A program made the position numbers and the translations under genes. 64,000 nucleotides of DNA from a virus, in the IMG/VR virus record IMGVR_UViG_3300031576_000025, positions 18,219-82,218 of that record; one strand, written 5' to 3'. The notes under the pieces are model-generated. The model ran no database searches. It worked only from the letters and a program-made list of their open reading frames with translations, and was not told where the DNA came from. Each line of letters starts with the position of its first letter. Positions within the stretch are counted from its first letter, which is position 1. Of the stretch, positions 1 to 64,000 are shown piece after piece.

Positions 1-821
1 ACATCAAGCGCGTTTCCCTCGTCGAAGTTTCCCTGGTGTCCGTCCCGGCCAACCCCGAAGCCAAGGCCATGGGGTGGTACATAAAGAAGGCCCTGGAAGA
101 GCAGGGCAAGCAAGAGGAGCAAACCATGGACCCTATCAACCCCACCGCCGCCCCTTCGCCCGCCGTCGCCACAGTCACCCCGGCCGCCGCCGCGCCCGTC
201 CCCACCGTCAAGAACGACACCCCGGCCGCGCCCGCCGCGGCACCGGCCGCCGCGCCCGCCGCCGCCACGACCCCGGCCCCGCTGTCCAAGGACATGCACG
301 GCCACATGCAGGCGGCGCTGGACGCGCTGGCCGCGATTTCCGTGAAGGGGGACGCCGACATCAAGGCCCTTGCCGCCGTCGCCATGGACAACATCATGGC
401 CGCCCAGGCCGCCATGGACAAGTCCCACAGCGCCGCGCCGCCCGCCGCCGCCCCTGCCGCGCCGGTGGTGGCGAAGGCCGCCGAACCGGCCCCTGCCGTC
501 CCGCCAGCCGCCGCGCCCCAGGCGGTCCCAGCCCCGGCCCCCGCGCCCGCCGCGCCGGTCCCGGCCGCGGAAGCGCCGCTGTCCAAGTCGGACGTGCAGA
601 AGTTGGTGGACGCCGCCGTGTCCGCCGCGACCGCCCAGCTGGAAGCCCGCATCCCCACCCTTCGCAAGGGCGTCGTGCCCGGTGCCCCCGCGGCCGACCC
701 GGCGGCCGCCGTTCCGCCCGCGGCCGGGTCGGACGTTTTGAAGGCGTACGAGAAGCTGCCGCCGGGCGAGAAGCTGCGCACGCTCATCGCCCTACAGCAT
801 TTGCAGGACGGCGTGGCCTAG
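1..821 (+). CDS. Prohead protease (HK97/S78-like, 5'-truncated) fused to Ala/Pro-rich scaffold
   Basis: Frame is open from the window edge: IKRVSLVEVSLVSVPANPEA, the EVSxVxxPAN catalytic-Ser motif; then a low-complexity A/P scaffold; directly upstream of the capsid gene. Confidence 0.85.
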   Translation, partial: IKRVSLVEVSLVSVPANPEAKAMGWYIKKALEEQGKQEEQTMDPINPTAAPSPAVATVTPAAAAPVPTVKNDTPAAPAAAPAAAPAAATTPAPLSKDMHGHMQAALDALAAISVKGDADIKALAAVAMDNIMAAQAAMDKSHSAAPPAAAPAAPVVAKAAEPAPAVPPAAAPQAVPAPAPAPAAPVPAAEAPLSKSDVQKLVDAAVSAATAQLEARIPTLRKGVVPGAPAADPAAAVPPAAGSDVLKAYEKLPPGEKLRTLIALQHLQDGVA

Positions 822-867
822 GTCCGCGGAAAGCGGCCAGCCAAGACGCATAAGGAGAACAACCGAA

Positions 868-1791
868 ATGAAGAACGACCTCGAAGAGCTCAAGAAGGCC
901 CTGGACACGGCCGCGGCCGGGTCCGCCCTCAACCAGCCCGCCATCGACAAGGTGCTGGCGGAAATCATCGAGCGGAACAACCCGCTGCGCATGAACTTCC
1001 CCCGCAAGCCCGGCAGCGGCAGCGCGTCCATCCACAACCAGCGCACCGCGCGCACGGACACCGGCGAGGACGGGGCCAAGTTCGTCAACGACACCGAGGA
1101 GCCGACCGAGTCCCGGGGCGTCTACGGCCAGGCGTCTTTCGCCTACAAGACCATCCTGCGCCGCGGCAAGGTCACCCGCAAGCTGCAAGCCCAGGGCAAG
1201 TCCCTGCTGGACATCGAGGCCGAAGAAATCGAGAACGCGCTTCAGGACGTGCGCGACATCGAGGAGCAGAACCTCATCGTGGGCGACAGCGCCGCGAACG
1301 CAAAGCAGTTCGACGGCCTGCGCAAGCTGGTCCCGGCCGGGCAGCAGAAGGCCGCGGGCACGAACGGCGGCGCGCTGTCGCTGAAGCTGCTGGACGAAAC
1401 CATCGACCTGGTCATCGGGAACCCTTCGATGATTATCATGTCCAAGGCCATGTCGCGCGACCTGAACGCGCTGCTTCAGGCGCAGCAGCGGTTCCAGGAG
1501 ACGGCGGAAGTCAACGGCGGGTTCCGGGTCCCGACCTACCAGGGCATCCCCATCTTCAAGACCATCTGGCAGCCCACCAACGAGGTGCAGGGCACGTCCA
1601 GCGTCACCCAGTCGCTCTACGTCCTCGAAACCGGCCCCGACCTGTTCACGTCGGTGCTGACGGAGCTGACGATGGAACGGCTGGCGAAGAAGTCCAGCCA
1701 GGGCGCGGAATTCGACATCTTCGAGGACCTGTCTTTGGTCCTGAAGAACCCGTTGAAGGCCGCGCGCCTCAAGGGCCTGACGCTCGCGTAA
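868..1791 (+). CDS. Major capsid protein (HK97 fold)
   Basis: 307 aa, strong TAAGGAG RBS, motifs EEQNLIVGD..FDGL, IIMS, YQGIPI; follows protease/scaffold. Confidence 0.85.
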   Translation: MKNDLEELKKALDTAAAGSALNQPAIDKVLAEIIERNNPLRMNFPRKPGSGSASIHNQRTARTDTGEDGAKFVNDTEEPTESRGVYGQASFAYKTILRRGKVTRKLQAQGKSLLDIEAEEIENALQDVRDIEEQNLIVGDSAANAKQFDGLRKLVPAGQQKAAGTNGGALSLKLLDETIDLVIGNPSMIIMSKAMSRDLNALLQAQQRFQETAEVNGGFRVPTYQGIPIFKTIWQPTNEVQGTSSVTQSLYVLETGPDLFTSVLTELTMERLAKKSSQGAEFDIFEDLSLVLKNPLKAARLKGLTLA

Positions 1792-1797
1792 GCGCCC

Positions 1798-2094
1798 ATG
1801 CCTGAACCTACGGGGCCGTTCTACCTGCGCAAGAAGCACCCGCCGTTCGGTACGCCCGCCTCCCCGTTGTGGGAGTTCGCGTACGACGAGCGGGTGAAGG
1901 TGGAGGGGGGACTGGCACGGTGCCAGTCCCCCGCCACCCGCGACCGGCTGGTGCGGATGGGGTACGAAGTGGTGGGGCCGGAAGCGCCGCCGCCCGCGGG
2001 CAAGATGTACGCCCCGGACTGGTGGGGCAAGCCCGCGGAAAAGCCCGCGGGTCCAGGCACGCCGCCGAAGCCGCCTACCCCGCCCGCGCCTTAA
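1798..2094 (+). CDS. Small Pro-rich hypothetical protein (head-associated?)
   Basis: 98-aa ORF immediately after the capsid gene, phage-like codon use. Confidence 0.6.
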   Translation: MPEPTGPFYLRKKHPPFGTPASPLWEFAYDERVKVEGGLARCQSPATRDRLVRMGYEVVGPEAPPPAGKMYAPDWWGKPAEKPAGPGTPPKPPTPPAP

Positions 2095-2133
2095 GGCGTC
2101 CCCAAGGGGGCGCACGACGGATAGGGGGTAAAG

Positions 2134-2556
2134 GTGGGCCAGTTTCCGCTTCCGCACCCGCCCACGTTCCGGGTGTCGGAATCCAGCCCGGGGCAGGTCA
2201 AGCTGGACTGGGGGGACTACCCACCGGCCGTGAAGGCCGGGCACAGCCTGAAAGGGTACCGCCTGTACCGCAGCCCCACCAAGGACGAGGTGGGGGTGCG
2301 GTTGGCGGACGAGGCGGTGCTGGGCCAGTCCACCTTCCAGTTCATAGACACCACCCCCGGGGCCGGTGCCACGCAGCATTACCTGCTGGTGGCCGTGGAG
2401 GACTGGGGGCACGGTGCCCAACCTTTCGGGGAATCCCCCTACGGGTCCCAGGACCACACCGGCCTGGGACTTGTGCCGTTCGTACGCCGCGGCATGGGCA
2501 GCCCGCGGCGCGGCTGGGGCGAAGCGGCGGTGGGGCAAGACGGTTTCGGGTTGTAG
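2134..2556 (+). CDS. Fibronectin-III-like virion protein
   Basis: VKLDW..GYRLYRS..FIDT..HYLLVAV FN3 pattern; C-terminal G-x-x-P-F/Y-G repeats. Confidence 0.65.
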   Translation: MGQFPLPHPPTFRVSESSPGQVKLDWGDYPPAVKAGHSLKGYRLYRSPTKDEVGVRLADEAVLGQSTFQFIDTTPGAGATQHYLLVAVEDWGHGAQPFGESPYGSQDHTGLGLVPFVRRGMGSPRRGWGEAAVGQDGFGL

Positions 2557-2566
2557 CGGGGGAAAA

Positions 2567-5509
2567 ATGGCGCGCACCAACACGGCCGGACTGAAGCTCG
2601 CAAAGCGCGACGTAGGGGACTTGAACTGGGGCGGGGATTTCAACGAATCCCTGGACGTTCTTGACGCCCACGCCAAGGGCCTGCTGCGCGCCCCCCGGAC
2701 CATTGCCGCCGCGCTTGGCGCTGGCGCTGTCGGCCCCAACCTGTCCGCGTCCACCACCTACACCTACCGCATCACCGCGCTTCTCGACGCCAAGGAATCC
2801 AACGTCAACATTTTCCCGTCCACCACCCAGTCCGCCGTCACCCAGGGCGGCACGGCCGTGCCCGTGGCCCTGGCCTGGGAAGCGACGGAAGGCGCGACCG
2901 GCTACCGGATTTACCGCGCGGTGGGGGCCGGGGCGTACGAGCGAATTAAGGAAATCGGCAGCGGTGCCACCGTGGTGTACACGGATTCCGGCAACGACGC
3001 CCCGCAGACCGGCGTAAACCCGCCTGCGGTCAACGACGCCGCGGCCGTGGTCCTGGGCATTCGCAAGCAGGGCGAGGCGCTGTTCATTCGCGGCGCGCTG
3101 GAAATCATCGCCGGTGCCAACGTCACCCTCACCCAGGACAACGTCAACCGCGCCATCACCATCGCCGCCACCGGCGGCGGCTCCCCCGCCGACGCCAGCA
3201 GCACCGTCAAGGGAATCACCAAGCTGTCCGTGGACCCGGTCAGCCCCACCGAACCCATCGCCGCCGGGACCAACGACAACAGAATCCCAACCCAGGCCGA
3301 GAACGACGCGCTGGCCGGTACCAGCGGTTCGCCGTCCAGCACCAACAAGTACATGACGGACGAGGACCCGCGCAACACGAACTCGCGCACCCCGACAGCG
3401 CACGCGCTGGGCGGCGCGGCCCACAGCACTGACACCTTCGCCAACCTGTCCGCAAAGGTTTCGGACGCCACCCTGGTACACAGCTTGCAGGTCATCCTGC
3501 AAACCCTTGCCGACGCCAAAGGTGACATCATCGCCGCGTCCGCCGCGGACACCTGGGGCCGCCTGGCCGTTGGTGTCAACGGCCATGTGTTGCAGGCGGA
3601 TAGCACGCAGGCGTTGGGCGTGAAGTGGGCCGTTGCCCCCGTCACCGCGCACGCCATTGGCGGTGCCGAGCACACCGCTTCAACATTCGCAACGTTGGCC
3701 GCCCTGGTCAATGACGCCACCCTGGTTCACGCCGCGCAGGTCATTCTTCAGACCCTTGCCGACGCGAAAGGCGACCTCATTGCCGCCACCGGCTCAGACG
3801 CCTGGGCGCGCCTGGCAGTCGGCGCGGACGGGCAGGTGTTGCAGGCGGACAGCACGCAGGCGTTGGGCGTGAAGTGGGCCACCGTAGCCGGTGGCGGCGG
3901 CTACGCCACGCAGGTGGTGGCCGCGCCAACTGGCGTGGCGGCCACAGACACCGCCGCCATAAACGCCGCCATAGCGGCGCTGCCCGCGGGCGGCGGCATG
4001 GTGGCGCTGCGCGAGGGCGTGTACGTGGTCAACGCCAGCATCGTGCTGCCCGCTGGCAAGCCAATTGCGCTGGTGGGCCAGGGCAAGGCGTCCATTATCC
4101 GCAGCACCGCCTCCAATATCAACATCGTGGACGGCCCAGCGTCCGGCGGCGTCCTGTCCCGGTCACTTATCGCCAACCTTTCCATCGAGTCCCCGTCCAG
4201 CGGCACCAGCACCGGCTTAAAACTGGCCCCCGCCGGTGGCGTCACCTGGTCCGATATCACCGTTTCCAACGTCCGCTTCCACAACCTCGACATCGGCATC
4301 ATGGTGCAGGCCCAGGCGGACGGAACGGTGCAGGACCTTTACGTGCTGGGCTGCACGTTCACCAGCATGAACGACGCTATCAAGATGGACAGCGGGACGC
4401 TCAACAACCAGCTGCGCACCTACTGCCGCGGCAACACCGTGCTGGGCGGGCGGGTCCGGCTGTCCGGGGTGGACACCAAATTCCAGGCCAATTATCTTGA
4501 GCCCGGACTGGCCGCTGGCAGCCCCGTGCTGTTCGTGTCGCAGTCCGTGTCCCCGGAAAACGCACGGCTGTGCATCGAGGGCAACACAATAAAAAGTGGC
4601 GAAGGCATCCTCATCAGCGGCAACACGCCGGACGCGCTCATCGCCAACAACAACATCGTGCCGGACGGCGCGGCCACCAACGCCGTCAACGTCACCGCCG
4701 CGCTGTCCAACAGCCTCGTGTCTGGCAACCGCTTCACCAAGCCGTTCACGCTGGCCCTGAACGCGGGCACGACAGGCAACATAATCACCGGCAACAGCGG
4801 CACGGTGACGGACAACAGCGGCCAATCGAACATCATCAGCCGGGACCCGGTGGACAAAACCATCGTGAACGCCAAGGGCGACCTCATTGCAGGCACCGCG
4901 GACAACGCGGTGAGCCGCCTTGGGGTGGGCACCAACGGGCAGGTGTTGACGGCCGACAGCGCGCAGGCCACGGGCATGAAGTGGGACACGCCGCAGGCTT
5001 CCCCATGGGTCAAGCTGGCGGACCAAACGCCCAGCAGCACCAGCGCGTTCCCGCAGGTGTCAGGCCTCAGCTGGACCACGGCCAAGGTATACAAGCTGTT
5101 CATCCACGTCAACAACAACACCGGCGGCGGGGGAAACGTCCTGCTTGTGGCTAACGCCGACGGGGCAGCGAATTACAGCTACCAAAAGTTCAGCGTGGAT
5201 GGCGCGACGGTGGCCGGGTCCAGGGTGCAGTCAACCTCGCCTGTGGTGGCGGAAATCCCAGCGGACACCAGCGTTGGTATCGAAATAACGGTTGTGCCAC
5301 TGTACAATGGCAGCACCAACAACCCGGGCGCATATATCGCCTACGCCCGCGTGTTCGTGTCTGACCGCGGCTTTCCGGCCACGCCAAAGATGCTCAAGTA
5401 CGTGACCTCGTACTACCTTCACGGTGGCGACCTGACCAGCTTGCAGGTCCAGGCGTCAGCTGGAATTTTCGTCACCGGAAGCAAGGCGCTGCTGTTGCGG
5501 TTGGCGTAA
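2567..5509 (+). CDS. Fibre/spike protein with FN3-like N-terminus, repeated shaft units and a right-handed beta-helix (pectin-lyase-like) domain
   Basis: ATG 2567 after GGGGG RBS; DTAAINAAIAAL..GGMVALREGVY beta-helix cap; many I-x-G/N-N turns; KGDLI..RLAVG..GQVL.ADS repeats. Confidence 0.75.
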   Translation: MARTNTAGLKLAKRDVGDLNWGGDFNESLDVLDAHAKGLLRAPRTIAAALGAGAVGPNLSASTTYTYRITALLDAKESNVNIFPSTTQSAVTQGGTAVPVALAWEATEGATGYRIYRAVGAGAYERIKEIGSGATVVYTDSGNDAPQTGVNPPAVNDAAAVVLGIRKQGEALFIRGALEIIAGANVTLTQDNVNRAITIAATGGGSPADASSTVKGITKLSVDPVSPTEPIAAGTNDNRIPTQAENDALAGTSGSPSSTNKYMTDEDPRNTNSRTPTAHALGGAAHSTDTFANLSAKVSDATLVHSLQVILQTLADAKGDIIAASAADTWGRLAVGVNGHVLQADSTQALGVKWAVAPVTAHAIGGAEHTASTFATLAALVNDATLVHAAQVILQTLADAKGDLIAATGSDAWARLAVGADGQVLQADSTQALGVKWATVAGGGGYATQVVAAPTGVAATDTAAINAAIAALPAGGGMVALREGVYVVNASIVLPAGKPIALVGQGKASIIRSTASNINIVDGPASGGVLSRSLIANLSIESPSSGTSTGLKLAPAGGVTWSDITVSNVRFHNLDIGIMVQAQADGTVQDLYVLGCTFTSMNDAIKMDSGTLNNQLRTYCRGNTVLGGRVRLSGVDTKFQANYLEPGLAAGSPVLFVSQSVSPENARLCIEGNTIKSGEGILISGNTPDALIANNNIVPDGAATNAVNVTAALSNSLVSGNRFTKPFTLALNAGTTGNIITGNSGTVTDNSGQSNIISRDPVDKTIVNAKGDLIAGTADNAVSRLGVGTNGQVLTADSAQATGMKWDTPQASPWVKLADQTPSSTSAFPQVSGLSWTTAKVYKLFIHVNNNTGGGGNVLLVANADGAANYSYQKFSVDGATVAGSRVQSTSPVVAEIPADTSVGIEITVVPLYNGSTNNPGAYIAYARVFVSDRGFPATPKMLKYVTSYYLHGGDLTSLQVQASAGIFVTGSKALLLRLA
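3392..3880 (+). repeat. Tandem ~82-aa internal duplication within the fibre gene; partial third copy at ~4860-4985
   Basis: TAHALGG..DATLVH..QVILQTLADAKGD..RLAVG..VLQADSTQALGVKWA occurs twice. Confidence 0.9.
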
Positions 5510-5522
5510 GGGGGAAGGCGAC

Positions 5523-6854
5523 ATGGCAACGATTGAAAGCCAGCTATCAGAGCAGGTAGTCGGGGCCCTGGCCGCTGACGCCCTGGCCCCAGCGCCACCC
5601 GTCCTGGGCCTTATCCAGGCGGACAGCGTGGTGGACGGCCCGAACCCCAAGGGGCGCACGCGCGTGACGCTGAACTGGACCGCGCCGACGCGCAACGAGG
5701 CGCTGGGCGGGGAAATGTTCAGGCTGCTGGACGAAAGCCCCGACCTGGCTGCCGGGACCAACGGGGCCAGCCACGAAACAGAATTTGACCCCGTGGTGGC
5801 GGCCACGTACCAGGTCTACGAGCGGACGGCGACGGACAGCGTTGGCGCCACGCTGACGGCCAGCACGCTGCACGGCGAACGCAAGGCGTTCGTGCAGACC
5901 CCGGTTCCCGCGGCCATTGTGACGGGGGCGTGGGTTGTCGTTGAGGACACGGTGAACGCGAAGGAGGAATACGCGAAGCTGAAGGCGGTCAACACGGGCA
6001 CCGGCGAGCTGACCTTCGAGGACGGGCTTTTCTTCACGCATTCCACCGGCGCGGCCGTCAAGCAGGTGACGCTGACGGTCAAGACCGAGGCGACCCACTA
6101 CAACATCGCCCTGTCCACCGGCGTCCTGACAGAACTGACCAGCGGCTTCACCGCCAGCAACAAAATCGTCATCCGCTATCAGACGACCTTGCAAGACCTG
6201 ACCAAGTACGAGCTGTACAGGGTGCCAGGCAACGCCCCAGTGACGAACCCGACGCGCGCAAACGTCCTTGCCGCGTCCGGCCTGGTCACCGTGGACAACA
6301 ACATCAGCGGGGCTTCCACCAGCAAGCAAGACGCCCTGCCCGTCCAGGCCGACGCTGGCAAGGACTTCACGTACTACCTTTTTGCCGCGGACAGCCAGGG
6401 CAACCCGTCCAGCCTGTCGCACGAAACCATGACGCTGAACAACCACCTGGTTTTCGTGGAGTTCATGCCGTCGGTGCCCACGTCCATGGCCGTGCAGACC
6501 AGCACCAACAAAGTGGTGGTGTCGTGGGCCGCGGCCACCGACCCCAACCCCAACGGCTACAACATCTACCGAACCGTGGGCGCGGTGTTCAACCCGGCCA
6601 CGGCCGTCAAGCTGAACAGCCTGCTGATTCCGAAGGGCAGCGGCACCATTTCGTTTGACGACAGCGCCATGAACGTGACCAACCGCGTGTCCGCGGCCAC
6701 CGCCCCGTTCCCGTTGGACGGGCAGACGTTCAGCTACAAGGTGGAGACTGAGGACACGGTGACGTTTTGGGGCGACGGGACCAGCAACGTGCCTTCCTTG
6801 GACATCACCGCCAGCAAGACCGCTGGCGTTGGGGACGGCACGGGGGGCCGCTAG
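5523..6854 (+). CDS. Virion structural protein with FN3-like domains
   Basis: 443 aa, Thr/Ala/Val-rich; VTLNWTAP, YELYR, VVVSW..GYNIYR, YKV motifs. Confidence 0.7.
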   Translation: MATIESQLSEQVVGALAADALAPAPPVLGLIQADSVVDGPNPKGRTRVTLNWTAPTRNEALGGEMFRLLDESPDLAAGTNGASHETEFDPVVAATYQVYERTATDSVGATLTASTLHGERKAFVQTPVPAAIVTGAWVVVEDTVNAKEEYAKLKAVNTGTGELTFEDGLFFTHSTGAAVKQVTLTVKTEATHYNIALSTGVLTELTSGFTASNKIVIRYQTTLQDLTKYELYRVPGNAPVTNPTRANVLAASGLVTVDNNISGASTSKQDALPVQADAGKDFTYYLFAADSQGNPSSLSHETMTLNNHLVFVEFMPSVPTSMAVQTSTNKVVVSWAAATDPNPNGYNIYRTVGAVFNPATAVKLNSLLIPKGSGTISFDDSAMNVTNRVSAATAPFPLDGQTFSYKVETEDTVTFWGDGTSNVPSLDITASKTAGVGDGTGGR

Positions 6855-6871
6855 ACGCAAAGGGGGCAGGA

Positions 6872-7222
6872 ATGGACGCCGGGAACGAAGGGCAGGCCGC
6901 CGTAGCGCAGAAGCCGGGGACCGACAGCACGCCGCCGACCGCAACCGTGGTGGGTGGCAACCGCTACACGCGGCCTTTGTCGCGGGCCGAAGTCAAGCGG
7001 GCCCGCTACCTGACCAACCTGCGCGCCCAGCACAACGCCTTCAAGGAATCGCTGGCCCACGCCCAGCATTTCTTCACCGTCACCGAGCTGCCCGCAGAAA
7101 ACCGGGCCGAAATCCAGGCGGCTCACGACCGCGCCATTTCCGCCATCGAATCCATCATCGCTGCCAAGCTGGCCGAATACGACAAGCGCGCTGGCACCGC
7201 CGCGCCGGGGGCGTCCGCCTAA
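6872..7222 (+). CDS. Hypothetical helical protein
   Basis: ATG after AGGGGG; stop overlaps the next start (TAATG). Confidence 0.6.
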   Translation: MDAGNEGQAAVAQKPGTDSTPPTATVVGGNRYTRPLSRAEVKRARYLTNLRAQHNAFKESLAHAQHFFTVTELPAENRAEIQAAHDRAISAIESIIAAKLAEYDKRAGTAAPGASA

Positions 7223-7830
7223 TGGCCCACCTGGTCAGCCAGCTTTCCACCGGCCCAACCGTCACCCTACTGCCGCTGGTCTACACCACGGCCATGCTGG
7301 TGTCGGAAGCCACGGACGGGGAAATTCTGGAAGCCGACGTGATGCCGGAATGGATACAGGCGGCGCGCGACGAAGTGGACCGGCGCAGCGGGCTGTCCTT
7401 CCACCTTGAGGAATTCACGGACCAGCTGGACGGTGGCGGCCTGGACACGCTTTTTGTGCGGAAGTTCCCGGTGCTTGAGGTAAACGAAATAAAGATTGAC
7501 GGCGTGGTGTTCGACGCGCTGCCGCTGACCAGGACGGTTTTCAACCCCCGCACCGGGGCGCTGCGGCGCAAGGACCTTGAGGTGTGGCAGGACGGATTGC
7601 AGAACATCACGGTGCGCTACCACGCGGGCAGCCTTATTATACCCCCCCTGGTCACCCGCATTGCCACCCTGCTTGTGGTCAAGACCGCCCTGAACGCGAA
7701 GCACGGCGCGGACGTGGACAGCACCCGCGTTGGGAACTTCAGCGAGTCCAGGTCATACGCCAAGCTGAACGACGAATTGGACCGGGCGTGGTCGGCGCTG
7801 GGGACGCGGCGGGAGTTGCATTTCGCATGA
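7222..7830 (+). CDS. Head-tail adaptor/connector protein
   Basis: A..EVDR.SG..F, LDGGG..TL...FPV..V, G.QNITVRY.AG..IPP pattern typical of adaptors. Confidence 0.75.
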   Translation: MAHLVSQLSTGPTVTLLPLVYTTAMLVSEATDGEILEADVMPEWIQAARDEVDRRSGLSFHLEEFTDQLDGGGLDTLFVRKFPVLEVNEIKIDGVVFDALPLTRTVFNPRTGALRRKDLEVWQDGLQNITVRYHAGSLIIPPLVTRIATLLVVKTALNAKHGADVDSTRVGNFSESRSYAKLNDELDRAWSALGTRRELHFA

Positions 7831-8183
7831 GCCATGACCTTGCCGCGCGTCTGCTGAACGCCAGGGTGACGGTGAAGGCGGTCCAGCACACCAACGTGGG
7901 GACCGGGACGCTGCGCCCGACCTACAAGCACGTGTCTGTGGCCACCGACGTTCCAGCGCGCTTCGACCCAATCAACGTGTCCGAACAACGCGGCGTCATG
8001 GGCAACGTGCCAAAGGGTTCCTTCCGCCTGTTCCTGAACGTGCCGGTGCCGCCAGCCACGTGGACGCTGGACGAGAACTACCAGGTGGTGCGGCAATCGG
8101 ACAGCAAGGTGTTCCACGTGTCCGAAGTGCTGGACTTCAACGGCCACCACCTGGAAGCGGTGGTGCAGGAGGTGAAGGCGTGA
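7827..8183 (+). CDS. Head closure (stopper) protein
   Basis: 118 aa, ATGA overlap; VPARF..FHV..V.D...HHLE pattern; position in neck module. Confidence 0.7.
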   Translation: MSHDLAARLLNARVTVKAVQHTNVGTGTLRPTYKHVSVATDVPARFDPINVSEQRGVMGNVPKGSFRLFLNVPVPPATWTLDENYQVVRQSDSKVFHVSEVLDFNGHHLEAVVQEVKA

Positions 8184-8707
8184 TTGTCGTTCACGTCCGC
8201 GGCTTCGACACCGTGAACGCCCAGTACGCTGGCATGGGCAAGCGCCTGCTGCTGGCCGTCGTGCGCGGCGTGACGGACGCCGCCATTGAATTTTGGTCCA
8301 CGGCGAAGCAGCACGCCCCGGTGTTCCGCGGCCTGCTGCGGGAATCGCTGCTGTTCAACGTGTCCGTGTCAGAACGCGGGGTGATTGGCAAGGTCGGCAG
8401 CGGGCTGGTCTATGCCAGCGTTCTGGAATCCGGCCACGGCCCCGCGGGCAGCACGCAATGGTTCCCCAACCTGGACGAAATCAGGGTGTGGGCGCGCCGC
8501 AAGCTAGGCACCGACCGCTGGACCGGGAAGGGCGGCAAGACCGGGGACCTGGCGTACCTGGTCGCGCGCGCCATGTCGCGCACGCCGCGGACGGCGCGGG
8601 TGCAGCCCTACATGGCCCCGGCATTCGCCAACGGCAAGGCCCGCCTGACGCTGCATATTTCCGACCGCCTTGCCGCGTTCGTCCGGGCAGAAGGGGGGAC
8701 CGCCTAA
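8180..8707 (+). CDS. HK97 gp10-like tail completion protein
   Basis: AK..APV..G.LRES, YA.VLE.G, QPYMAPAF motifs. Confidence 0.8.
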   Translation: MIVVHVRGFDTVNAQYAGMGKRLLLAVVRGVTDAAIEFWSTAKQHAPVFRGLLRESLLFNVSVSERGVIGKVGSGLVYASVLESGHGPAGSTQWFPNLDEIRVWARRKLGTDRWTGKGGKTGDLAYLVARAMSRTPRTARVQPYMAPAFANGKARLTLHISDRLAAFVRAEGGTA

Positions 8708-9199
8708 ATGCCCGCCCCGCGCCTGCACGAAAACACCATTGCGGACAAGATTGTTGACCTCATCAAAACCAACCTCGCCGCCACCATGAACCTGAAGGTC
8801 TGTTCCGTCGGCGCGCTGGAGCTTTTCCCAGGGCTGCCGAACCTGGCCGACAGCCTGCCAGCGGTCATGGTCCAGCCGGACCCCAACACGTCCCTGCGGC
8901 GAATCACCACTGCCGAAACGTACGAAATAACTTATAATTTCCGAATCGTTTTTGTGCGCGGCTTCGGGGACGACGAAGAACCCGTGGCGCTGAAGGTGGC
9001 GGATACGCAGAAGATTGCGGAACTGCTGATTGACAACGTGGACCTTGGCGGCTTGACGCTGACGGGCGGCTGCGTGAGCAGGACGCTGGTGGCGTCAATC
9101 GAATGGCGACCGCCAGAGGACCTGCTGGTGGCGCAGCTGAACGCGCGGGCGACGGCTACGGCGATTTCTTTTGTCGTTATGACGGTGGCACGGAAGTAG
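8708..9199 (+). CDS. Tail terminator-like protein
   Basis: 163 aa with LPAVMV motif, immediately before the tail tube gene. Confidence 0.65.
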   Translation: MPAPRLHENTIADKIVDLIKTNLAATMNLKVCSVGALELFPGLPNLADSLPAVMVQPDPNTSLRRITTAETYEITYNFRIVFVRGFGDDEEPVALKVADTQKIAELLIDNVDLGGLTLTGGCVSRTLVASIEWRPPEDLLVAQLNARATATAISFVVMTVARK

Positions 9200-9209
9200 G
9201 GGGCCTACA

Positions 9210-10175
9210 ATGGCATTTCACACCATAGAAGCAAAGGTGTTCGGGTTCAAGGCGGAAGCCGCGCGCGGCGTGTCCGAAGCGGCCCCGGACAAGTTCTTGG
9301 CGACGGGGGCCGACGCCAACCTGGACGCCAACCACGTTCCGATTGAGGACAACAAAATCCGCGGCAGCAAGCTGCGGTTCGAGTCCCAGCCCGGCGTGAA
9401 GGGCGTCATCGGAAGCGTGCCCGACGTTCACGTGGAAGCCATGACCATCGGCCCCCTTCTGAAGGGCGTCCTGGGCAGCGTCGTTTCCACCCAGCCCGAC
9501 AACATCGGCGCGCCCACCGTCTGGCAGCACGTCGTCACCCGCAGCGACAACCCGCAGCTGCCGTCCAGCACGTTCTTCATGGACCGCGGCCTGGGCAAGA
9601 AGCGGTACCCCCTGGGCATCTGGAAAAAACTCAGCTTCGCTGGCCCGACCGAGGGCCCGGTCACGGTGTCGGCGGACGTGCTGGCGCAGAAGGAAGAAGT
9701 GGCACCGACGATTGCCCCGAGCTTCGACAGCCCCAAGCCGTTCCTGTTCCACCAAACGGACTTCAAGGTGAACGGGGTAGCCGACCTGGACGTGCGCTCC
9801 TGGGCCCTGGACATCGACAACAACGCTTCCTTCCTTCGCACCTTCAACCAATCCCAGGACCCCCGGGACATCGTTTCCAGGGGCAAGTTCAACATCGAAG
9901 GCAGCTTCGAGGTGTACTTCACGACCGAAGCGAACCGCGCCGCCTTCCTGGCGAACACGGCCGCGGCGCTGCAAATCGTCCTGACCGGGGCGACTATCAC
10001 CGGGGCCCACAAGTTCAAGCTGACCCTGGACATCCCCGGGGCCCGCTACCTGGAATACCCCTACGCGAACCTGGACGAACTGCTGGGCGCGGAAGTGAAG
10101 TTCCGGGCCGAACGGGACGCCGTGGCGGGCTACGAGTTGCAGGCCACGCTGGTCAACACCCTGGCCGCCATCTAA
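9210..10175 (+). CDS. Major tail tube protein
   Basis: 321 aa; GFKAE..RG N-terminus, PFLF, L.IDNN, IEGSFEVYF; no sheath gene nearby. Confidence 0.8.
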   Translation: MAFHTIEAKVFGFKAEAARGVSEAAPDKFLATGADANLDANHVPIEDNKIRGSKLRFESQPGVKGVIGSVPDVHVEAMTIGPLLKGVLGSVVSTQPDNIGAPTVWQHVVTRSDNPQLPSSTFFMDRGLGKKRYPLGIWKKLSFAGPTEGPVTVSADVLAQKEEVAPTIAPSFDSPKPFLFHQTDFKVNGVADLDVRSWALDIDNNASFLRTFNQSQDPRDIVSRGKFNIEGSFEVYFTTEANRAAFLANTAAALQIVLTGATITGAHKFKLTLDIPGARYLEYPYANLDELLGAEVKFRAERDAVAGYELQATLVNTLAAI

Positions 10176-10657
10176 TGGAGGGCAAGGGGACTGCGGCGGT
10201 TGTGGACAAGGACGCGGCGGCTGCGCCGCCGGACGCGGAAGCGCCCGGCGCGCCGCCAGCGGACGCCACTGACGCCCCGCAGCCGGAAGCGGTAAAGCCG
10301 GTCCTTGCCGACGCCGCGGCGCTGAAGGCCAGGCTGGCCACGGCCGTGCAGCTTGTGGTCGGGGGGGCGCTGTACCGGGTGCGCCCGGTGTCCATGCTGC
10401 TGTTCGTGCAGGACCCCACCGCCATGTGGCAGGCGGCGCGCAAGGACAAGGCGCTGCTGGACCGGATGATAAAGGACGCCATGGCGAACCCGTCCATGGA
10501 CCAGCTGCGCCGGGTGCTGGTGTCGGGCATGGTCCACCCGCGGGTGGTGGCGGCGGAATCGCAGGAAACGCCAGGCAGCATTTGGGTGGACACGCTTTTG
10601 ACGGACTACACCCTGGCAACGGAGTTGTACCTTGGGATAGCCAGGCAGTCCATTTAA
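10175..10657 (+). CDS. Tail assembly chaperone
   Basis: Lies between tail tube and tape measure genes. Confidence 0.6.
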   Translation: MEGKGTAAVVDKDAAAAPPDAEAPGAPPADATDAPQPEAVKPVLADAAALKARLATAVQLVVGGALYRVRPVSMLLFVQDPTAMWQAARKDKALLDRMIKDAMANPSMDQLRRVLVSGMVHPRVVAAESQETPGSIWVDTLLTDYTLATELYLGIARQSI

Positions 10658-10669
10658 CAGGGGGGCCGT

Positions 10670-12703
10670 GTGGCCGGTATCGAGATTGAATTCGGGGTAG
10701 TTGACGCGGCCAGCCCCGTAATACAGCGCCTCAGCAAAGAACTTCTAGAGGCCGCGAAGTCCAGCGGACGATTTGCTTCTGATGTTGCCGCCGCCAGCGG
10801 GAAGGCCGACGAGGCCCTGTCACGCATACCGTCAAAAGCTAAGGCGGCCGGTTCTAGCATGGGCGCTCTGGCGCAGGCCGGGGCTTCCCTTAAATCAGAA
10901 ATAGCCGGGTTAGCTTCCGTGGCGGCTGTGACCGCGTTCTTCAAGGGCAGCGTGGAAGCGATTGCCGAAGAGGAACGCGCGCTGTTCCGTCTGACGCAAG
11001 CCCTGCGCCTGAACGGCGAAGCCAGCACCGCCAACATCACCAACCTAAAAGCATTTGCATCAGGATTGCAGGCCACCACCGGCGTGGCAGACGAACAGGT
11101 GATTGGCCTGCTGGCGCTGGCGCGGACCTACAGCACCAGCGTGGAAGGTGCGAAGCGGCTCGCTGAAGTTTCTATTGACCTTGCCGCGGCAATGGGGACG
11201 GAGCCGGTTGATGCACTGCGCAGCCTGGCTGGTGCGCAAGCAGGCATGGTGCGCGAGCTTGCCAAGCTGAACCCGGAAATAAAAAACCTGACAACCGAAC
11301 AGCTAAAAGCCGGGTTCGCCACTGAATTGGTGGCGCAGAAAGTGCAAGGCACGGCCGTTGCGCTGCACCAAACCTTCAGCGGCGCACTGGCGGACGCGAA
11401 GAATCAGCTTGGTGAATTCCAAGAAGAAATCGGGGCCGGTTTAATCCCCGCGCTTCAGCCTTTGATTGCGAACCTGCGGAAGGTGTGGGAAACATTCAGG
11501 CTGCTGGGCACGTTCATAGCCGCATTCGGTGCCCAGCTCGTCGCTGACGTTGAACTTCATTTCACGCAGGCACAGGCGATAATCAAGGGCACGGTTGAAT
11601 TCATCGCCCTAACAGTGCGCGGTAAATTCGACGAGGCAACAGCAGCGGCCCAGCAGGCCATGTCTGGAATGTCGAATGCCACGCGCGAACACGCGGACAA
11701 GACCGTTGTGATTTGGTCCGAGTTCGCCTCTGACGTGGCTGGCATCCAGGAAAAGTCCGCGGCAGCACAAGTTTCAGCTGCCGAAAGCACGGCACAGAAG
11801 GTTAATTTTATTGACGAGAAGATGCTGGAAAAGTTCAAAAAGAATAGGGAGGAAAGAGAACGGTCCATGCAATCTGCTAGTGACAGGGTTGCCGCCCTTG
11901 AAATAGAAGCATTGCAATTGTCCGGTCAGGGTCTTGAAGCAGAAAAATTGCGGATACAGACAGAAAAGGAAGAACGTCTAAAGGCGTTGAATGAAATCGC
12001 GGCAGTAACCCCGCAAATAGAGGCCAAGATTAACGAGGCGCGCGTTCTGACCATGCAAAACGCCGCCCTAGCAGAACAAGCTGCTTTGGAGCAATTCGAC
12101 GTAAGCGGTAAAGCAATCACCGCGCTTGGCGAGCAGGTGACCGGAAGCATAACAAGCGCATTCGGTGATGCATTCGCGGACATGATTTTTGAAGGCAAGG
12201 ACCTTGAACAAAGTTTATCAAATTCGTTTCGGCAGATTGCGAAGCGGGCCGTTGCGTCACTTATTGAAATCGCCATCCAAGCGGCCATAACGCAAGCAAT
12301 AGTAGCTGCTGTCGGCGGCGGGGCTGGGGCCGGGGCTGGTGGCGGCGGCGGCGGCGGCGGTTTCATAAGCAAAATCATCGGCGGCCTACAGACCGGCGGC
12401 ATCGTGGACAGGCCCACAGTCGCCCGCCTTGCGGAAGCAGGCGAACCCGAAGTGGTTGCGCCCGTGTCGCGCCTTATGACCATGATAAAGGGGGCCGTCG
12501 GGGGCGGCGGCGTAGGCGGCGGTGTTGCCGTCACGGTCCACCAGCAAAACAATTTCACTTCGCCGCAGGGGTTCAGCGACGAGCAGGTGGCCCAGGTCAT
12601 GCGCCGAATCGCGGCGTTCACGCGAAACGGTGCTGCCGAAGGCGGGGAATTGGTCAAGTCCATCCTTGCCCGCCAGGGCAAGGTGGAAGGGCAATCCGTG
12701 TGA
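10670..12703 (+). CDS. Tape measure protein
   Basis: 677 aa, Ala-rich and helical; C-terminal GGIVDRPT...AEAGEPEVVAP motif and Gly run. Confidence 0.9.
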   Translation: MAGIEIEFGVVDAASPVIQRLSKELLEAAKSSGRFASDVAAASGKADEALSRIPSKAKAAGSSMGALAQAGASLKSEIAGLASVAAVTAFFKGSVEAIAEEERALFRLTQALRLNGEASTANITNLKAFASGLQATTGVADEQVIGLLALARTYSTSVEGAKRLAEVSIDLAAAMGTEPVDALRSLAGAQAGMVRELAKLNPEIKNLTTEQLKAGFATELVAQKVQGTAVALHQTFSGALADAKNQLGEFQEEIGAGLIPALQPLIANLRKVWETFRLLGTFIAAFGAQLVADVELHFTQAQAIIKGTVEFIALTVRGKFDEATAAAQQAMSGMSNATREHADKTVVIWSEFASDVAGIQEKSAAAQVSAAESTAQKVNFIDEKMLEKFKKNREERERSMQSASDRVAALEIEALQLSGQGLEAEKLRIQTEKEERLKALNEIAAVTPQIEAKINEARVLTMQNAALAEQAALEQFDVSGKAITALGEQVTGSITSAFGDAFADMIFEGKDLEQSLSNSFRQIAKRAVASLIEIAIQAAITQAIVAAVGGGAGAGAGGGGGGGGFISKIIGGLQTGGIVDRPTVARLAEAGEPEVVAPVSRLMTMIKGAVGGGGVGGGVAVTVHQQNNFTSPQGFSDEQVAQVMRRIAAFTRNGAAEGGELVKSILARQGKVEGQSV

Positions 12704-15462
12704 TTCCAGTTTCCGCCGGGTACCTGGCCGCGCAGGCGTCAAACGAATTCAAGGGCGCGCGCCGCATCACGCTATACCGCCGCAATTGGTCCGGCAGCGG
12801 TTGGGAAGGCGTGGGCATTGATATAACCAATGAAGTCATGTCCCCGCAGCGGTTGTCCGACAAGCTGGACACGGAAAAGCTGAACGAGTTTAAAATCGGG
12901 AACCTGGCGGTTTCGGTTGACAACAAGGACGGCCTGTGGGTCCAGGGCAGCACGCGGTTTCCAAACGGGACCTTCCTGCTTTTTAGGTCCAAGGTGGTTG
13001 TGGAATTGGGCATGGTTGTTGGCGGGGTGCCAGAGATTTTTCCGCGCTTCACCGGAATAATTGAGGACATGCCTGGTGGGGGGTCTACGCCCACCGTTAA
13101 CCTGGACATTCGCAGCACCATGCAGATGCTCGAATCGGCGGATGCCGACAAAGCGGCGCTGACCGTTCTGGCTGAAAATCTTGGGACCGGCGATGGTGTG
13201 GCGGCTGAATTCTTAACTGACAACAGCGGGGTTGCCGAATTCAGAAACCTGGTTGTGGGCGGCAACCCGTTGCGGCCGGGGCAGCGGTGGAGCCAGGGAC
13301 AGCTTGACGACCCAAACCTGCCAGGCAAAGTTTCATTCGCAAGCGAACCTGAAATTGGGGAATCCGTCTTGGCGGATTACCTGCGGTGGAAGCGGGACAA
13401 GCGCATAGAGGACGCGGTTGCTGACCTGGTGGCCGTGGTGGCGGACATGGGCGTGGACACCATACAGGCGGTGACTTTCACGCCGCCGCCCGTGCGTGAA
13501 ATAGTCCACACCACCCAGGGCGACTTCATTGCCTACACGCAGAAGCGCACGCGCGTGCAGGCAGAGGCAGCGCCACCGCTTGGTGACGGGGTTATCACGC
13601 TGGACCCACTGGACACCAAGGCAGAATGGGACGCGCGCATCAATAGCAGCGGCGTCAACAACGGCAACCGCGTGCCAAACGGGCTGCACCCATTGTGGCG
13701 GCTGCAATACGAGGCCACGCACCTGCCAGAGGAAGAATATCACGCGGTAGAAGGTGTGCCGCTTCCATTTACAAGGTGGCAGGAAACGGTGTCGCTTGGT
13801 TCCACCCGCAGCGTGTCCAACAGCATCCTGACGTTCCACCATGCACCGGGTTTTGACAGTTTAATACACGGATTACTCAGCGGTGGCCCCGACGGAAACT
13901 ACTTCAGCATCAGGGCCCGTATTGCCAGTAATGGTGGTAGCGCAATCTTGCATTACGCCGGATATTTTGGCAGCGGGCCACAAAAGGGGGCCACAATCCG
14001 CGTTACTGCCGGGCAAGTGGCACTGGAGTCCAGCATGGTGCAGACATTTGCCCTGGACACCGGCCAGTTCCACACCTATGAAGTATTCGTGGACACCGTT
14101 GCTGCGCAGGCTCGCCTAAAAGTTGATGGCGTGCAGGTGTTGTCCCAAGTCCTTGGGACCAGCAATCCCAACAATTTAGGCATCAGCACGGTTGACCTAT
14201 TGTTGCAAGACGCTGCTGGCTCCAGCACCTACGAGATTGATTTCATGCGGTTCAACAATGTGGAACCGCAGCCGCCGCTGCTGGATGCCACATTCGTGAC
14301 GGACTATGACCCCCACCTTGGCGGCCTGACCAGCTTCTCGCTTATCACCACCCTTGGCCCATTTTTCGCCGTATTCCAAGGAGGGGCAAACAGCCCGGAG
14401 TTTTTTTGGTCCAGCAGCAACGACGGTATAAACTTCGGCCCGGAAACAGCCATCCCGCTTGGCGGAAACGTCGGGGCCTGGACCGGAGCTGATTTTGTGC
14501 GCAAGGTGCGCCTGCGCGTCAAGTTCAGGGAAGGTGCGGACCCGGTGCCGGGTGCCATGACGCAGCTGTGGCTGCCAGGTATTGCCCACCTGAAAATTGA
14601 CGGCGGTACTGGCGTACAATCCTGGGACACGTGGACGCAGAAGGTGACGCCAAACAACGGGGCGGTCCAGGTGTTCACCGCTGGACACCACAACCTGACC
14701 AACACCGACAGCTTCTATGCGGCGCTTGGCGTAGGGGGCGCGATTCAGTCAGACAACGACCAATTTCTCGCCGGATTCGGGATGCCAACGCACGTGAACT
14801 TCATCGTGCTTCTGAACACCGCAGGGTTGATTCTGCCGCAGCTGCGCGAGGGGATAATCAACCTGACGACCAACCAAATCCTGCTGACCCTTGCGAACTA
14901 CGGCCGCGGGTCAAAGGTGCTGGCCGTGTTGCGCGAAATCACAGGAATCACCGACCGCGTTATTGGCGTGAATGGAAACGGGTCCTTCTTCTTTAAGGCC
15001 CGCACCGTGCCGGGCAGCCCGTCCAAGGTTCTGGACGACAGCAACGTATTGGAGCCACTGGCGTTTAGTCCCGGTTGGGAAGGCGTGTTCAATATCGTCC
15101 GCGCGACCTTCGGAAATTTCCGCGCGGTGGCGGACGCAGCCAGCGTGGGGGAGGGCAGCCCCACGTCAGAAAATCAGTTCGGGGACCGGCCGCTAGACTT
15201 GCCAGGCACCAGCTTGCTGTTCCAGAAGGACGTGGACCTAGCCACGGCGCTGGTCAAGAAGGCGCGCGAGCGCCTGCGGCTGCCCAAGCGGCGGCTGACC
15301 GTGCGCGTGCGGTGGATGCCAGAGGTGGAACTTCTGGACAGGGTGACCTACAATGTGGTAAAGCCGCGGCAAATCGGCCCGGCCAACCTGGACGCCATTG
15401 TGGCTGGGGCGACCCAGGACCCGGAAGGCTGGACAACGGAACTGGACCTACTGGAGATTTAA
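12700..15462 (+). CDS. Tail tip/hub (Tal-like) protein with inserted lectin-like domain
   Basis: 920 aa after the tape measure; C-terminal N.VR...S...FG.R.L...P.VEL.DRV hub pattern; central FHTYEV..LKVDG LamG-like motif. Confidence 0.65.
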   Translation: MIPVSAGYLAAQASNEFKGARRITLYRRNWSGSGWEGVGIDITNEVMSPQRLSDKLDTEKLNEFKIGNLAVSVDNKDGLWVQGSTRFPNGTFLLFRSKVVVELGMVVGGVPEIFPRFTGIIEDMPGGGSTPTVNLDIRSTMQMLESADADKAALTVLAENLGTGDGVAAEFLTDNSGVAEFRNLVVGGNPLRPGQRWSQGQLDDPNLPGKVSFASEPEIGESVLADYLRWKRDKRIEDAVADLVAVVADMGVDTIQAVTFTPPPVREIVHTTQGDFIAYTQKRTRVQAEAAPPLGDGVITLDPLDTKAEWDARINSSGVNNGNRVPNGLHPLWRLQYEATHLPEEEYHAVEGVPLPFTRWQETVSLGSTRSVSNSILTFHHAPGFDSLIHGLLSGGPDGNYFSIRARIASNGGSAILHYAGYFGSGPQKGATIRVTAGQVALESSMVQTFALDTGQFHTYEVFVDTVAAQARLKVDGVQVLSQVLGTSNPNNLGISTVDLLLQDAAGSSTYEIDFMRFNNVEPQPPLLDATFVTDYDPHLGGLTSFSLITTLGPFFAVFQGGANSPEFFWSSSNDGINFGPETAIPLGGNVGAWTGADFVRKVRLRVKFREGADPVPGAMTQLWLPGIAHLKIDGGTGVQSWDTWTQKVTPNNGAVQVFTAGHHNLTNTDSFYAALGVGGAIQSDNDQFLAGFGMPTHVNFIVLLNTAGLILPQLREGIINLTTNQILLTLANYGRGSKVLAVLREITGITDRVIGVNGNGSFFFKARTVPGSPSKVLDDSNVLEPLAFSPGWEGVFNIVRATFGNFRAVADAASVGEGSPTSENQFGDRPLDLPGTSLLFQKDVDLATALVKKARERLRLPKRRLTVRVRWMPEVELLDRVTYNVVKPRQIGPANLDAIVAGATQDPEGWTTELDLLEI

Positions 15463-15463
15463 G

Positions 15464-17878
15464 GTGGCGCTAAAACAAATCCTAGACACCCCGGCAGCCT
15501 TCGCCGCCAACGTCGGCCAGTCCGGCATGGACCTTTCCGCCGTGCCCATAAAGCTGGTCACGGTCTTTACGCAGGTCCAGATTGACGACTTCGAGGACGC
15601 GGTGCTGGACCCGAAGTGGCTGCGCAACGGCCAGCCGAGCAACTTCATCAGCTACCTGACCAACATAGACCAGGGCAGCGGGTCCTTCAACACCAGCAGC
15701 TTCCGCAAGGCGCAGACGTTCCAGACCGTGTCCAACACAAGCATTCGGCGCGCGTCCATGATTCTTTCCGCCAGCAACCCCGGCGCGCCACCGGGGAACC
15801 TGATTTGCGAAATCCAGACGACGACTGGCGCGCCAGGCAGTGAAATCCCGTCGGGCACGATTCTGGCTTCCAGCAACCCCGTCCCAGCCAGCAGCGTCCC
15901 CAACATAGGGCTTCCACCTTTCACGTTTTTCACCCATTTTGAATTCCCGACGCCGCCCGCGCTGACGGCCGGGACCAAATACGCCATCGTCCTGCGCCAG
16001 ACCGCCATCGGCGTGGACGGAATTTCAATCTACGGCGAAAAATCTTCCAGCGCAAACTACGCCGACGGGCGCGCGCTGTTCTACACCGAATCAACGTCCA
16101 CGTGGAACGTGGCCCTAAGTTTCTTCCCGTTCATTTATGACTGGTATTTCCGCCTGTGGGAACCGGACGCGGCCACGTTCCCAATTGAAACCGGCGGCGC
16201 GCTGCGGTTCGACTACACCAGCGCCACCGTCCCCATTCGCTTGGAAACCCAGTACAACGACAGCCCGCGCGATAGCTACGAGCTGGAAACGCGGTTCATT
16301 TGGAACCGCCTTGCAGCGTCCGGCGCTGCCGGTCTGAAGTTCAGCGTGGCGCTTCTGCAAGGCACAATCGCCCCGCTGCCGCTGTCCGAAGCCGACAAGG
16401 ACGCCAAGCTGCTGCTGGAAATCCAGCTGCGCGGAAACCCCACCAGCGACGATTTCAGCATCCTGCCCATAATCGTGGACGCCAGCGGCAACAAGCGGGC
16501 CTACCCACCGTCCCCGGCGAACTGGAACGGGACGCCAGCGGACCCGGGCCATTTCCTGACCCCGTTCGGGGCCGCGTCCGGGGTCCCTATCACCGTGAAG
16601 GTGTCGCGTCAGGCGGACGGCGGGGTGATTGTCAAGGCGTGGAAGAACGACGACGAATCAGGCCAGACCATTTTCCTGACCACGGCCAGCCCGCCGGTGC
16701 GCACCAACCTGACCGGCCTGGTCCACCTGAACATCGGCAACAGCCCCGACGTGTTCAGCAGCCGGTACGATTTCAGCTACTTTAAGCTGTCCGGCCCGAC
16801 GGTGGAACCGCCGTCCGGGTTCGTCACGTTCCGGCGGCAGTTCGGTTCCCCCACCAAGGTGCAGTCCTTCAATTTCACCAGGACCTTGCCGGTGGTTGGC
16901 GACGTAATAAACGTGCGCACCAGGACCGGGGACACGCTGGCCGCGCTGCTGGCCGCGACCTTCAGCGCGCCGCACCCGACCACGACGGTTGGCAGCGTCG
17001 AAAGCGCCACGCCCTATCTGTCCCCCACCAAGTACATCGAATATCAGCTTGAATTCGTCCACGCCAGCCCCGGCCCCCTGCTGACCGGCTTCGACATCAC
17101 CATGGCGGACGCCGCGGTTGTCGAAGATTCACCGACGATTTTTAGCCTGGACGCCAACGGGCCGGGCACCAGTTCTATCACCACGACCGAAGGCGAAACG
17201 AACACGGCGAACACCAACAAGCTGAAGGACAACGACCCTGCCACCCAGTACGCCAGCACCAACGCCACCGACGGAACGGAAGTGGGAATCACCGTGTCCA
17301 TTACCCCTTCCATTCAGCCGGTCAACTGCGTGCTGCTGCGCAACACCAACCTGAAGGGCGTCAGGGTGGAATGCCCGCCTGGGTCCACGGTCTTTGAGGG
17401 CGACTTGACGGCGGACGACGAACTGGTTACGTTCCCGCTGGTCAGCAGCCCGGGCGGCGTCAAGGTGGTGGGGAAGTCCACCAAGACGCCGAACCAAACC
17501 AAGCGCATCGGGGAAATCTATATCGGCGTGGTTCAGCTGGCGCTGCCCGGGTTCGACGAATACGCGCCCAACCGGCTGATTCGCCAGGGCGGCAGCTATG
17601 AAGCCCTGGGCGGCAAGCTGATAACCTTCAACGGGGTGAAAAAGTACGGCAGCACGTGGACGATTTCGCGCATCCCCGAAGGCACCCTGGCTGACCTGTT
17701 GACCATTTTTGAGGGGCAGCGCCAAGTGACGTTCTGGCCGGAACCCGGGGCGAAGCCGCGGGAGTTGTTTGACGTGGCGTGGGCGGTGGAAGAGATGCCG
17801 CACCCCTACAGCGAATTGGTCAAGACGGACGGCCACACAGTTGAAGGGGCCATGACGGAACTAGAAGGGCGCGTGTAA
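15464..17878 (+). CDS. Tail protein with carbohydrate-binding-like domains and a C-terminal Dit-like domain
   Basis: AQTF..GNL.CEI..PSGTILAS..FEF..P.LTAGTKYAIVL (choice-of-anchor R-like); last ~120 aa resemble a distal tail protein. Confidence 0.6.
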   Translation: MALKQILDTPAAFAANVGQSGMDLSAVPIKLVTVFTQVQIDDFEDAVLDPKWLRNGQPSNFISYLTNIDQGSGSFNTSSFRKAQTFQTVSNTSIRRASMILSASNPGAPPGNLICEIQTTTGAPGSEIPSGTILASSNPVPASSVPNIGLPPFTFFTHFEFPTPPALTAGTKYAIVLRQTAIGVDGISIYGEKSSSANYADGRALFYTESTSTWNVALSFFPFIYDWYFRLWEPDAATFPIETGGALRFDYTSATVPIRLETQYNDSPRDSYELETRFIWNRLAASGAAGLKFSVALLQGTIAPLPLSEADKDAKLLLEIQLRGNPTSDDFSILPIIVDASGNKRAYPPSPANWNGTPADPGHFLTPFGAASGVPITVKVSRQADGGVIVKAWKNDDESGQTIFLTTASPPVRTNLTGLVHLNIGNSPDVFSSRYDFSYFKLSGPTVEPPSGFVTFRRQFGSPTKVQSFNFTRTLPVVGDVINVRTRTGDTLAALLAATFSAPHPTTTVGSVESATPYLSPTKYIEYQLEFVHASPGPLLTGFDITMADAAVVEDSPTIFSLDANGPGTSSITTTEGETNTANTNKLKDNDPATQYASTNATDGTEVGITVSITPSIQPVNCVLLRNTNLKGVRVECPPGSTVFEGDLTADDELVTFPLVSSPGGVKVVGKSTKTPNQTKRIGEIYIGVVQLALPGFDEYAPNRLIRQGGSYEALGGKLITFNGVKKYGSTWTISRIPEGTLADLLTIFEGQRQVTFWPEPGAKPRELFDVAWAVEEMPHPYSELVKTDGHTVEGAMTELEGRV

Positions 17879-17913
17879 CAGTTTAAAATTGGGTGCCGCC
17901 AGCATGGTAGAAT
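17876..17913 (+). promoter_or_regulatory. Extended -10 promoter (TGgTAGAAT) with upstream TAACAGTTTAA box
   Basis: AT-rich intergenic gap; near-copy at 59165-59208. Confidence 0.55.
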
Positions 17914-17935
17914 CGCCAACGTGAGGACCAACCCT

Positions 17936-20900
17936 ATGAAAAAGCCCGCCGCCGTCGCCGTCGTCGCCGGTATCCTGCTTGCCGCGTTCGGCAGCCTGTG
18001 GCCGCTACGCGCCGAGGACGAATTGGCGCGCCGTGACGGCAACCGCACGCCGGTCATGCTGGGGGTGGTGGAAGGGACTGGGGAAATCCGCATGATTCGC
18101 ACGACGCCGGACGGCGCGGTTATCATGTCCCCCGCTTCCGGCAGCCCTTCCCAGGCCGTGAACCAGGGCACGGCCGGGGCGCAGGAATGGCCGGTTAAGA
18201 CCAAGAAGGGGACCAGCAGCATGGACGTTTCCGGGTCCACCGTTGGCGTCAGCGGGTCCACCGTCACCGTTCAAACCGACCCCGCCCACCCCATCAACGT
18301 CAACGTCGTTGCCGGGACCATAAACGCTGGCGTGTCCGGCTCCACCATCATCGTGACCGGCAGCACGGTCAACGTCGTCAACGTCGTTTCCGCGCCCCTG
18401 CACGTCAACGTCGTGTCCGGGTCCATCAGCGCCGGGGTTTCCGGTTCCACGGTCCACGTCAAGAACGAGAACGGCGGGACGCTGGCCGTTTCTGCCAACA
18501 ACCTGGACGTTCGGGACCTGTCCTTTGCCACCGACAAGGCCGACGTGACCGGCAGCGCCGTGCAGGTTTCCAACGCCGGTGGCGTGGCGGCCGTCAACGT
18601 GCAGGACGGCGGCAACGTGCTGTCCGTGGACGACGCCGGGGGAAGCCTGACCGTGGACGGGACCGTGGCCGCCACCCAGTCCGGTGCTTGGACGGTCACG
18701 GCCAATGCCGGGACCGGCACCCAGGCCACCGACCCCGTGGACCGGGCCGCCCGCGCGCTTGGCCGGGCCTTCCTGCGGGACCCCACCAACACCTTCAACA
18801 TGGGCAGCGCCGCCGCGCCCGTGCGCGTGGACACGGTGGGCGTCACCACGGCCCCCGTCAGCGTGGACAGCCTGCCCCTGCCCGCCGGGGCGGCGACCGA
18901 AAGCACCCTTTCCACCATCAACGGCAAGCTGCCCGCCAGCGTGGCTGCCGACAGGACCGCCGCCGGGGCCCCGTCCGCCTCCCGCCTGTCGGACGGTGCC
19001 GCGTTCTACAAGGCCACCACGCCGTCCGACGTGCAGCCTATCAGCGCCACCGCGCTGCCCCTGCCCGCCGGGGCCGCCACGTCCGCGAACCAGGCCACTT
19101 CCAACGGCAGCCTTTCCTCCATAGACGGCAAGCTGCCCGCCACCGTCGCCGCCGACCGCGCCACGGCTGGCGCGCCCAGCGCCGCGCGGCTGTCCGACGG
19201 CACGGCCTTCTACAAGGCGACGACCCCAAGCGACACCCAGCCCATCAGCGCAGCGGCCCTGCCGCTGCCCGCGGGCGCGGCCACCGAAACCACCGCCGCC
19301 ACCATCGCCGGGGACACCACCAGCCTGGACGCCAAGGTGCCCAGCCAGGGCCAGGCCACCATGGCCGCGTCCCTGCCCGTGGCAATCGCCAGCGACCAGT
19401 CCGCCCTTCCTGTCACCCAATCCGGTGCCTGGGCCGTCACCGCGAACGCGGGCACGGGCAAGTTCAACACCACCGGGTCAACGGTCAACGTGACGAACCA
19501 GGAGGGGACCAGCCTGGCGGTGAACGACGCGGGCGGGGCCTTGACCGTGGACGCCGTGAACCTGGACACCAGGGACCTGACATTTGCCGCCGACAAGGTG
19601 GATGCCAGCGGGTCCACCTTGGGGGCCAACAACGGCGTGGATATCGGCAACGTCACCGTGGACAACACCGGCGGTGCCGGGGCCGTGAACGTCCAAGACG
19701 GGGGCAACAGCCTGACGGTGGACGACGGCGGAAGCAGCCTGACCGTGGACGGCACCGTGACGGCCAACGCGGGTACCGGCAAGTTCAATACGACCGGCAG
19801 CACCGTCAACGTGGCCAATCAGGAAGGCACCAGCTTGGCCGTGAACGACAACGGGGCCAGCCTGACGGTGGACGCCAGCAACCTAGACGTGCGCGACCTG
19901 TCCAGCAGCCAGGACAGCATCAGCGCCGTGCAGTCCGGCGCTTGGACCGTCACCAGCCACCAGGGCACCGCCGCGGCGCAATCGGGGCGCTGGCCCATGT
20001 TCCTGTCGGATGGGACCAACGAGCGCGGGACGGACACGCTGCCGCTTCGGGTGGACCCCACTGGCACCACGACCCAGCCTGTTTCCGGCACTGTCACGTC
20101 CAACGCCGGGACCGGCACCTTCAACGTGCAGGCGACCGCGGCCAGCCCGGCCGCCGCGCGCTTGTCGGACGGGGCGGCCTTCTACAAGGCCACCACGCCC
20201 GCTGACACCCAGCCCATCAGCGCCGCCGCCCTACCCCTTCCGTCTGGCGCGGCGACGGCGGCCAACCAATCCACCGCCAACGGAAGCCTGGCGTCCATTG
20301 ACGGCAAGCTGCCTGCGGCCCTTACGGGGTCCGGCAACCTGAAGGTGTCCCTTGCGGAATCCACGGCCGTGCAGGCCGTGTCCCAGTCCGGCGCATGGAC
20401 CGTGACCGCGAACGCTGGCACCGGGAAGTTCGACACGACCGGCAGCACCGTGTCTATCCACGGCTCAACCATCCAGGTCCGCAACGCCTTCGGGGAATCC
20501 CTGAATGTGGGCGACGGTTCCGGCCCGCTGACCGTGGACGGGACCGTGGCCGCCACGCAGTCCGGCAGCTGGTCCGCCGCCGTCAACAACGCCGCGGGCG
20601 CGTCCGCGGTGAACGTGCAGGACGGGGGAAACAGCCTGACCGTTGACGCGGCCGACCTTGACGTGCGCGACCTCACCAACGCTTCCGACAGCGTCACCTC
20701 CCACCAGGGCGGCGCTTGGACGGTCACGGCCAACGCGGGCACCGGGAAGTTCAACACCACCGGGTCCACCGTGAACATCGCCAACCAGGAGGGCACATCG
20801 TTGGCGGTCAACGACAACGGCGGCAGCCTCACCGTGGACGCTTCCAACCTGGACGTGCGCGACCTTTCCAGCGCCCAGGACACCGTGGGCAGCGTCCAGT

Positions 20901-22903
20901 CCGGGGCTTGGGCCGTGTCCGTCAACAACGCGGCCGGGGCTTCCGCCGTCAACGTCCAAGACGGCGGCAACAGCCTGACCATTGACGACGGCGGCGGCTC
21001 TATCACCGTGGACGGAACCCTGACCGCCACCGTTTCAGGCAGCACCATCGTGGTCCGCAACGGCATCGGGTCCGACGCGGTGAACGTGCAAGACGGCGGC
21101 AACAGCATCACCGTGGACGCCGCAAACCTAGACGTGCGCGACCTGGTATTTTCCACGGACAAAGTGGACGCCAGCGGGTCCACCCTGGGGGCCAACAGCG
21201 GGGTGGATATCGGGGACGTGACCATCAACAACGCGGCCGGTGCCGCTTCGGTCAATGTCCAAGACGGTGGCAACAGCCTGACGGTGGACGCTGCCGACCT
21301 TGACATCCGCAACCTTTCCAGCGCCCAGGACAGCGTGGCTGCCACCCAGTCCGGGGCGTGGGCCACGTCGGTCAACAACGCCGCTGGCGCTTCGGCCGTA
21401 AACGTGCAGGACGGCGGGAACAGCTTGACGGTGGACGCTGCGGACTTTGACGTGCGGGACCTTTCGAGCGCGCAGGACACGGTGGGGTCCGTGCAATCCG
21501 GTGCCTGGACCGTGACGGCCAACGCCGGGACGGGCAAGTTCAACACCACGGGAAGCACCGTGAATGTGGCGAACCAGGAAGGCACGAGCCTTGCCGTGAA
21601 CGACAACGGCGGCAGCTTGACCGTGGACGGCGCGGTGACCGCCAACGCAGGCAGCGGGACCTTCGCCGTGGACAACGCCGCTGGCGCGTCCGTTTCTGTG
21701 GACGACAACGCGGGCAGCCTGACCACGGACACGCCGCAGCTTCCCGCCTCCCTCACCGGGTCCGGCAACCTGAAGGTTTCCTTGGCCGAATCCAGCGCGG
21801 TGCAGGCGGTGTCCCAGTCCGGCACCTGGAACGTGGGGCTGTCCGCCGGGTCCAACAACGTGGGCACGGTGTCCGGCAGCACTATCGTGGTCCGAAACGG
21901 CATCGGCGTGGACGCGGTCAACGTGCAGGACGGCGGCAACAGCCTCACCGTGGACGGCACCGTGACCGGAAACCAGGGCACGGCCGCAGCCCAGTCCGGC
22001 CGGTGGCCTATGTTCCTTTCCGACGGGACCAGCGAACGCGGGACCGCCAGCAACCCACTACGCACCGACCCCACCGGGACCACGCCGCAGCCTGCAAGCC
22101 AGTCCGGCACCTGGGTGCTTGGTTCCAACAGCGGGGTGGATATCGGGGACGTGACCGTGAACAACGGCAGCGGTGCCGGTGCGGTCAACATCCAAGACGG
22201 CGGCAACAGCGTCACGGTGGACGCCGTGGACCTTGACGTTCGGGACCTGGCCTTTGGCAGCGACAGCGTGACCGCGCACCAAGGCGGCGCGTGGTCCGTG
22301 TCGTTGGCTGGCGGCAGCGCCAGCATCGGCAACGTGTCCGGTTCCACTATCGTGGTCCGCAACGGCACCGGCGCTGACGCCGTGAACATTCAGGACGGCG
22401 GCAACAGCCTGACGGTGGACGCCACCAACCTGGACGTTCGGGATTTCGCCTTCGCCACCGACAGGGTGGACACCAGCGGCAGCACGCTGGGCGCGAACAG
22501 CGGCGTGGACATTGGCGACGTGACCGTGAACAACGCCGGTGGCGCGTCCGCGGTCAATATCCAAGACGGCGGGAACAGCCTGACCGTGGACACCGCCGGT
22601 GGCGCGCTGTCCGTGGAAGGCCAGGGCTATACCGCCCCGGCTATCGGGACGTTCACCGTCACCACCAGCGCGTCGGCAATCTTCATTGCCAACGCCAGCG
22701 CGGTTGGGCGTGAAGTCTGCAACGAAGGTGGGGCGCAAATCCGAATCGGCACGGCCGCCACCCTGACCACGGCCGTGGGCCGCCTGCTGGACCCTGGGGC
22801 CTGCTACGTGCTGGACAGCCTGCACCGCTACTTCCGCGGCGCGCTGTCCGCCATCGCCGTGACGGGCACGGCCAAGGTGACGACCACGGAGCTGACGCCG
22901 TAA
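17936..22903 (+). CDS. Giant mosaic-repeat fibre/adhesin-like protein with Sec-type signal peptide
   Basis: MKKPAAVAVVAGILLAAFGSLWPLRA|ED; GAGGA RBS (alternative GTG start at 17921); 11 VN[VI]QDGGN repeats; C-terminal small beta-sandwich-like domain. Confidence 0.8.
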   Translation: MKKPAAVAVVAGILLAAFGSLWPLRAEDELARRDGNRTPVMLGVVEGTGEIRMIRTTPDGAVIMSPASGSPSQAVNQGTAGAQEWPVKTKKGTSSMDVSGSTVGVSGSTVTVQTDPAHPINVNVVAGTINAGVSGSTIIVTGSTVNVVNVVSAPLHVNVVSGSISAGVSGSTVHVKNENGGTLAVSANNLDVRDLSFATDKADVTGSAVQVSNAGGVAAVNVQDGGNVLSVDDAGGSLTVDGTVAATQSGAWTVTANAGTGTQATDPVDRAARALGRAFLRDPTNTFNMGSAAAPVRVDTVGVTTAPVSVDSLPLPAGAATESTLSTINGKLPASVAADRTAAGAPSASRLSDGAAFYKATTPSDVQPISATALPLPAGAATSANQATSNGSLSSIDGKLPATVAADRATAGAPSAARLSDGTAFYKATTPSDTQPISAAALPLPAGAATETTAATIAGDTTSLDAKVPSQGQATMAASLPVAIASDQSALPVTQSGAWAVTANAGTGKFNTTGSTVNVTNQEGTSLAVNDAGGALTVDAVNLDTRDLTFAADKVDASGSTLGANNGVDIGNVTVDNTGGAGAVNVQDGGNSLTVDDGGSSLTVDGTVTANAGTGKFNTTGSTVNVANQEGTSLAVNDNGASLTVDASNLDVRDLSSSQDSISAVQSGAWTVTSHQGTAAAQSGRWPMFLSDGTNERGTDTLPLRVDPTGTTTQPVSGTVTSNAGTGTFNVQATAASPAAARLSDGAAFYKATTPADTQPISAAALPLPSGAATAANQSTANGSLASIDGKLPAALTGSGNLKVSLAESTAVQAVSQSGAWTVTANAGTGKFDTTGSTVSIHGSTIQVRNAFGESLNVGDGSGPLTVDGTVAATQSGSWSAAVNNAAGASAVNVQDGGNSLTVDAADLDVRDLTNASDSVTSHQGGAWTVTANAGTGKFNTTGSTVNIANQEGTSLAVNDNGGSLTVDASNLDVRDLSSAQDTVGSVQSGAWAVSVNNAAGASAVNVQDGGNSLTIDDGGGSITVDGTLTATVSGSTIVVRNGIGSDAVNVQDGGNSITVDAANLDVRDLVFSTDKVDASGSTLGANSGVDIGDVTINNAAGAASVNVQDGGNSLTVDAADLDIRNLSSAQDSVAATQSGAWATSVNNAAGASAVNVQDGGNSLTVDAADFDVRDLSSAQDTVGSVQSGAWTVTANAGTGKFNTTGSTVNVANQEGTSLAVNDNGGSLTVDGAVTANAGSGTFAVDNAAGASVSVDDNAGSLTTDTPQLPASLTGSGNLKVSLAESSAVQAVSQSGTWNVGLSAGSNNVGTVSGSTIVVRNGIGVDAVNVQDGGNSLTVDGTVTGNQGTAAAQSGRWPMFLSDGTSERGTASNPLRTDPTGTTPQPASQSGTWVLGSNSGVDIGDVTVNNGSGAGAVNIQDGGNSVTVDAVDLDVRDLAFGSDSVTAHQGGAWSVSLAGGSASIGNVSGSTIVVRNGTGADAVNIQDGGNSLTVDATNLDVRDFAFATDRVDTSGSTLGANSGVDIGDVTVNNAGGASAVNIQDGGNSLTVDTAGGALSVEGQGYTAPAIGTFTVTTSASAIFIANASAVGREVCNEGGAQIRIGTAATLTTAVGRLLDPGACYVLDSLHRYFRGALSAIAVTGTAKVTTTELTP

Positions 22904-22926
22904 CGGGCGCTGATATGGGGGACACT

Positions 22927-23457
22927 ATGCGGCGTTACTTCATGCTGGCAGTCCTGGCCCTGACGTGCGCGGGGCAGGCGTGGGCGCTTGGCGGGCGCGC
23001 CAATCCTACGGACCTTGCGGACACGGCCTACAAGGCGGTGTCCGAGGCCGTCACCAACAGCAACACCCTACAGGATGACAATGACCTGGTGGTGAACTTG
23101 GTGGCGTACAGCACCTACACGGTGGAAGGGCTCATCCTGTCAACCGCCGCGGCGGCGCAGCCCGATTTGAAAATATCCTTTGCCGTCCCGGCCGGGTCCA
23201 CCATGTCCATCGCATACTTTGGGCCAGCCACCAATGACGGCACATTCCGCGGGGCCGTTCTCGTTGACAGCGGTGTTGCATCGGCAGAAATCCCGGCCAC
23301 TGGCGGCTTCACCAGCGCGATGAATATCACCGGAACGGTGGTGACTGGGGCCAACAACGGGACCCTTACGCTGCGTTGGGCCCAGCAGACCGCTGACCTA
23401 AGCAGCACGTTCGTGCATGGCGGCAGCTACCTGCGGGTGGCGCGGAGGTTCCCTTGA
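22927..23457 (+). CDS. Signal-peptide-bearing fibre-tip-like beta-sandwich protein
   Basis: MRRYFMLAVLALTCAGQAWA|; TLQDDNDL...GTLTLRWAQ...GSYL domain typical of phage minor tail protein C-termini. Confidence 0.7.
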   Translation: MRRYFMLAVLALTCAGQAWALGGRANPTDLADTAYKAVSEAVTNSNTLQDDNDLVVNLVAYSTYTVEGLILSTAAAAQPDLKISFAVPAGSTMSIAYFGPATNDGTFRGAVLVDSGVASAEIPATGGFTSAMNITGTVVTGANNGTLTLRWAQQTADLSSTFVHGGSYLRVARRFP

Positions 23458-23626
23458 AGAACAACCTACTGGCTGGGGCATTGCTGGTGTTGCTGGGGAC
23501 CAGCCTGGCGCTGGCGTGGACGGGCAGGCCCTCTACCTGCGCGCCCCGGACGGGCATTGCGTGACCCCGGCGGTGGACAACCTGAACGTGGTCACGTGGG
23601 GAACCGCGACCTGCCCGGAACCGTAG
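23454..23626 (+). pseudogene. Small secreted protein split by a 1-nt frameshift (or assembly error)
   Basis: GGAGG + TTG gives MKNNLLAGALLVLLGTSLALA; VDGQALYLRAPDGHC...ATCPEP continues in another frame from ~23516. Confidence 0.5.
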
Positions 23627-23661
23627 GCGCATAGCCGTAAGACGCACAAAAGGGGGGGGCA

Positions 23662-23976
23662 ATGTCGCCAGAGGACCGCGCGCTGTTTCAGGAACTACGC
23701 CATGGGCTTGCAAACCTAGCACCGCTGCCGGGCATGGTGGCGCACCTGGACACCCGCCTAAACGGGGTTGACGCCACGCTGCGCGGCGTGCAAATCGCCG
23801 TGGCGGCCAAAGACGCCGAGCACGCCACGAAGCTGGACCAGCACGCCGGGGCCATTAAGACCTTGGGGGACCGCGTTCGGGAACACGTTGGCCAGCACTG
23901 GACCTGGCTGCTTGCCACCGTCGGCCTGGTTGCGGCAATCATGGCCGCTGCGAAAATGCTTTCGGGGAAACCTTGA
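23662..23976 (+). CDS. Coiled-coil protein with C-terminal TM helix (holin/XhlA-like)
   Basis: WTWLLATVGLVAAIMAAA at the C-terminus; start of lysis region. Confidence 0.55.
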   Translation: MSPEDRALFQELRHGLANLAPLPGMVAHLDTRLNGVDATLRGVQIAVAAKDAEHATKLDQHAGAIKTLGDRVREHVGQHWTWLLATVGLVAAIMAAAKMLSGKP

Positions 23977-24003
23977 AGTTCAGCGCGCCGTCGGCGGTGT
24001 CCC

Positions 24004-24318
24004 GTGGCCGCTAACGGGAACGGGCACAGCGACGGCAAGGTGACGGTGGCCGTTGCCGCCGTGGTGCTGCGTGGCAAGCGCCCGGCGCGGCTGGCGCAAT
24101 GGCTGAAGATTTACGACCGCGAGGAGGACAGGTTTTTCTGTGTCCGCCCCGATTTCTTGGTGGTGCAAAAGGGCGACCTGGCCGCCCAGCTACACGCGCA
24201 GGTGGACGAATTCGTGGCGGGCATGGAAGCTGGCGGCCTTGCGTACATAGGCAGCCTGTCCTACGAATCCGAAGGTGACAAGACGGCCCCGCGGAAGCCG
24301 GGGGAAGAAAGCACGTGA
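24004..24318 (+). CDS. Hypothetical protein
   Basis: 104 aa, GTGA overlap with the endolysin. Confidence 0.55.
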   Translation: MAANGNGHSDGKVTVAVAAVVLRGKRPARLAQWLKIYDREEDRFFCVRPDFLVVQKGDLAAQLHAQVDEFVAGMEAGGLAYIGSLSYESEGDKTAPRKPGEEST

Positions 24319-24839
24319 CGGACTTCAATCTGTCCAAGCATTTAAAGTTCTACGAATTGACGACGACGGTGCGCGCTGGATTGCTGGCTGCGAACCGCGA
24401 AGGCGGCCTGCTGGTGGTGCCCAAGCTGTCGCTTCTGTGCGTCACCCTGCTGGAACCGTTGCGCCCCGTCGTCAACGCGCCGGTGTCAGTTTCAAACGGC
24501 TACCGCAGCGACGTGCTGAACCGGGCGGTTGGTGGCAGCCAGACCAGCCAGCACTGCAAGGGCGAAGCTGCCGACTGGGTGCCGGGCGACCTGCGGCGGG
24601 ACAGGGCGGCCATGTGGTCCAGGTACCAGCTGTGCGCGAACTGGCTGCGGTCCAGCGGGTCCATGTTCGGCCAGTTTATTTTCGAGGAAAAGTCAGACGA
24701 CAAGGGGCCGTACTTTTGGTTCCACCTGTCCCTTGGGTTCCCGTTCAGGCCGCTGGTGAAATGCGGGGAACTTATGACGTACAATCAGCGGGACAGCTAC
24801 AGGCTGCTGGAACGCATGGCGTTTCCGGGGTGGGCGTGA
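24315..24839 (+). CDS. Endolysin, Peptidase M15 (Zn D-Ala-D-Ala peptidase-like)
   Basis: LEPLR..PV.VSNGYRS..LN.AVGGS.TSQH.KGEAAD...WFHLS motif. Confidence 0.9.
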   Translation: MTDFNLSKHLKFYELTTTVRAGLLAANREGGLLVVPKLSLLCVTLLEPLRPVVNAPVSVSNGYRSDVLNRAVGGSQTSQHCKGEAADWVPGDLRRDRAAMWSRYQLCANWLRSSGSMFGQFIFEEKSDDKGPYFWFHLSLGFPFRPLVKCGELMTYNQRDSYRLLERMAFPGWA

Positions 24840-24984
24840 GCTTGTGGGCGAAGGCGTGGGGGCTGTTGTCCGGCAAGGGCTTCCATGTGACGCTGCTGCG
24901 CTTTCGTTTCGGCGGCCCGCCGCGCGACCAGCGGCCGGACGCCGTGAAGGGCAGGAACAAGGGCGGAAAGGGGGGGACGAAACG

Positions 24985-25647
24985 ATGAACTTGTGCATGG
25001 GCTTGGGGCTGGTGCTGGTGGCGTTCGCTGGGCTGGTGACCGGCGGAGGGTGGGCGGTGCTGGCCGCCACGCTGCTGTTGACCTTGGCGGCGCTGAACGG
25101 CCGCCGTGTCGCTTTCCCGTGGCTGGACCAGCGGCGCGTGCTGTCGTTGGCGTCCGTGACCGTGGCGCTGCTGGCGGCCTTGGCCGGTCCTGCGCTCGCC
25201 TGGTCCCCGCGGGACTACCACGTGGGCCTGCCGCTGGTCTTGCGCACGGACGCCGTGGGCGCGCGCGACCTGCAACGCGGGCAGTGGTTGTCCGGCGTCG
25301 GGGTGGACATGCTGTGGCTGCACCGCGAGGACGAAAAGCAGCCGATTTTCTACCTGTCCGGGCAGCACCTTTACAACGCCAGCGAGCAGGGTAAGGGCAG
25401 CCTGGGCGCGGCCTTCGGGGTCAACACCGGGAAGGCCGGGGAAGTGGTGCAGCGCGGCGCGGAACTGCTGCTGCCCGACCAGGCCCACCGCCTGAAGTGG
25501 CTCACCGCGCTTTCCAACTGGGTGTCCGTCGAAGCGTCCGGCGGGTACCGGGTGTTCGGCACTCCGCAAGGCCAAAGCCCGTGGGTCTACGCCGTGGGCG
25601 GCAAGGTCCGCATCCCCCTGGAACGCCTGTGGGGCGCGGCCTACTGA
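24985..25647 (+). CDS. Membrane protein: N-terminal TM hairpin, internal signal-like segment, amphipathic beta-rich C-terminus
   Basis: Hydrophobic residues 3-37; RRVLSLASVTVALLAALAGPALA|W; alternating strands ending WVYAVGGKVRIPL. Confidence 0.6.
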   Translation: MNLCMGLGLVLVAFAGLVTGGGWAVLAATLLLTLAALNGRRVAFPWLDQRRVLSLASVTVALLAALAGPALAWSPRDYHVGLPLVLRTDAVGARDLQRGQWLSGVGVDMLWLHREDEKQPIFYLSGQHLYNASEQGKGSLGAAFGVNTGKAGEVVQRGAELLLPDQAHRLKWLTALSNWVSVEASGGYRVFGTPQGQSPWVYAVGGKVRIPLERLWGAAY

Positions 25648-25648
25648 C

Positions 25649-25870
25649 ATGGGCCTTGTCCCCGACCATATCAGCGTAGGCGCTGACGCGGCCACGCTGA
25701 CGGCCGCGCAAGGGCTGGTCACGCGCCTGTGTGGCAGCCTGGACGGGCTGCGTGACGCTGGCCTGAAGCTGGCGGACACCTTCAAGCAGGGCCGCCTGTG
25801 CATCACCGTGGACTGGGACGCCGCCAAGCGGACCCAGCCCGGCAACCCGGCCGCGCCGGGAACGACTTAG
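25649..25870 (+). CDS. Hypothetical protein
   Basis: 73 aa, tight spacing within the operon. Confidence 0.55.
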   Translation: MGLVPDHISVGADAATLTAAQGLVTRLCGSLDGLRDAGLKLADTFKQGRLCITVDWDAAKRTQPGNPAAPGTT

Positions 25871-25880
25871 GGGGGGGCGC

Positions 25881-26120
25881 ATGAACATCAAGGAATTCCT
25901 GGAGTCCAAGAAGGCAAAGGGCTTCATTCTTGGCCTGCTTGGCCTGGGCCTGGCGCATTACGGCGGGTTCAGCCAGGAAGAACAGAAGAACATCCTCTAC
26001 CTCGCCGGGCTTTACCTGGGGTCCCAGGGCGTTGCGGACATGGGGAAGGAAAAGGCCAAGGTGGAAGCCGCAGCCGCCGCGCCGCAGCCCGGTGCGTCAG
26101 GCGCGCCCGGCGACGTGTAG
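25881..26120 (+). CDS. Holin-like two-TM protein
   Basis: SKK..GFILGLLGLGLA; YLGSQGVADMG motif seen in phage holins. Confidence 0.65.
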   Translation: MNIKEFLESKKAKGFILGLLGLGLAHYGGFSQEEQKNILYLAGLYLGSQGVADMGKEKAKVEAAAAAPQPGASGAPGDV

Positions 26121-26164
26121 GACCCCGGCCACTGGCCGGGCAGTCACAACAACTGGGGGACGCC

Positions 26165-26323
26165 ATGAAGAAAGCCAGGCGCACGACGCACCGCAGCAGC
26201 AGCGGCAAGAAGCTGCTGGCCAAGCGGGACAAGTCCGGCAAGTTCAGGGACATCCAGACCTGGAAAGGCAGCAGCAGCCGGGACCAGCGCAAGAAGCACA
26301 CCAAGTCCGACCGGGCGCGGTAG
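26165..26323 (+). CDS. Highly basic 52-aa microprotein (absent from ORF track)
   Basis: GGGGGA RBS; MKKARRTTHRSSSGKKLLAKRDKSGKFRDIQTWK... Confidence 0.65.
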   Translation: MKKARRTTHRSSSGKKLLAKRDKSGKFRDIQTWKGSSSRDQRKKHTKSDRAR

Positions 26324-26345
26324 TCGCTGCAAGACGTGCGCGCGT

Positions 26346-26478
26346 CCCGCCCGGTCAACGGGCGGGGCCCGCAGTGGGCCCCCGCACCCGAAACACCCTC
26401 CAGGCCCTGGGTGCCGGGGTCCACTGCGGGCAGCGGCCCTGCCTGCGGATTCCTCGCCGCAGACGGGGTGCTGCCCGC
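26346..26478. repeat. Nested inverted repeats between convergent operons (terminator/att candidate)
   Basis: 26368-26389 vs 26409-26430 (20/22 match); 26426-26434 vs 26470-26478; 26346-26353 vs 26359-26366. Confidence 0.7.
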
Positions 26479-26484
26479 AACCCG

Positions 26485-27363
26485 CTAGGCCCGGAAGCCC
26501 GGGTGCGCAGCGGCGCAGGCCGCCGCCAGGTGGGTGACGGAAACCCTGGTGTAACGCTGGGTGGTGGTGATGCTGGCGTGGCCCAGGTAGCCCTGAATCG
26601 TCCGAATGTCGGCCCCGCCTTCCAGCATGTGGGTGGCGGCGCTGTGGCGCAGCTGGTGCGGGTGGACCGGCGCGGACAGCCCGGCGCGCTGCGCAAGCTG
26701 GCGCAGCACCCACCACACCGCCGCCCGGTCCAGGGGCTTGCCCCTGGGCGACAGCATGAGGGCTTCGGCGGCCGGGTAGCGCGCGGCCCGCGCGGCCATG
26801 TAGGCCCGCAGGGCGGCCACGGCACGCGGCCCGACCGGCAGCAGGCGTTCCTTCCCACCCTTCCCCTTGACCAGCACCGTGCTGTGGTCCAGGTCCACGT
26901 TCACCACCAGCAGGCCGCAAAGTTCTGACGCCCGCAGCCCGGCCACGTAAAGGACCAGCAGCAGGGCCTTGTTCCGCAGTTCAATGAAGCGGGTCCCAAA
27001 GGACTGGCCCAGCAGGCGGTCCATGTCCGACTGGTCCAGGGACTTGGGCAGGGGCAGCTTCGGCTGCTGCACGGACAAGCCCACCGTTGGGTCAACAGCG
27101 GCCAGGCCGCGGGCCAGCAGCCAGCGGTGGTACCCGGTGGCCACGGCGACGTCCAGGGCGACCGTGGCCGGGGCCTTCCCAGCCGCCTGGCGCACGGTCA
27201 GGTAGCCCACCACGTCCGAGTGGGCGGCCGTTTCGGCGGCCTTCCCATGGGCCGCCAGGTGGGCCTGGTAGGCCGTCAGCGCCCTGCTGTAGGTGTCCAG
27301 GGTGGCCGGGGAACGCCCGCCCGCCTTCAGGTCCGCCAGGTACGCCGCCAGGTGCCCGTTCAT
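26485..27363 (-). CDS. XerC/XerD-like tyrosine recombinase
   Basis: LY.AGLR.SEL, VKGKGGKER, HPHQLRHSAATHMLEGGAD.R.IQ..LGH.SI.TTQRYT; SAM-like N-domain. Confidence 0.95.
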   Translation of the reverse strand: MNGHLAAYLADLKAGGRSPATLDTYSRALTAYQAHLAAHGKAAETAAHSDVVGYLTVRQAAGKAPATVALDVAVATGYHRWLLARGLAAVDPTVGLSVQQPKLPLPKSLDQSDMDRLLGQSFGTRFIELRNKALLLVLYVAGLRASELCGLLVVNVDLDHSTVLVKGKGGKERLLPVGPRAVAALRAYMAARAARYPAAEALMLSPRGKPLDRAAVWWVLRQLAQRAGLSAPVHPHQLRHSAATHMLEGGADIRTIQGYLGHASITTTQRYTRVSVTHLAAACAAAHPGFRA

Positions 27364-27560
27364 GCCCGCCCCCCGTGCAGCTGCGCAGCCGCCGCGTCCA
27401 CGCACGCCAGGTCAGCCGCGGCAATGGACAGGGCGCGCGCGGGGTCCTTGGCCATGTCCACATGATACTGCCCGCGCAGGTAGCCGTCCAGGGCCAGCTG
27501 CGCGGTGGTGTACGACTGCCTGGCCAGCCTGGTCCGCCGGGTCACGGCAGCACCGTCCAT
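27360..27560 (-). CDS. Small hypothetical protein (start uncertain)
   Basis: Overlap-coupled to the recombinase and to the upstream gene. Confidence 0.5.
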   Translation of the reverse strand: MDGAAVTRRTRLARQSYTTAQLALDGYLRGQYHVDMAKDPARALSIAAADLACVDAAAAQLHGGRA

Positions 27561-28048
27561 TCGCGGGTGCGCACCACGAACAACTGCGCCCGGCCCTTCG
27601 GCTTGGTCTGCCGGATTTCCGCCGTCACGTTCCATTCGGGCATGGCGTCCTGAAGCGCGAACGCCCGGGCCTTCACCCAGTCCCCCGCCTTCAGCGCCGC
27701 CGACGCCGAACTGCTGCCGGTGACGGCCTGGGTGGCAATGACCTGGCTGCCGTTGCGCAGCGTCACGGTGTAGGTGGACATGCCAGCCACCAGTTCGCGG
27801 ATTTTGGAAGCCATGGCCTCGATGGCCCCCGGGCTGCTGTCGCGGACGTGCGACCAGTCGCCGCCCATTTCTAAGGCCGCCGACAGGGTAAGCGGGCCGA
27901 AGCCGTCGCCCAAGGAGTAAACTTCCCAGTGCTGCGCCGTCGTCAGGGTCTTGCGGTTGTCGCCGTTGAAGTGCAGGTGGGACACCACCAGGTCCCAGTT
28001 CTTGTTCGCCGCTTCCAGAAGTTCCGACATCTTCGCTGCGCTGCCCAT
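27542..28048 (-). CDS. Hypothetical protein
   Basis: 168 aa; GGGGGG RBS, leader hairpin and promoter upstream. Confidence 0.7.
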   Translation of the reverse strand: MGSAAKMSELLEAANKNWDLVVSHLHFNGDNRKTLTTAQHWEVYSLGDGFGPLTLSAALEMGGDWSHVRDSSPGAIEAMASKIRELVAGMSTYTVTLRNGSQVIATQAVTGSSSASAALKAGDWVKARAFALQDAMPEWNVTAEIRQTKPKGRAQLFVVRTREWTVLP

Positions 28049-28091
28049 TTTCGCCCCCCGGCCGGGCCTTGCCCGGCTTGCCTACACCTTC

Positions 28092-28120
28092 AGTATAGCC
28101 TGTTACTGGTAATTGTCAAG
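28092..28120 (-). promoter_or_regulatory. Leftward sigma70 promoter TTGACA-16-TATACT
   Basis: Exact reverse complement of 28474-28502. Confidence 0.85.
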
Positions 28121-28188
28121 ACCCAAAAAGGTCCTATGCCGTCCCCGACGGCCCCCGGGCCACGCGGCCCAGGGGCGGGGACCGGCGG

Positions 28189-28356
28189 CTACCCGCCCCC
28201 CCCTTCCTCCACTTCGGCCCCCGCTTCCAGGCGCGGCTTTTCGTCCGTCGTCGCCCGCATCAGCGCCGACTCAAGCAGCGCGGCGTCAATCTTCAGGTAC
28301 GCCGCCAGCGCAACCAGCACCGCCTTGCCTTCCGCTTCCAGCTTCATCTTGTCCAC
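28189..28356 (-). CDS. 55-aa microprotein MDKMKLEAEGKAVLVALAAYLKID... (absent from ORF track)
   Basis: AGGGGG RBS, leader hairpin and its own promoter. Confidence 0.6.
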   Translation of the reverse strand: MDKMKLEAEGKAVLVALAAYLKIDAALLESALMRATTDEKPRLEAGAEVEEGGGG

Positions 28357-28402
28357 TTTCCGACCCCCTGGCCCGACCTTGCCGGGCCTGCCCTACATGG
28401 AA

Positions 28403-28431
28403 AGTATAGACGGATTACTAGCCATTGTCAA
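28403..28431 (-). promoter_or_regulatory. Leftward sigma70 promoter TTGACA-17-TATACT
   Basis: Consensus hexamers; spacer contains GGCTAGTAA. Confidence 0.85.
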
Positions 28432-28473
28432 GACCCAGGCCGCCGGTCCATAGGACCTACGCAGAAATTGGGC

Positions 28474-28502
28474 CTTGACAATTACCAGTAACAGGCTATA
28501 CT
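28474..28502 (+). promoter_or_regulatory. Rightward early promoter TTGACA-16-TATACT
   Basis: Consensus hexamers; spacer contains TTACCAGTAA. Confidence 0.85.
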
Positions 28503-28553
28503 TCGGGTATGGAAGCGAACGCCGCGGGCAAGGCCAGCGGAAAGGGGGCGAAC

Positions 28554-29819
28554 ATGGACGACGCGAAGAAGCTGGAAACGCTGGGCGAGATGTCGCACAG
28601 CGCGTGGTCGGGCCGCGGCACGTTGCAGCAGTTGGTGGACGAGCTGAAGCGGCAGGCGGCCAGCAAGGTGGATTTCGTGGCCGACACGCGCAGCCTGCGC
28701 GTGGACGCCGTGGCCGCGGTCCCCGCGGTGACGGAGGGCAAGAAGGTTGTCACGGTCGGGAAGCCCGGCAGCCTGCGCTTGGCCCCCGCGGACCTGCGCA
28801 CGGGCGAATGGCTGCCGAAGGCGGGCCTGGGCATCCGGCCCAACGCCTTGGAGCAGCTGGGCCAGGCGCAGAACCCCGGAATCCCCGGCGGCTTCCTAAA
28901 GGACCTGGCGGGACTTCGCCCGGCCCGCGCCGCCGACCTCCTGAACGGGCTCATGGCCGACGGCCCCAGCCGCCGGTTCATCCGCTGCCTGGACGGCAGC
29001 GTGCGCGCCGCCATGTCCGACCGCTACCGCGTGCTGGACAGCCTGGACATCGCCTTTCCCACCCTGGAAGCGGCGCGTTCCGTGGGCGCGGAGGTGCTGG
29101 AAGCCAACCTGTCGGAAACCCACATGCGCCTGAAGCTCATCTGCCGCAACGTGTGGGACGCCGTAGAAATGCGCCGCCAGCAGGGCGGCAGCTGGTACGC
29201 GGGCGGCCTGGGGAACCAGGACTACCTGCGCCACGTGTCCGCCAGGTCCGAGGGCGACCTGCCCGGCGGGCCCGGCACGGTGTACCCCGTCGTCACGGTG
29301 TCCAACAGCGAAACCGGAAACGGCGGCTTCAACGTCCGCATCGGCATCATGATGGGCATTTGCTTCAACCTGGCCACCGTCGAGGACGTGGTGGCGCGGG
29401 TCCACCTGGGCGAACGCCTGGACACCGGCATCTTCAGCGCGCAGACCATGGGCCTGGAGTCCAAGGTCATCCTCGCCAAGGCCCGGGACGCGGTGGTGGC
29501 GGCCTTCAACAAGGACGCCTTCGGCCGCATCGTGGCCGCGGCCCGCAAGGCGCAGGGGGACGCGGTGCAGGCCCCCACGGCGGCGGTGCAGAACGTGGTC
29601 AAGGCGGCCGGGCTGTCCGACAACGCCAAGGACGCCATCCTGGAGCACTTCCTGCGGGATTACGACCAGTCCCGCTTCGGGCTCGCCCAGGCCGTGTCCC
29701 GCCACGCGCAGGACACGCAGGACCCGAACACCGCGGACACGCTGGAGTCCCTGGCCGGGGACCTGCTGCGCGGCGGCAACAAGTATGCGCACGCCGCGCT
29801 GAACGCGGCGGCCAAGTAG
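28554..29819 (+). CDS. DUF932-like protein
   Basis: R.FIR.LDG.VRA.MSDRY..LD, VSNSETG.G, C.N motifs; ATG 28554 after AGGGGG. Confidence 0.75.
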   Translation: MDDAKKLETLGEMSHSAWSGRGTLQQLVDELKRQAASKVDFVADTRSLRVDAVAAVPAVTEGKKVVTVGKPGSLRLAPADLRTGEWLPKAGLGIRPNALEQLGQAQNPGIPGGFLKDLAGLRPARAADLLNGLMADGPSRRFIRCLDGSVRAAMSDRYRVLDSLDIAFPTLEAARSVGAEVLEANLSETHMRLKLICRNVWDAVEMRRQQGGSWYAGGLGNQDYLRHVSARSEGDLPGGPGTVYPVVTVSNSETGNGGFNVRIGIMMGICFNLATVEDVVARVHLGERLDTGIFSAQTMGLESKVILAKARDAVVAAFNKDAFGRIVAAARKAQGDAVQAPTAAVQNVVKAAGLSDNAKDAILEHFLRDYDQSRFGLAQAVSRHAQDTQDPNTADTLESLAGDLLRGGNKYAHAALNAAAK

Positions 29820-29830
29820 CCGGGCTGGCG

Positions 29831-29856
29831 GCGGGGCCCCTAGAACGGGGCCCCGC
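29831..29856 (+). terminator. Perfect 10-bp hairpin after DUF932 (no U-tract)
   Basis: GCGGGGCCCC-tagaac-GGGGCCCCGC. Confidence 0.45.
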
Positions 29857-29919
29857 CTGCACAGCCGGACGCCTGCGACGGGGGGCGGGCGTCCAGCCGG
29901 GCAGGCCCAGGGGGACGAC

Positions 29920-30138
29920 ATGGCGCTCAAGGCGGGTGACGTGGTGCGCAGGGCGGCGCGGGCAGGGGACACCCTGGTGCCGTTGCTGGTGTACGGGCTG
30001 GTGGCGGACGACAGCGGCAGGCTGCGCGCGGAGTTGTTTATTCGCCTGCCGGGAGGCGCGCCCGGGTCCTGGGCCGGGTGCCTGTCGCTGCGCAGACTTC
30101 GGCCCTGGGACACCGCGAAGGACGGGCCGCTGGCATGA
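29920..30138 (+). CDS. Hypothetical protein
   Basis: RBS and ATGA coupling. Confidence 0.55.
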   Translation: MALKAGDVVRRAARAGDTLVPLLVYGLVADDSGRLRAELFIRLPGGAPGSWAGCLSLRRLRPWDTAKDGPLA

Positions 30139-30518
30139 AGCCGCGCACCAGGACATACGGGCCCGGGTGGGACGGGACCAGCAGAACCGAGCATTACGTC
30201 TGGCTGGACCGGGCCGGTCAGTCAACAACCTGGTCCGGCACGCGCTGGGCCATGATTCCTTTGCAGGTACGCCGCGCGCTGGTCCCGGTGCTGCCTATCC
30301 CTAATACGAACCACGGAAAGCGGCTTGTCAAGGTGGTGCTGACCGTGACCGAAGCGCGCGAGCTGCTGGGCGTTGCTGGCAATGGCTACATGGACGGGGA
30401 TTACTACCAGTTGAACAACGAAGGCCACCCGCCGACGGCAGAACAGAAGGCCGCGAACGAAGTATACAGCAGGGCGGAATCCAAGCTGCGCGCGGCCACC
30501 AACGGGACGGCACCATGA
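30135..30518 (+). CDS. Hypothetical protein
   Basis: ATGA-coupled at both ends. Confidence 0.55.
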   Translation: MKPRTRTYGPGWDGTSRTEHYVWLDRAGQSTTWSGTRWAMIPLQVRRALVPVLPIPNTNHGKRLVKVVLTVTEARELLGVAGNGYMDGDYYQLNNEGHPPTAEQKAANEVYSRAESKLRAATNGTAP

Positions 30519-30919
30519 GCGCAGCCACGGACGCGCTGGACCGCCTGTACAGCAAGCTGCCGCGGCTGGACTGCCAGGGCAAGTGTCAACAGTCCTGCGG
30601 CCCCATTGCCATGGGCCAGGCCGAACTCGCGCGGCTGACCAAGCGGCTGGGCTACGTGCCGCGGTGGCCGGGCGTGGTGGCGGCCGTGACGCTGGCGGTG
30701 CTGGGGGCGGAAAAGGCCCTGACCTGCCCACTGCTGGATAAGGGCACCGGGCGCTGCACCGTGTACGCCATCCGGCCCATGCTGTGCCGCCTATGGGGCC
30801 TGGTGCGCGCCATGGCGTGCCCATGGGGGTGCGTGCCTACGCGCTGGCTGACGGACGACGAGGCCACGGCGCTGCTGGGCGCGGCCAGGCGGGTGGTGCC
30901 GGACGGGGGCGGGGCGTGA
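30515..30919 (+). CDS. YkgJ-family (CxxCxxCC-like) Fe-S/Zn cluster protein
   Basis: C.GKC..SCG, CPLL....RC.VY..RP.LCR. Confidence 0.85.
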   Translation: MSAATDALDRLYSKLPRLDCQGKCQQSCGPIAMGQAELARLTKRLGYVPRWPGVVAAVTLAVLGAEKALTCPLLDKGTGRCTVYAIRPMLCRLWGLVRAMACPWGCVPTRWLTDDEATALLGAARRVVPDGGGA

Positions 30920-31049
30920 CCGCCAAGCCCGAGGTGTCCTGGCTGGCCAGGCTGGTGTGCTGGTGGCGCGGGTGCAGCCGCTACTTTATCGAGCAGCCGG
31001 ACCCTGACCACTGGTGGGTCAGGTGCAGGCGGTGTGGGCGGGTAAGCTG

Positions 31050-31247
31050 ATGGGGAAACGGCAGCGGCGGCGGCTGAGCGCGAACAGGCTGCGGCGCGGC
31101 CGGGAAGCCGTGCTGGCAGCCATGCGCGCGCCTGAACCACCGGCGGCGGTGAAGCCGGACTGTACGCTGTGCGGCAAGCCAATGGACAGGCGGGGTGAAC
31201 TTCCGTGGCACCGGCCGTGCGGGTTGGAAAACGGGGTGGAATTTTAG
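31050..31247 (+). CDS. Arg-rich Zn-finger microprotein
   Basis: MGKRQRRRLSANRLRR; CTLC..H.PC. Confidence 0.55.
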   Translation: MGKRQRRRLSANRLRRGREAVLAAMRAPEPPAAVKPDCTLCGKPMDRRGELPWHRPCGLENGVEF

Positions 31248-31255
31248 GGGGGCGC

Positions 31256-32134
31256 GTGGCAAAGGAACACTTCAAGGATTGGGACCCCAGCGACGGTTCG
31301 CAGGACCGTCTGGAAAAGGTGCTGGACGTGCTGGCCCAGTACGCGGGCATGGACCTGCGCATTACGCTGCGCCAGCTTTTCTACCAGCTGGTATCCAAAA
31401 ACTTCATCGCCAACAAGCAGCGCGAATACAAGAACCTTGGCGAGCTGCTGTCGCGGGCGCGGCTGGCCGGGTTGGTGGACTGGGGGGCCATCGAGGACCG
31501 CATCCGGCAGCCGGACAAGCACGCCGAATGGGCCGACATCCCCGACCTGGTGGAATCTGCCGTGTCGTCCTTCCGCCTGCCGCGCTGGTCTGACCAGGAA
31601 TGCTGCGTGGAACTGTGGTGCGAAAAGGACGCGCTGACCAGCGTGCTGGAACCTATCACGAACGCGCTGCACGTCACCTTGATGGTGAACCGCGGCTACA
31701 GCAGCCAATCGGCCATGTACGAAGCGGCGCAGCGGTGGGCGCGCTCCGCGGACGACGGCAAGAAAAACATCCTGCTGTACCTGGGGGACTTCGACCCGTC
31801 CGGGCAGGACATGGTGCGCGACGTGCGCGACCGTCTGGCCATGTTCGGGCAGGAAGTGGACGTGCGCAAGCTGGCGCTGAACCCCGACCAGGTGGCGCGT
31901 TACGGGCTGCCGCCCAATCCGGCCAAGCTGACGGACAGCCGCGCCGCAGGATTCGTTGCGAAGCACGGCGGCAGCAGCTACGAGGTGGACGCGCTGCCGC
32001 CGGATGTGCTGGCGCAACTGGTGCGCGGGGCAATCGAGGACACCATGGACATGAAGCTGTACGCCGCCTGGCGGGCCCAGGAAAAGGTGCTGAAGGCCAA
32101 GCTGGTGGCGGTGGCGAAGGCTACGAAGTGGTGA
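31256..32134 (+). CDS. Toprim-domain protein (TopoVI-A/Spo11-like, DUF2399-related)
   Basis: TLRQLFYQLV, ELWCEKDAL, RGYSS, LYLGDFDPSG, EVDAL. Confidence 0.8.
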   Translation: MAKEHFKDWDPSDGSQDRLEKVLDVLAQYAGMDLRITLRQLFYQLVSKNFIANKQREYKNLGELLSRARLAGLVDWGAIEDRIRQPDKHAEWADIPDLVESAVSSFRLPRWSDQECCVELWCEKDALTSVLEPITNALHVTLMVNRGYSSQSAMYEAAQRWARSADDGKKNILLYLGDFDPSGQDMVRDVRDRLAMFGQEVDVRKLALNPDQVARYGLPPNPAKLTDSRAAGFVAKHGGSSYEVDALPPDVLAQLVRGAIEDTMDMKLYAAWRAQEKVLKAKLVAVAKATKW

Positions 32135-32322
32135 CCGACGACGGCGGCGCGCAGCCGCCACGCCAGCGGCGGCACAGCTGGCGCTACGCTAGGGTGTGGG
32201 ACTCCCGCTATGGCTGCCACCGCTTGACGTGGCAGGCCACCTGCCGCGCGTGCGGACTGACCATGTGGCGCAAGCATTTGCAGGGCCGTGGGCCGGGCGA
32301 GCCATGCCCCGGGTGGGTCTAA
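32131..32322 (+). CDS. Cys/His microprotein
   Basis: GTGA-coupled; H.W..CRACG..CPG. Confidence 0.5.
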   Translation: MTDDGGAQPPRQRRHSWRYARVWDSRYGCHRLTWQATCRACGLTMWRKHLQGRGPGEPCPGWV

Positions 32323-32352
32323 AGACCCGGGCCGCATGGGTCCTTGTGGGCC

Positions 32353-32380
32353 TTGCGCTTTACTGGTAGAAGGCTAAACT
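32353..32380 (+). promoter_or_regulatory. Early-type promoter TTGCGC-16-TAAACT
   Basis: Spacer TTACTGGTA (operator in reverse orientation); CAAGG leader hairpin follows. Confidence 0.6.
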
Positions 32381-32421
32381 GTGGGTGTGTGGCGGGCAAG
32401 GTCCGCCGGGGGGAAGCTGGA

Positions 32422-32643
32422 ATGGACGCTATTGGCGCGGTGTTCGACGTGGTACGGAAGGACTGGCGCGCGTACTTCGGCGCGCCGGTGCGGTCCATGA
32501 CGCTGCGCGCGGCGGCTTGCGCACGGGAACTGCTGTGCCCCCGGTGCAAGGTGGCCATGTCCGGGCTGACGCACGCCGGGCTGCTGGGCGCGGAATGTCG
32601 CACCTGCCGCAGCGTGTTTATTCAGCCGGTTGGGACGGCCTGA
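32422..32643 (+). CDS. Zn-ribbon microprotein
   Basis: CPRC..CRTC. Confidence 0.6.
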   Translation: MDAIGAVFDVVRKDWRAYFGAPVRSMTLRAAACARELLCPRCKVAMSGLTHAGLLGAECRTCRSVFIQPVGTA

Positions 32644-32650
32644 CGGCGGC

Positions 32651-32680
32651 TTGACTTGGGCTAGTAACCTGCTGTACCAT
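32651..32680 (+). promoter_or_regulatory. Promoter TTGACT-18-TACCAT
   Basis: Spacer has GGCTAGTAA; upstream of the HTH gene. Confidence 0.6.
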
Positions 32681-32718
32681 GGGTGCAGCGGGACAACACA
32701 AAGGACGGAGGACTGGCG

Positions 32719-32952
32719 ATGGCAAAGACGGCGAAGCACGAGTACACAACGGCGCAGCGCAAGCGCGGGAAGGAATTTCTGGACTGGCTGAACGGCAAGG
32801 GCTGGACGCAGGATTCCTTCGCCCGCGACACCGGCATAAGCGTGGACACCATCCGCAAGTGGTGCGGCGGCACCGACCCGGACAACATGGCCCGCATCGT
32901 CCTGCGCAACCGCTGCCCCGACTGCCCGCTGCTGGTCCAGAAGGTCGCCTAG
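32719..32952 (+). CDS. Cro/XRE-like HTH regulator
   Basis: GGAGG RBS; GWTQDSFARDTGISVDTIRKW..G HTH. Confidence 0.8.
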   Translation: MAKTAKHEYTTAQRKRGKEFLDWLNGKGWTQDSFARDTGISVDTIRKWCGGTDPDNMARIVLRNRCPDCPLLVQKVA

Positions 32953-32995
32953 ACCAAGGAACCAGTGCCGCAGTCCAGCAGCGCCACCACAGGAC

Positions 32996-33038
32996 CGGCG
33001 CGCCCGCGTGACCATAAGCGGGCGCGTACCGTTTTTTT
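32996..33038 (+). terminator. Rho-independent terminator
   Basis: CGCGCCCGC/GCGGGCGCG stem followed by T7. Confidence 0.75.
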
Positions 33039-33071
33039 GCCACCCCTGACCAACCAAAGGAGAACCCGACA

Positions 33072-34034
33072 ATGGGCGAAGAACTAGAGACAGCGCCGGA
33101 ACAGCAATTGGAAACGGTGCCCACGGACAAGGCACCCATGACGTTCAACGAGGACCGCATCAACGCGCTGATTCACCTAGCCGAACGCAGCGAAGTGCTG
33201 GGCAAGGCGCTGGACACGCTGCGCGCGTTCGTGCTGAAGCGCGCGCTGCCCGGCGACTGGGTGAAGTTCGCGCAGGAAGGCGGGGACGCCTACCTCGAAA
33301 TGGGCAGCGCCGGGGCCGACCGTATCGCCGCCGTGCTGGGGATTTCCTTCACTGGCTGGTCCAGCGAAAAGGTGCTGGGCAGCGACGACTACGGGGCCAA
33401 GTTCGATTGGTGGTACCGCTGCAACGTCCACTTCCAGGGCCGCACCATCGAAGGCATCGAAGGCCGCTGCGGCAGCCGGGACAAGTTCTTTGGGTTCAGC
33501 CATGGGACCTGGAAAGACCTAAAGGACGTGCGCGAAACGGACATCCGCACGGCCGCCCGCCGCAACGCCATGAAGGAAGGCGTCAAGGTCATGCTGGGCA
33601 TTCGGCGTCTGCCCATGCAGGACGCCATCAAGATGGGCCTGCCCGCGGACGTAATCAAGGGCCACACCTTCGCCAACAAGGCCGACCACGGCGGCACGCA
33701 GGCCGCGGCTGCCGGGGCCGCGGCGGGGTCCGGCGGCGGCAGCGCGGGGACCATGGAAGCCACCGAAGTGGTGGTGGACGTGACGAACAAGACGGGCGGA
33801 ACGCCCACGAAGCCATGGACCAAGTTCTTCATCAGGACCATGGGCGGCACCGTCTACAACACGTTCGATAAGGACTTCGCGCAGGCGGCCAAGGACGTGA
33901 AGGGCACCGGCCAGAAAGTCCTTATCAGCTTCATCGTGAACCAGTACGGCAGCGAGGTCAAGTCGCTGAAGGCCGCGCCGGACAAGCCCGCGGGGGCCCC
34001 GGCCCAGGGCACGCTGCCGGGGACCGAAGCGTGA
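33072..34034 (+). CDS. Putative ssDNA-annealing protein with C-terminal OB-like domain
   Basis: AAGGAG RBS; paired with an exonuclease; A..NA.K.GV...LGI helix resembling Rad52/ERF-type proteins. Confidence 0.55.
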   Translation: MGEELETAPEQQLETVPTDKAPMTFNEDRINALIHLAERSEVLGKALDTLRAFVLKRALPGDWVKFAQEGGDAYLEMGSAGADRIAAVLGISFTGWSSEKVLGSDDYGAKFDWWYRCNVHFQGRTIEGIEGRCGSRDKFFGFSHGTWKDLKDVRETDIRTAARRNAMKEGVKVMLGIRRLPMQDAIKMGLPADVIKGHTFANKADHGGTQAAAAGAAAGSGGGSAGTMEATEVVVDVTNKTGGTPTKPWTKFFIRTMGGTVYNTFDKDFAQAAKDVKGTGQKVLISFIVNQYGSEVKSLKAAPDKPAGAPAQGTLPGTEA

Positions 34035-35065
34035 CCGACGCAGCCGCGCAGCCAGGCGCGGCAACAGAAGCCGACCCCGCCACCACGGCGCTTTCCGTGG
34101 TGGCGGCGTTGGCGGCTGAAATCGAAACCAAGCGCAACGCCATGCTGCTGGCGACAATCACCAATCGCCCCAAGCAGAACAGCTGGGCCAGCCAGGTGTC
34201 CGCCTGCAACCGCCAAAACGTCTACAGCATCCTGAACTGGGAGGACCGGAAGCTGCACGACATACGCCTAGCGGCGCGGTTCAAGGCTGGCAACGACCAG
34301 GAAAGGATTATCCTGCGCGAACTGAACGAACTGGGCTTCGACGTTGTGGAAGGGCAGGCCACGCTGCCCACCGACATGACGGCCGCCTACCGGGTGTCCG
34401 GCCGGATTGACGGGAAGCTGCGCTACATGGGGCACCGAATCCCTTTTGAAGTGAAGTCCTGCCACCCGCGGATTTTCGCCAAGCTGGAAAGAATGTCCAA
34501 CGCCGACGCGCTGGCGTTCATTTCCGCAGACCGCTACATATCCTCCCACCTTAAGCAGTTCAGCCTGTACCTGTTCGGGCACAACGAGGAAGCGGGGCTG
34601 CTGCTGTACACGGACTGCATGGGCCATTGGAAGCTGGTCACGGTCACGCTGAACTACGCGCTGGCCGAATCCGTGCTGGACCAGCTGGACCTGGTGAAGC
34701 GGTACGTGGAGGCCAAGGAATTGCCAGACCGGATTCCTTACGACGAGGACCTGTGCGGCGGGTGCAGCTTCCTGCATATTTGCCTGCCGGACGTGGTGCG
34801 CGCGGAAACGCAGCTGGTGGACGACCCGGCCACGGTGGTTGCGCTTGACCGCCGCGCGCAGCTTTCCGCGCCCGCCGACGAATACGAGGAACTGGACAAG
34901 GCGCTGAAGGAAAAATACCGCGGGACGACGCGGAAGATTTTGGGCGGGAAGTGGGTGGTGGAATCCAAGGAAGTGCTGGTGAAGGGCAAGCCGCAGTGGC
35001 GCACGACGTTCAAGGTTCTGGACCAGCAGGAAACGGCGGAAGCCGCGGACGCGCAGCAGGGATAG
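34031..35065 (+). CDS. Cas4-like PD-(D/E)XK exonuclease
   Basis: AS....C.R, SGRIDG, FEVKS, Q...Y, CGGCSF...C. Confidence 0.85.
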   Translation: MTDAAAQPGAATEADPATTALSVVAALAAEIETKRNAMLLATITNRPKQNSWASQVSACNRQNVYSILNWEDRKLHDIRLAARFKAGNDQERIILRELNELGFDVVEGQATLPTDMTAAYRVSGRIDGKLRYMGHRIPFEVKSCHPRIFAKLERMSNADALAFISADRYISSHLKQFSLYLFGHNEEAGLLLYTDCMGHWKLVTVTLNYALAESVLDQLDLVKRYVEAKELPDRIPYDEDLCGGCSFLHICLPDVVRAETQLVDDPATVVALDRRAQLSAPADEYEELDKALKEKYRGTTRKILGGKWVVESKEVLVKGKPQWRTTFKVLDQQETAEAADAQQG

Positions 35066-35155
35066 CCGCGGTCTTTCGGCGGCCTGGCCGCCAGTGGACC
35101 GCGGACGTGCGGTGGCAGCAAGGCTGCCGCCTTGGACGCAGCAACGGAGGAGTTC

Positions 35156-35887
35156 ATGTGGCAAGACAGAATAACCGTGGAAGTCGGGTACCCACGCCAC
35201 CCCAAAACAATCACCCTGATTCAACGTCTTGGAAACGGTGCCGACGCCATACCCGTCCGGCTTTGGTGCTGGGCGGCCGAGTTCAAACCACAGCATGGAA
35301 AGCTGGGGAACCTGGACATGGACCCCAGCGAGGTGGAATCGCTGGTGGATTGGTGGGGGGAACCGGGGGCGTGCTTCAACGCCATGCTGGGGCTGTTCAT
35401 TGACCGCAACGAGGACGGCTTCTACCTGCACGACTGGGGCGGACATCGGGGCCACGTCACGACCTACCACGAGCGCGCGAAGGTGGCGGCCAATACGCGC
35501 TGGGCGCGCCACAAAGCCATGAAGGCAGCCAAAGAAGAACGCGCCGCGGCCGGGCGCAAGGCTTCGCAGCCAGCGATAGACCTAGTGGACCGCCTGGTTG
35601 GGCTCATGCTGAAGAACGACCCCAATGCGCGCGTGCCTGGCAAACCGGCGGCATGGCAGCAGGATGCCGAAAAGCTGCTGACGACGGACGGCCGCGGCGC
35701 GAAGGAAGCAACCGCGGTTCTGGAATGGTGCCAGCGGTCAACCTTCTGGCGCAGCAATATCCTCAGCATGGGCAAGTTCCGCGCCAAGTATTCGCAGCTA
35801 TTGCTGCGGATGCAGGACGAGGGGAAGGAATCGGTAAATGGTCCCGTTGGGTCAGCAGCCCCGGTGGCGGGCAAGTATGCCAAGTGA
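35156..35887 (+). CDS. Replication initiator protein
   Basis: HPK...L, LHDW, C-terminal FW.SNILS..KFR.KY.QL; upstream of DnaC. Confidence 0.75.
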   Translation: MWQDRITVEVGYPRHPKTITLIQRLGNGADAIPVRLWCWAAEFKPQHGKLGNLDMDPSEVESLVDWWGEPGACFNAMLGLFIDRNEDGFYLHDWGGHRGHVTTYHERAKVAANTRWARHKAMKAAKEERAAAGRKASQPAIDLVDRLVGLMLKNDPNARVPGKPAAWQQDAEKLLTTDGRGAKEATAVLEWCQRSTFWRSNILSMGKFRAKYSQLLLRMQDEGKESVNGPVGSAAPVAGKYAK

Positions 35888-36608
35888 AACCGGGGACCTG
35901 AAGGCCGCTGGGGACTGCCTCCCGGAAGATGCGCTGACGGCGCAGCCGGACGCGGTGGCGGTGGAATGCGGAGCGTGCGGCTACCCGTTGCGGGTCGGCG
36001 TGTGCGAAAAGTGCGCCGAAGATAAGGACAAGGAACTGGCCGCGCAGCGGCAGCACATGGCCGACCTTGGCGGGCAACGTCCGTACAATTCCTTCACGCT
36101 GGACAAGTACCTGGTGACGGCGACGAACCGCGCGGTGGTTGACGCGCTGCGCGCCTTCGACCCGGCCAAGGACAACTTCTACCTGCTTGGCCCGACCGGC
36201 ACAGGGAAGTCCCACCTGGCCGTTGCCGTCGCCCGCCTGTTCTGGCCAAAGCTGCGCCCGCTGGTGCGCAAGCCCACCGAAGTGACCCGCGAAGCGCGGC
36301 CGAACGGGCGGCCGGGGACCAGCACCGAAGCCGACACGATAGGCAAGTATGCGCGCTGCCGCGTGCTGGTGCTGGACGACCTGGGCGTGGAACGGGACAG
36401 CCAATTCACCCACCAGGTCTTTTACGAAATCATCGAGGGCCGCTGCCTTGCCGAACGAAACGGCCTAATCCTGACCAGCAACCTGGGCCTAAACGACCTG
36501 GCCAAGAAGCTGGGCGACGACCGCATAACGTCCCGATTGAACGGGCTGTGCAAGCTGCTGGACCTGACCGGGGAACCGGACAGGCGCGCGGCGTGGCAGG
36601 CGACGTGA
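35877..36608 (+). CDS. DnaC/IstB-like helicase loader ATPase
   Basis: GPTGTGKSHLA, LVLDDLG.E, LTSN, DRITSRL. Confidence 0.9.
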   Translation: MPSETGDLKAAGDCLPEDALTAQPDAVAVECGACGYPLRVGVCEKCAEDKDKELAAQRQHMADLGGQRPYNSFTLDKYLVTATNRAVVDALRAFDPAKDNFYLLGPTGTGKSHLAVAVARLFWPKLRPLVRKPTEVTREARPNGRPGTSTEADTIGKYARCRVLVLDDLGVERDSQFTHQVFYEIIEGRCLAERNGLILTSNLGLNDLAKKLGDDRITSRLNGLCKLLDLTGEPDRRAAWQAT

Positions 36609-36805
36609 ATGCGGTTGCCAGCTGGATAAATCGGGACGGCAGCATGACCGTGCTGTGCATCGGCTGCGGGTTGACCGCCAAGGTTCTGAAACCAGTGCTT
36701 GACGCCATGCCGGACCAGGCCGCGCCGTTCGGGCCTGGGGAATTTGACCACGCTTGCAGGGCTGTGCTGCCAGGTTCCGGGCGGCCTGGGGGCAGCAATG
36801 GGTGA
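36605..36805 (+). CDS. Microprotein
   Basis: Overlap-coupled; CIGC..H.C. Confidence 0.5.
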   Translation: MNAVASWINRDGSMTVLCIGCGLTAKVLKPVLDAMPDQAAPFGPGEFDHACRAVLPGSGRPGGSNG

Positions 36806-37946
36806 CCAATCCAGCATCGAATGGACGGACGCAAGCTGGATGCCGGTGCGCGGCTGCGTGCGCGTAAGCCCTGGGTGCGTGAACTGCTATGCCGAACGCA
36901 TGGCCGCCACGCGGCTGGCGCACACCGACGCCTACCGGGGGCTGGCGGCCATGACCAAGGACGGTCCACGGTGGACCGGGGAAGTGCGCCTGTCCCCGGG
37001 GGAACTGGACCAGCCTATCAGGTGGACGCGCCCGCGCAAGATTTTCGTTTGCAGCATGGCAGACCTTTTCCACAAGGACGTGCCGGACGATTACCTGGAC
37101 AAAGTCTTTGCGGCGGCGGCCTTGGCCCCCCAGCACGTGTTCCAAATCTTGACCAAGCGGGCCGAACGCCTGCCGGAATACTTCAACGCGGAAGGCCGCC
37201 GGGGCGCGGTGTGCAGCGACGGCGTGGCCGCGCTGGGCTATGACGGCGAAGCACAGGAAGCCGCCTACGCCAACGTGGAAGCCGGGGGCGGGTGGCCGCC
37301 GCAGAACGTGTGGGTTGGGGTGTCGGCGGAGGACCAGGACAACGCGGTGCGACGGATTGCCCTGCTGACGCAGACCAAGGCCCAGGTGCGCTGGGTGTCC
37401 GCAGAACCGCTGCTGGGCCCGGTGGACCTGTCGCCGTGGCTGTGGGGCCCCAAGACACTTGGGCTTGGCGGCGTGCCGCGCAGCGGCCTTCTGCACTGGG
37501 TAGTGGCTGGCGGGGAATCCGGGCCCGGGTCACGACCCATGCACCCGGCCTGGGCGAAGCTGCTGCGCGACCAATGCCAGGACGCTGGGGTGGCCTATTT
37601 CTTCAAGCAGTGGGGGGCCTGGACGCCGGAGGTTCCGAACGGCGCGCCCTACACGTCCCTGGCGCTGTTCAATCAGAATGAGAACGGGGACAAGCCCATC
37701 CTGATAAAGAACCTGGAAGCGGACAGGCGGGCTGACTGGACCGAAGGACAGGCGGACGACACGCTTATGTTCCACGCGAACAAGAAGGCCACCGGCCGTG
37801 TGCTGGAAGGACGGACCTGGGACGAATACCCGGCCATGAAGTGCATTCACTGCGCACAGCCAGCGCAGCCAGGGACGACGCTGTGCGGCCCGGCCTGCTT
37901 GTCGCAATGGCAGGCCGACCGGCGGGAGGCGGCGCGTGCTGACTAG
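36798..37946 (+). CDS. Phage Gp37/Gp68 (DUF5131) protein with C-terminal Zn-finger extension
   Basis: SIEWTD.SW.PV.GC..VSPGC.NCYA, FV.SM.DLFH, LTKR, SAEPLLG, GGESG, FFKQWG. Confidence 0.92.
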   Translation: MGDQSSIEWTDASWMPVRGCVRVSPGCVNCYAERMAATRLAHTDAYRGLAAMTKDGPRWTGEVRLSPGELDQPIRWTRPRKIFVCSMADLFHKDVPDDYLDKVFAAAALAPQHVFQILTKRAERLPEYFNAEGRRGAVCSDGVAALGYDGEAQEAAYANVEAGGGWPPQNVWVGVSAEDQDNAVRRIALLTQTKAQVRWVSAEPLLGPVDLSPWLWGPKTLGLGGVPRSGLLHWVVAGGESGPGSRPMHPAWAKLLRDQCQDAGVAYFFKQWGAWTPEVPNGAPYTSLALFNQNENGDKPILIKNLEADRRADWTEGQADDTLMFHANKKATGRVLEGRTWDEYPAMKCIHCAQPAQPGTTLCGPACLSQWQADRREAARAD

Positions 37947-38946
37947 CGGCCACGACGGCCAGGGTGCCATGCCTGAAGATGCGCTGGCAGCGCAGCCTGA
38001 CGCCGTGCCTGGACCGGCCAGCGCGGACGGCCAGAACGTGGACCTGTTCGGTGAACCAATAGACGACTTCAAGAGCGCGAAGGAACGATACGGCACCTGG
38101 CCGGTGACGGTGTGGGATTGCGACCTATCGGACCCGACCGTGCGCAAGATGAAGGACGCCATTGGGGACATTTGCAGCAGCCGCGCCGGGACCGGCAAGC
38201 TGGGCTACCAGTCCAAGTCCCGCGGCAGCGCGCGCGCCGGGTGCCTGCGCGAAGCGACGGACGACGCCAGCGTGTACGGCGGGAAAATAACGGAATCAAT
38301 CTTCAACCCGGCCGTGGCCGCCTGGATTCTGAACCTGTATGCGCCGCGCACCAAGGACGCCATCTGCTATGACCCGTTCGCCGGGGGCGGCACCAGGGCA
38401 ATCATGGCCGCCAAGCACGGCATGAAGTACATGGGCGTTGAAATCCGCCAGGCCGAAGTTGACGCGGTGGAACAGCGGTGCAAGGCGCTCGGGGTGGACA
38501 AGCAGGTGGGAATCATTTGCGGCGACAGCCGCACTGCCACCAAGGACCTTGAAGGCGGCTTCGCTGATTTCCTGCTGACCTGCCCGCCCTATTACGACCT
38601 GGAAACGTACGACGGCGGCCCCAACGATTTGAGCATGGCCCACACCTATGCCGAATTCGTGGCTGGTCTGAAGGACGTGGTGGAAGAATCCGCGCGCGTG
38701 CTGCGGCCAGGGGCGTTTAGCTGCTGGGTGGTTGGGCTGCACCGCAATGACGCCGGGGAAATCCTAGCCATGCACCACGACCTTGCGCGGCTGCACCAGG
38801 AAGCCGGATTCAGGTTCAAGGAAGAAGTGATTTTGCACCAGCGCAACAACGGGGCCATTCAGCGGGTGGGCCAGTTTGAAAAAGGGGACAAGCGGTTGGT
38901 GCGCATTCACGAATACCTGCTGGTGTTCGTGCGGGGGATTGAATGA
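37936..38946 (+). CDS. DNA amino-methyltransferase (N4-C/N6-A type)
   Basis: Motif I YDPFAGGGT before motif IV TCPPYY; HEYLLVF. Confidence 0.85.
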   Translation: MLTSGHDGQGAMPEDALAAQPDAVPGPASADGQNVDLFGEPIDDFKSAKERYGTWPVTVWDCDLSDPTVRKMKDAIGDICSSRAGTGKLGYQSKSRGSARAGCLREATDDASVYGGKITESIFNPAVAAWILNLYAPRTKDAICYDPFAGGGTRAIMAAKHGMKYMGVEIRQAEVDAVEQRCKALGVDKQVGIICGDSRTATKDLEGGFADFLLTCPPYYDLETYDGGPNDLSMAHTYAEFVAGLKDVVEESARVLRPGAFSCWVVGLHRNDAGEILAMHHDLARLHQEAGFRFKEEVILHQRNNGAIQRVGQFEKGDKRLVRIHEYLLVFVRGIE

Positions 38947-39356
38947 CCAAGACTATCAAGGCCCTGTCGCTTAAGCAGCCGTGGCTGAACTGGGTGCGCG
39001 ACGGACGCAAGACGATTGAAACGCGCACGTGGACTACCAAGCACCGCGGGCCGCTGCTGCTGGTTGCGTCCAAGTCCGTTGACAACGAAGCGGCGCTGCT
39101 TGACGACGTGACCGCGGACCACGTGTATGTCACCGGCAAGTCTATCTGCCTGGTGGAACTGCTGGACGTTCGGCCAATGACCGAAGCGGACGTGGCCGCA
39201 GCCATGTGCCCGTGCAGCCCCGGCCGGTTCGCCTGGGTGCTTGGCCTGGTGCAGCCGATTGTCCCTGTGCCAGTGCGCGGCCAGCTGAACATATTTGACG
39301 TGCCGCTGACCGCTGACGTGGCAGCTATCATTGCGAACTGGGAGGACGGGAAGTGA
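38943..39356 (+). CDS. ASCH-domain protein
   Basis: KALSLKQPW....G.KTIETR.W...RGPLL..AS; PVRGQL. Confidence 0.9.
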   Translation: MTKTIKALSLKQPWLNWVRDGRKTIETRTWTTKHRGPLLLVASKSVDNEAALLDDVTADHVYVTGKSICLVELLDVRPMTEADVAAAMCPCSPGRFAWVLGLVQPIVPVPVRGQLNIFDVPLTADVAAIIANWEDGK

Positions 39357-39700
39357 GCCAGAACCAGGCTGACGGTCGGACGCTGCCGCTTGCTGTCGAA
39401 TACAACCCGCTGCGGGACGTGCTGATGGTGGACGGGGTGAAGTACGCTGGCACGCTGTTCCGCATGATTTCCAGCGGTCGGCTTTGGCGCGCCATGCGAA
39501 TAATCGAACGGACGGAAGATGGGCAAGTCGTCATGCAGGACGTGCAGACGATTGCGGACGGCGTTGTGGACGCGGCAGAAAACCTATTAAAGGAAGCCAG
39601 CGCGCTTCAGTCGGACGGTGCCGCGCCGCCGTTGCTGGCAGCGGCCATGGCCAACCTGCGGGCTGCTGCCGCGCGGCTTGGCGGGGCTGGTGGCACATGA
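39353..39700 (+). CDS. Hypothetical protein
   Basis: Overlap-coupled at both ends. Confidence 0.6.
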   Translation: MSQNQADGRTLPLAVEYNPLRDVLMVDGVKYAGTLFRMISSGRLWRAMRIIERTEDGQVVMQDVQTIADGVVDAAENLLKEASALQSDGAAPPLLAAAMANLRAAAARLGGAGGT

Positions 39701-40050
39701 GTAGGACGTTGACAGTGACGGTGAAAACCCCACAGGGTCCGAAGCACATAGGCACTTTCGGTGACGCCGTGCTGCGCAAGCGTGTGGCTAAATCCAAGCA
39801 CTTCCTTTGGAAGCTGCGCGCATGGGGCATGGACGCCACCGCGCTGCGCGTGCTGTCTGAACGCGGCTGCGCGACGGTGGAATATCTGGAAACGGAAAGC
39901 AAGACGGTGTACACCAGCACCATGACCGACTGGCAGGACAAGGGGCAGCGCGCCGATTTCGGGCACGGGCCGCAGGTGTTCCTGCCGCTTATGTATTGGA
40001 CCAGCAGGCAGTTGGACCAGGCGCAGCTGGAACTTTTCAAGGGGGCGTGA
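39697..40050 (+). CDS. Conserved-looking phage protein with C-terminal QLELF
   Basis: KHFLWK..AWGMD, FGHG.QVFLPL. Confidence 0.65.
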   Translation: MSRTLTVTVKTPQGPKHIGTFGDAVLRKRVAKSKHFLWKLRAWGMDATALRVLSERGCATVEYLETESKTVYTSTMTDWQDKGQRADFGHGPQVFLPLMYWTSRQLDQAQLELFKGA

Positions 40051-40526
40051 TGAAGGAATTAACGACGACCGGGAAGCTGCGCGCGGCACGCAAAGCCATT
40101 GCGTACCACCTGGCGAATTCCGAAGCCATGCGTTCGGAAATCGCCCGGCTGACGCAGGTTGTGGCGCAGTACGAACTTTCCCTGAAGGTCGCCACGGAAA
40201 GAATGGTTGACGTGGAAAAATCCAATCAGCGTTTCATGGCAGAAACGCAGGCCGCCGGTGTCGTCGCCGCAGCCGCGCGCCATGAATCCGACCTGCAACG
40301 CCGCGCAAAAAACCACGTGGAAATGTTGCTGCGGGAAGAACGGCAGAAGTCAACGCGCTACCAGCTTATGCTGGCGTGCAAGGACTTGGCGTTGGAAAAG
40401 GGGCAGGCCGCCATCCTGGTGGCCGTGACCAACGAGAACGGCTTAGACGGTGCCGACGGGGAACGGGTGGCGGTGCTTATGGACGCTGCGCTGCACGCAG
40501 AAGTTCGCCTGTCGGAAGGGAAGTAG
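40050..40526 (+). CDS. Coiled-coil protein
   Basis: Heptad-rich; overlap-coupled. Confidence 0.6.
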   Translation: MKELTTTGKLRAARKAIAYHLANSEAMRSEIARLTQVVAQYELSLKVATERMVDVEKSNQRFMAETQAAGVVAAAARHESDLQRRAKNHVEMLLREERQKSTRYQLMLACKDLALEKGQAAILVAVTNENGLDGADGERVAVLMDAALHAEVRLSEGK

Positions 40527-40551
40527 GTCTACCGACCCAACGTCCTGGGCC

Positions 40552-40580
40552 TTGACAGTTACCAGTAATACGCTTATACT
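40552..40580 (+). promoter_or_regulatory. Early promoter TTGACA-17-TATACT
   Basis: Spacer TTACCAGTAA; CAAGG hairpin follows. Confidence 0.85.
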
Positions 40581-40616
40581 CCTAGTACAGCCGCGTCAAG
40601 GACCGGCGGGGGAAAA

Positions 40617-42270
40617 ATGGACAAGACGACCAGGCAGGGGGGACTGAAGGTGGTGCGGACGACCGCCAGAGGTCCCGTGTACGAGCTTTTCAAGGTGGTG
40701 TCCGACTTCGGCAGCCACGGCCTGCGCGGGCACAAGGACGCCGGGACCTTCTACCCGGCTGGCGATATGTTCGCCTTCCACACGCAGGACGCCGCCGCGC
40801 AGCGCATGGCTGACCTGCGCGCCAACAAGGACGGCGGCCTGGACACCGGCCTGCTGCCCGCCTTGGCCAGCGCCAGCGGCGCGGCCCTTGCCGACAGCCT
40901 CCGCGTCATCAGCATATTCGACGGGCCCGGCCTGGGTGGCTTCTAGTGGCCGCCGCGGGCTTCGACGAGCCGGGCTTCCTGACCAGCGGACGGGCCTACC
41001 TTAACGGCCTGCTGGCGACCCACGCGCGGCCATTGCGGCCGGGCGAGGGCCTGGGCGGGCCGTGCTGCCAGCTGGCTGCCGCCGAGTACCTGCTGCCTGA
41101 CGGCACCAAGGCGTGCCGGGCCTGCGCCAAGCTGCGGCTGCCTGCGCTGCTGGGGGTGGCGACATGACGCGCAAGCGCGGGGCGTTGGCCGCGCAGCTGG
41201 CGGCGGCTTCCGTGGCCAAGCTGGACCGTCGGGGCCTGGTGTCCCGGCTGGCGTCCAGCCCTTACCGGGTGTGGGCGGCCTACTACGAGCTGCACTTCGC
41301 GGACAAAACCCTGTACCTGCACGTGCTGGTGGGCGCGCGGACCCACCGGGCCGCGTGCATGGCCTTCCTGTCCCAGCCGGTGCGCAAGCTGGGGCCTGTG
41401 ACGGTCCAGCCCAAGGGGGTGCTTCCCAAGCCCGTGGCGCACCGGGACACCCGGGCCATGCTCATGGAGGTGGGCGGTGGGCTAGACCTGGGCACGGACG
41501 TGCTGCGCAAGCTGGCGGCGGACTTTGACCCGGACCATACGGACTTCGGTGGGCCGGTGGACGGCGCGCGGACCAACGGCCCGCGCAGGGGGGCGTGAAC
41601 ATGGCGAGCACTGGCGAGGTAAAGGAAAAGGCGGCGCAGGGGACGGTGGACATGCGGTACTACAAGGCGGACGTGCGGGCGGCCATCGCCAAGCGTGGGG
41701 CCTTCACGGACACCTTCAGCATGGGCGGCCTGCGCTGGACGGTGAAGGCCGAGCTGGCGGGGTCCTGAAATGGCAACGACACGGGCGGCGAAGGTGGCGG
41801 CGCAGTACCAGGGCGGGCTTTCGGACTGGGTGGCCAATGACCCGGGATTCATAGCCTACGCGGCGCGGGGGGCGGCCCCGGTCATGGGCTACGTGGGGCA
41901 CCGCTGCCGCCGGAACTGGCTGGACGCCATCGTGGAGGAAGAGCTGCGACGGGCGGGCTGCACGGTGCCCGAAATCGTCGCGTGGCTGACCAGCACCGAC
42001 GGGCGGCACACGGGCGACAGCCTGGAGGACTGCAAGGCCGCGGAAAGGATAGAAACGCGCCGCCTGGTGCGCCGCGGCTTCGGCAACATGAAGGACCGCC
42101 TTCAGGCGTGGGCCCACCCCAGCCACGGCGGCATGTGGTCGGACACCGTGCGCCTGCTGCACCAGCTGTTCCCATGGAAGTACGACACCACGGGGCGGGT
42201 CCGGCCAGAATACGGGGGCACCGGAACGCCCCTGAAGGCCGCCGCGGACTGGGGCATCCGCCATGCGTGA
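40617..42270 (+). CDS. Five coupled hypothetical genes (40617-40946, 40946-41167, 41164-41598, 41601-41768, 41770-42270)
   Basis: Contiguous ORFs with overlapping or adjacent stop/start codons downstream of a promoter. Confidence 0.6.
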
Positions 42271-42976
42271 ATCCATAAACGCCTGGGAAGAACGAACCTT
42301 CCCGAAGCACTACGCGCTGCTGGTGCCGCCCCACCTGCGGGTGGCGCTGACGCACGCCTTGGGGCGGGCCCTGGGGGTGCCCGTCTACAACGTGGAACTG
42401 ACCCTGCGCCGCAACGGCTGCGGCAAGTGCTTCCCGCGCGCGCGCCATATCCTGCTGCCCATCCCCAAATGCACCGTGTCCGTGGGCGTGATAACGCACG
42501 AACTGGCCCACCAGTACGCCTACGAGCACGGTTACGACGGGCACCACGGGCAGCCCTGGCGGTCGGCCATGTGCAGGCTGGCGGCCTTCACCAAGCCGGA
42601 CGTGCCGGGCAACCCGCTGGAAAAGGCGTGGGCGGAAGCCACCGCGCAGGTCCAGCAGACCGCCGTTGCGCAGGTGGCCAGGGCGCAGAAGGTGTCAGCG
42701 CGGTTGCAGCGGGAAGCCGAACGCGCCGCGGCGACGAAGGCCGCGCGGTCCACGGCCGAAAACAGATTGGCCCAGGTCCGCGCGCGGATAAAGCGCCTGG
42801 AAACCAAGGTGCGCGGCCTGCAAACCAGGCTGAAGTCGGCGCGGCGCAGCGAAGCTGCCTTGGCGCGCGTCGTGGCTGCGCGGGTGCTGCGGGCCACGGC
42901 CCCAAGCGCGTCCGAAATCGCAGCGGCAGAAGCGCGCCTGGCGTCCGACACGGGAACGTACGGCGGGGGGACATAA
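42263..42976 (+). CDS. SprT-like Zn metalloprotease with coiled-coil tail
   Basis: HELAH....GHHG..W. Confidence 0.75.
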   Translation: MRESINAWEERTFPKHYALLVPPHLRVALTHALGRALGVPVYNVELTLRRNGCGKCFPRARHILLPIPKCTVSVGVITHELAHQYAYEHGYDGHHGQPWRSAMCRLAAFTKPDVPGNPLEKAWAEATAQVQQTAVAQVARAQKVSARLQREAERAAATKAARSTAENRLAQVRARIKRLETKVRGLQTRLKSARRSEAALARVVAARVLRATAPSASEIAAAEARLASDTGTYGGGT

Positions 42977-43781
42977 TGGAAACCATGCGGCGCGTCAGGA
43001 AATTGCTGCGGCCGGAAACCGGGGGCGGTGTGCTGCTGTACCTGGAATGCGGGCACACGCTGGCTTCCAACACGCACGGGGCCATGCCCGCGCTGGAAAT
43101 CTTCGCGCTGTCGTTGTCCTGCGCGACCTGCGGAAGCCAAGACGCCAGCTGGGAACGGGGGCGCTTGGACGGGGTGGCGCTGGCGCGCAGCCACGCGGAC
43201 GTGCGCACGCGCGAAGCGGCCAAGGAAATCATCCGCGGCGCGCACAAAACCCTGTTCCCCAAGGAAGGGCTGGGGGTGACCAGGAAGCGGTGGACCAAGG
43301 GCATGTACTTCGGCTACTGGCGCACCATGGTCAACGAAAACGGGGTGGCGGACGTGCCGTACCAGGGGGACCAGGACTTTGTGCCGGTGGGCGCGGACGG
43401 CGTGCGGCGCGCGCGGGCCGCGGGCCAGGGGCCGCTGGCATGAGCTGGCCGCGTGAGCCGTGGCGCATGGGCTACAGGGACGGGTCCGGCAAGAATGTCC
43501 TGACGGCCAAGGTGGGCCGCAAGCGCACTGGCCTGCTGGTGGCGTGGTCAGGAAAGGGCTGCGGCTGCTGCGCGGGCGACACGAAGCCGATAGAACAGGC
43601 TGCGCTGGAGCGCGCTGCTTCATGCGTCAACGCCTGTGCTGGTCTGGCGGACCCGTGCGCCACCATGAACCAGGCCCGGCACGCGCTGCTGCTGACCAGG
43701 GCACGTGTCAAGCTGGCCTTGGACCCGGTGCTGGCAGAGGCCGTGTACAAGGCGTTGGGTGTGCTGGGGGTGAGCCCGTGA
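42976..43781 (+). CDS. Two hypothetical genes (42976-43443, 43440-43781)
   Basis: Coupled ORFs; LECGH..C..C finger in the first. Confidence 0.55.
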
Positions 43782-44470
43782 AGCTGTACCACGGGACGGC
43801 CGCGGCGAACCTGGGGGCTGTTCGCGCCCGCGGCCTGGTGCCCCGTGGACGGTTCAACAAGCGCAGCAATTGGGAACACACCGCGCGCAGCCGCGCCGGG
43901 CACGTCTACCTGACCACGGCCTATCCGCTTTACTTTGCCCTGTGCGCCAGCGGTGACGAAAACGCGCTGGTGGTGGAAGTGGACACCGACAGGCTGGACC
44001 CGCGGCGGATGTACCCGGACGAGGATTTCTTGGCGCACGTTCTGGCGCAGCAGGCTGTGGCCAGCAAGGCGCTGCACCGGCCGGTCCTAAATAAGCTGAC
44101 GCAGACGGTCAACCTGGAAGCCAACCGCGACCTGTGGGGAAAATCGCTTGAGCTGCTGGGGACGTGCAGCTACTTCGGCCATGTGCCGCCAGCGGCAATC
44201 ACGCGCTACGCCACCGTGGACGTAATGGCGCGCCCCAGCCTGGCCATGCTGTGCGTGGACCCCACTATCACGCTGGCAAACTACCGCTTCTGTGGCTGGA
44301 AGTACCGGCAGCTGGTGGCCTGGATTTTTGGGGACGCGCCGGACCTGCCGGGCGCGGTCCCGCCGGAACACATGGCGCAGCTTGGCGAACTGCCGGGCAT
44401 GGCCGAAGCCGCTGCGGCCCTGGCTGCGGAATCCGTGGACCGCCGCGGCGTGGCGGTGCTTCTGCCGTGA
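43778..44470 (+). CDS. ADP-ribosyltransferase-fold protein
   Basis: KLYHGT......GL.P, VYLT, VVEVD, G.VPP.AI. Confidence 0.7.
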   Translation: MKLYHGTAAANLGAVRARGLVPRGRFNKRSNWEHTARSRAGHVYLTTAYPLYFALCASGDENALVVEVDTDRLDPRRMYPDEDFLAHVLAQQAVASKALHRPVLNKLTQTVNLEANRDLWGKSLELLGTCSYFGHVPPAAITRYATVDVMARPSLAMLCVDPTITLANYRFCGWKYRQLVAWIFGDAPDLPGAVPPEHMAQLGELPGMAEAAAALAAESVDRRGVAVLLP

Positions 44471-44505
44471 TAATTTAGGCCCGGCAAGACCGGGCGGGGG
44501 GACGT

Positions 44506-44886
44506 ATGGACAACGTAAAGACGGGCCAGCAAACGCTGGGCAGGGCGCTGGCCAAGGTGCGCGCCGCCGGGCTTAAGGCTGGCCTTGACGCCGACAAGCT
44601 GAACGCTGCGCTGCTGGCCGCCACCAACAGCAGGGCCCTGCCCACGCTGAAGCGCCTGCCTTCTGAAGTGGCCATGCGCGCCTGCGCGCTGCTGCCCAAT
44701 GCCGGTGACGCGGCCATCCTGGTGCGCCTGAAGAACGGCGGGGTCCGGGTCTACACCAAGGCCAGCCACCGCACCCTGGTGGAATCCGGGCGGCGCGCGG
44801 GCAAGGCGCTCGGCGGCAATCGCAACGCGGCCGGGAAGGGCCCCACGGAAACGGCTGGGCATATCCCCGCCAGTGGCGCGGCATGA
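44506..44886 (+). CDS. Hypothetical protein
   Basis: Leader hairpin and GGGGGG RBS. Confidence 0.6.
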   Translation: MDNVKTGQQTLGRALAKVRAAGLKAGLDADKLNAALLAATNSRALPTLKRLPSEVAMRACALLPNAGDAAILVRLKNGGVRVYTKASHRTLVESGRRAGKALGGNRNAAGKGPTETAGHIPASGAA

Positions 44887-46589
44887 ACATTAACCTGCAC
44901 CCTGCGACAATCAAGCTGCTGAAGGGCAAGGGCATCAAGCAAATCGAAAGGCACCTGGATTTCCACAACGACGACGTGCTGGAATTCGACCTGGACAAGC
45001 TGACGGCCAAGGAACTTTCGGCGGTGAAGGACGCCCTTGGAAAGACGGCGGCCGGGCCGGACAGCACCGAACAGCGCAGCGCCGTCCGGTCCATTGGAAT
45101 CATCGCCGCCGTGGCCGACGCCGACAACGCGCCGGGGGACAAGAAGGTTGCCAAGCTGGAACTGCTGGCGACCCTGCTGCGGTCCTATATCAGGACAGCC
45201 AATGGCTACCGGGTCTACAAGAAGGCCGACGACGACGACGCTTTCTTTTTGCCGCATATCGTCACCAAGGTGACCTACCACCCCCCGGAACGCAGCCGCA
45301 GCGGCGACACGTCGCCAGCCCACGTGTTAATGCAATTGGCCCACTACAGAAATGGGTCCGTCTGCAAAGACACCCACGCCTTCTATTCCCACCACACGCG
45401 CCAAAAAACGGTTGCGCAGATTTTCCACGCCGCCGGTTACGTCCTGGCTAACGACGACCTGGACAAGACCTATGAAAACGACCTGAAGCTGTTTCGGGAA
45501 ACCGAGCACCTGGTCGGTGTCCAGTTCTTGGCGGCCGGTATCGCCAGCACAGGGCGGCACCGCTGGGACCAGTTCAGTCTGCTGGTAGACGGCCAGCGGT
45601 CGCGCGCAGTGGTTGAAGAACGCACCGACGACAACGGGAAAAAGACCAAGGAAGCGGCCGTGGTGGACATGGCGTGGTGGAACAACGCCAAGGGCGTGCG
45701 CGACGAGGACGACCTGGACGACGACCTGGACGACGCGGGGACGACTGACGACGACGGGGTGCCGCCGCTGCACCCCTACGTCTACTGCTTCCTGCTTGCC
45801 AGGCACGAAACCGCCGACGTTCACGTGCGCAACATGAACCGCTACGTGTACGACAAGAAAATGGGCGACAAGCTGGTGCTGCCGCAGGAAACCAAGCAGC
45901 TTGTAGAACTGCTGCTGGAGGACAGCGCCGCAAAATTTCAGGACATAATCAGAGGCAAGGCCGGTGGTTCAATAATCCTTTGCACCGGGGCCCCGGGCAC
46001 CGGCAAGACGCTGACGGCGGAAGTCTACGCCGAAGTAATGGAACGGCCGTTGTACGTGGTCCAATCGTCGCAGCTTGGGACCGAACCCGAAGGGCTGGAA
46101 AAGCACCTGCGCGACGTGCTGGACCGCGCGACCAGGTGGGGGGCTATCCTGCTGATTGACGAAGCGGACGTTTACATTCACGAACGCGGCGCGGACGTGA
46201 ACCAAAACGCAATCGTCGGGGTTTTCCTTCGCGTGCTGGAATACTACAAGGGCATCCTGTTCCTAACCACCAACCGCGAATGCATCGTGGACGACGCCAT
46301 AGAATCGCGCTGCACCGCGCAGGTGGCCTACGGCGTGCCGTCCGTGCCCGACCAGGTGCGGATATGGAAGCTGCTGCGCGACCTATCGAAGGTGGCGGTG
46401 TCGGACGCCACGATAGAACAGGTGGCGAAGGCGAACCCGCGGCTGTCGGGGCGCGACGTGAAGAACCTGCTGAAGCTGGCGCAGCTGGTGTCCCTGCGCC
46501 GTGGCAAGCCGGTGGACGCCAAGACGATAGAACACGTAATGAAGTTCAAGCCGACACGGACGGCCGGTGGGCCGGGGGGCCAGGAATGA
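44883..46589 (+). CDS. AAA+ ATPase
   Basis: GAPGTGKTLTAE, LLIDEADVY, FLRVLEYY.GILFLTTNR, D.AI.SR, SGRDVKN. Confidence 0.92.
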   Translation: MNINLHPATIKLLKGKGIKQIERHLDFHNDDVLEFDLDKLTAKELSAVKDALGKTAAGPDSTEQRSAVRSIGIIAAVADADNAPGDKKVAKLELLATLLRSYIRTANGYRVYKKADDDDAFFLPHIVTKVTYHPPERSRSGDTSPAHVLMQLAHYRNGSVCKDTHAFYSHHTRQKTVAQIFHAAGYVLANDDLDKTYENDLKLFRETEHLVGVQFLAAGIASTGRHRWDQFSLLVDGQRSRAVVEERTDDNGKKTKEAAVVDMAWWNNAKGVRDEDDLDDDLDDAGTTDDDGVPPLHPYVYCFLLARHETADVHVRNMNRYVYDKKMGDKLVLPQETKQLVELLLEDSAAKFQDIIRGKAGGSIILCTGAPGTGKTLTAEVYAEVMERPLYVVQSSQLGTEPEGLEKHLRDVLDRATRWGAILLIDEADVYIHERGADVNQNAIVGVFLRVLEYYKGILFLTTNRECIVDDAIESRCTAQVAYGVPSVPDQVRIWKLLRDLSKVAVSDATIEQVAKANPRLSGRDVKNLLKLAQLVSLRRGKPVDAKTIEHVMKFKPTRTAGGPGGQE

Positions 46590-49227
46590 AACTGCGCGCG
46601 GTCATAGAAATTCCGTTGCTGCCGAACGTGTGGCAACCAAAGGGCAGCAGCCGGGACCTGAAACAGGACCGGCGCGAGCTTGAGGGCAAGCTGCCAGTTG
46701 GCGTGCTGGTCAAGTCGGTGCAGCACGTGACCGACAAGACCGACATGCGCGCAGCCTTCAAGCGGCTGCTGTCGTGGCACACCGAAAGCACGCCGCTGCC
46801 GTTTTTGCCAAAGCACCGGCGCGCGTCCGGGGCCATGGCCGGTGACGAAAAGGCCCCGTTCGTGTCCGAAACATTCCTGTACCCGCTGCTGGGCAAGGAC
46901 GACGCGCGCACGCTGCTGTACAAGCTGCGTGAAGTCATGCGGGTGGCCGGGGTGGACATGGACGACCTGGAGCGCGAGGTGGTGGCGGAACAGCGGGTGG
47001 CACTGGAAGCGGCGGCCAAGCTGTCGGCCGTCCAAGAAGGGCGGCGCAAGTTCTGGCACCAGTACGCGAAGGGCAAGGGCTGGGACGCGGACGAACTGAC
47101 CAGCGCACAATCGCGGGAAATCAGGGTGGCGCGCCGCGCCGCGGGTATCCCGTGACGGTGGGCGCGCTGGTGGCTGCGGCCAAAGCCGCGGTGGACCAGT
47201 ACGCGATGGTGGGCCTGACCGGCCGCCCGGCCTTCAACGTAAATCTGTACCGGGCGTGCAAGGGCAGACGCGCGCGGATAGCGCCCGGCCTGGTCGGCAC
47301 CGTCCTATCGTGGGGCGACGGCAGCAAGGCCGTGCCCACGCTGGTGTCCATGGACGCCAAGGCCGTGCTGTCCTGGCACGGCCGCCTGGAAAAGACCGCG
47401 GGCCTGCGGCGGGCGGCTGGGCAGCACGTGTGGGACAAGGTGGGCGACGGCACGCACGAGTGCCGGACGTGCGGCGCTGAAGCAGCGGGCTACTTTCCAG
47501 AGGACACGGTGCCGGGGCCATGCCCCGGTCCACAGGGGGACAGATGAAAAACGAGCCAGGCAAAACCTATCTCTGCCCGTGCTGCTGGGCGGCGCACAAG
47601 GCGGGCGGCTGGTACATGAGCTCGGACTACGTGCAGGTGCCGGACGTGGCGGACTGTACGCTGCACCCGGACCTGTCCAGCTGGCGCGTGGTGCGGACCC
47701 TGAAAAGCATCCGCCACTGGTCCATGCAGCCGGGCGAGTACCGGCACCCAAATTTCCAAGGGGTGCGGCTGGTGCTGGAAGGCGGCCACGTCCACCGGCG
47801 GACGGCCGAGGCTATTCTGTTCGATTACGAAAAGCCCTACCTGGACCTGCTGGTGGCCGAAGGCTACCTGGACGCGCACGACGGCACGCCGCGCACCTTG
47901 ACGGTGACGGAAAAGGGCGAGCTGCGGGTCCATGCTGCGCTACAGGAAGCCATGGAAAAGGAGCAGGCGAAGCTGGCAGCCAAGCGGGCAGGGGGCGCAG
48001 CGTGATGGCCTTCATGCCGCTGCGGTGCTGGGCCCTGCTGGTGCTGGTGGCCCTGGTCACGTCAAAGGCCATGAACGACCAGCCGAACAGGGCCAAGTGC
48101 TTTGCCTCCGCCGTCCTTGGGTTTTACGGCCTAGGGTTCCCAGCCCTTCTGTTCGTATTCGTGGACATGGGCTTGCTGCCGTGAAGCTGCACCGCCGCCG
48201 CTGCACGACCTGTGGCCAGCACCAGCTGCGCGTCCTGCACGCGCGGCTATGCGACAAGCGCATCATGCGGACGCGGCCCACGCGGCTGGGGGCCGTCCTG
48301 ACCTGGGGCCCGTGCCGCGGCAAGCTCATGTCCCTGCCCGCGCTGCACAAGGGGGACCTGTGAAACGGGGCACGCCGCCGGAATGGCACCAGTTCAACAG
48401 GGCGCTTGGCAACGGCCAGGAACGCCCGCCAATCAACAAGGCCGTGCTGGTCTACGTCGCCAGCATGCAGCCAGGGCTTCCAGAAGCCATAGCCGTGGGC
48501 TACCGCAAGGACGCGGCCGGGGACGCGGGGTACCCGTATTTCGTGGTGCCTGGACACGGCGGCGAAGTCATGGCGTGGTGCGACTGCCTGCCGGTTAATG
48601 ATATTCCACAGCTTTGGGCTGGGGCCAGAAAGATTGCTGTGCAAGGGGGAACGTAATGGCGAAATTCAGCGTGGTGGTTGAAGTTTGTGTGAGGTTCCAG
48701 CGCACCCTGGTGGTGCAGGCCAAGGACGCGCAGGCCGCCTGCGGACGTGCCGTGTTCGCGGCCATGAAGCTGGGCCCGCACGAACGCCGGGGTGTGGTGC
48801 TGGCCCCGGGCTGGTGCGGGTTCACCCCGAATGGGAATGACTACATGGTGGTAGACGCGCAGGCCGCCGACAACGACACGCCAGTGACGCTGCGGGTCAA
48901 GCGGTGACCCCGGCGCAGCTTGCCGTTGCGGAATCGGCCTGCCAGGTCCACCGGCCTCCGGTGGCGGACTGCGTGGCGTGCGCGCTGGCCGCTGCGCTGC
49001 GCGCCCAGGCCGGGCTGGCCGCGCAGCTGGCGAATGAGCTGCGGGCGCACGTAAAACTGGGCCCGTACCACATTTGCGACCTTGGCCCAGCCAGGCCGCC
49101 GGTGCGTAGTGGGCAGTTCAATCCCGTCCCCATAACCTACATCATCAATTGCCCTGGGTGTGCGCGGCACGCAAAGGACACCAAGGCTATGGCGGCCTGG
49201 GACGAATCAAGGCCGCTGGCTGGGTAG
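46586..49227 (+). CDS. Eight coupled small genes (46586-47155, 47152-47547, 47544-48005, 48005-48184, 48181-48363, 48360-48656 DUF551-like, 48656-48907, 48904-49227)
   Basis: Chain of ATGA/GTGA/TAATG overlaps; several CxxC motifs; W..P...VLV..V.AW..LP in 48360. Confidence 0.6.
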
Positions 49228-49252
49228 GCCAAATGGCCCACATGCCTGGGTC

Positions 49253-49281
49253 TTGCAAGCGGCTAGTAAAACGCTTATACT
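49253..49281 (+). promoter_or_regulatory. Early promoter TTGCAA-17-TATACT
   Basis: Spacer GGCTAGTAA; CAAGG hairpin follows. Confidence 0.75.
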
Positions 49282-49321
49282 CCAGATATCGCTGGGGCAA
49301 GGCCCCGGCCTGGGGGCGGGA

Positions 49322-49720
49322 ATGACACCTTTGGAAAAGCTGGCCATAGACTTGGCGAACGCCGACGCCGCGCACCGGCAACGCCTGCACGTGCTGGGCT
49401 GGCGGGAATGGGCCATGAACGCCGTGGCCGTCGTCGCCATCCTGTGCGCGCTGCTGCTGCCAATTCTGCTGTCCGGCTGCGCGGGTTCGCGGCCGACGCC
49501 GCGGCGCACGTCAATGCCGATTCAGCACAACCCGGAGGACGGCGGCAAGGTCATGTGGCTGGGCAGCCCCGTGGTGACGAAGGCGGACCCGTTCTATGGG
49601 GACGCGGGCTATCGCAAGGGCATCGAGATAGGGCTGCGCGACGACGGCCAGGTGGTGTGGCGGTACACCGTGTACGCCAAGGCGCAGAAGCAGGACGCGG
49701 GGGCCAGCCGTGGCCGGTAA
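49322..49720 (+). CDS. Putative lipoprotein/membrane protein
   Basis: Hydrophobic stretch ending in an LLSGC lipobox. Confidence 0.55.
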   Translation: MTPLEKLAIDLANADAAHRQRLHVLGWREWAMNAVAVVAILCALLLPILLSGCAGSRPTPRRTSMPIQHNPEDGGKVMWLGSPVVTKADPFYGDAGYRKGIEIGLRDDGQVVWRYTVYAKAQKQDAGASRGR

Positions 49721-50607
49721 CCGCGCGACGCTTGCGCTGCTGCGCCGGGTGGCGGATTCCTACGGCAGCAAGCTGCACGGGGCACCGCGCGCCCCGCGGC
49801 TTTCTGCAATGGCCGACTTCATCAACGCCAACATGCCGGGGTACACCGCGCGCATGGAAAAGTGGTGGGGCAGCTTCGACCGCCCGGCAGGGCAACTGCG
49901 CATTGAAGGCAAGATGCGCGAATGCCTGGAACTGGTTGTGCGCAAGGGCGGCGAGAAGGTGAAGAAGCACAACCCGCTGGAAGCGTACCGGGCCAACTGG
50001 GAAGTAGCCCAGTGGATTGTGGAAGCCATGGACGCGGCGCGAAAGGCCGCGGCATGAAGCTGGTCATTGACGTGTCGCCGGAAAACGAAAGCACCAGCGC
50101 GCCGTGGTGGGTGATTGTGGACCCGGTGCTGCTGACCGAGCTGGACATATGCCGGTCAGCCGACATGGTGACCGGGCCTTTCTTCAGCCGCGCAGCAGCG
50201 CAGGCGCACCTGGACGACACCAGCTACAACTTTTCAAAGCGCGCCGTCGTATACTGCAAATCTGGCTACCAGTCGGCAGCCTACAAGGTCGCGTACGAAG
50301 CCGCGGAGAAGGCGGAAGCCGCCGGGCAGGCAACGGACTTCAACAATAGGTATTGCGGGGCGGCGTTCAAGCGCGCGGACCTTGGCGGCGTGGATAGCAA
50401 CTGCGGCCGGGACAAGGGGCACGACGGGGAACATTCCTGGCACCACGATTCCGCACGGCGCGGTGGGGCGTGACCGTGGCCAACAAACGACAAGAAAAAA
50501 AGAACCGCAGGCCGGTGCGTTTTATCATGCCGCGCTGGCTGGTGCGTCACATGAACGGAATGCCGAAATGGGAACGCGCAGCTTCCCGCAGGGCTGCGGC
50601 ACAATGA
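49710..50607 (+). CDS. Three hypothetical genes (49710-50057, 50054-50473, 50470-50607)
   Basis: Coupled ORFs; C..C....H.G.H finger at the end of the second. Confidence 0.55.
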
Positions 50608-51059
50608 CCGGCCAGAAAATAAACGTCACAGTGGTTGACGACGCTTGCAATTACACGGTGCCGAAGGAATGCGTGCTGCCGTTCGCGGTATGGCGGGCCC
50701 TGGGAACGCGGCTGTTCGGACCCGACATGGGGAAATGGCGTTGGAAGTGTCCGCGGTGCAGCGCGGTGTCCACGCCGGACGGTTGGATTGCGGTCGGGCG
50801 CAGCCCCGCGGAAGCGTATCGCGCCCCCACCGAATGCCTGAAACGCGCAGGGTCCATGGCCCGTATGCGGCGACCAATGACGGACGAAGAATGCGACTGG
50901 TGCAGCTGGGGCCTGTTCGCTGGGCCGTGGTTCGTTGTACACCAGGACGCTGTGGCGGTAGAAGGGAAGGTGGCGCGCGGAAATTGCACGCCCTGCTTCC
51001 CGTTCGACGGCGTGACCGCTGCCGATTTATCCGCAGTGCTTGCGGCGGTCCAGACATGA
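50604..51059 (+). CDS. VVA0879-like Cys-rich phage protein
   Basis: G..LFG.D...W.W.CP.C, CDW...GLF.GP, CF.F. Confidence 0.65.
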   Translation: MTGQKINVTVVDDACNYTVPKECVLPFAVWRALGTRLFGPDMGKWRWKCPRCSAVSTPDGWIAVGRSPAEAYRAPTECLKRAGSMARMRRPMTDEECDWCSWGLFAGPWFVVHQDAVAVEGKVARGNCTPCFPFDGVTAADLSAVLAAVQT

Positions 51060-51718
51060 CCCAGGCCGCCGCCAAGCCCCAAAGGACAGCCTGCGAATTT
51101 TGCGGGTCCCGCGACCGCCTTGTGCATTTCGTCCGCGGATTCGGCGGCAAGACCGACAGCTTGACCGCGGCGTGCCGGGACCAGGCGGCCTGCGAAGCCG
51201 ACACGCTGCGGTTGTCCAAGGCGGCTGGGTGAACCGCACCATGCAGTCCCACCGCACGCATAACGGCTGGCACTTCTATGCCGGTGAAAAACTGGAACGC
51301 CACGCCTGGGCAAAGACGTTCTGCCAGGCTTTCAAGACGGTTGCCGGTCAGGTGAAAGTCCGCCTGGTTCCCGTCAATTGGTTTGCGCCGTTCAAGGACG
51401 AAGCCGCGCGCCTGAAGCACGCCAAGGCTGCCGGGCGGAAGCCATGACCGAACGAATGATTGCCGTAGTGGCCATGTCCCTGGCAATCGCGTTCCTGGCT
51501 GGGGTTAAGTTTGGGCTCGCCATTGGGGTAATTCTGGCCAAGGTCACAGCCAAAAATAATCCAGGCGGGAAGCAATGAAATGTGACGGCCTGCTGCGGCT
51601 GCGCGTGCTGCGCTATGACGGGAAAACCGTGTGGGCTTCTTTCGACGACAGCGGCGACCTTGTGCGAAAGCAGAAGCGGCGCGCGCCCGTCAAAAACGGG
51701 GAAAAACGTGATAGGTAA
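51056..51718 (+). CDS. Four microproteins (51056-51232, 51229-51447, 51444-51578 TM, 51575-51718)
   Basis: Overlap-coupled chain. Confidence 0.5.
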
Positions 51719-52175
51719 GCTGCACGCAGCGATTCGGGCGAACCACGAAATAGGCAAAGAACTGCGTGGACTGTTGTTCTTTGAATTCCGCACGGTGACC
51801 GGGCACGCCCACGGTGAACCACGCTGGATAGACGCCTTCCATATTGGGGACGTTCCCAGCACCGGGTTCGTGCGGACGGCGTACGAGGTGAAGGTCACGC
51901 GCGCGGACTTCTTGCGCGAAATCAATGACCCGCTGAAGCGCCGGGCCGCCATGCGGATTTCCAACCGCTTCTTTTTCGTGACGCCGCCAGGGGTTGCAAA
52001 GCCAGAAGAAATACCGCTTGGGTGCGGGCTGCTTGAAGTCCACGAAGACGGCAGGCGGGATTTCGTGGTGGACGCGCCTTTCCGCGATTCGCTGCGGCCG
52101 TCGTGGGCGCTGTTCGTCGCGTTCGCGCGCGGCGTCGGGAAGCTGCCGAATGTCGCAGAAGGGCAGGGGGATTGA
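51708..52175 (+). CDS. MmcB-like PD-(D/E)XK nuclease-fold protein
   Basis: IDAF, YEVKVTRADFLRE, SNRFFFVTP, EIP..CGLL. Confidence 0.8.
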   Translation: MIGKLHAAIRANHEIGKELRGLLFFEFRTVTGHAHGEPRWIDAFHIGDVPSTGFVRTAYEVKVTRADFLREINDPLKRRAAMRISNRFFFVTPPGVAKPEEIPLGCGLLEVHEDGRRDFVVDAPFRDSLRPSWALFVAFARGVGKLPNVAEGQGD

Positions 52176-52177
52176 CC

Positions 52178-55100
52178 ATGCAGGAAAAAATTGACGTGCA
52201 GCGGTGCAGGGCGGCTATGCTGGTTCTGAGCGTGGAAGGTTCGCCGGTCGGCCCGGTGCGCCAGCTGGCCATAGAGGACACTATAAGGGCAATCCAAATG
52301 GACGCCGAGCTGGCGCTGCGCAACAATTATACCGGCGTGAAAAATTACGCCGAATTCGGGGACCAACGCGATGACCACGCCTATGGAATGGGGCCCCGGC
52401 TGGGCACCACCGCTTTCAAAATCGGACGACGCCCGGAAGGCCAGGGCTGCAACGGACTGGGTGCTGACGCCGTTTATCTTCTGGAATGCGTGCGCGACTT
52501 CGGGGCGAAGCCGGACCCGCGCAGCCCGGACGAAAAGAACAAGAACATGAACCTGTGCGACGTGCTGCGGGAATACGAACTGTTGGCGCACCTGACCGCC
52601 AAGCTGGCCGACATGCTGACCGGGGCCAAGGTGGAAACGCACGCGCCGCTGCCGAAGCAGTCTGCGGGGGACTCCGCGGAATGAGCCGCTTTGAAATCCG
52701 GCACAAGGACAAGGGCCTGGCGTTCGGGAACGACAACGCCATGGGGGAATTCCTGCAAATTTGGGACTTGAAAAAGGGCACTGACCCCGACGACGACTGC
52801 ATACTGGTGGACGAGGACAACATGACGGGGTTCACGCGGGAAAAGCTGCTGGCCCACCTGGAACAGCACGGGTTCACGCTGGCGGAACTGGAAGCCGAAA
52901 AGCTGGGCGGCAAGGACTTGCAGGACCTGGTGGACGTGGGCAGGCTGATTCGGCGCGCGCCGCTGAAGCAGGGCGACGGAAAGGGGGGCGGGCATGGACG
53001 GTGACGAAGCGCAGGACCCGGGCACGGACCCATTCGCGCTGGTGTACCGGGACCAGGAAGCCGTGACCGCGCCGCCGGTGGTGCCGGAATCGCGGGTGGG
53101 GTTCGCAAGCTGGTACGACCCCAAGACGCGCCAGAAGGAACTGGACAACGAGGACGCCATTATGCGCATGGTCCGCGCCTGGGACGCCAAGGAAGCCGTG
53201 CCGGTGTCCGTCCAGCTGTCCATGGACAACGGCTACAGGTGCTTTATCAACCCGCACCCGGCCGCCACGGACCAGCAGAAGCACGCGCTGCTGGCCTGGC
53301 TGGTCAGGAACAGCGGCAAGCGGTTTTACAGCTTCTTCCGCAGCGACGAGCAGCGGGTGGCGTGGTGGAATGCGAACCACGCCAAGGACGCGCCGAATGA
53401 CAACGAAGAATTCCTGTTCGACGGCCGGGCGCTGAAGGCGCTGCTGTTTCTTGAACACGCCCCGAAGCCACCCGGCTGCACAATCGTGACGGAAACCAAG
53501 ACCGTGCAGGTGCGCACGCTGAAGTGCAGCGGCGGCAACCCGGGAAGCCCCGCGGGCGTGGCCGCGCCGGAAACGGCGGTGGCCACGGTGGGCCAGGTGC
53601 CGCTGTGACCAGCCCCGAGGAGCGCAGGGCGCGCGTGCAGCTGTGCCGAGTCCAGGCCCTACTGCGGCGCGCGCAGGCGCAGGCCAAGCGCGCCGGGGTC
53701 ATGGCGGTCAAGTCCAAGGCCACTGGCGACAGCGCCAACAACCTGCTGGCGGGCCTGCTAGTCACGCTGCTTGGTGGCAAGTCTGTTGGGCGGGCCGCGG
53801 CGCAGCTGGCGGCTGCGGCCAGGCACTACACGGCCAAGTGCGCGGCGGAGGATGACATTGTGCTGGGACCTAGCACGGACGAGGCGGTGGCGGCAACGCG
53901 CAAACTGCTGGACGTTGCCGCCACGCGGTTGCGCATGGCGGCGCTGAACTACGCCGCGGCGCTTGACGGGGTGGCGGGGCATGGATAAGCCGAACTGCTA
54001 CACGTGCAAGTGGCGGGCCAACCTGCCGGGGGACGCGCACAGCCAATGCGTCCACCCGGAAACCGGCGGGCCGCGGGACCAATTCGATGCGCTGGTGTCG
54101 CTGTTGTCCGGGTCACAGGTGGGACCGCTGGAAAAGCTGGGCATAAAGCTGGACGCGCACGGGTTCCGCAATGGCTGGGCCTACTGGCCCGCCAATTTTG
54201 ACCCTGTGTGGCTCTTGGCGTGCAACGGCCACACGCCAAAGGACGTGCCGGTTCCTGCTGCCGAATCGCAGCCGGGGGGAAGCGGTGGACACGGCGCAGC
54301 GTGACGCAGCGGCGGTAGTGCTGCGCTGCCTTTGGACGCAGCACGCCTGGGTCTGTGAAGGTGGTAGGCCATGCCCGTGTGGCGGCCTTGACCACAGCCA
54401 AACGGTCTTTAGGTGCAGCGCGTGCCGAACATGGGACTACGGATATCCGGGTGGACCGACTGACGGCGAATGCGCGGACGCCGACGACTTGCGCGCTGCT
54501 GGTGGGCGGCAATGACTGCTGTGCGGTGCAGCCATTGCCTGCGCTACACGCGGCACCGGCGCTGGTGTCCAAGAAGCGGCCCGTCCAGGCTGCGCGCGGT
54601 GCGTCAGCAGGTGGCCAAAGACAGGGCGCAGACGCGCAAGGCGGGGAACGAAAGAAAGGGGGAACGGTGAGCCTATACAATGCGCTGTTCGGGGTCAATA
54701 CGCTGGCCCCGCTGCTGCTGAACGTGCTGGGGCTGGTCACGAAGCCGGACGCGCACGCCGCGGCGCGCGGCCTGGTCTACGTCGGCCGGTTCCGCGACTG
54801 CTACCTGGGTCCAGAAGGAAAAACCATCACCCTGTACACCCGCAACGGCGGCGGGAACAGGAATTGTTGGGACCTGGAAGGCTGCAAGGACGGCGCGCAC
54901 GACACGTCCTGCCTGGTGGCCGTCAACGCCGCGCTGGCCGCGCACCCGAAGTACATTTCGGACGCGGACGACGATTTTGACTGCACCTATGCGTCCTTCA
55001 CCTTCGGCGTGCCGGACGCGGTGGCGGACCTGCTGCACAGCCTGGCGCAGGGCGAATCCAAGGGACAGCCACAGGGGGCCGCCAAGTTCAGGGACCTTAT

Positions 55101-58100
55101 GGCGCGAATGGAAAAGGCCGACCAAGCCGACCCGGTGGTGAAGCGCGCGCTGGAAGTCATGGGGCCGGTGCTGAAGAAAATCAACGACACGCTGGAAGGC
55201 GGCGGCGGAACGGTGGTGGTTTGAAGGGGGGACGGTGGGAAACACTGAGGACTACGTGCAGGTGCGTGTGCAGCGGGACGTTGACGGGCGCGGCACGCTC
55301 GAGGCGGCGCAGGTGGTGTGCGCGCGCGAGCTGGGGGACAGCGTGCCGGGCGTAGGCGGGCTGCTGGAGGCAATTTACGAGAAGCTGTCCAAGGACCTGG
55401 ACGTGGCCGCGCGCCAACCGGCGCGGGCGCGGACGCCGTGACCGCCAAGGCGGTACCACAGCGCAAGGGCTGCGGACACCCGGACGACGCCTGCCGGTAC
55501 GTGCTTTGGCACGCGCGGGCTGAAACGCGGGACAAGGCCGGGCAGCGGCAGACCCGCTGCCCGCGGTGCAAGCTGTGGCGGTGGCCGTCCAAATGGACGG
55601 GGGCGCTACAGGACCGCATGGAACGCGCGGCGGACGCTGCGGCCAAGCGGGAATCGCGGTCCTGGGCCGCCAGCTTCGCCAAGCACGGTAGACCGCCGCA
55701 GCTGACGGTGGCGCGGACGCAGCGCAAAGAACGCCATGCCGCCGCTGTGCCGTGCGCGGCCAACCAAAAATTCCTAATCCTGTCCAACCACCGGCCGAAC
55801 GGGAACCCCGACATGACGCTGTGGTGGCGTCCCAAAGGCGCTGGTTACACGGTGTTTTTGGACGAAGCCGGGCGCTATACAAAGGAAGCGGCGCTGCAAA
55901 TCGTGCGCGGTTCAAGGACTGACAACAGCATCGTGTCCGAAGCCGTGGCCATGAAGCGTTCGCGCGCCATGGTGCGGCTTGAGGACCTTCCGAATTACCT
56001 GCGGTGGGCCAGGACGGCATAGGCCATGAAGCACAGGTGGGAATGGTGGCAGGAACGCAGGGCCGGAACGCACCCGCTGGCGCTTATGAAGCGGTGCCTG
56101 ACGTGCGGGGTCACTGGCCGCAAGTCCAGCCTGGAATGGGTCAAGCCATGCCCGGGCGTGCCGCACACGCAGGCGTGCCTGCACGACATGGGCCACCTGC
56201 ACCACGGCCCGCCGTGCGCCTGCGCCCCTGTCCATTTCCACCTGGCGGCCGGTGTCTACGCCTGCGGCACCATGTCCCCGCCGGTGCTGCCCAACGTATA
56301 CGACTGGGACAGCGTGACGTGCGGGCCGTGCCTAAAAGTACGCGGCGGGTTTCCTAGCTGCCTTGGCGGAACGTGCGGGTGGGTGGGCGCTAACGGTGGC
56401 GGCTGGCACAGCCATACGCCAGCGGGAATCGTCTTTACTAAGGAGCGCGTGGAATGACCAGCCAGGTGCAGCTGGTCCACCGGGACCCGTGCGGCCAGGC
56501 GACCTTCACGCCCAAGCCGCCGGGCTGGTGGCGGCATTGCGGCTGCCCGTCCGGGTGGCCGCGCTACAACACGGACCTGCGCCGGGACGCGGGCTGCGCG
56601 CCGTGCGGCGCGTGCGGCAGCTACGCGCATGGCGTGCCGGGGCCGTGGTGCCCGGCAGGGGGACGCGGTGGACCTGACGCCTGAAATAAAAGCGTGGATT
56701 GACGCCAAGACCTACGGGGACCTGCTGCACGGCTGGCGTTTTACCCCGTCCGGGGACAAAATCTTTCAGGGCCCCAGCGGGGACTACTGGGCGGCGCGCA
56801 TGAAGCTGCTGCGGGACCAGGGCGCGGACCACGTGGGCGCGTCCAAGCGGCTTGGGTGGGGGAATCCATGAATTACGATGGTTTGCCGGTTCATAAGCGG
56901 GTCAAGAACGTAAGGACCGGCAGCAGCATACAAGGTTCGCTTGAAAAAGATTTGCTCGCTGTCATAGACGGCGCAGAAGCGGCCTTGGTAAGGATTTGGG
57001 CGCTGTCCAAGTGCAGGTGCCGCAAGGAATCTGACGTTGGGGAAGCGTTGACCTGCTACCACAAAATTGCCGCGCATGCCCACGGGGAATTGGAAAGGGC
57101 GCTGGGGCTGGCGTTCGCTGAATCAGAGCGCAGGAAATATGCCATGTGTAATTGCGGGGTGTGCAGGCAGAACCAAAGCCCGAAGCTGGTATGCTGGACC
57201 CACCGAATTTGTCACAGGCCGCACGGCAGCAGGGGCCGCATGGACAACCGCTGGCGGCGCTGCCCGGTGTGCCGCGAGCCCATGTTCGCTATCAGCGGCA
57301 AGGCCCGCATTCCACCAAAACGCAACGTGGCCGCGTGGCGCAGCTTGCAGCAATGGTACGGGCAGCTGAAGGTGGACGCCTGGCAGGCGGGGGGGTGAAC
57401 ATGGCGGACCCAAAGGTGGGGCAGCTGGTGGGCTACAAGTCCGTGCTGACGGACCAGGAATTCAGCCACGTGGCGAAAGTGGACGGGGCATACCCGCATG
57501 GCATATCATCCTGCCGCAAGCCGCTGGTGACGCTGGAAGGCAAGGCTGGCGTGGTCCTGTGGGCGCATTGCACGGTGCTGGACGGGTTGGTGGACGGGCC
57601 GCAGCCATGATGGTGCTGAAATGCAAAGTATGCGGCAAGCGATACCGCCATGTGGACATGTTCCGGTGTCGGCGTGGCGAGCGGCACAGGTTCGTATTTG
57701 TCGCCACAATCCACAAGTGCGGCTGCCCGCATAACTGCAAATACGACGGCGCGCGCCTGCGCCTGGACCCGGTGTGGCACACATGCCCAACCCGCAGCTG
57801 CCAATGGGAACATGGGGTGGCGGGCTGCACGCTGCACAAGGCACAGCTGCCTGGACAGGCAGAAAGTGGAAAGCTACCATGAACAACGTGCTGCGCAGCC
57901 AAGAAGAACGCAACGACGTTGACGCGCTGGTGCTGGTCCTTTGCACCGGGGAACGCGCCGAAGAATGCCCCTGCTGGGGCTGCGCCTTTATCGGGGACCT
58001 GCGCCAAGAATACGGCCGCAACGGACTGCACCGCCTGCGCGCCGCCTTCGACGGGCAGGCCCGCGCCACGACGCTGCGGATTGTTGACCGTGTGCGGGCG

Positions 58101-58280
58101 GCCATGGACGACAGCGTGGGCCAGGCCGACAGCGCGGGGGGCAACATAGCCCTGACGCGCGATGAGGTACGCACGCTGCGCGCGTGGTCCAAGTGGCTGG
58201 AGGCTTGGGTGGCGGGCAACAAGGGCGACCCGGACGCGGTGATGCGGGGTCCGCACGCCGAAGGCTACGGCGGGCAGTAG
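52178..58280 (+). CDS. About 17 coupled hypothetical genes (starts 52178, 52681, 52994, 53605, 53981, 54285, 54512, 54667, 55235, 55438, 56026, 56454, 56668, 56868, 57401, 57607, 57879)
   Basis: Continuous overlapping stop/start chain with G-rich RBSs; many Cys-rich; 54667-55224 has RFRD..YTRNGGGNR..HP.Y..D.DDDFD.TYA. Confidence 0.6.
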
Positions 58281-58289
58281 TGATATAAT
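58281..58289 (+). promoter_or_regulatory. Extended -10 TGaTATAAT
   Basis: Perfect match 8 nt before GTG 58298; no RBS in between. Confidence 0.6.
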
Positions 58290-58297
58290 GCCGTCCT

Positions 58298-59140
58298 GTG
58301 TTCAGACCAGGAAATAACACAACCATCATCTGCCAGATGTGCAACGCCCCAACGCCATGGCGTGCGCACAGTCAAATATACTGCCCGCCCTGTTCTGAAA
58401 AACGAAACAAGGCGCGGGGCAAGGCGTGGGCGGTGGCCAACCCAACCCAGCGGACACCTGCGGACGTGGTAAAAGAGCAGGCGCGGCGGGACCTGCGCAA
58501 AAAGATTGGTGCTGCGACCAGCAAAGAAAATAGGGCAGACCTAACCTGGACACGGGCCGGTGACCCAACGCCGGATTACCTGGTGCGTGTATGGGTCCCA
58601 TGGACAACGGCGCTGCTGAAGAATCACTCATGGTCCTTATCACGCGGCATGGGACATGTTTTCCTACGACGGGAAACTAGGCAAATGCAGGACACATTGT
58701 ATTGGGCAATAAAGGCCCAGCCGGTCCATTTCTTTCATAATAAGGTGTGGGTGGATATCTTCGCGGAAAAGCCTGACCAGCGCAGCGGTGACGCAATCAA
58801 CCTCCTGGACCGCGTGGCCGATTCTATCAAGCGCGCCATCGGCGTTGACGACAGGTGGTACAGCGTCCGCCGCATAGACTGGTCCATCGTCAAAGAAAAT
58901 CCGCGCATCTATATCGGCATGGGGCAAGTGGATAGGTGGGACGGCCAGGTGTGCAGCCATTGTGGGCGCATTCTTTCCATTGATAATTTTCAGCGCAGCC
59001 GCGGCACAAAACTGGGCGTTGGCCGGTCCTGCAAGGACTGTTCCAGCGTGATTGATAAGCTGCGCCGTGACACAAAGCGTGCGACCCAGCAACATGGTCC
59101 TGCCGACTTGCCGCCCGACGTGGAACCGGCCGCACCGTAG
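58298..59140 (+). CDS. RusA-like resolvase/endonuclease flanked by Zn fingers
   Basis: D.IN....V.D......VDD...NPRI.I core; CQMC..C..C at N-terminus; CSHC..F..G....CKDC at C-terminus. Confidence 0.7.
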   Translation: MFRPGNNTTIICQMCNAPTPWRAHSQIYCPPCSEKRNKARGKAWAVANPTQRTPADVVKEQARRDLRKKIGAATSKENRADLTWTRAGDPTPDYLVRVWVPWTTALLKNHSWSLSRGMGHVFLRRETRQMQDTLYWAIKAQPVHFFHNKVWVDIFAEKPDQRSGDAINLLDRVADSIKRAIGVDDRWYSVRRIDWSIVKENPRIYIGMGQVDRWDGQVCSHCGRILSIDNFQRSRGTKLGVGRSCKDCSSVIDKLRRDTKRATQQHGPADLPPDVEPAAP

Positions 59141-59164
59141 CCGCGGCAGTCCAACAGCGTGCAT

Positions 59165-59208
59165 TAACAGTTTAACCTGTTGCAATAAACACCGCTGCGT
59201 GGTATTAT
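59165..59208 (+). promoter_or_regulatory. Promoter TTGCAA-17-TATTAT with extended TG and TAACAGTTTAA box
   Basis: AT-rich gap; imperfect dyad AACAG..CTGTT. Confidence 0.65.
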
Positions 59209-59214
59209 CGCCGC

Positions 59215-60636
59215 GTGGCAGAACCGTCGCGGCGCAGGCGCAAACATGAACGCCCGTATATTCGGCCAGTCGCTTTTTCGCAGCAAGTCCTTGCCCGCAA
59301 GTCCGCCAAATCCCACCTGCGCTGCGGCTGCTGCCACGGCCTGAACAAGGTCATGGGGGCAACTATCGTCTGGCGCGCCTGCCGGTGCGGCAACCCGGAC
59401 ACGCTGCGCTGCTTCGCGTGCTGTCGGTGCCGTGCGCACTGCAAGTGCGGGGTGCCCATGCTGATACCGGGGCGGCGCGTGCCGCCGCCGTGGGCACGTC
59501 CGGGGGATATGGAAAACATGCCGCTGCGGCGGGTGGTGGAAGTCCAGGGGCGCGCGCGCGTACTTTTGCTGGTCTAGGAATCGGGGGGGAACATGCGGGA
59601 CCAAGAAATTATACAGCGGGACGAGGCGGTGTCGGCGCAGGGCGCGAATCGTCTTATCCGGATGGCGGGGAATTTCGACAAGACCATCGCCGCCTTGCAG
59701 ACCCAGCTACAGCGCGCCAGCCAGGTGGCCATTCAGAACCACCTGAAGCTGGAAGCCATGGCCAGCCTGTTGGTGGACCAGCCGCCGCTTTTCCGCATGT
59801 TCGGCCGCGGCTGGTTCACGCGGCGGCTGACGGCGGCGGATTTGGACGCGCGTTTCTGCAAGCTGGAAGCCGACATGGCGGCCATGACGGCCGCCCGCGC
59901 CAAGGCCGAAGCCGAAGCCGTGGCCGCACAGACGGCCGCCGACGCGGCGCGGCAGGCGCGCGACGAAGCCCCTATGACGACGCCGGACGCCGTGGTGGAC
60001 CAGGGACGCAACGCAATCCTGGGGCCGGACGGCAAGCCGGTGGCCCATGCGTCCGTCAGCGGGGCTGGCGCGGTTTCTGGACGCAAAGGCGTGGTGGCCC
60101 CCCCGGAAGGGGCGGGGCCTGCGGCGGGGGTCGGCGGTGGCGAACCTGGGGCGTGAAGCCGGGCCTGGAAATTCAGGGCCGAAGGGGGCCATAATCGTGA
60201 AAGGGCTGTACGAACGCCGGACCTGTGGGAAGCTGAAGGGCGGGCGCGGGTGCGGCAAGGGGTTTTGGCCGCAGTACCCCAACCAGCAGGTGTGCGCCGG
60301 GTGCGGTCCTAAGCTGCGGGCCGCCTACCTGCTGCGGTTCCAGAAGCTACACCGCAAGCAAAAGCGGCAGGAATGGACGGGGGACAGGGCAGCATGATTC
60401 CGAACGTGGGACTGGAAACGATGTTCGCGCTGTTCGGCATGTTCCTTGTCGTCATGGGCCTGGCCGGGTCGCAGCGCGTCAAGGTGGTGTCCATTGAAGT
60501 TGGCCCGCTGCGTGACGGCTGGCGCGTCGTCGCCGTCGTCATTGGCCTGCTGACCATGCTGGGAATCGGCGTGCTGCATATGCACCACGACCACGGGACG
60601 CACGAAGAACATGCGCACCCGGCGGCTGCGAAATGA
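59215..60636 (+). CDS. Four genes: Cys-rich 59215-59577, coiled-coil 59593-60156, Zn finger 60197-60397, two-TM His-tailed 60394-60636
   Basis: ORFs with RBS or coupling; composition as stated. Confidence 0.6.
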
Positions 60637-61067
60637 CGGTGCGCACCGCCAAGGTCACCCTGCCAGCCGCCAGGCACGGCCGCGGCGCGCGCCGCGGGAA
60701 GGCCCTGCGCAGCTTCGCGCAATGGCTGGTGTCCGCATACCCCGGCCGCCTCCCGCTGACGTTCACGCTGGTGCCGCACGACGCCGTGCAGTCCATTGAC
60801 GGAAAGGGCGGCTTTGCCGTCTACCTGCCCGCCAAGAACGTGATTTATCAGGCGACCGGCGACCGGCGGCTGGACGCAGACGCCATGGCGCACGTGCTGG
60901 CGCACGAATACAAGCACTACCTGCAACGCTGCGCGCGGACGCCGTACACGCACCGCGGCGTGGCGCGCTGGGCCTGGGCGCGGGTGCGCGAATACAAGGA
61001 CCAAAGGCAGTACGGACGGACGGCGAAGAAAACTTCAAGGCGGCGCACCAGGGGGGTTCTGGCATGA
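60633..61067 (+). CDS. HExxH metallopeptidase-like protein
   Basis: VLAHEYKHYLQ. Confidence 0.55.
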   Translation: MTVRTAKVTLPAARHGRGARRGKALRSFAQWLVSAYPGRLPLTFTLVPHDAVQSIDGKGGFAVYLPAKNVIYQATGDRRLDADAMAHVLAHEYKHYLQRCARTPYTHRGVARWAWARVREYKDQRQYGRTAKKTSRRRTRGVLA

Positions 61068-61639
61068 AAGGGAAGCAGGCAGCCGCGGTGGACGCTGGCG
61101 CTGGGCCGCTGGACGCGGCCGAAGTGGACATGACGAAGGGCGGGCGGTTCCGCAAGGTCACGGCCACGCTGGCGCTGCAAATGGACCGGCCTTTCAGGGT
61201 CCAGACCAAGGAAGGCGTCATGGTCGGAAAGGCTGGGGACTGGTTGGCCGAAGGCGCGCACGGCGAACGCTACCCCATTGACGCCGCGATTTTCGCGGAC
61301 ACCTACGTGCCCGCCGCCAGCGGGGCCCCCAACGGGTCGCGGGTCTACGCGGCGCTGGGCTATGAAGTCCAGTTCCAGCACGGGCCGCGGGAAGAAAAGG
61401 GGCGCAACGGGTGCCGGGTGGACGAGCTGCTGCGGCTGTGCATGGTCCGGCTGGACCAGCTGAACGCCGGTGCCGGGGCCTGCCGGGAATTCAGCCTGTC
61501 CCTGACCCACCTGGAAACCGCCCTGTTGTGGCTGCAACGGCGGACCCAGCGCCGGGTGGAACAGGGGGTGTCCGGCACCAACAAGCCGCACACCAACGCC
61601 TACCAGCTGGTGGAAAGCCCCATGGCGGTTTCCACGTGA
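61064..61639 (+). CDS. Fusion of a PGDYG-like domain and a Tad1-like (Thoeris anti-defence sponge) domain
   Basis: N: T.EG.M.G..GDWL..G..GERYPI...IF..TY; C: VQFQ.GP..E.G.NG...ELL....RL...AG...REFS..LTHLE.ALLWL.RR...R...V.GTN. Confidence 0.75.
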   Translation: MKGKQAAAVDAGAGPLDAAEVDMTKGGRFRKVTATLALQMDRPFRVQTKEGVMVGKAGDWLAEGAHGERYPIDAAIFADTYVPAASGAPNGSRVYAALGYEVQFQHGPREEKGRNGCRVDELLRLCMVRLDQLNAGAGACREFSLSLTHLETALLWLQRRTQRRVEQGVSGTNKPHTNAYQLVESPMAVST

Positions 61640-63688
61640 AAACACGCCATGTGGCCGGGCCGGACGACCGGGTGGCGGTTCTGGACGCCCCCGTGGTCCC
61701 CACCGGCGGCGCTGACCAGGCCACGAAGCCGGAAGAAAAGGAATCCATTGACGACCTGTACCGGCGGGCGCGCAAGCCCCCCGCGGAAGGTCCGTGCAAG
61801 GGCTGCGGACAGGACCGGCCGCTGAACCGCCTAATGCTTTGCTTCCGCTGCTGGGTGCTTAAGAACTTGTCCGACTGGGCCAAGCTGGAAGGTAACAGCT
61901 GGTCCGTGGGTCAGCCGCACCCGTCGTGGTGCCACTGCGGGCTGCCGGAACATGCCGGGCAGGGCGGCGGGAACTAGGGGGGGTCATGCAATCGCGCAAG
62001 CTGTTTGTGGTGGACCAGGTGACGGACGACAGCACGGGCTGCCACGTCGTCGGGGAACTGGATTACGGAATCTTCGGTGACGCTTACGACTACCTGGCGA
62101 ACGAACCGGACGGCCGGGCGAAACTGTCGGCTTTCCTGAAAGGCTTGGCTGACGCCGCCCTAAACGGCACCGCGCCGTTCAGCAAGGCCGTGGTGGAAAC
62201 GGCCAAGCGGCAGCCTGGCGCGCCGGTGGCAAAGTCCGCGGTTCTGGCCGCCCCGGGGACCCCCCCCGGCGGCGGTGCCCCCGTGGAACCTGGGCGCAAG
62301 GGCGTCCACCCGCTGGCCGCGGCCTTGGTGGCGCTGACCGAATGGCGCAAGCGGCGCGCGCAGACGCCCCCGTTGCCAAAGCCAATGGGGTGGTGGTAGC
62401 CGTGGCCGTCAACGTGTGGGGGTGGCGGCGCTGGGTGGCCTGGGGCACGCTGACCGTGCTGGTGGGGGCGGCGCTGGCAGGGGCGTGGGGCTGCGCGCCG
62501 CGCAAGGTCGCGCCGGTGACCGGCCTGCCTAGCGCGGCACAGACCGTGGTTAACAGCAGCACGACCTACCGGGTGGACCAGGGGCAGCCCGCGGCGCGCC
62601 CGGCGGCTGCGGTGAAGCCGTGCCCGCTGGACCCTGGGGCCCCGTGCAGCCTGGGCACGCCAGGGTCATGGGACGCCCCGGCGACCCGCGACACGCCGGG
62701 AAAACGGTAGGCCGTATGGCGCAGCAAGAAATGGCCAGGTTGCTGGTGGACAAGGACTGCAAGGCGTGCGTGACGGATTGGCTGCGCGGGCCGCAAGCCG
62801 CAGCCGGTCTGGCGGCCGGTGGCGACGTTGCCGGGCTGCTGACGTTCAAGCCGTGCGCGGACCACAAGCGGTTCGCCTGCGGCTGCGTGCTGGAACAGCT
62901 GGACCGCGGCAAGGTGTCCATGACGCCATGCCAGGTGCACGCGGCGGAAATGTTCACCAAGGGCGGCTTCACAATGGACTTCGCGCCCCCGAAGCCCCCG
63001 GTCACCGCCACGCTGGTCAACAACGGCGTGACGCGCCTGGCCGACAGCCTGAAGTGCAAGGGCTGCCACCCGCTGACCGGCGTGGTTCAGGACGCCAAGC
63101 TGGTCCGGCGCGTGGTGGTGGATGGCGCGCCAGCGGGGGAATACCGCTGCCCGCTGGACCATGTTTTCACGGCCGGACCTGTCACGGTGACGCCCACATG
63201 AAGCTGGGCAGCTGCCGCGCGTGGGTCCCGACCACGTACTACCGGGACGTTGGCCTGTGCGACTGCAAGCTGGCGATTCAGGATGGCTACTGCGTGCGGC
63301 ACAGGTCGCGCGCCGCCGCCTTGCAGCCCAACGACGTTGCCAGGCTGGTGTGCCGCGGCTGCGGCGCGACAGCGGGCACGCGGGAAGGCGAAGTGGTGGC
63401 GCGCGCGTGTTTTCAGCACGCCTTCGCGCGCTGCGGCGGGAAGGTGGTTTTGGTGGCGGCGCGCTTGCCGGAATCGGTCAAGCGAATGCTGGGGGTGTAA
63501 TGGCGAAGCGGTGCAGGTTTCTTGCTGGTGGTTCCAGCCTGGCGACGGGCAAGCTGTGCGGCGCGCCGGGGCAGCGTGTGCTAGTGACGGTGCTTGAGGG
63601 GTTCCAGGCCAACGGGCCGGTGCTGCGCCCAGCGCAGGCCGCCGTAGCTGTGACGCTGTGCCAGACGCACCAGGGCGTGTTCGGGTGA
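61636..63688 (+). CDS. Six small genes (61636-61977, 61986-62399, ~62390-62710 lipoprotein-like, 62716-63201, 63198-63500, 63500-63688)
   Basis: Coupled ORFs, mostly Cys-rich; ALAGAWGC lipobox in the third. Confidence 0.55.
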
Positions 63689-63963
63689 CGCCGCCGGTCG
63701 GCGTTTCTTGCCCGGCTTGCCCGGACAGCATGGGGCTGACGGACACGGGGCTGTGCGTGCGCTGCGAAGGAAGCGGCGTGGTTCTGCTGGACGCGGGGCT
63801 GGGGCATGGCGCAATGGTGGCGCAGGCCGCTGTTAACGGCAAGGTTCCAGGTTCGAGTCCTGGTGCCCCAGTCGCGGGCCCGGTCAACAGCAGGGCGTTG
63901 TCCGCGCACGACGGGACGGCGTGGGTGGATTGGCTGGACACCGGGGTGGCGGAGCATGGGTGA
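63685..63963 (+). CDS. Zn-finger microprotein ORF spanning the tRNA gene
   Basis: GTGA start overlap; CPAC..CVRC; stop overlaps the next ATG (63956). Confidence 0.45.
   Translation: MTPPVGVSCPACPDSMGLTDTGLCVRCEGSGVVLLDAGLGHGAMVAQAAVNGKVPGSSPGAPVAGPVNSRALSAHDGTAWVDWLDTGVAEHG
63800..63871 (+). tRNA. tRNA-Asn (GTT), no encoded CCA
   Basis: TGGGGCA/TGCCCCA acceptor, GCGC D-stem, GCCG-CT GTT AA-CGGC anticodon arm, CCAGG-TTCGAGT-CCTGG T-arm, G73. Confidence 0.9.
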
Positions 63964-64000
63964 CAACGCGGCGGAAGTGGCGCGGGCGGTGGCTGCCGAC

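Follow-up and report, generated by a model that had tools for sequence, protein, structure and literature searches.

CAAGR-loop hairpins before early genes of an uncultured temperate phage look like a phage-private control signal for translation or RNA stability

Why would a phage place short stem-loops of differing sequence, all presenting the same loop, directly in front of its early genes? The question arises in an uncultured, siphovirus-like temperate phage from a cave sample, with a GC-rich host context and a genome of 82 kb, of which we analysed a window of 64,000 nt (positions 18,219 to 82,218 of IMG/VR record IMGVR_UViG_3300031576_000025). Eight hairpins with a CAAGR loop had been proposed here as a boxB-like regulatory RNA, and 8/8 are present with the coordinates and strands listed below. 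All are intergenic and lie on the sense strand relative to the next gene. Bits are covariance-model scores, followed where given by the score with that copy held out of the model.

28061-28077 (minus), leader hairpin 1: 6-bp stem, CAAGG loop, 27.2 bits; 14 nt after the -10 box of promoter 28092-28119 (minus), 1 nt before GGGGGG (28054-28059); ATG at 28048 of a 168-aa ORF that leads a leftward operon, with the integrase next.
28370-28388 (minus), leader hairpin 2: 7-bp stem with a G.U closing pair, CAAGG loop, 27.4 bits (held out 23.4); 14 nt after the -10 box of promoter 28403-28431 (minus), 1 nt before GGGGG; GTG at 28356 of a 55-aa ORF.
28522-28540 (plus), leader hairpin 3: 7 stem positions with one internal G.A mismatch, CAAGG loop, 25.1 bits; 19 nt after the -10 box of promoter 28475-28502, 3 nt before GGGGG (28544-28548); ATG at 28554 of a 421-aa protein, phrog_1362.
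32391-32407 (plus), leader hairpin 4: 6-7 bp, CAAGG loop, 25.3 bits (held out 20.7); 10 nt after the TAAACT box of a degenerate family promoter, 32353-32380, and adjoining GGGGGG (32408-32413); ATG at 32422 of a 73-aa zinc-ribbon ORF.
35111-35131 (plus), borderline copy: 8-bp stem, CAAGG loop, no promoter, 24.0 bits as a training copy; downstream of a strong compound hairpin (~35066-35105) and 14 nt before GGAGGAG; ATG at 35156 of a DnaD/O-like replication initiator.
40590-40607 (plus), leader hairpin 6: 4+2 bp with one bulged C, CAAGG loop, 18.7 bits; 9 nt after the -10 box of promoter 40552-40580, adjoining GGGGG (40608-40612); ATG at 40617 of a 109-aa ORF.
44479-44495 (plus), intercistronic hairpin 7: 6-bp stem, CAAGA loop, no promoter, 25.3 bits (held out 21.5); adjoining GGGGGG (44496-44501); ATG at 44506 of a 126-aa ORF, then an AAA ATPase.
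49291-49309 (plus), leader hairpin 8: 7-bp stem, CAAGG loop, 24.6 bits (held out 20.0); 9 nt after the -10 box of promoter 49253-49281, 2 nt before GGGGG (49312-49316); ATG at 49322 of a 132-aa ORF with a lipobox-like LSGC.

Aligned on their loops, the copies form a 7-bp helix. The stems had been described as differing in sequence with compensating pairs, and the alignment bears this out: standard pairs fill 87.5% of its 56 cells, compared with 59.4 +/- 5.4% in 500 shuffles, none of which reached the observed pairing (0/500), and sliding the 3' arm by 1-3 columns as a control leaves 25-50% paired. Changes on both sides are seen in all 7 stem pairs of the eight-copy alignment, a covariation that is counted among copies of one genome first picked for pairing, and is thus partly circular and in no sense orthologous. 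The common loop is likewise real. In the 21-nt alignment, invariance is confined to the loop C, A, A and G (8/8), and no stem column is constant; at the fifth loop position, 7/8 copies have G and 44479 has A, and the inner stem and loop together, G-CAAGG-Y, are near constant in 7/8. RNAfold pairs the loop C with G to leave an AAG triloop in the seven CAAGG copies, and folds the CAAGA copy without this closure. A hairpin is predicted in 8/8 leaders by local folding (-9 to -20 kcal/mol), with the G-run largely unpaired and the Shine-Dalgarno sequence (SD) and start codon mostly unpaired.

The family thus comprises eight stem-loops, seven of them firm. A covariance-model scan, which had been suggested as a check, separates seven members (24-27.4 bits) from the background of the 82-kb genome, where the best non-member reaches 19.3 bits and no additional copy was found. 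A model built from four copies places 3/4 of the others within the top 8 matches of the genome, and for one built from the six promoter-linked copies the best new match is 44479, at 21.5 bits. By the model alone, 40590 and 35111 score no better than background. The copy at 40590 was not recovered when held out, and its membership rests on context. We class 35111 as borderline because its held-out score of 16.4 bits falls below two background matches; it is kept as a member for its loop, its 8-bp stem and its intergenic sense position. A further variant with a CAGG loop, suggested near 29900, folds only as 3+2 pairs and a bulge, is absent from the 117 matches that the model listed at E <= 10, and is not supported. 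A plain search of both strands of the window for CAAGR loops on at least 6 contiguous pairs gives 8 stem-loops, six of which are family members; the remaining two lie inside coding sequences (5875-5893, plus; 2652-2670, minus). CAAGY loops on at least 6 pairs, taken as a control, number 4 in the window.

The element appears to be private to this phage. Nothing above 21.7 bits was found by the covariance model in 1,515,279 bases of distantly related phage and prophage DNA, from relatives none of which is closer than ~60% protein identity. The gene after hairpin 3 has homologues (45-59% protein identity) whose leaders differ and lack the element, and two of these homologues use GGAGG-type SDs. 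In Rfam 15, the sole match in the window is a tRNA-Asn, and at E <= 5 the stretch 27900-49500 gives two weak matches, neither at a hairpin.

The placement of the hairpins is as regular as their loop. As had been predicted, they adjoin the G-rich ribosome-binding site (RBS) of the first gene: 7/8 end 0-3 nt before a G-run SD, and in those seven the GGGGG(G) run lies 4-9 nt before the start codon, 35111 being the copy set 14 nt before GGAGGAG. This last copy is also the one that had been noted upstream of the replication initiator, correctly so. A structure-blind pattern, CAAGR-N5-10-GGGGG-N3-10-ATG, matches 8 times against 0.31 expected; six matches are the hairpins, and two (24958 and 61036) are without a stem. 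G-run SDs also occur at many gene starts that lack a hairpin. The predicted association with a promoter family holds for 6/8 copies, which begin 9-19 nt after a -10 hexamer. The reference promoter, 28475-28502 (plus), is sigma70-like and reads TGGGYC-TTGACA-N4-CYAGTAA-N5/6-TATACT, with a dyad TTAC-NN-GTAA in its spacer; further copies in the window are those given in the list and 32651-32680, and they recur every 3-9 kb. Two family promoters are without a hairpin, 32651-32680 and one outside the window at genome positions 2352-2379. Since the distance to the -10 box varies, two copies lack a promoter and two promoters lack a hairpin, the constant partner of the element is the RBS. Transcription would start at a conserved T-purine step 6-7 nt after the -10 box, so that the stem would begin 3-12 nt from the 5' end, with implied overhangs of 3, 3, 3, 7, 7 and 12 nt in the six promoter-linked leaders. 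The 7-12 nt overhang predicted in three of them is long for a pure 5' cap, an observation that weighs against the reading we prefer below.

With this geometry, the hairpin could be a passive 5' cap or insulator that makes the mRNA more stable and leaves the G-run SD accessible, its loop being read by nothing; the common CAAGG would then be inherited from a single duplicated cassette or result from a folding preference. A C(AAG)G loop is not known to be especially stable, and the CAAGA hairpin folds without the triloop closure. Neutral loops should drift at least as much as stems, so that four loop columns invariant in 8/8 copies, while every stem column varies with double changes in all 7 pairs, argue against a passive cap. 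Moreover, promoters 28092-28119 and 28475-28502 are identical over 28 nt while their hairpin stems differ, and the common loop is therefore not simply the result of recent copying. A passive hairpin does account for everything except the loop, which counts against our preferred reading. The SD is open in the predicted folds, the stems would begin near the 5' end, and 5' secondary structure is known to stabilise bacterial mRNA (PMC3997798). The promoter/stem-loop/SD design also recalls the PeSL cassettes of T4-type phages, which, as far as that account goes, need no loop reader (PMC2839356). On balance, we consider a purely passive cap rather unlikely, if a serious contender.

The near-constant G-CAAGG-Y (7/8) could instead mark a DNA-level site, where a protein would bind the double-stranded core GGCAAGGYC or a single-stranded DNA hairpin; read on the opposite strand, the core is similar to GGGYCTTG, a sequence lying before and partly over the -35 box of the family promoters. 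However, the outer stem varies yet stays complementary, which a double-stranded binder does not require, all copies keep one orientation relative to the downstream gene, and neither a virion RNA polymerase nor any other protein that uses DNA hairpins was found among the ORFs scanned. We regard this as the least probable of the explanations considered here.

The original prediction named antitermination as one possible role. In a boxB-like nut site, a phage protein would bind the nascent hairpin and let RNA polymerase pass terminators throughout each early operon. Lambda boxB and N protein, reportedly described by Legault et al. in 1998, offer the parallel of a short promoter-proximal RNA hairpin with its specificity in a 5-nt loop rather than in the stem, and here six early transcripts carry, close to their promoter, a hairpin whose 5-nt loop is fixed while its stem varies; strong U-less GC hairpins after some genes (~29833-29854, 35066-35105) could be terminators in a GC-rich host. 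The likeness fails in loop type, boxA, position relative to genes, and copy number and placement. The boxB loop is a purine-rich pentaloop, G first, with a GNRA-like fold, whereas the loop here (CAAGG 7/8, CAAGA 1/8) starts with C and is predicted to form an AAG triloop. In nut sites, boxB is preceded at a distance of a few nt by a conserved boxA; here, a loose boxA pattern is matched 10 times in the window, where 15.5 matches are expected, and never in a leader, and the leader alignment has no common box 5' of the stem besides the T-purine step of the start region. Canonical terminator-like sites are near chance (24 against 18.4 and 21 against 20.0 expected, a scoring that leaves U-less and Rho-dependent types aside), and almost all lie on the minus, non-coding strand. 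With promoters every 3-9 kb, long read-through is not obviously needed; 44479 lies between cistrons and has no promoter; and the tight 0-3 nt link to the SD, which is the fixed relation in place of one to the promoter, is to our knowledge no feature of nut sites. Among 39 ORFs scanned in the window (30 compared with Pfam and 19 with PHROGs), no N-like, Q-like or other known antiterminator family was found, N-like proteins being short and fast-diverging. What stands of the earlier idea is that early leaders carry a conserved cis-acting RNA with a sequence-specific loop, which may control translation or stability; this fits the anatomy and the statistics. Its boxB and antitermination part does not pass the comparisons made here, and we judge a nut site improbable.

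The same nascent hairpin might act on the polymerase in another way, as a transcriptional pause. Polymerase would halt ~10-12 nt downstream, over the interval from SD to start codon, so that the first ribosome loads, couples, and shields early transcripts from Rho. Hairpin-dependent leader pauses are known from the his and trp leaders, and a stable nascent hairpin whose end lies 0-3 nt upstream of the SD and 12-20 nt upstream of the start codon would suit such a role. Hairpins of that kind nevertheless need no conserved loop, and the G-run would form a strong RNA:DNA hybrid that may influence pausing. A pause is, in our view, highly improbable.

RegA of phage T4 binds unstructured sequences over the start codon, unlike a hairpin 5' of the SD. 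The two are alike in that one phage protein can act on many early mRNAs at their initiation regions, RegA being described as a repressor that competes with ribosomes at ~30 of them (PMC3014915). Closer in layout are the PeSL cassettes, repeated intergenic units that combine a strong early promoter of sigma70 type with a GC-rich stem-loop and with the SD and start of the early gene that follows, often an orphan; 6/8 hairpins here share this layout. As far as the cited account describes them, their stem-loops occupy varying places (between or over the promoter boxes, upstream, or just before the start site), terminate or attenuate upstream transcription, and have no conserved loop (PMC2839356). 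By that comparison, the stem here always follows the inferred start site, 9-19 nt after the -10 box in the six promoter-linked copies; its loop is fixed; it is followed by a G-run, mostly adjoining the SD, rather than a U-run; and it belongs to a temperate siphovirus-like phage in a GC-rich host context. The SAS/ESAS elements of Cluster K mycobacteriophages are likewise a private repeat near start codons in one orientation, before a subset of non-structural genes. Each SAS is a conserved, asymmetric stretch of 13 nt located 3-7 nt ahead of the start and containing the SD, about half with an inverted repeat just upstream whose arms follow a 17-nt consensus around a variable spacer (ESAS), and a link with translation initiation was suspected (PMC3203893). 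Unlike those, the arms of our hairpins vary freely, the 5-nt loop is conserved and the SD is the G-run usual for this genome. Stabiliser stem-loops of the ompA and papA type also sit near mRNA 5' ends and protect against RppH and RNase E, which need single-stranded 5' ends (PMC3997798); they have no loop in common, in contrast to the fixed loop of this family.

We tentatively prefer, at somewhat less than an even chance, a transcribed 5'-leader hairpin whose stem caps and insulates the leader and whose loop is read by a putative factor controlling translation start or decay. The hairpins would form the body of very short 5' leaders (~30-50 nt) before the first cistrons of early operons. Their GC-rich stem may act as a cap against 5'-end-dependent decay and may shield the G-run SD from pairing with upstream sequence, while the loop and its G-Y closing pair would be the recognition site of a trans-acting factor, be it a phage early protein, a host protein or an RNA. 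Among the 39 ORFs scanned, no candidate loop reader was identified; of the domains found, just one, an ASCH domain at 38943-39356, has a proposed RNA link. At the promoter-less sites, the module would act for a cistron within a longer transcript, at 44479 perhaps following cleavage in the AU-rich stretch 5' of the hairpin. Docked at the 5' edge of the RBS, the factor would set translation initiation, decay or both for all first cistrons together. To judge from its sequence, the hairpin thus looks like a phage-private control signal for translation or RNA stability, and, if this is true, the early genes would form a post-transcriptional regulon parallel to the DNA operator in the promoter spacers.

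All eight predicted stem-loops, named here by their start positions as 28061 and 28370 (both on the minus strand), 28522, 32391, 35111, 40590, 44479 and 49291, are present in the window. When anchored on their loops they align in a gap-free 21-nt frame whose only invariant columns are the loop C, A, A and G; the loop reads CAAGG in seven copies and CAAGA at 44479. The stems had been described as mutually compensating, and the 7-bp helix is indeed paired in 87.5% of 56 cells, as against 59.4 ± 5.4% when the 3′ arms are shuffled, the observed pairing being reached in 0 of 500 rounds. Changes on both sides occur at all seven pairs, and pairing falls to 25-50% when the 3′ arm is shifted by 1-3 columns. 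Two stems are irregular, with one G.A mismatch in 28522 and a bulged C in 40590. RNAfold forms the hairpin in each of the eight leaders; in the seven CAAGG copies the loop C and G pair to leave an AAG triloop, and CAAGA at 44479 remains a pentaloop. REP elements were rejected as an identity, the stems not being copies of a single sequence, as were CsrA sites, GGA being found in just one of the eight loops. The CAGG-loop "variant" placed near 29900 was not counted: it consists of 3 + 2 pairs with a bulge and does not figure among the listed matches of the covariance model.

Because the copies were picked by eye for their pairing, this covariation is partly circular, and signals independent of pairing were therefore sought. 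The pattern CAAGR-N5-10-GGGGG-N3-10-ATG has eight matches on both strands versus 0.31 expected from shuffles. Six of these are the hairpins themselves and the remaining two (24958, 61036) have no stem; the pattern misses 28370, which has a GTG start, and 35111, which has a GGAGG-type Shine-Dalgarno (SD) sequence. CAAGR hairpins are not equally frequent inside coding sequences or on the antisense strand: across the window, loops of this type on at least six contiguous pairs number eight, namely six family members and two within coding sequences. In the covariance-model scan proposed with the original prediction, run over the whole 82-kb genome with a model of all eight copies (R1), the seven best members score 24.0-27.4 bits and 40590 scores 18.7; the top non-member, an antisense CAGGG-loop hairpin within a 1660-aa ORF, reaches 19.3 bits. 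A four-copy model places three of the four held-out copies at ranks 5, 6 and 8 in the genome and leaves 40590 unrecovered. With a model from the six promoter-linked copies, 44479 is the top new match at 21.5 bits, and 35111 obtains 16.4 bits, beneath two background hairpins. Across 1,515,279 bases around distant homologues, all GC-rich DNA of phages and prophages and in part scanned with default filters that may drop weak matches, the maximum R1 score is 21.7 bits, with no locus showing clustered matches. A family of seven firm members and one borderline member is confirmed.

Six of the hairpins had been said to follow a family promoter, a repeated sigma70-like element (reference copy 28475-28502), and TGGGYC-TTGACA-N4-CYAGTAA-N5/6-TATACT does precede six, in a degenerate form (TTGCGC ... 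TAAACT) before 32391. The stem starts 9, 9, 10, 14, 14 or 19 nt after the -10 hexamer, and in all six promoter-linked leaders the sixth base after this hexamer is T and the seventh a purine, which is where a start site would be expected. Judged from the sequence, transcription would start at this T-purine step, 3-12 nt before the stem, giving a leader of about 30-50 nt. At the other end, the claimed proximity to a G-rich ribosome-binding site holds: seven of the eight stems end 0-3 nt 5′ of a G-run, itself 4-9 nt from the start codon. GGGGG-N4-9-ATG occurs 54 times versus 25 expected, chiefly at gene starts, and GGAG-N5-10-ATG 9 times versus 31; the G-run is this phage's ordinary SD. The hairpin is therefore an extra feature of certain normal initiation regions, those of the cistron that comes first behind each early promoter. 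The copy assigned to the replication initiator is also in place, 35111 lying 14 nt 5′ of the initiator's GGAGGAG with no promoter and with a strong compound hairpin upstream. Hairpin 44479 likewise has no promoter, and two family promoters (genome 2352-2379; window 32651-32680) have no hairpin, the latter opening onto an unstructured A-rich leader with GGAGGA. Promoter and hairpin are separable, and it is the ribosome-binding site that accompanies the hairpin constantly.

Three further features of gene starts were observed. At 2352-2608 of the whole genome the promoter has the -10 hexamer TATAAT with an ATG just 7 nt beyond it and neither hairpin nor SD; this message looks leaderless, with a hydrophobic product of about 73 aa. 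In a count that covered the eight hairpin-led genes, five, with starts at 28356 (minus strand), 28554, 32422, 40617 and 44506, begin (A/G)TGGAC, or Met-Asp. GGAGG/CCTCC occurs 48 times in the whole window (33 plus, 15 minus) versus 148.7 ± 11 expected, an about three-fold under-representation on both strands that may reflect restriction-site avoidance that reshaped ribosome-binding sites.

The promoters carry a dyad of their own in the spacer, TTAC-NN-GTAA, an operator-like palindrome, and other palindromes and hairpins lie close by.

Operator-like dyads and neighbouring palindromes and hairpins (window positions unless marked genome)
28482-28491: dyad
28092-28119, minus strand: promoter with the dyad in its spacer
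28403-28431, minus strand: promoter with the dyad in its spacer
32353-32380: promoter with the dyad in its spacer
40552-40580: promoter with the dyad in its spacer
49253-49281: further promoter with the dyad
32651-32680: further promoter with the dyad
genome 2352-2379: further promoter with the dyad
28445-28457: palindrome GGTCC-ATA-GGACC, 5′ of the -35 box
about 32318-32331: palindrome GGGTCT-AA-AGACCC, 5′ of the -35 box
40526-40537: palindrome GGTC-N4-GACC, 5′ of the -35 box
49227-49238: palindrome GGCCA-AA-TGGCC, 5′ of the -35 box
about 29833-29854: U-less GC hairpin GGGGCCCC-TAGAAC-GGGGCCCC, after the 421-aa gene
about 35066-35105: compound U-less GC hairpin, before the replication initiator

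The spacer dyad probably serves as the operator for the phage repressor; the ORFs scanned (39 in the window, 30 against Pfam and 19 against PHROGs) yielded no recognisable HTH repressor gene. That the hairpins, too, are sites acting at the DNA level is very improbable. The four small palindromes or hairpins, whose arms differ, are found 15-25 nt 5′ of the -35 box and in two cases overlap the TAG stop of the upstream ORF; they may be 3′-end hairpins or regulator sites. The U-less hairpins may be terminators or RNA 3′-end stabilisers, and the 101-nt region around 35066-35105 folds at -55.5 kcal/mol (z = -3.7). A separate plus-strand hairpin at 47512-47528, CCGGGG-CCATG-CCCCGG, falls within the last part of the upstream ORF, 6 nt 5′ of a GGGGG SD whose gene starts at 47544. 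It repeats the arrangement of hairpin and G-run with another loop, and its reverse strand is matched by the model at 18.7-19.6 bits.

The original prediction interpreted the eight hairpins as cis-acting leader RNA, which is likely, and proposed a boxB-like role in antitermination, which loop type, the lack of boxA and the SD link make unlikely; we grant it a small probability. A promoter-proximal hairpin with its specificity in the loop agrees with antitermination, and the strong U-less hairpins behind some genes might terminate transcription in a GC-rich host. However, the loop is not of the purine-rich, GNRA-like kind, a boxA-like box is absent, terminator-like sites occur about as often as expected by chance and lie mostly on the opposite strand, a new promoter follows every few kb, one of the copies lies between cistrons, and the link of the element is to the SD. 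A hairpin that pauses transcription and couples it to translation is very improbable. An attenuator, in which the hairpin itself would terminate, was rejected, a G-run rather than a U-run following the stem; a G-run gives a strong RNA:DNA hybrid.

We propose instead, at a little below an even chance, that the hairpin is a leader module with two roles, in which the stem caps and insulates the message and the loop serves as a docking site. The stem, GC-rich and near the 5′ end, would act as the cap or insulator; GC-rich stems so placed are known to protect against RppH and RNase E (PMC3997798). The loop would be presented at the 5′ edge of the ribosome landing place, where a trans-acting factor could tune initiation or decay jointly for all first cistrons. 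T4 RegA, which acts on about 30 mRNAs, offers a precedent for control of many early initiation regions by a single phage protein (PMC3014915). Since selection preserves pairing in the stems and sequence in the loop, something should read the loop. In the predicted folds the stem masks neither SD nor start codon, so structure alone should not repress. That the stem is a passive cap whose loop is read by nothing is rather unlikely; this reading is graded lower, as it offers no explanation for the invariance of the loop.

A more specific version, which we hold only tentatively and regard as doubtful, is that the CAAGG-loop hairpins act as RNA operators in a post-transcriptional regulon private to the phage, with one phage-encoded or hijacked host RNA-binding factor reading the loop and switching the first cistrons of all immediate-early operons together, at the level of translation or decay. 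They would then form a second, RNA-level layer alongside the DNA operator that those promoters carry in their spacers. Our literature search found no two-layer cassette of DNA dyad plus RNA hairpin described for temperate phages and nothing relevant on this hairpin motif. Among candidate readers, a protein atlas gave nothing usable for a 126-aa ORF and generic zinc-ribbon neighbours only for a 73-aa ORF. As for an antisense partner, RCCTTGC occurs 59 times versus 36 expected, mostly as coding GC-AAG-G on the sense strand, with none of the matches in a conspicuous sense-strand loop, and no complement of the loop was seen near the start codons.

The window spans bases 18219-82218 of one 82,218-bp contig. 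Among its genes are those for a major head protein, a minor tail protein, a tyrosine integrase on the minus strand (26485-27405), a DnaD/O-like replication initiator, an IstB-like ATPase, a Cas4-like exonuclease and a DNA methylase, together with numerous orphan ORFs; the source is a temperate tailed phage with a GC content of ~66%. The sole public run containing its DNA comes from a cave metagenome, possibly its source, with no RNA run listed. Contigs of that sample span 28000-47999 and show no listed difference at the seven hairpins there, an agreement that carries no independent weight and does not test variation. Relatives are distant. In 50,697 phage records blastn found no DNA-level match to 28000-35900, all tblastn matches to the 421-aa protein after 28522 and to the capsid protein are below 60% identity, and the best homologue in a search of 5.8 billion proteins has 60% identity. 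For three early proteins, IMG/VR loci around their homologues (7, the best 80 of 149, and 2; 34-58% identity) were collected together with four GTDB genome loci. The nearest homologues of the gene behind 28522 (45-59% identity) lie on IMG/VR contigs and in Nitrospirota, Manganitrophaceae and Planctomycetota MAGs. The homologous leaders inspected, at three of the seven IMG/VR loci (L025-L027) and two of the four genome loci (L116, L117), are unrelated to the hairpin leaders, and two relatives have GGAGG-type SDs. At L025, the nearest IMG/VR relative (58% protein identity), whose inverted-repeat listing was too noisy for use, the stretch 9932-9985 has a CCGGG-CCTTA-CCCGG hairpin before the homologous gene, 17 nt 5′ of a GGGGG SD; it is a single case with another loop in a similar place. 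The family-promoter pattern hit 24 IMG/VR loci, none with a CAAGR...GGGG leader, and the promoter-plus-loop pattern hit four loci in JGI metagenomes, all AT-rich chance matches, with CAAGG lying within the SD in two. As far as these collections show, the hairpin element is private to this genome.

No Rfam family matches the hairpins. The PeSL cassettes of T4-type phages share the layout of promoter, stem-loop and SD but have stem-loops around the promoter that act as terminators and lack a fixed loop (PMC2839356). The SAS/ESAS elements of Cluster K mycobacteriophages likewise stand at the starts of a subset of non-structural genes, but their conserved part is a 13-nt SD-containing sequence with 17-nt arms (PMC3203893). 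From these comparisons it follows that the CAAGG-loop hairpin is a new motif within a class, phage-private signals at early gene starts, that is already known. CAAGG repeats in phage LUZ24 (PMC10914365) are unrelated.

If the hairpin were only a passive 5′ cap, it would represent an ordinary leader design. The cassette of consensus promoter, operator, 17-21-nt hairpin and SD might serve as an expression part. Phage early control is mostly understood through promoters and repressors; here every early operon has, ahead of its first gene, a copy of a small RNA signal whose loop stays constant while its stems drift. Should a loop-specific reader exist, the two would form a new RNA-protein recognition pair, and this temperate phage of a GC-rich uncultured host would provide a compact case of coordinated translational or stability control.

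Follow-up and report, generated by a model that had tools for sequence, protein, structure and literature searches.

Known immune-signal sponges

Among the phage sponges described so far, the protein reported here is related to Tad1, for which structures of CbTad1 (7UAV, 7UAW, 8SMD and 8KBE) and CmTad1 (8KBB) are available. The beta2-beta3 loop is one of four loops that wall the Tad1 pocket, in which N92 reads the Hoogsteen edge of adenine (Leavitt et al. 2022 preprint). In the available part of a further report (Li et al. preprint, 10.1101/2023.11.15.567273), a CbTad1 F82A/N92A double mutant lost binding of gcADPR and 2'3'-cGAMP, and R90 and T97 are the pocket pair for cyclic trinucleotides. 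Sponges also occur fused to other sponges, as a reading of the present locus from its letters alone (the sequence-only reading) had stated: the accessible text of Tal et al. (2025; 10.1101/2025.07.12.664507) describes Acb4-Tad2, Sequestin-Tad2 and Sequestin-Acb4 fusions, and the Sequestin family was itself found via fusion to known sponges. Pfam was queried in that text for Tad2 and Acb4 fusions only, not for Tad1.

Fusion gene and genomic setting

We analysed a window of 64,000 nucleotides from an IMG/VR virus record of 82 kb and 66% GC. Its gene content (major head, adaptor, tail, endolysin, integrase and replication genes) is that of a temperate tailed phage, and the best matches of its capsid protein have only 27-29% identity. 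The analysis confirmed that this phage encodes a protein of two modules, in which a small PGDYG domain is joined to a shortened and unusually mutated Tad1 relative (see the table of features). No other PGDYG-like or Tad1-like match was found in the record.

Features of the fusion gene, with positions in the 64,000-nucleotide window
Feature	Residues	Position	Strand	Description
ORF of the Tad1-like/PGDYG-like fusion		61064..61639	+	complete CDS, 191 aa, TGA stop
PGDYG-like small beta-barrel	~26-84	61139..61315	+	six strands and one short helix
Linker	85-90	61316..61333	+	lower model confidence
Truncated Tad1 module	91-175	61334..61588	+	beta3-beta4 hairpin, alpha1 (119-135), alpha2 (141-167), GTN lid
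R141-E142-F143 ... T148		61484..61507	+	R141 = CbTad1 R90, T148 = T97, F143 = N92
R160, R164, G171-T172-N173 lid		61541..61582	+	CbTad1 R109, R113 (phosphate, base stacking), G120-T121-N122
C-terminal tail	176-191	61589..61636	+	opens K-P-H-T; many short Tad1-like proteins end similarly, in 'PH.S'

GC contents of 0.70/0.49/0.87 at the three codon positions are as expected of a real gene in a genome of 66% GC. The start ATG overlaps the stop of the upstream ORF 60633-61067 (ATGA, 61064-61067), and an AGGGGGG run lies 8-14 nt 5' of the start. The gene is flanked by small plus-strand ORFs, none with a family match, a setting in which anti-defence genes are usually found. Early or accessory ORFs surround it at about 60 kb of the window, well away from the head and tail genes, which lie at 0.9-23 kb. 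Apart from the fusion protein itself, a word-indexed protein search gave no match at E<=0.001; no related loci were found with the single fusion protein in viral and genome contigs, nor did megablast of window positions 58000-64000 match INPHARED.

Tad1-like C-terminal module

The sequence-only reading had seen a Tad1 pattern in the C-terminal half and a separate PGDYG-like domain in the N-terminal half, and both identifications hold at the level of sequence and of predicted fold. The Tad1 motif reads F104Q105.G107 ... R141E142F143 ... L147T148H149.E151.A153L154.W156..R159R160...R164 ... G171T172N173 (61373-61582); this string and the PGDYG string given below are both far beyond chance. With phmmer against the PDB, CbTad1 matched residues 101-173 at E 6e-12 and CmTad1 matched at E 7.8e-10. 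The module was also matched by phrog_2428 (E 3.7e-17) and by Pfam Acb2_Tad1_hairpin at 20.1 bits, which falls short of the 27-bit gathering score. The fusion frame was matched at E 1.7e-35 by a profile of short Tad1-like proteins, and a short-form Tad1 profile that includes the query matched CmTad1 at E 3.3e-29.

The AlphaFold2 model has a pLDDT of 91-98 over residues 101-170, and all 20 Foldseek matches listed for it at E<=0.001 are Tad1 chains. VIA-align placed model residues 91-175 on CbTad1 8kbe_A residues 28-124 with a Z of 9.9 (rmsd 1.8 A, 85 residues, 34% identity); CmTad1 gave a Z of 8.1 and the best unrelated structure 5.9. The beta-hairpin, the two long antiparallel helices and the GTN lid superpose on those of Tad1, and we consider residues 91-175 to be, by alignment and by model, a genuine Tad1 relative. 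Acb2 (T4 Vs.4, 7UQ2) shares the two-helix hairpin, and Pfam joins both families in Acb2_Tad1_hairpin; no Acb2 chain appeared at E<=10 in two sequence searches of the PDB, and 7uq2_A aligned with the model at Z 5.1 over the helices only.

All that remains of Tad1 is the last beta-hairpin, the pair of long helices and the lid at the C-terminus. Unlike Tad1, the query does not have the first ~27 residues with beta1, beta2 and the conserved GxGGAxH loop between beta2 and beta3 that carries H29, and the structural alignment begins at chain residue 28. No GxGGAxHxY-type N-sheet motif was found in the query, whose residues 26-84 hold the PGDYG barrel instead; the protein is thus not a whole Tad1 with an extra domain. 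This truncation had been overlooked in the sequence-only reading. Of 119 Tad1-like matches, 38 are short proteins in which the Tad1 part begins <=35 residues from the N-terminus, which indicates that the hairpin-plus-helices unit exists without beta1-beta2. Short Tad1-like proteins from metagenomes (~95-125 aa, such as P0155 and P0079) have the same unit of beta4, hairpin and lid, and P0155 is 55-58% identical to the query over the aligned part. In contrast to the query they lack a PGDYG domain, and some of them may owe their length to gene calls cut short on small contigs. The query also differs from Tad1 in an 18-residue tail past the lid, in which residues 176-191 have a low pLDDT (60-72), and in its N-terminal barrel. 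The equivalent of Tad1 W105 is present.

Predicted ligand pockets

Residue roles were mapped by phmmer alignment to CbTad1 and from the available portions of the contact lists of Li et al. and Leavitt et al. Those lists give 11 CbTad1 contacts to gcADPR (H29, G55, R57, R78, F82, F87, N92, R109, R113, G120 and N122), seven of which are kept in the query as G107, R109, R129, R160, R164, G171 and N173. Three are changed (F82 to L133, F87 to G138 and N92 to F143), and the H29 region is absent. The REF in place of REN that the sequence-only reading had singled out thus falls on a ligand contact. The N92 column holds N in 111 of 119 homologues and F in two, and the change of F87 to G occurs in one of the 119, whereas the R109 and R113 columns each hold R in 118. 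REF also recurs in P0079, a short Tad1-like protein of 97 aa that is unrelated, and this recurrence speaks against simple decay.

Both residues of the cyclic-trinucleotide pocket, R141 and T148, are kept in the alignment. CmTad1 hexamer-interface residues R88, T95, K96, Q98, E99, M102, W103 and K106 (as given in the available source text) correspond to R141, T148, H149, E151, T152, L155, W156 and R159 of the query, and these positions retain R, T, E, L, W and R in the alignment. The predicted cyclic-trinucleotide pocket at the trimer interface therefore looks intact at the residue level. The adenine-reading set is lost and the H29 loop is absent, so that the dimer-end pocket, which in Tad1 accommodates gcADPR or cyclic dinucleotides, probably accepts another ligand or base or binds in an altered pose. 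N92 is nearly invariant and the F82A/N92A mutant loses binding; hence, binding of the classical Thoeris type I signal may be lost in the query.

PGDYG-like N-terminal domain

The N-terminal domain carries the family motif G-D-[YW] ... G-E-x-Y-P ... F..TY, which in the query reads T48.E50G51..G58D59..G67E68.Y70P71..F77..T80Y81 (61205-61306). Residues 30-81 matched an 80-aa PGDYG protein of Streptococcus phage IPP24 (BLASTP, E 6e-11), phrog_419 matched at E 8.4e-11, and many stand-alone homologues matched at E 1e-11 to 1e-14. Pfam PGDYG (PF14083) scored 21.9 bits (E 2.3e-4), below its 27-bit gathering score, over the second half of the model only (positions 49-101 of 102); a six-frame search of the virus record with this model gave 22.9 bits. 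Stand-alone PGDYG proteins of about 80-100 aa are common in phages, and the consensus of 23 of them is approximately the motif string of the query domain, with a nearly identical FRK..T.A..M..PF.V.T.EG.M.GK.GDWLA.G..GE.YPIDA.IF..TY. What sets the query domain apart from them is its fusion to a Tad1 module. In an alignment of 64 PGDYG-like sequences, D59 is invariant and 12 further columns (M1, K31, A37, T48, E50, G51, G64, G67, E68, P71, F77 and Y81) are near-invariant.

Residues 21-80 were modelled with a pLDDT of 95-98, and the predicted six-strand barrel with its helix matches 'PGDYG protein' models in BFVD (best Foldseek E 7e-5). No close relative of the barrel was found among solved structures, the best VIA match being Tudor/SH3-like at Z 4.7. 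Toward the Tad1 module the pLDDT falls to 74 (residues 81-90) and 63 (residues 91-100), and the whole-model pTM is 0.54 although each domain is above 90, so that the relative orientation of the two domains is not defined.

Several candidate relatives of this domain were considered and set aside. Phycobilisome linkers CpcN and CpcJ came up in a profile search of the PDB through repeated matches to a 30-residue motif of 7-9 bits each, which we attribute to composition or motif chance. Lockin does not fit, since its description gives it no domain annotation and no occurrence in INPHARED; the query P0012 has matches in 863 INPHARED records, some of them via the PGDYG part only (for example, H65, H66, H69 and H70). 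Acb4 is described as dsRBM-like, and the query has no PF13876 match. A filter applied by Hadary et al. took out sponge proteins with an extra 'PDB 6E3C'-like domain and may or may not have affected PGDYG fusions; PDB 6e3c matched the N-terminal domain here only weakly in Foldseek (prob 0.35-0.38). A literature search on PGDYG and PF14083 found no paper, and the terms occur zero times in the supplements of Tal et al. (PMC12265669; 7 files, file 3 not covered).

Recurrence of PGDYG-sponge fusions

PGDYG and Tad1 are fused in 19 of 197 collected proteins, an architecture that was found in no searchable paper. Eight of the 19 have the same short Tad1 form as the query, with the Tad1 N-terminal sheet absent and a linker of only 8-31 residues; in the other 11 the PGDYG domain is followed by a spacer of 45-82 residues, and a GxGGAxHxY-type N-sheet motif was detected in four of these. 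A tree of the 74-column Tad1 module (117 rows) was unresolved, with 6 of 114 branches well supported; the eight short fusions need eight changes on the best tree and the supported branches force one, which is evidence neither way on independent origins.

The association extends to other sponges. Of 121 proteins examined, 67 combine a PGDYG-like domain with Tad2, among them one of Latilactobacillus phage TMW 1.2272 P1 (WCZ55007), and one protein (P0308) has the order Acb4-PGDYG-Tad2. In Ruegeria phage 45A6, 3 nt separate a PGDYG-like gene from the Tad2-like gene downstream of it. The suggestion that the N-terminal domain may be a new anti-defence or ligand-binding module gains support from the Tad2 fusions and the Acb4-PGDYG-Tad2 protein. 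Only one of the 67 Tad2 fusions carries a PF14083 label; most are thus invisible to the Pfam model, which may be why architecture-based screens missed them. PGDYG-like domains are also joined to 2H phosphoesterase and nucleotidyltransferase domains (P0096 and P0126) and repeated in giant kinase-bearing proteins, and some stand-alone genes sit between portal/minor-capsid and scaffold/capsid genes. Like the sponge-sponge fusions in the accessible text of Tal et al. (2025), the query has in one polypeptide a known sponge and a small phage domain which more commonly occurs by itself; unlike them, it has a proven sponge family behind its Tad1-like half only.

Proposed function and alternatives

We favor, with a probability of about 0.6, a counter-defence role in which a minimal Tad1-type signal sponge of altered specificity is combined with an uncharacterised PGDYG module, which would be accessory or a second binding unit. 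On the model of the solved Tad1 structures, residues 91-175 would pair through a beta4-beta4 seam and a four-helix bundle, and the dimers would assemble as a trimer of dimers. This assembly would sequester nucleotide immune signals of the host and thereby keep Thoeris or CBASS-type effectors inactive. The trimer-interface pocket would be the site for cyclic trinucleotides, and the dimer-end pocket would keep its phosphate and ribose contacts with the adenine-reading set gone. The PGDYG barrel is a distinct module, joined by a flexible linker and repeatedly found alongside immune-signal sponges, and may act either as a second ligand-binding unit or as an accessory one.

It is possible, at a tentative level, that the PGDYG domain is an independent second sponge-like unit and that the protein blocks two immune signals, as Acb4-Tad2 fusions do. 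Its fusion in three sponge contexts, the Ruegeria gene pair, the joining to 2H phosphoesterase and nucleotidyltransferase domains and the common stand-alone forms in phages argue for this, as does the same fusion logic having revealed Sequestin in the accessible text of Tal et al. (2025). The repeats in giant kinase-bearing proteins suggest, on the contrary, a generic binding or adaptor module. The fold class weighs the same way, as the usual ligands of Tudor/SH3-like barrels are peptides or nucleic acids. In addition, the 13 conserved residues include three acidic ones (E50, D59 and E68) and one basic one (K31), whereas known sponges are described with positively charged pockets in the available text of Tal et al. 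(2025). A closer integration, with the barrel replacing beta1-beta2, packing on beta3-beta4 and walling the pocket to give a new specificity, would suit the eight fusions with short linkers and the Foldseek alignments of ~150 model columns to whole Tad1 chains. We regard it as improbable: those long alignments have an rmsd of 12-14 A, the rigid fit is limited to residues 91-175, the pTM and the linker confidence are low, and the 38 short Tad1-like proteins carry no such domain. The 11 long-spacer fusions, four of them with the N-sheet motif, indicate that PGDYG is not generally a substitute for the sheet.

The loss of the near-invariant N92 and F87 and of the beta2-beta3 loop, together with the lack of close homologues in the word-indexed search and in viral and genome contigs, might reflect a decayed or repurposed Tad1 whose C-terminal module is only an oligomerisation scaffold for a PGDYG role and binds no signal. 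This is unlikely, as the phosphate and ribose contacts, both cyclic-trinucleotide residues, W156 and the GTN lid are all retained, which is unexpected under neutral decay, and the GC3 of 0.87 and the intact frame point to selection. We consider it far-fetched that the Tad1-like module belongs to a capsid-internal or structural protein rather than to a cytoplasmic sponge. The short-form Tad1 profile does match residues 146-228 of phiKZ gp184 (E 1.3e-15), an inner-capsid minor protein according to the available part of its description (PMC11297242); several Bacillus phage Tad1 homologues bear the depositors' unverified label 'structural protein'; and some stand-alone PGDYG genes have capsid-gene neighbours as noted above. 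However, the fusion gene is remote from the head and tail genes, and a packaged protein could still act as a sponge.

Significance

Phage sponges for bacterial immune messengers are a fast-moving field, to which PGDYG adds a testable anti-defence candidate. A bolder interpretation, which we hold only tentatively, is that PGDYG is an unrecognised and widespread phage counter-defence module, either a new sponge or an obligate sponge partner, and that the minimal Tad1 has here been re-tooled (N92F, F87G) for a signal other than gcADPR or cGAMP. The counter-defence part of this interpretation is drawn from recurrent fusions with Tad1, Tad2 and Acb4-Tad2, sponge families unrelated to one another, and with 2H phosphoesterase-type enzymes. 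A minimal Tad1 without the N-terminal sheet and the adenine-reading Asn could define how Tad1 specificity evolves, and if PGDYG proves to be anti-defence, thousands of phage genes would gain a function.

Phage Record and Gene Neighborhood

The window is the final 64 kb of one 82,218-bp record with 66% GC and genes nearly all on the plus strand, which is classed in IMG/VR as a linear virus and is 78% complete by CheckV estimate. PHROG scans, which covered 34 larger ORFs of the record, recognized structural genes (major head protein, head-tail adaptor, and neck and minor tail proteins), an endolysin and an integrase (minus strand), replication-type genes (topoisomerase, Cas4-like exonuclease, and DnaD/DnaC-like loaders), as well as a methyltransferase and an ATP-dependent protease-like protein. 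The record is a temperate tailed phage. No near relative of it was found by megablast against INPHARED, and known capsid proteins share at most about 29% identity with its own.

The two-module gene (see table) begins with an ATG that shares bases with the stop codon of the ORF before it (ATGA), is preceded by an AGGGGGG run 8-14 nt 5′ of its start, and has a GC3 of 0.87 against a GC2 of 0.49. Only three of 22 neighboring ORFs (51.5-64 kb) have PHROG matches (a DNA-repair family, one unknown-function family, and a RusA/HNH-like protein), and none has a Pfam match; because its neighbors mostly lack such matches, the gene lies in a block of small, unknown genes that is typical of accessory regions. 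It is flanked by cysteine-rich small proteins. The upstream ORF, which has no match in Pfam or PHROG, contains an HEYKH (HExxH-type) motif that is suggestive of a small zinc metallopeptidase.

Features of the phage record and of two comparison phage loci (L006 and L009)
Feature	Location	Strand	Details
Two-module gene	61064-61639	+	ORF, 191 aa
Upstream ORF	60633-61067	+	144 aa; ATGA overlap, translational coupling to 61064-61639
Downstream ORF	61636-61977	+	CxxC...CxxC; start possibly GTG overlapping the stop of 61064-61639 (GTGA)
280-aa ORF	58298-59140	+	RusA-like match combined with HNH/zinc-finger-like matches
PGDYG-like + Tad2 fusion (WCZ55007)	L006:2501-3049		182 aa; Latilactobacillus phage TMW 1.2272 P1, a cultured temperate phage
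Adjacent PGDYG-like and Tad2-like genes	L009:1932-2657		3 nt apart; Ruegeria phage 45A6

A Truncated Tad1 Relative in the C-Terminal Half

The Tad1 homology of the C-terminal half, proposed in a sequence-only reading, is solid. A phmmer search of all PDB sequences matched seven distinct sequences, six of which are Tad1 chains (CbTad1 7UAV/8KBG, E 6e-12; CmTad1 8KBB, E 7.8e-10) and the seventh phiKZ gp184; residues 101-173 aligned with CbTad1 49-122, and residues 100-174 matched phrog_2428 (E 3.7e-17). An AF2 model built from 150 homologues has a mean pLDDT of 88, and the structural comparison called for by that reading agreed, with Tad1 chains being every Foldseek match to the PDB at E<=0.001 among the matches listed. 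In a VIA-align scan of 48,161 chains, independent of Foldseek, CbTad1 ranked first (Z 9.9, rmsd 1.8 Å over 85 residues; model 91-175 versus chain 28-124) and CmTad1 second (Z 8.1), with the following row at Z 5.9, whereas the model fits Acb2 (7UQ2) at Z 5.1 only.

Of Tad1, the protein keeps the beta3-beta4 hairpin, with strands at 93-95 and 101-104, two helices (119-135 and 141-167), and the GTN lid. According to the available portion of Leavitt et al. (10.1101/2022.05.03.490397), the N-terminal sheet of Tad1 has four strands, and four loops, beta2-beta3 among them, wall its pocket. This N-terminal part (roughly the first 27 residues, including the beta2-beta3 loop) has no counterpart in our protein. 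The C-terminal half is a real Tad1 relative but truncated, and full membership of the family has to be qualified because two defining features, the sheet at the N-terminus and a complete set of ligand contacts, were looked for and not found. It is a minimal variant, descended from Tad1 and predicted to work like it.

Ligand-Site Residues

Residues were mapped from the phmmer alignment, whose numbering reproduces every paper-named residue, using contact lists in the available portions of Leavitt et al. (10.1101/2022.05.03.490397) and Li et al. (10.1101/2023.11.15.567273). Seven gcADPR contacts of CbTad1 are kept: G55, R57, R78, R109, R113, G120, and N122 correspond to G107, R109, R129, R160, R164, G171, and N173. 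Three residues that stack against, support, and read the adenosine are altered (F82 to L133, F87 to G138, and N92 to F143), and the H29 contact falls within the absent region. R141/T148 preserve the R90/T97 pair that binds cyclic trinucleotides, and the CmTad1 hexamer-interface positions are occupied by R141, T148, H149, E151, T152, L155, W156, and R159.

Columns were counted over 119 Tad1-module sequences: the query with its database hits, plus two homologues from phages. At N92, N occurs in 111, T in five, F in two, and W in one, so that the replacement of the usual REN by REF, which had been noticed from the sequence, is indeed a departure from the family; the other REF protein (P0079) is an unrelated 97-aa short form. 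Glycine at F87 occurs in the query only, and leucine at F82 is common (39/119). As reported in the available text of Li et al. (10.1101/2023.11.15.567273), CbTad1 F82A/N92A loses gcADPR and 2′3′-cGAMP binding and retains cA3 binding. Taken with this phenotype, the kept R141/T148 and the altered F82, F87, and N92 positions predict that the trinucleotide site is intact and that the dimer-end pocket recognizes bases differently.

A PGDYG-Type Barrel in the N-Terminal Half

That the N-terminal half forms a separate PGDYG-like domain, as first suggested from its sequence, was borne out by BLASTP to the 80-aa PGDYG protein of Streptococcus phage IPP24 (E 6e-11), by phrog_419 (E 8.4e-11), and by its own model, in which the domain alone forms six strands and a short helix (pLDDT 85.6). 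Residues 31-81 match Pfam PGDYG (PF14083) at E 2.3e-4, under the curated cut-off. Searched exhaustively with phmmer, 1.84 billion representatives yielded 3,018 proteins at E<=0.001. Residues ~20-90 are matched (E 1e-11 to 1e-14) by many that stand alone at 72-150 aa, and the consensus of 23 of these approximates the query's own motif string.

Foldseek found no PDB match to the domain at E<=0.001; VIA-align reached Z 4.7 at best, in a list made up mostly of small barrels of the Tudor, SH3, CarD, Mfd, and UvrD types. Viral "PGDYG protein" models in BFVD do match the domain, with a best E of 7e-5. Part of a 461-aa patatin-like phospholipase cluster (Bacteroidota) in the protein atlas superposes on the barrel (TM 0.81 by query, 71 residues; a short-barrel TM means little). 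Patatin phospholipases are effectors in signaling defense systems.

Recurrent Association with Immune-Signal Sponges

With local HMMs taken from the alignment of 150 sequences, both modules were identified in 19/197 collected proteins, which is not a population frequency since the 197 are matches to the query itself. Eight of these fusions, including the query and the very divergent P0040, lack the N-terminal sheet of Tad1 and join the modules by linkers of 8-31 residues; in the other 11 the modules are separated by a 45-82 residue spacer, and a GxGGAxHxY-type N-sheet motif is present in four of these 11. Short forms without any PGDYG domain make up 38/119 Tad1-module proteins, and their profile matches CmTad1 (E 3.3e-29) and not Acb2 in the PDB. 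Tad1 homologues of several large Bacillus phages in INPHARED bear the depositor labels "structural protein" or "ABC transporter ATPase," and several of these genomes also have a separate PGDYG-like gene (two places per record).

Tad2 as a partner came as a lead from the protein atlas, and WCZ55007 was then found when a protein carrying PGDYG and a full Tad1 served as the tblastn query against INPHARED. In WCZ55007 a PGDYG-like domain, which BLASTP relates to the query at E 8e-11 and hhalign to the stand-alone family with a probability of 98.6%, lies ahead of a Tad2-like domain (PF11195, E 7e-27, residues 92-180). PF11195 is present in all of the 120 best database relatives of WCZ55007, and the PGDYG-like domain was detected by HMM in 67/121 proteins when WCZ55007 is counted with them, just one of which has a precomputed PF14083 label; most PGDYG-like N-domains of Tad2-associated proteins escape the Pfam model. 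A 310-aa metagenomic protein (P0308) is a triple fusion of Acb4 (PF13876), PGDYG (residues 110-207, local HMM E 4e-26), and Tad2 (PF11195), in which the PGDYG module is flanked by two proven sponge families.

Other partners among the query's hits are a 2H phosphoesterase with a poly(A)-polymerase-type nucleotidyltransferase or DUF5661, a Ser/Thr/Tyr kinase, and, in proteins as large as 3,743 aa, kinases of the zeta-toxin/AAA_33 type accompanied by annexin repeats. Chang et al. (PMC11722364, in the portion available) place Acb1, an anti-CBASS nuclease, in the 2H phosphoesterase superfamily. Giant metagenomic proteins (P0005, 3743 aa; P0009, 3138 aa; P0030, 1994 aa; P0018, 1452 aa) contain up to 16 PGDYG-like stretches, with a C-terminal zeta-toxin/AAA_33-type kinase domain in P0005, P0009, and P0030 and annexin repeats in P0005 and P0018. 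Genomic contexts of stand-alone PGDYG genes are mixed: between MazG and ThyX in Gordonia phage Anon, and between portal/minor-capsid and scaffold/capsid genes in two Streptococcus phages.

Proposed Function and Alternatives

The best-supported reading is that the protein probably acts as a Tad1-type sponge with an accompanying PGDYG module. It would dimerize via beta4 and the helices, and the dimers would assemble into a hexamer; cyclic trinucleotides would be bound at the conserved R141/T148 site and a phosphate-rich nucleotide at the remodeled dimer-end pocket, with the tethered PGDYG module accompanying the sponge. Whole-model pTM is 0.54 with a low-confidence linker between the modules, in keeping with a flexible tether; integration of the barrel into the ligand pocket of the Tad1 module is unlikely. 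It is equally improbable that the C-terminal module is a decayed Tad1. A virion role, suggested by the Tad1-like match of the capsid protein phiKZ gp184 (PDB 8y6v chain I, residues 146-228 versus a short Tad1-like profile, E 1.3e-15), is very unlikely. This inner-capsid minor protein carries the match in its C-terminal part, and the available portion of PMC11297242 gives it a structural role only, mentioning protease cleavage sites and large parts that are unresolved; it possibly represents a packaged, perhaps injected, Tad1-like domain.

In the available text of Tal et al. (10.1101/2025.07.12.664507), sponge domains are often fused, as the sequence-only reading had noted, and Sequestin was discovered through fusion to Tad2 or Acb4; the Pfam architectures queried there were those of Tad2 and Acb4 only. 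Because its recurrent fusion to known sponges follows the same logic that revealed Sequestin, PGDYG is a candidate second sponge or sponge partner. However, its conserved residues include three acidic ones (E50, D59, and E68), and the domain occurs repeated in giant proteins. Its small-barrel fold class, moreover, usually binds peptides or nucleic acids.

Full-text literature searches found no paper on "PGDYG" or "PF14083." Nor did the searchable literature yield the PGDYG-Tad1 architecture, the N92F/F87G pocket, or the wider link of PGDYG to Tad1, Tad2, and Acb4-Tad2, though supplements may mention them. The locus attaches a concrete, cheaply testable hypothesis to a Tad1 variant.
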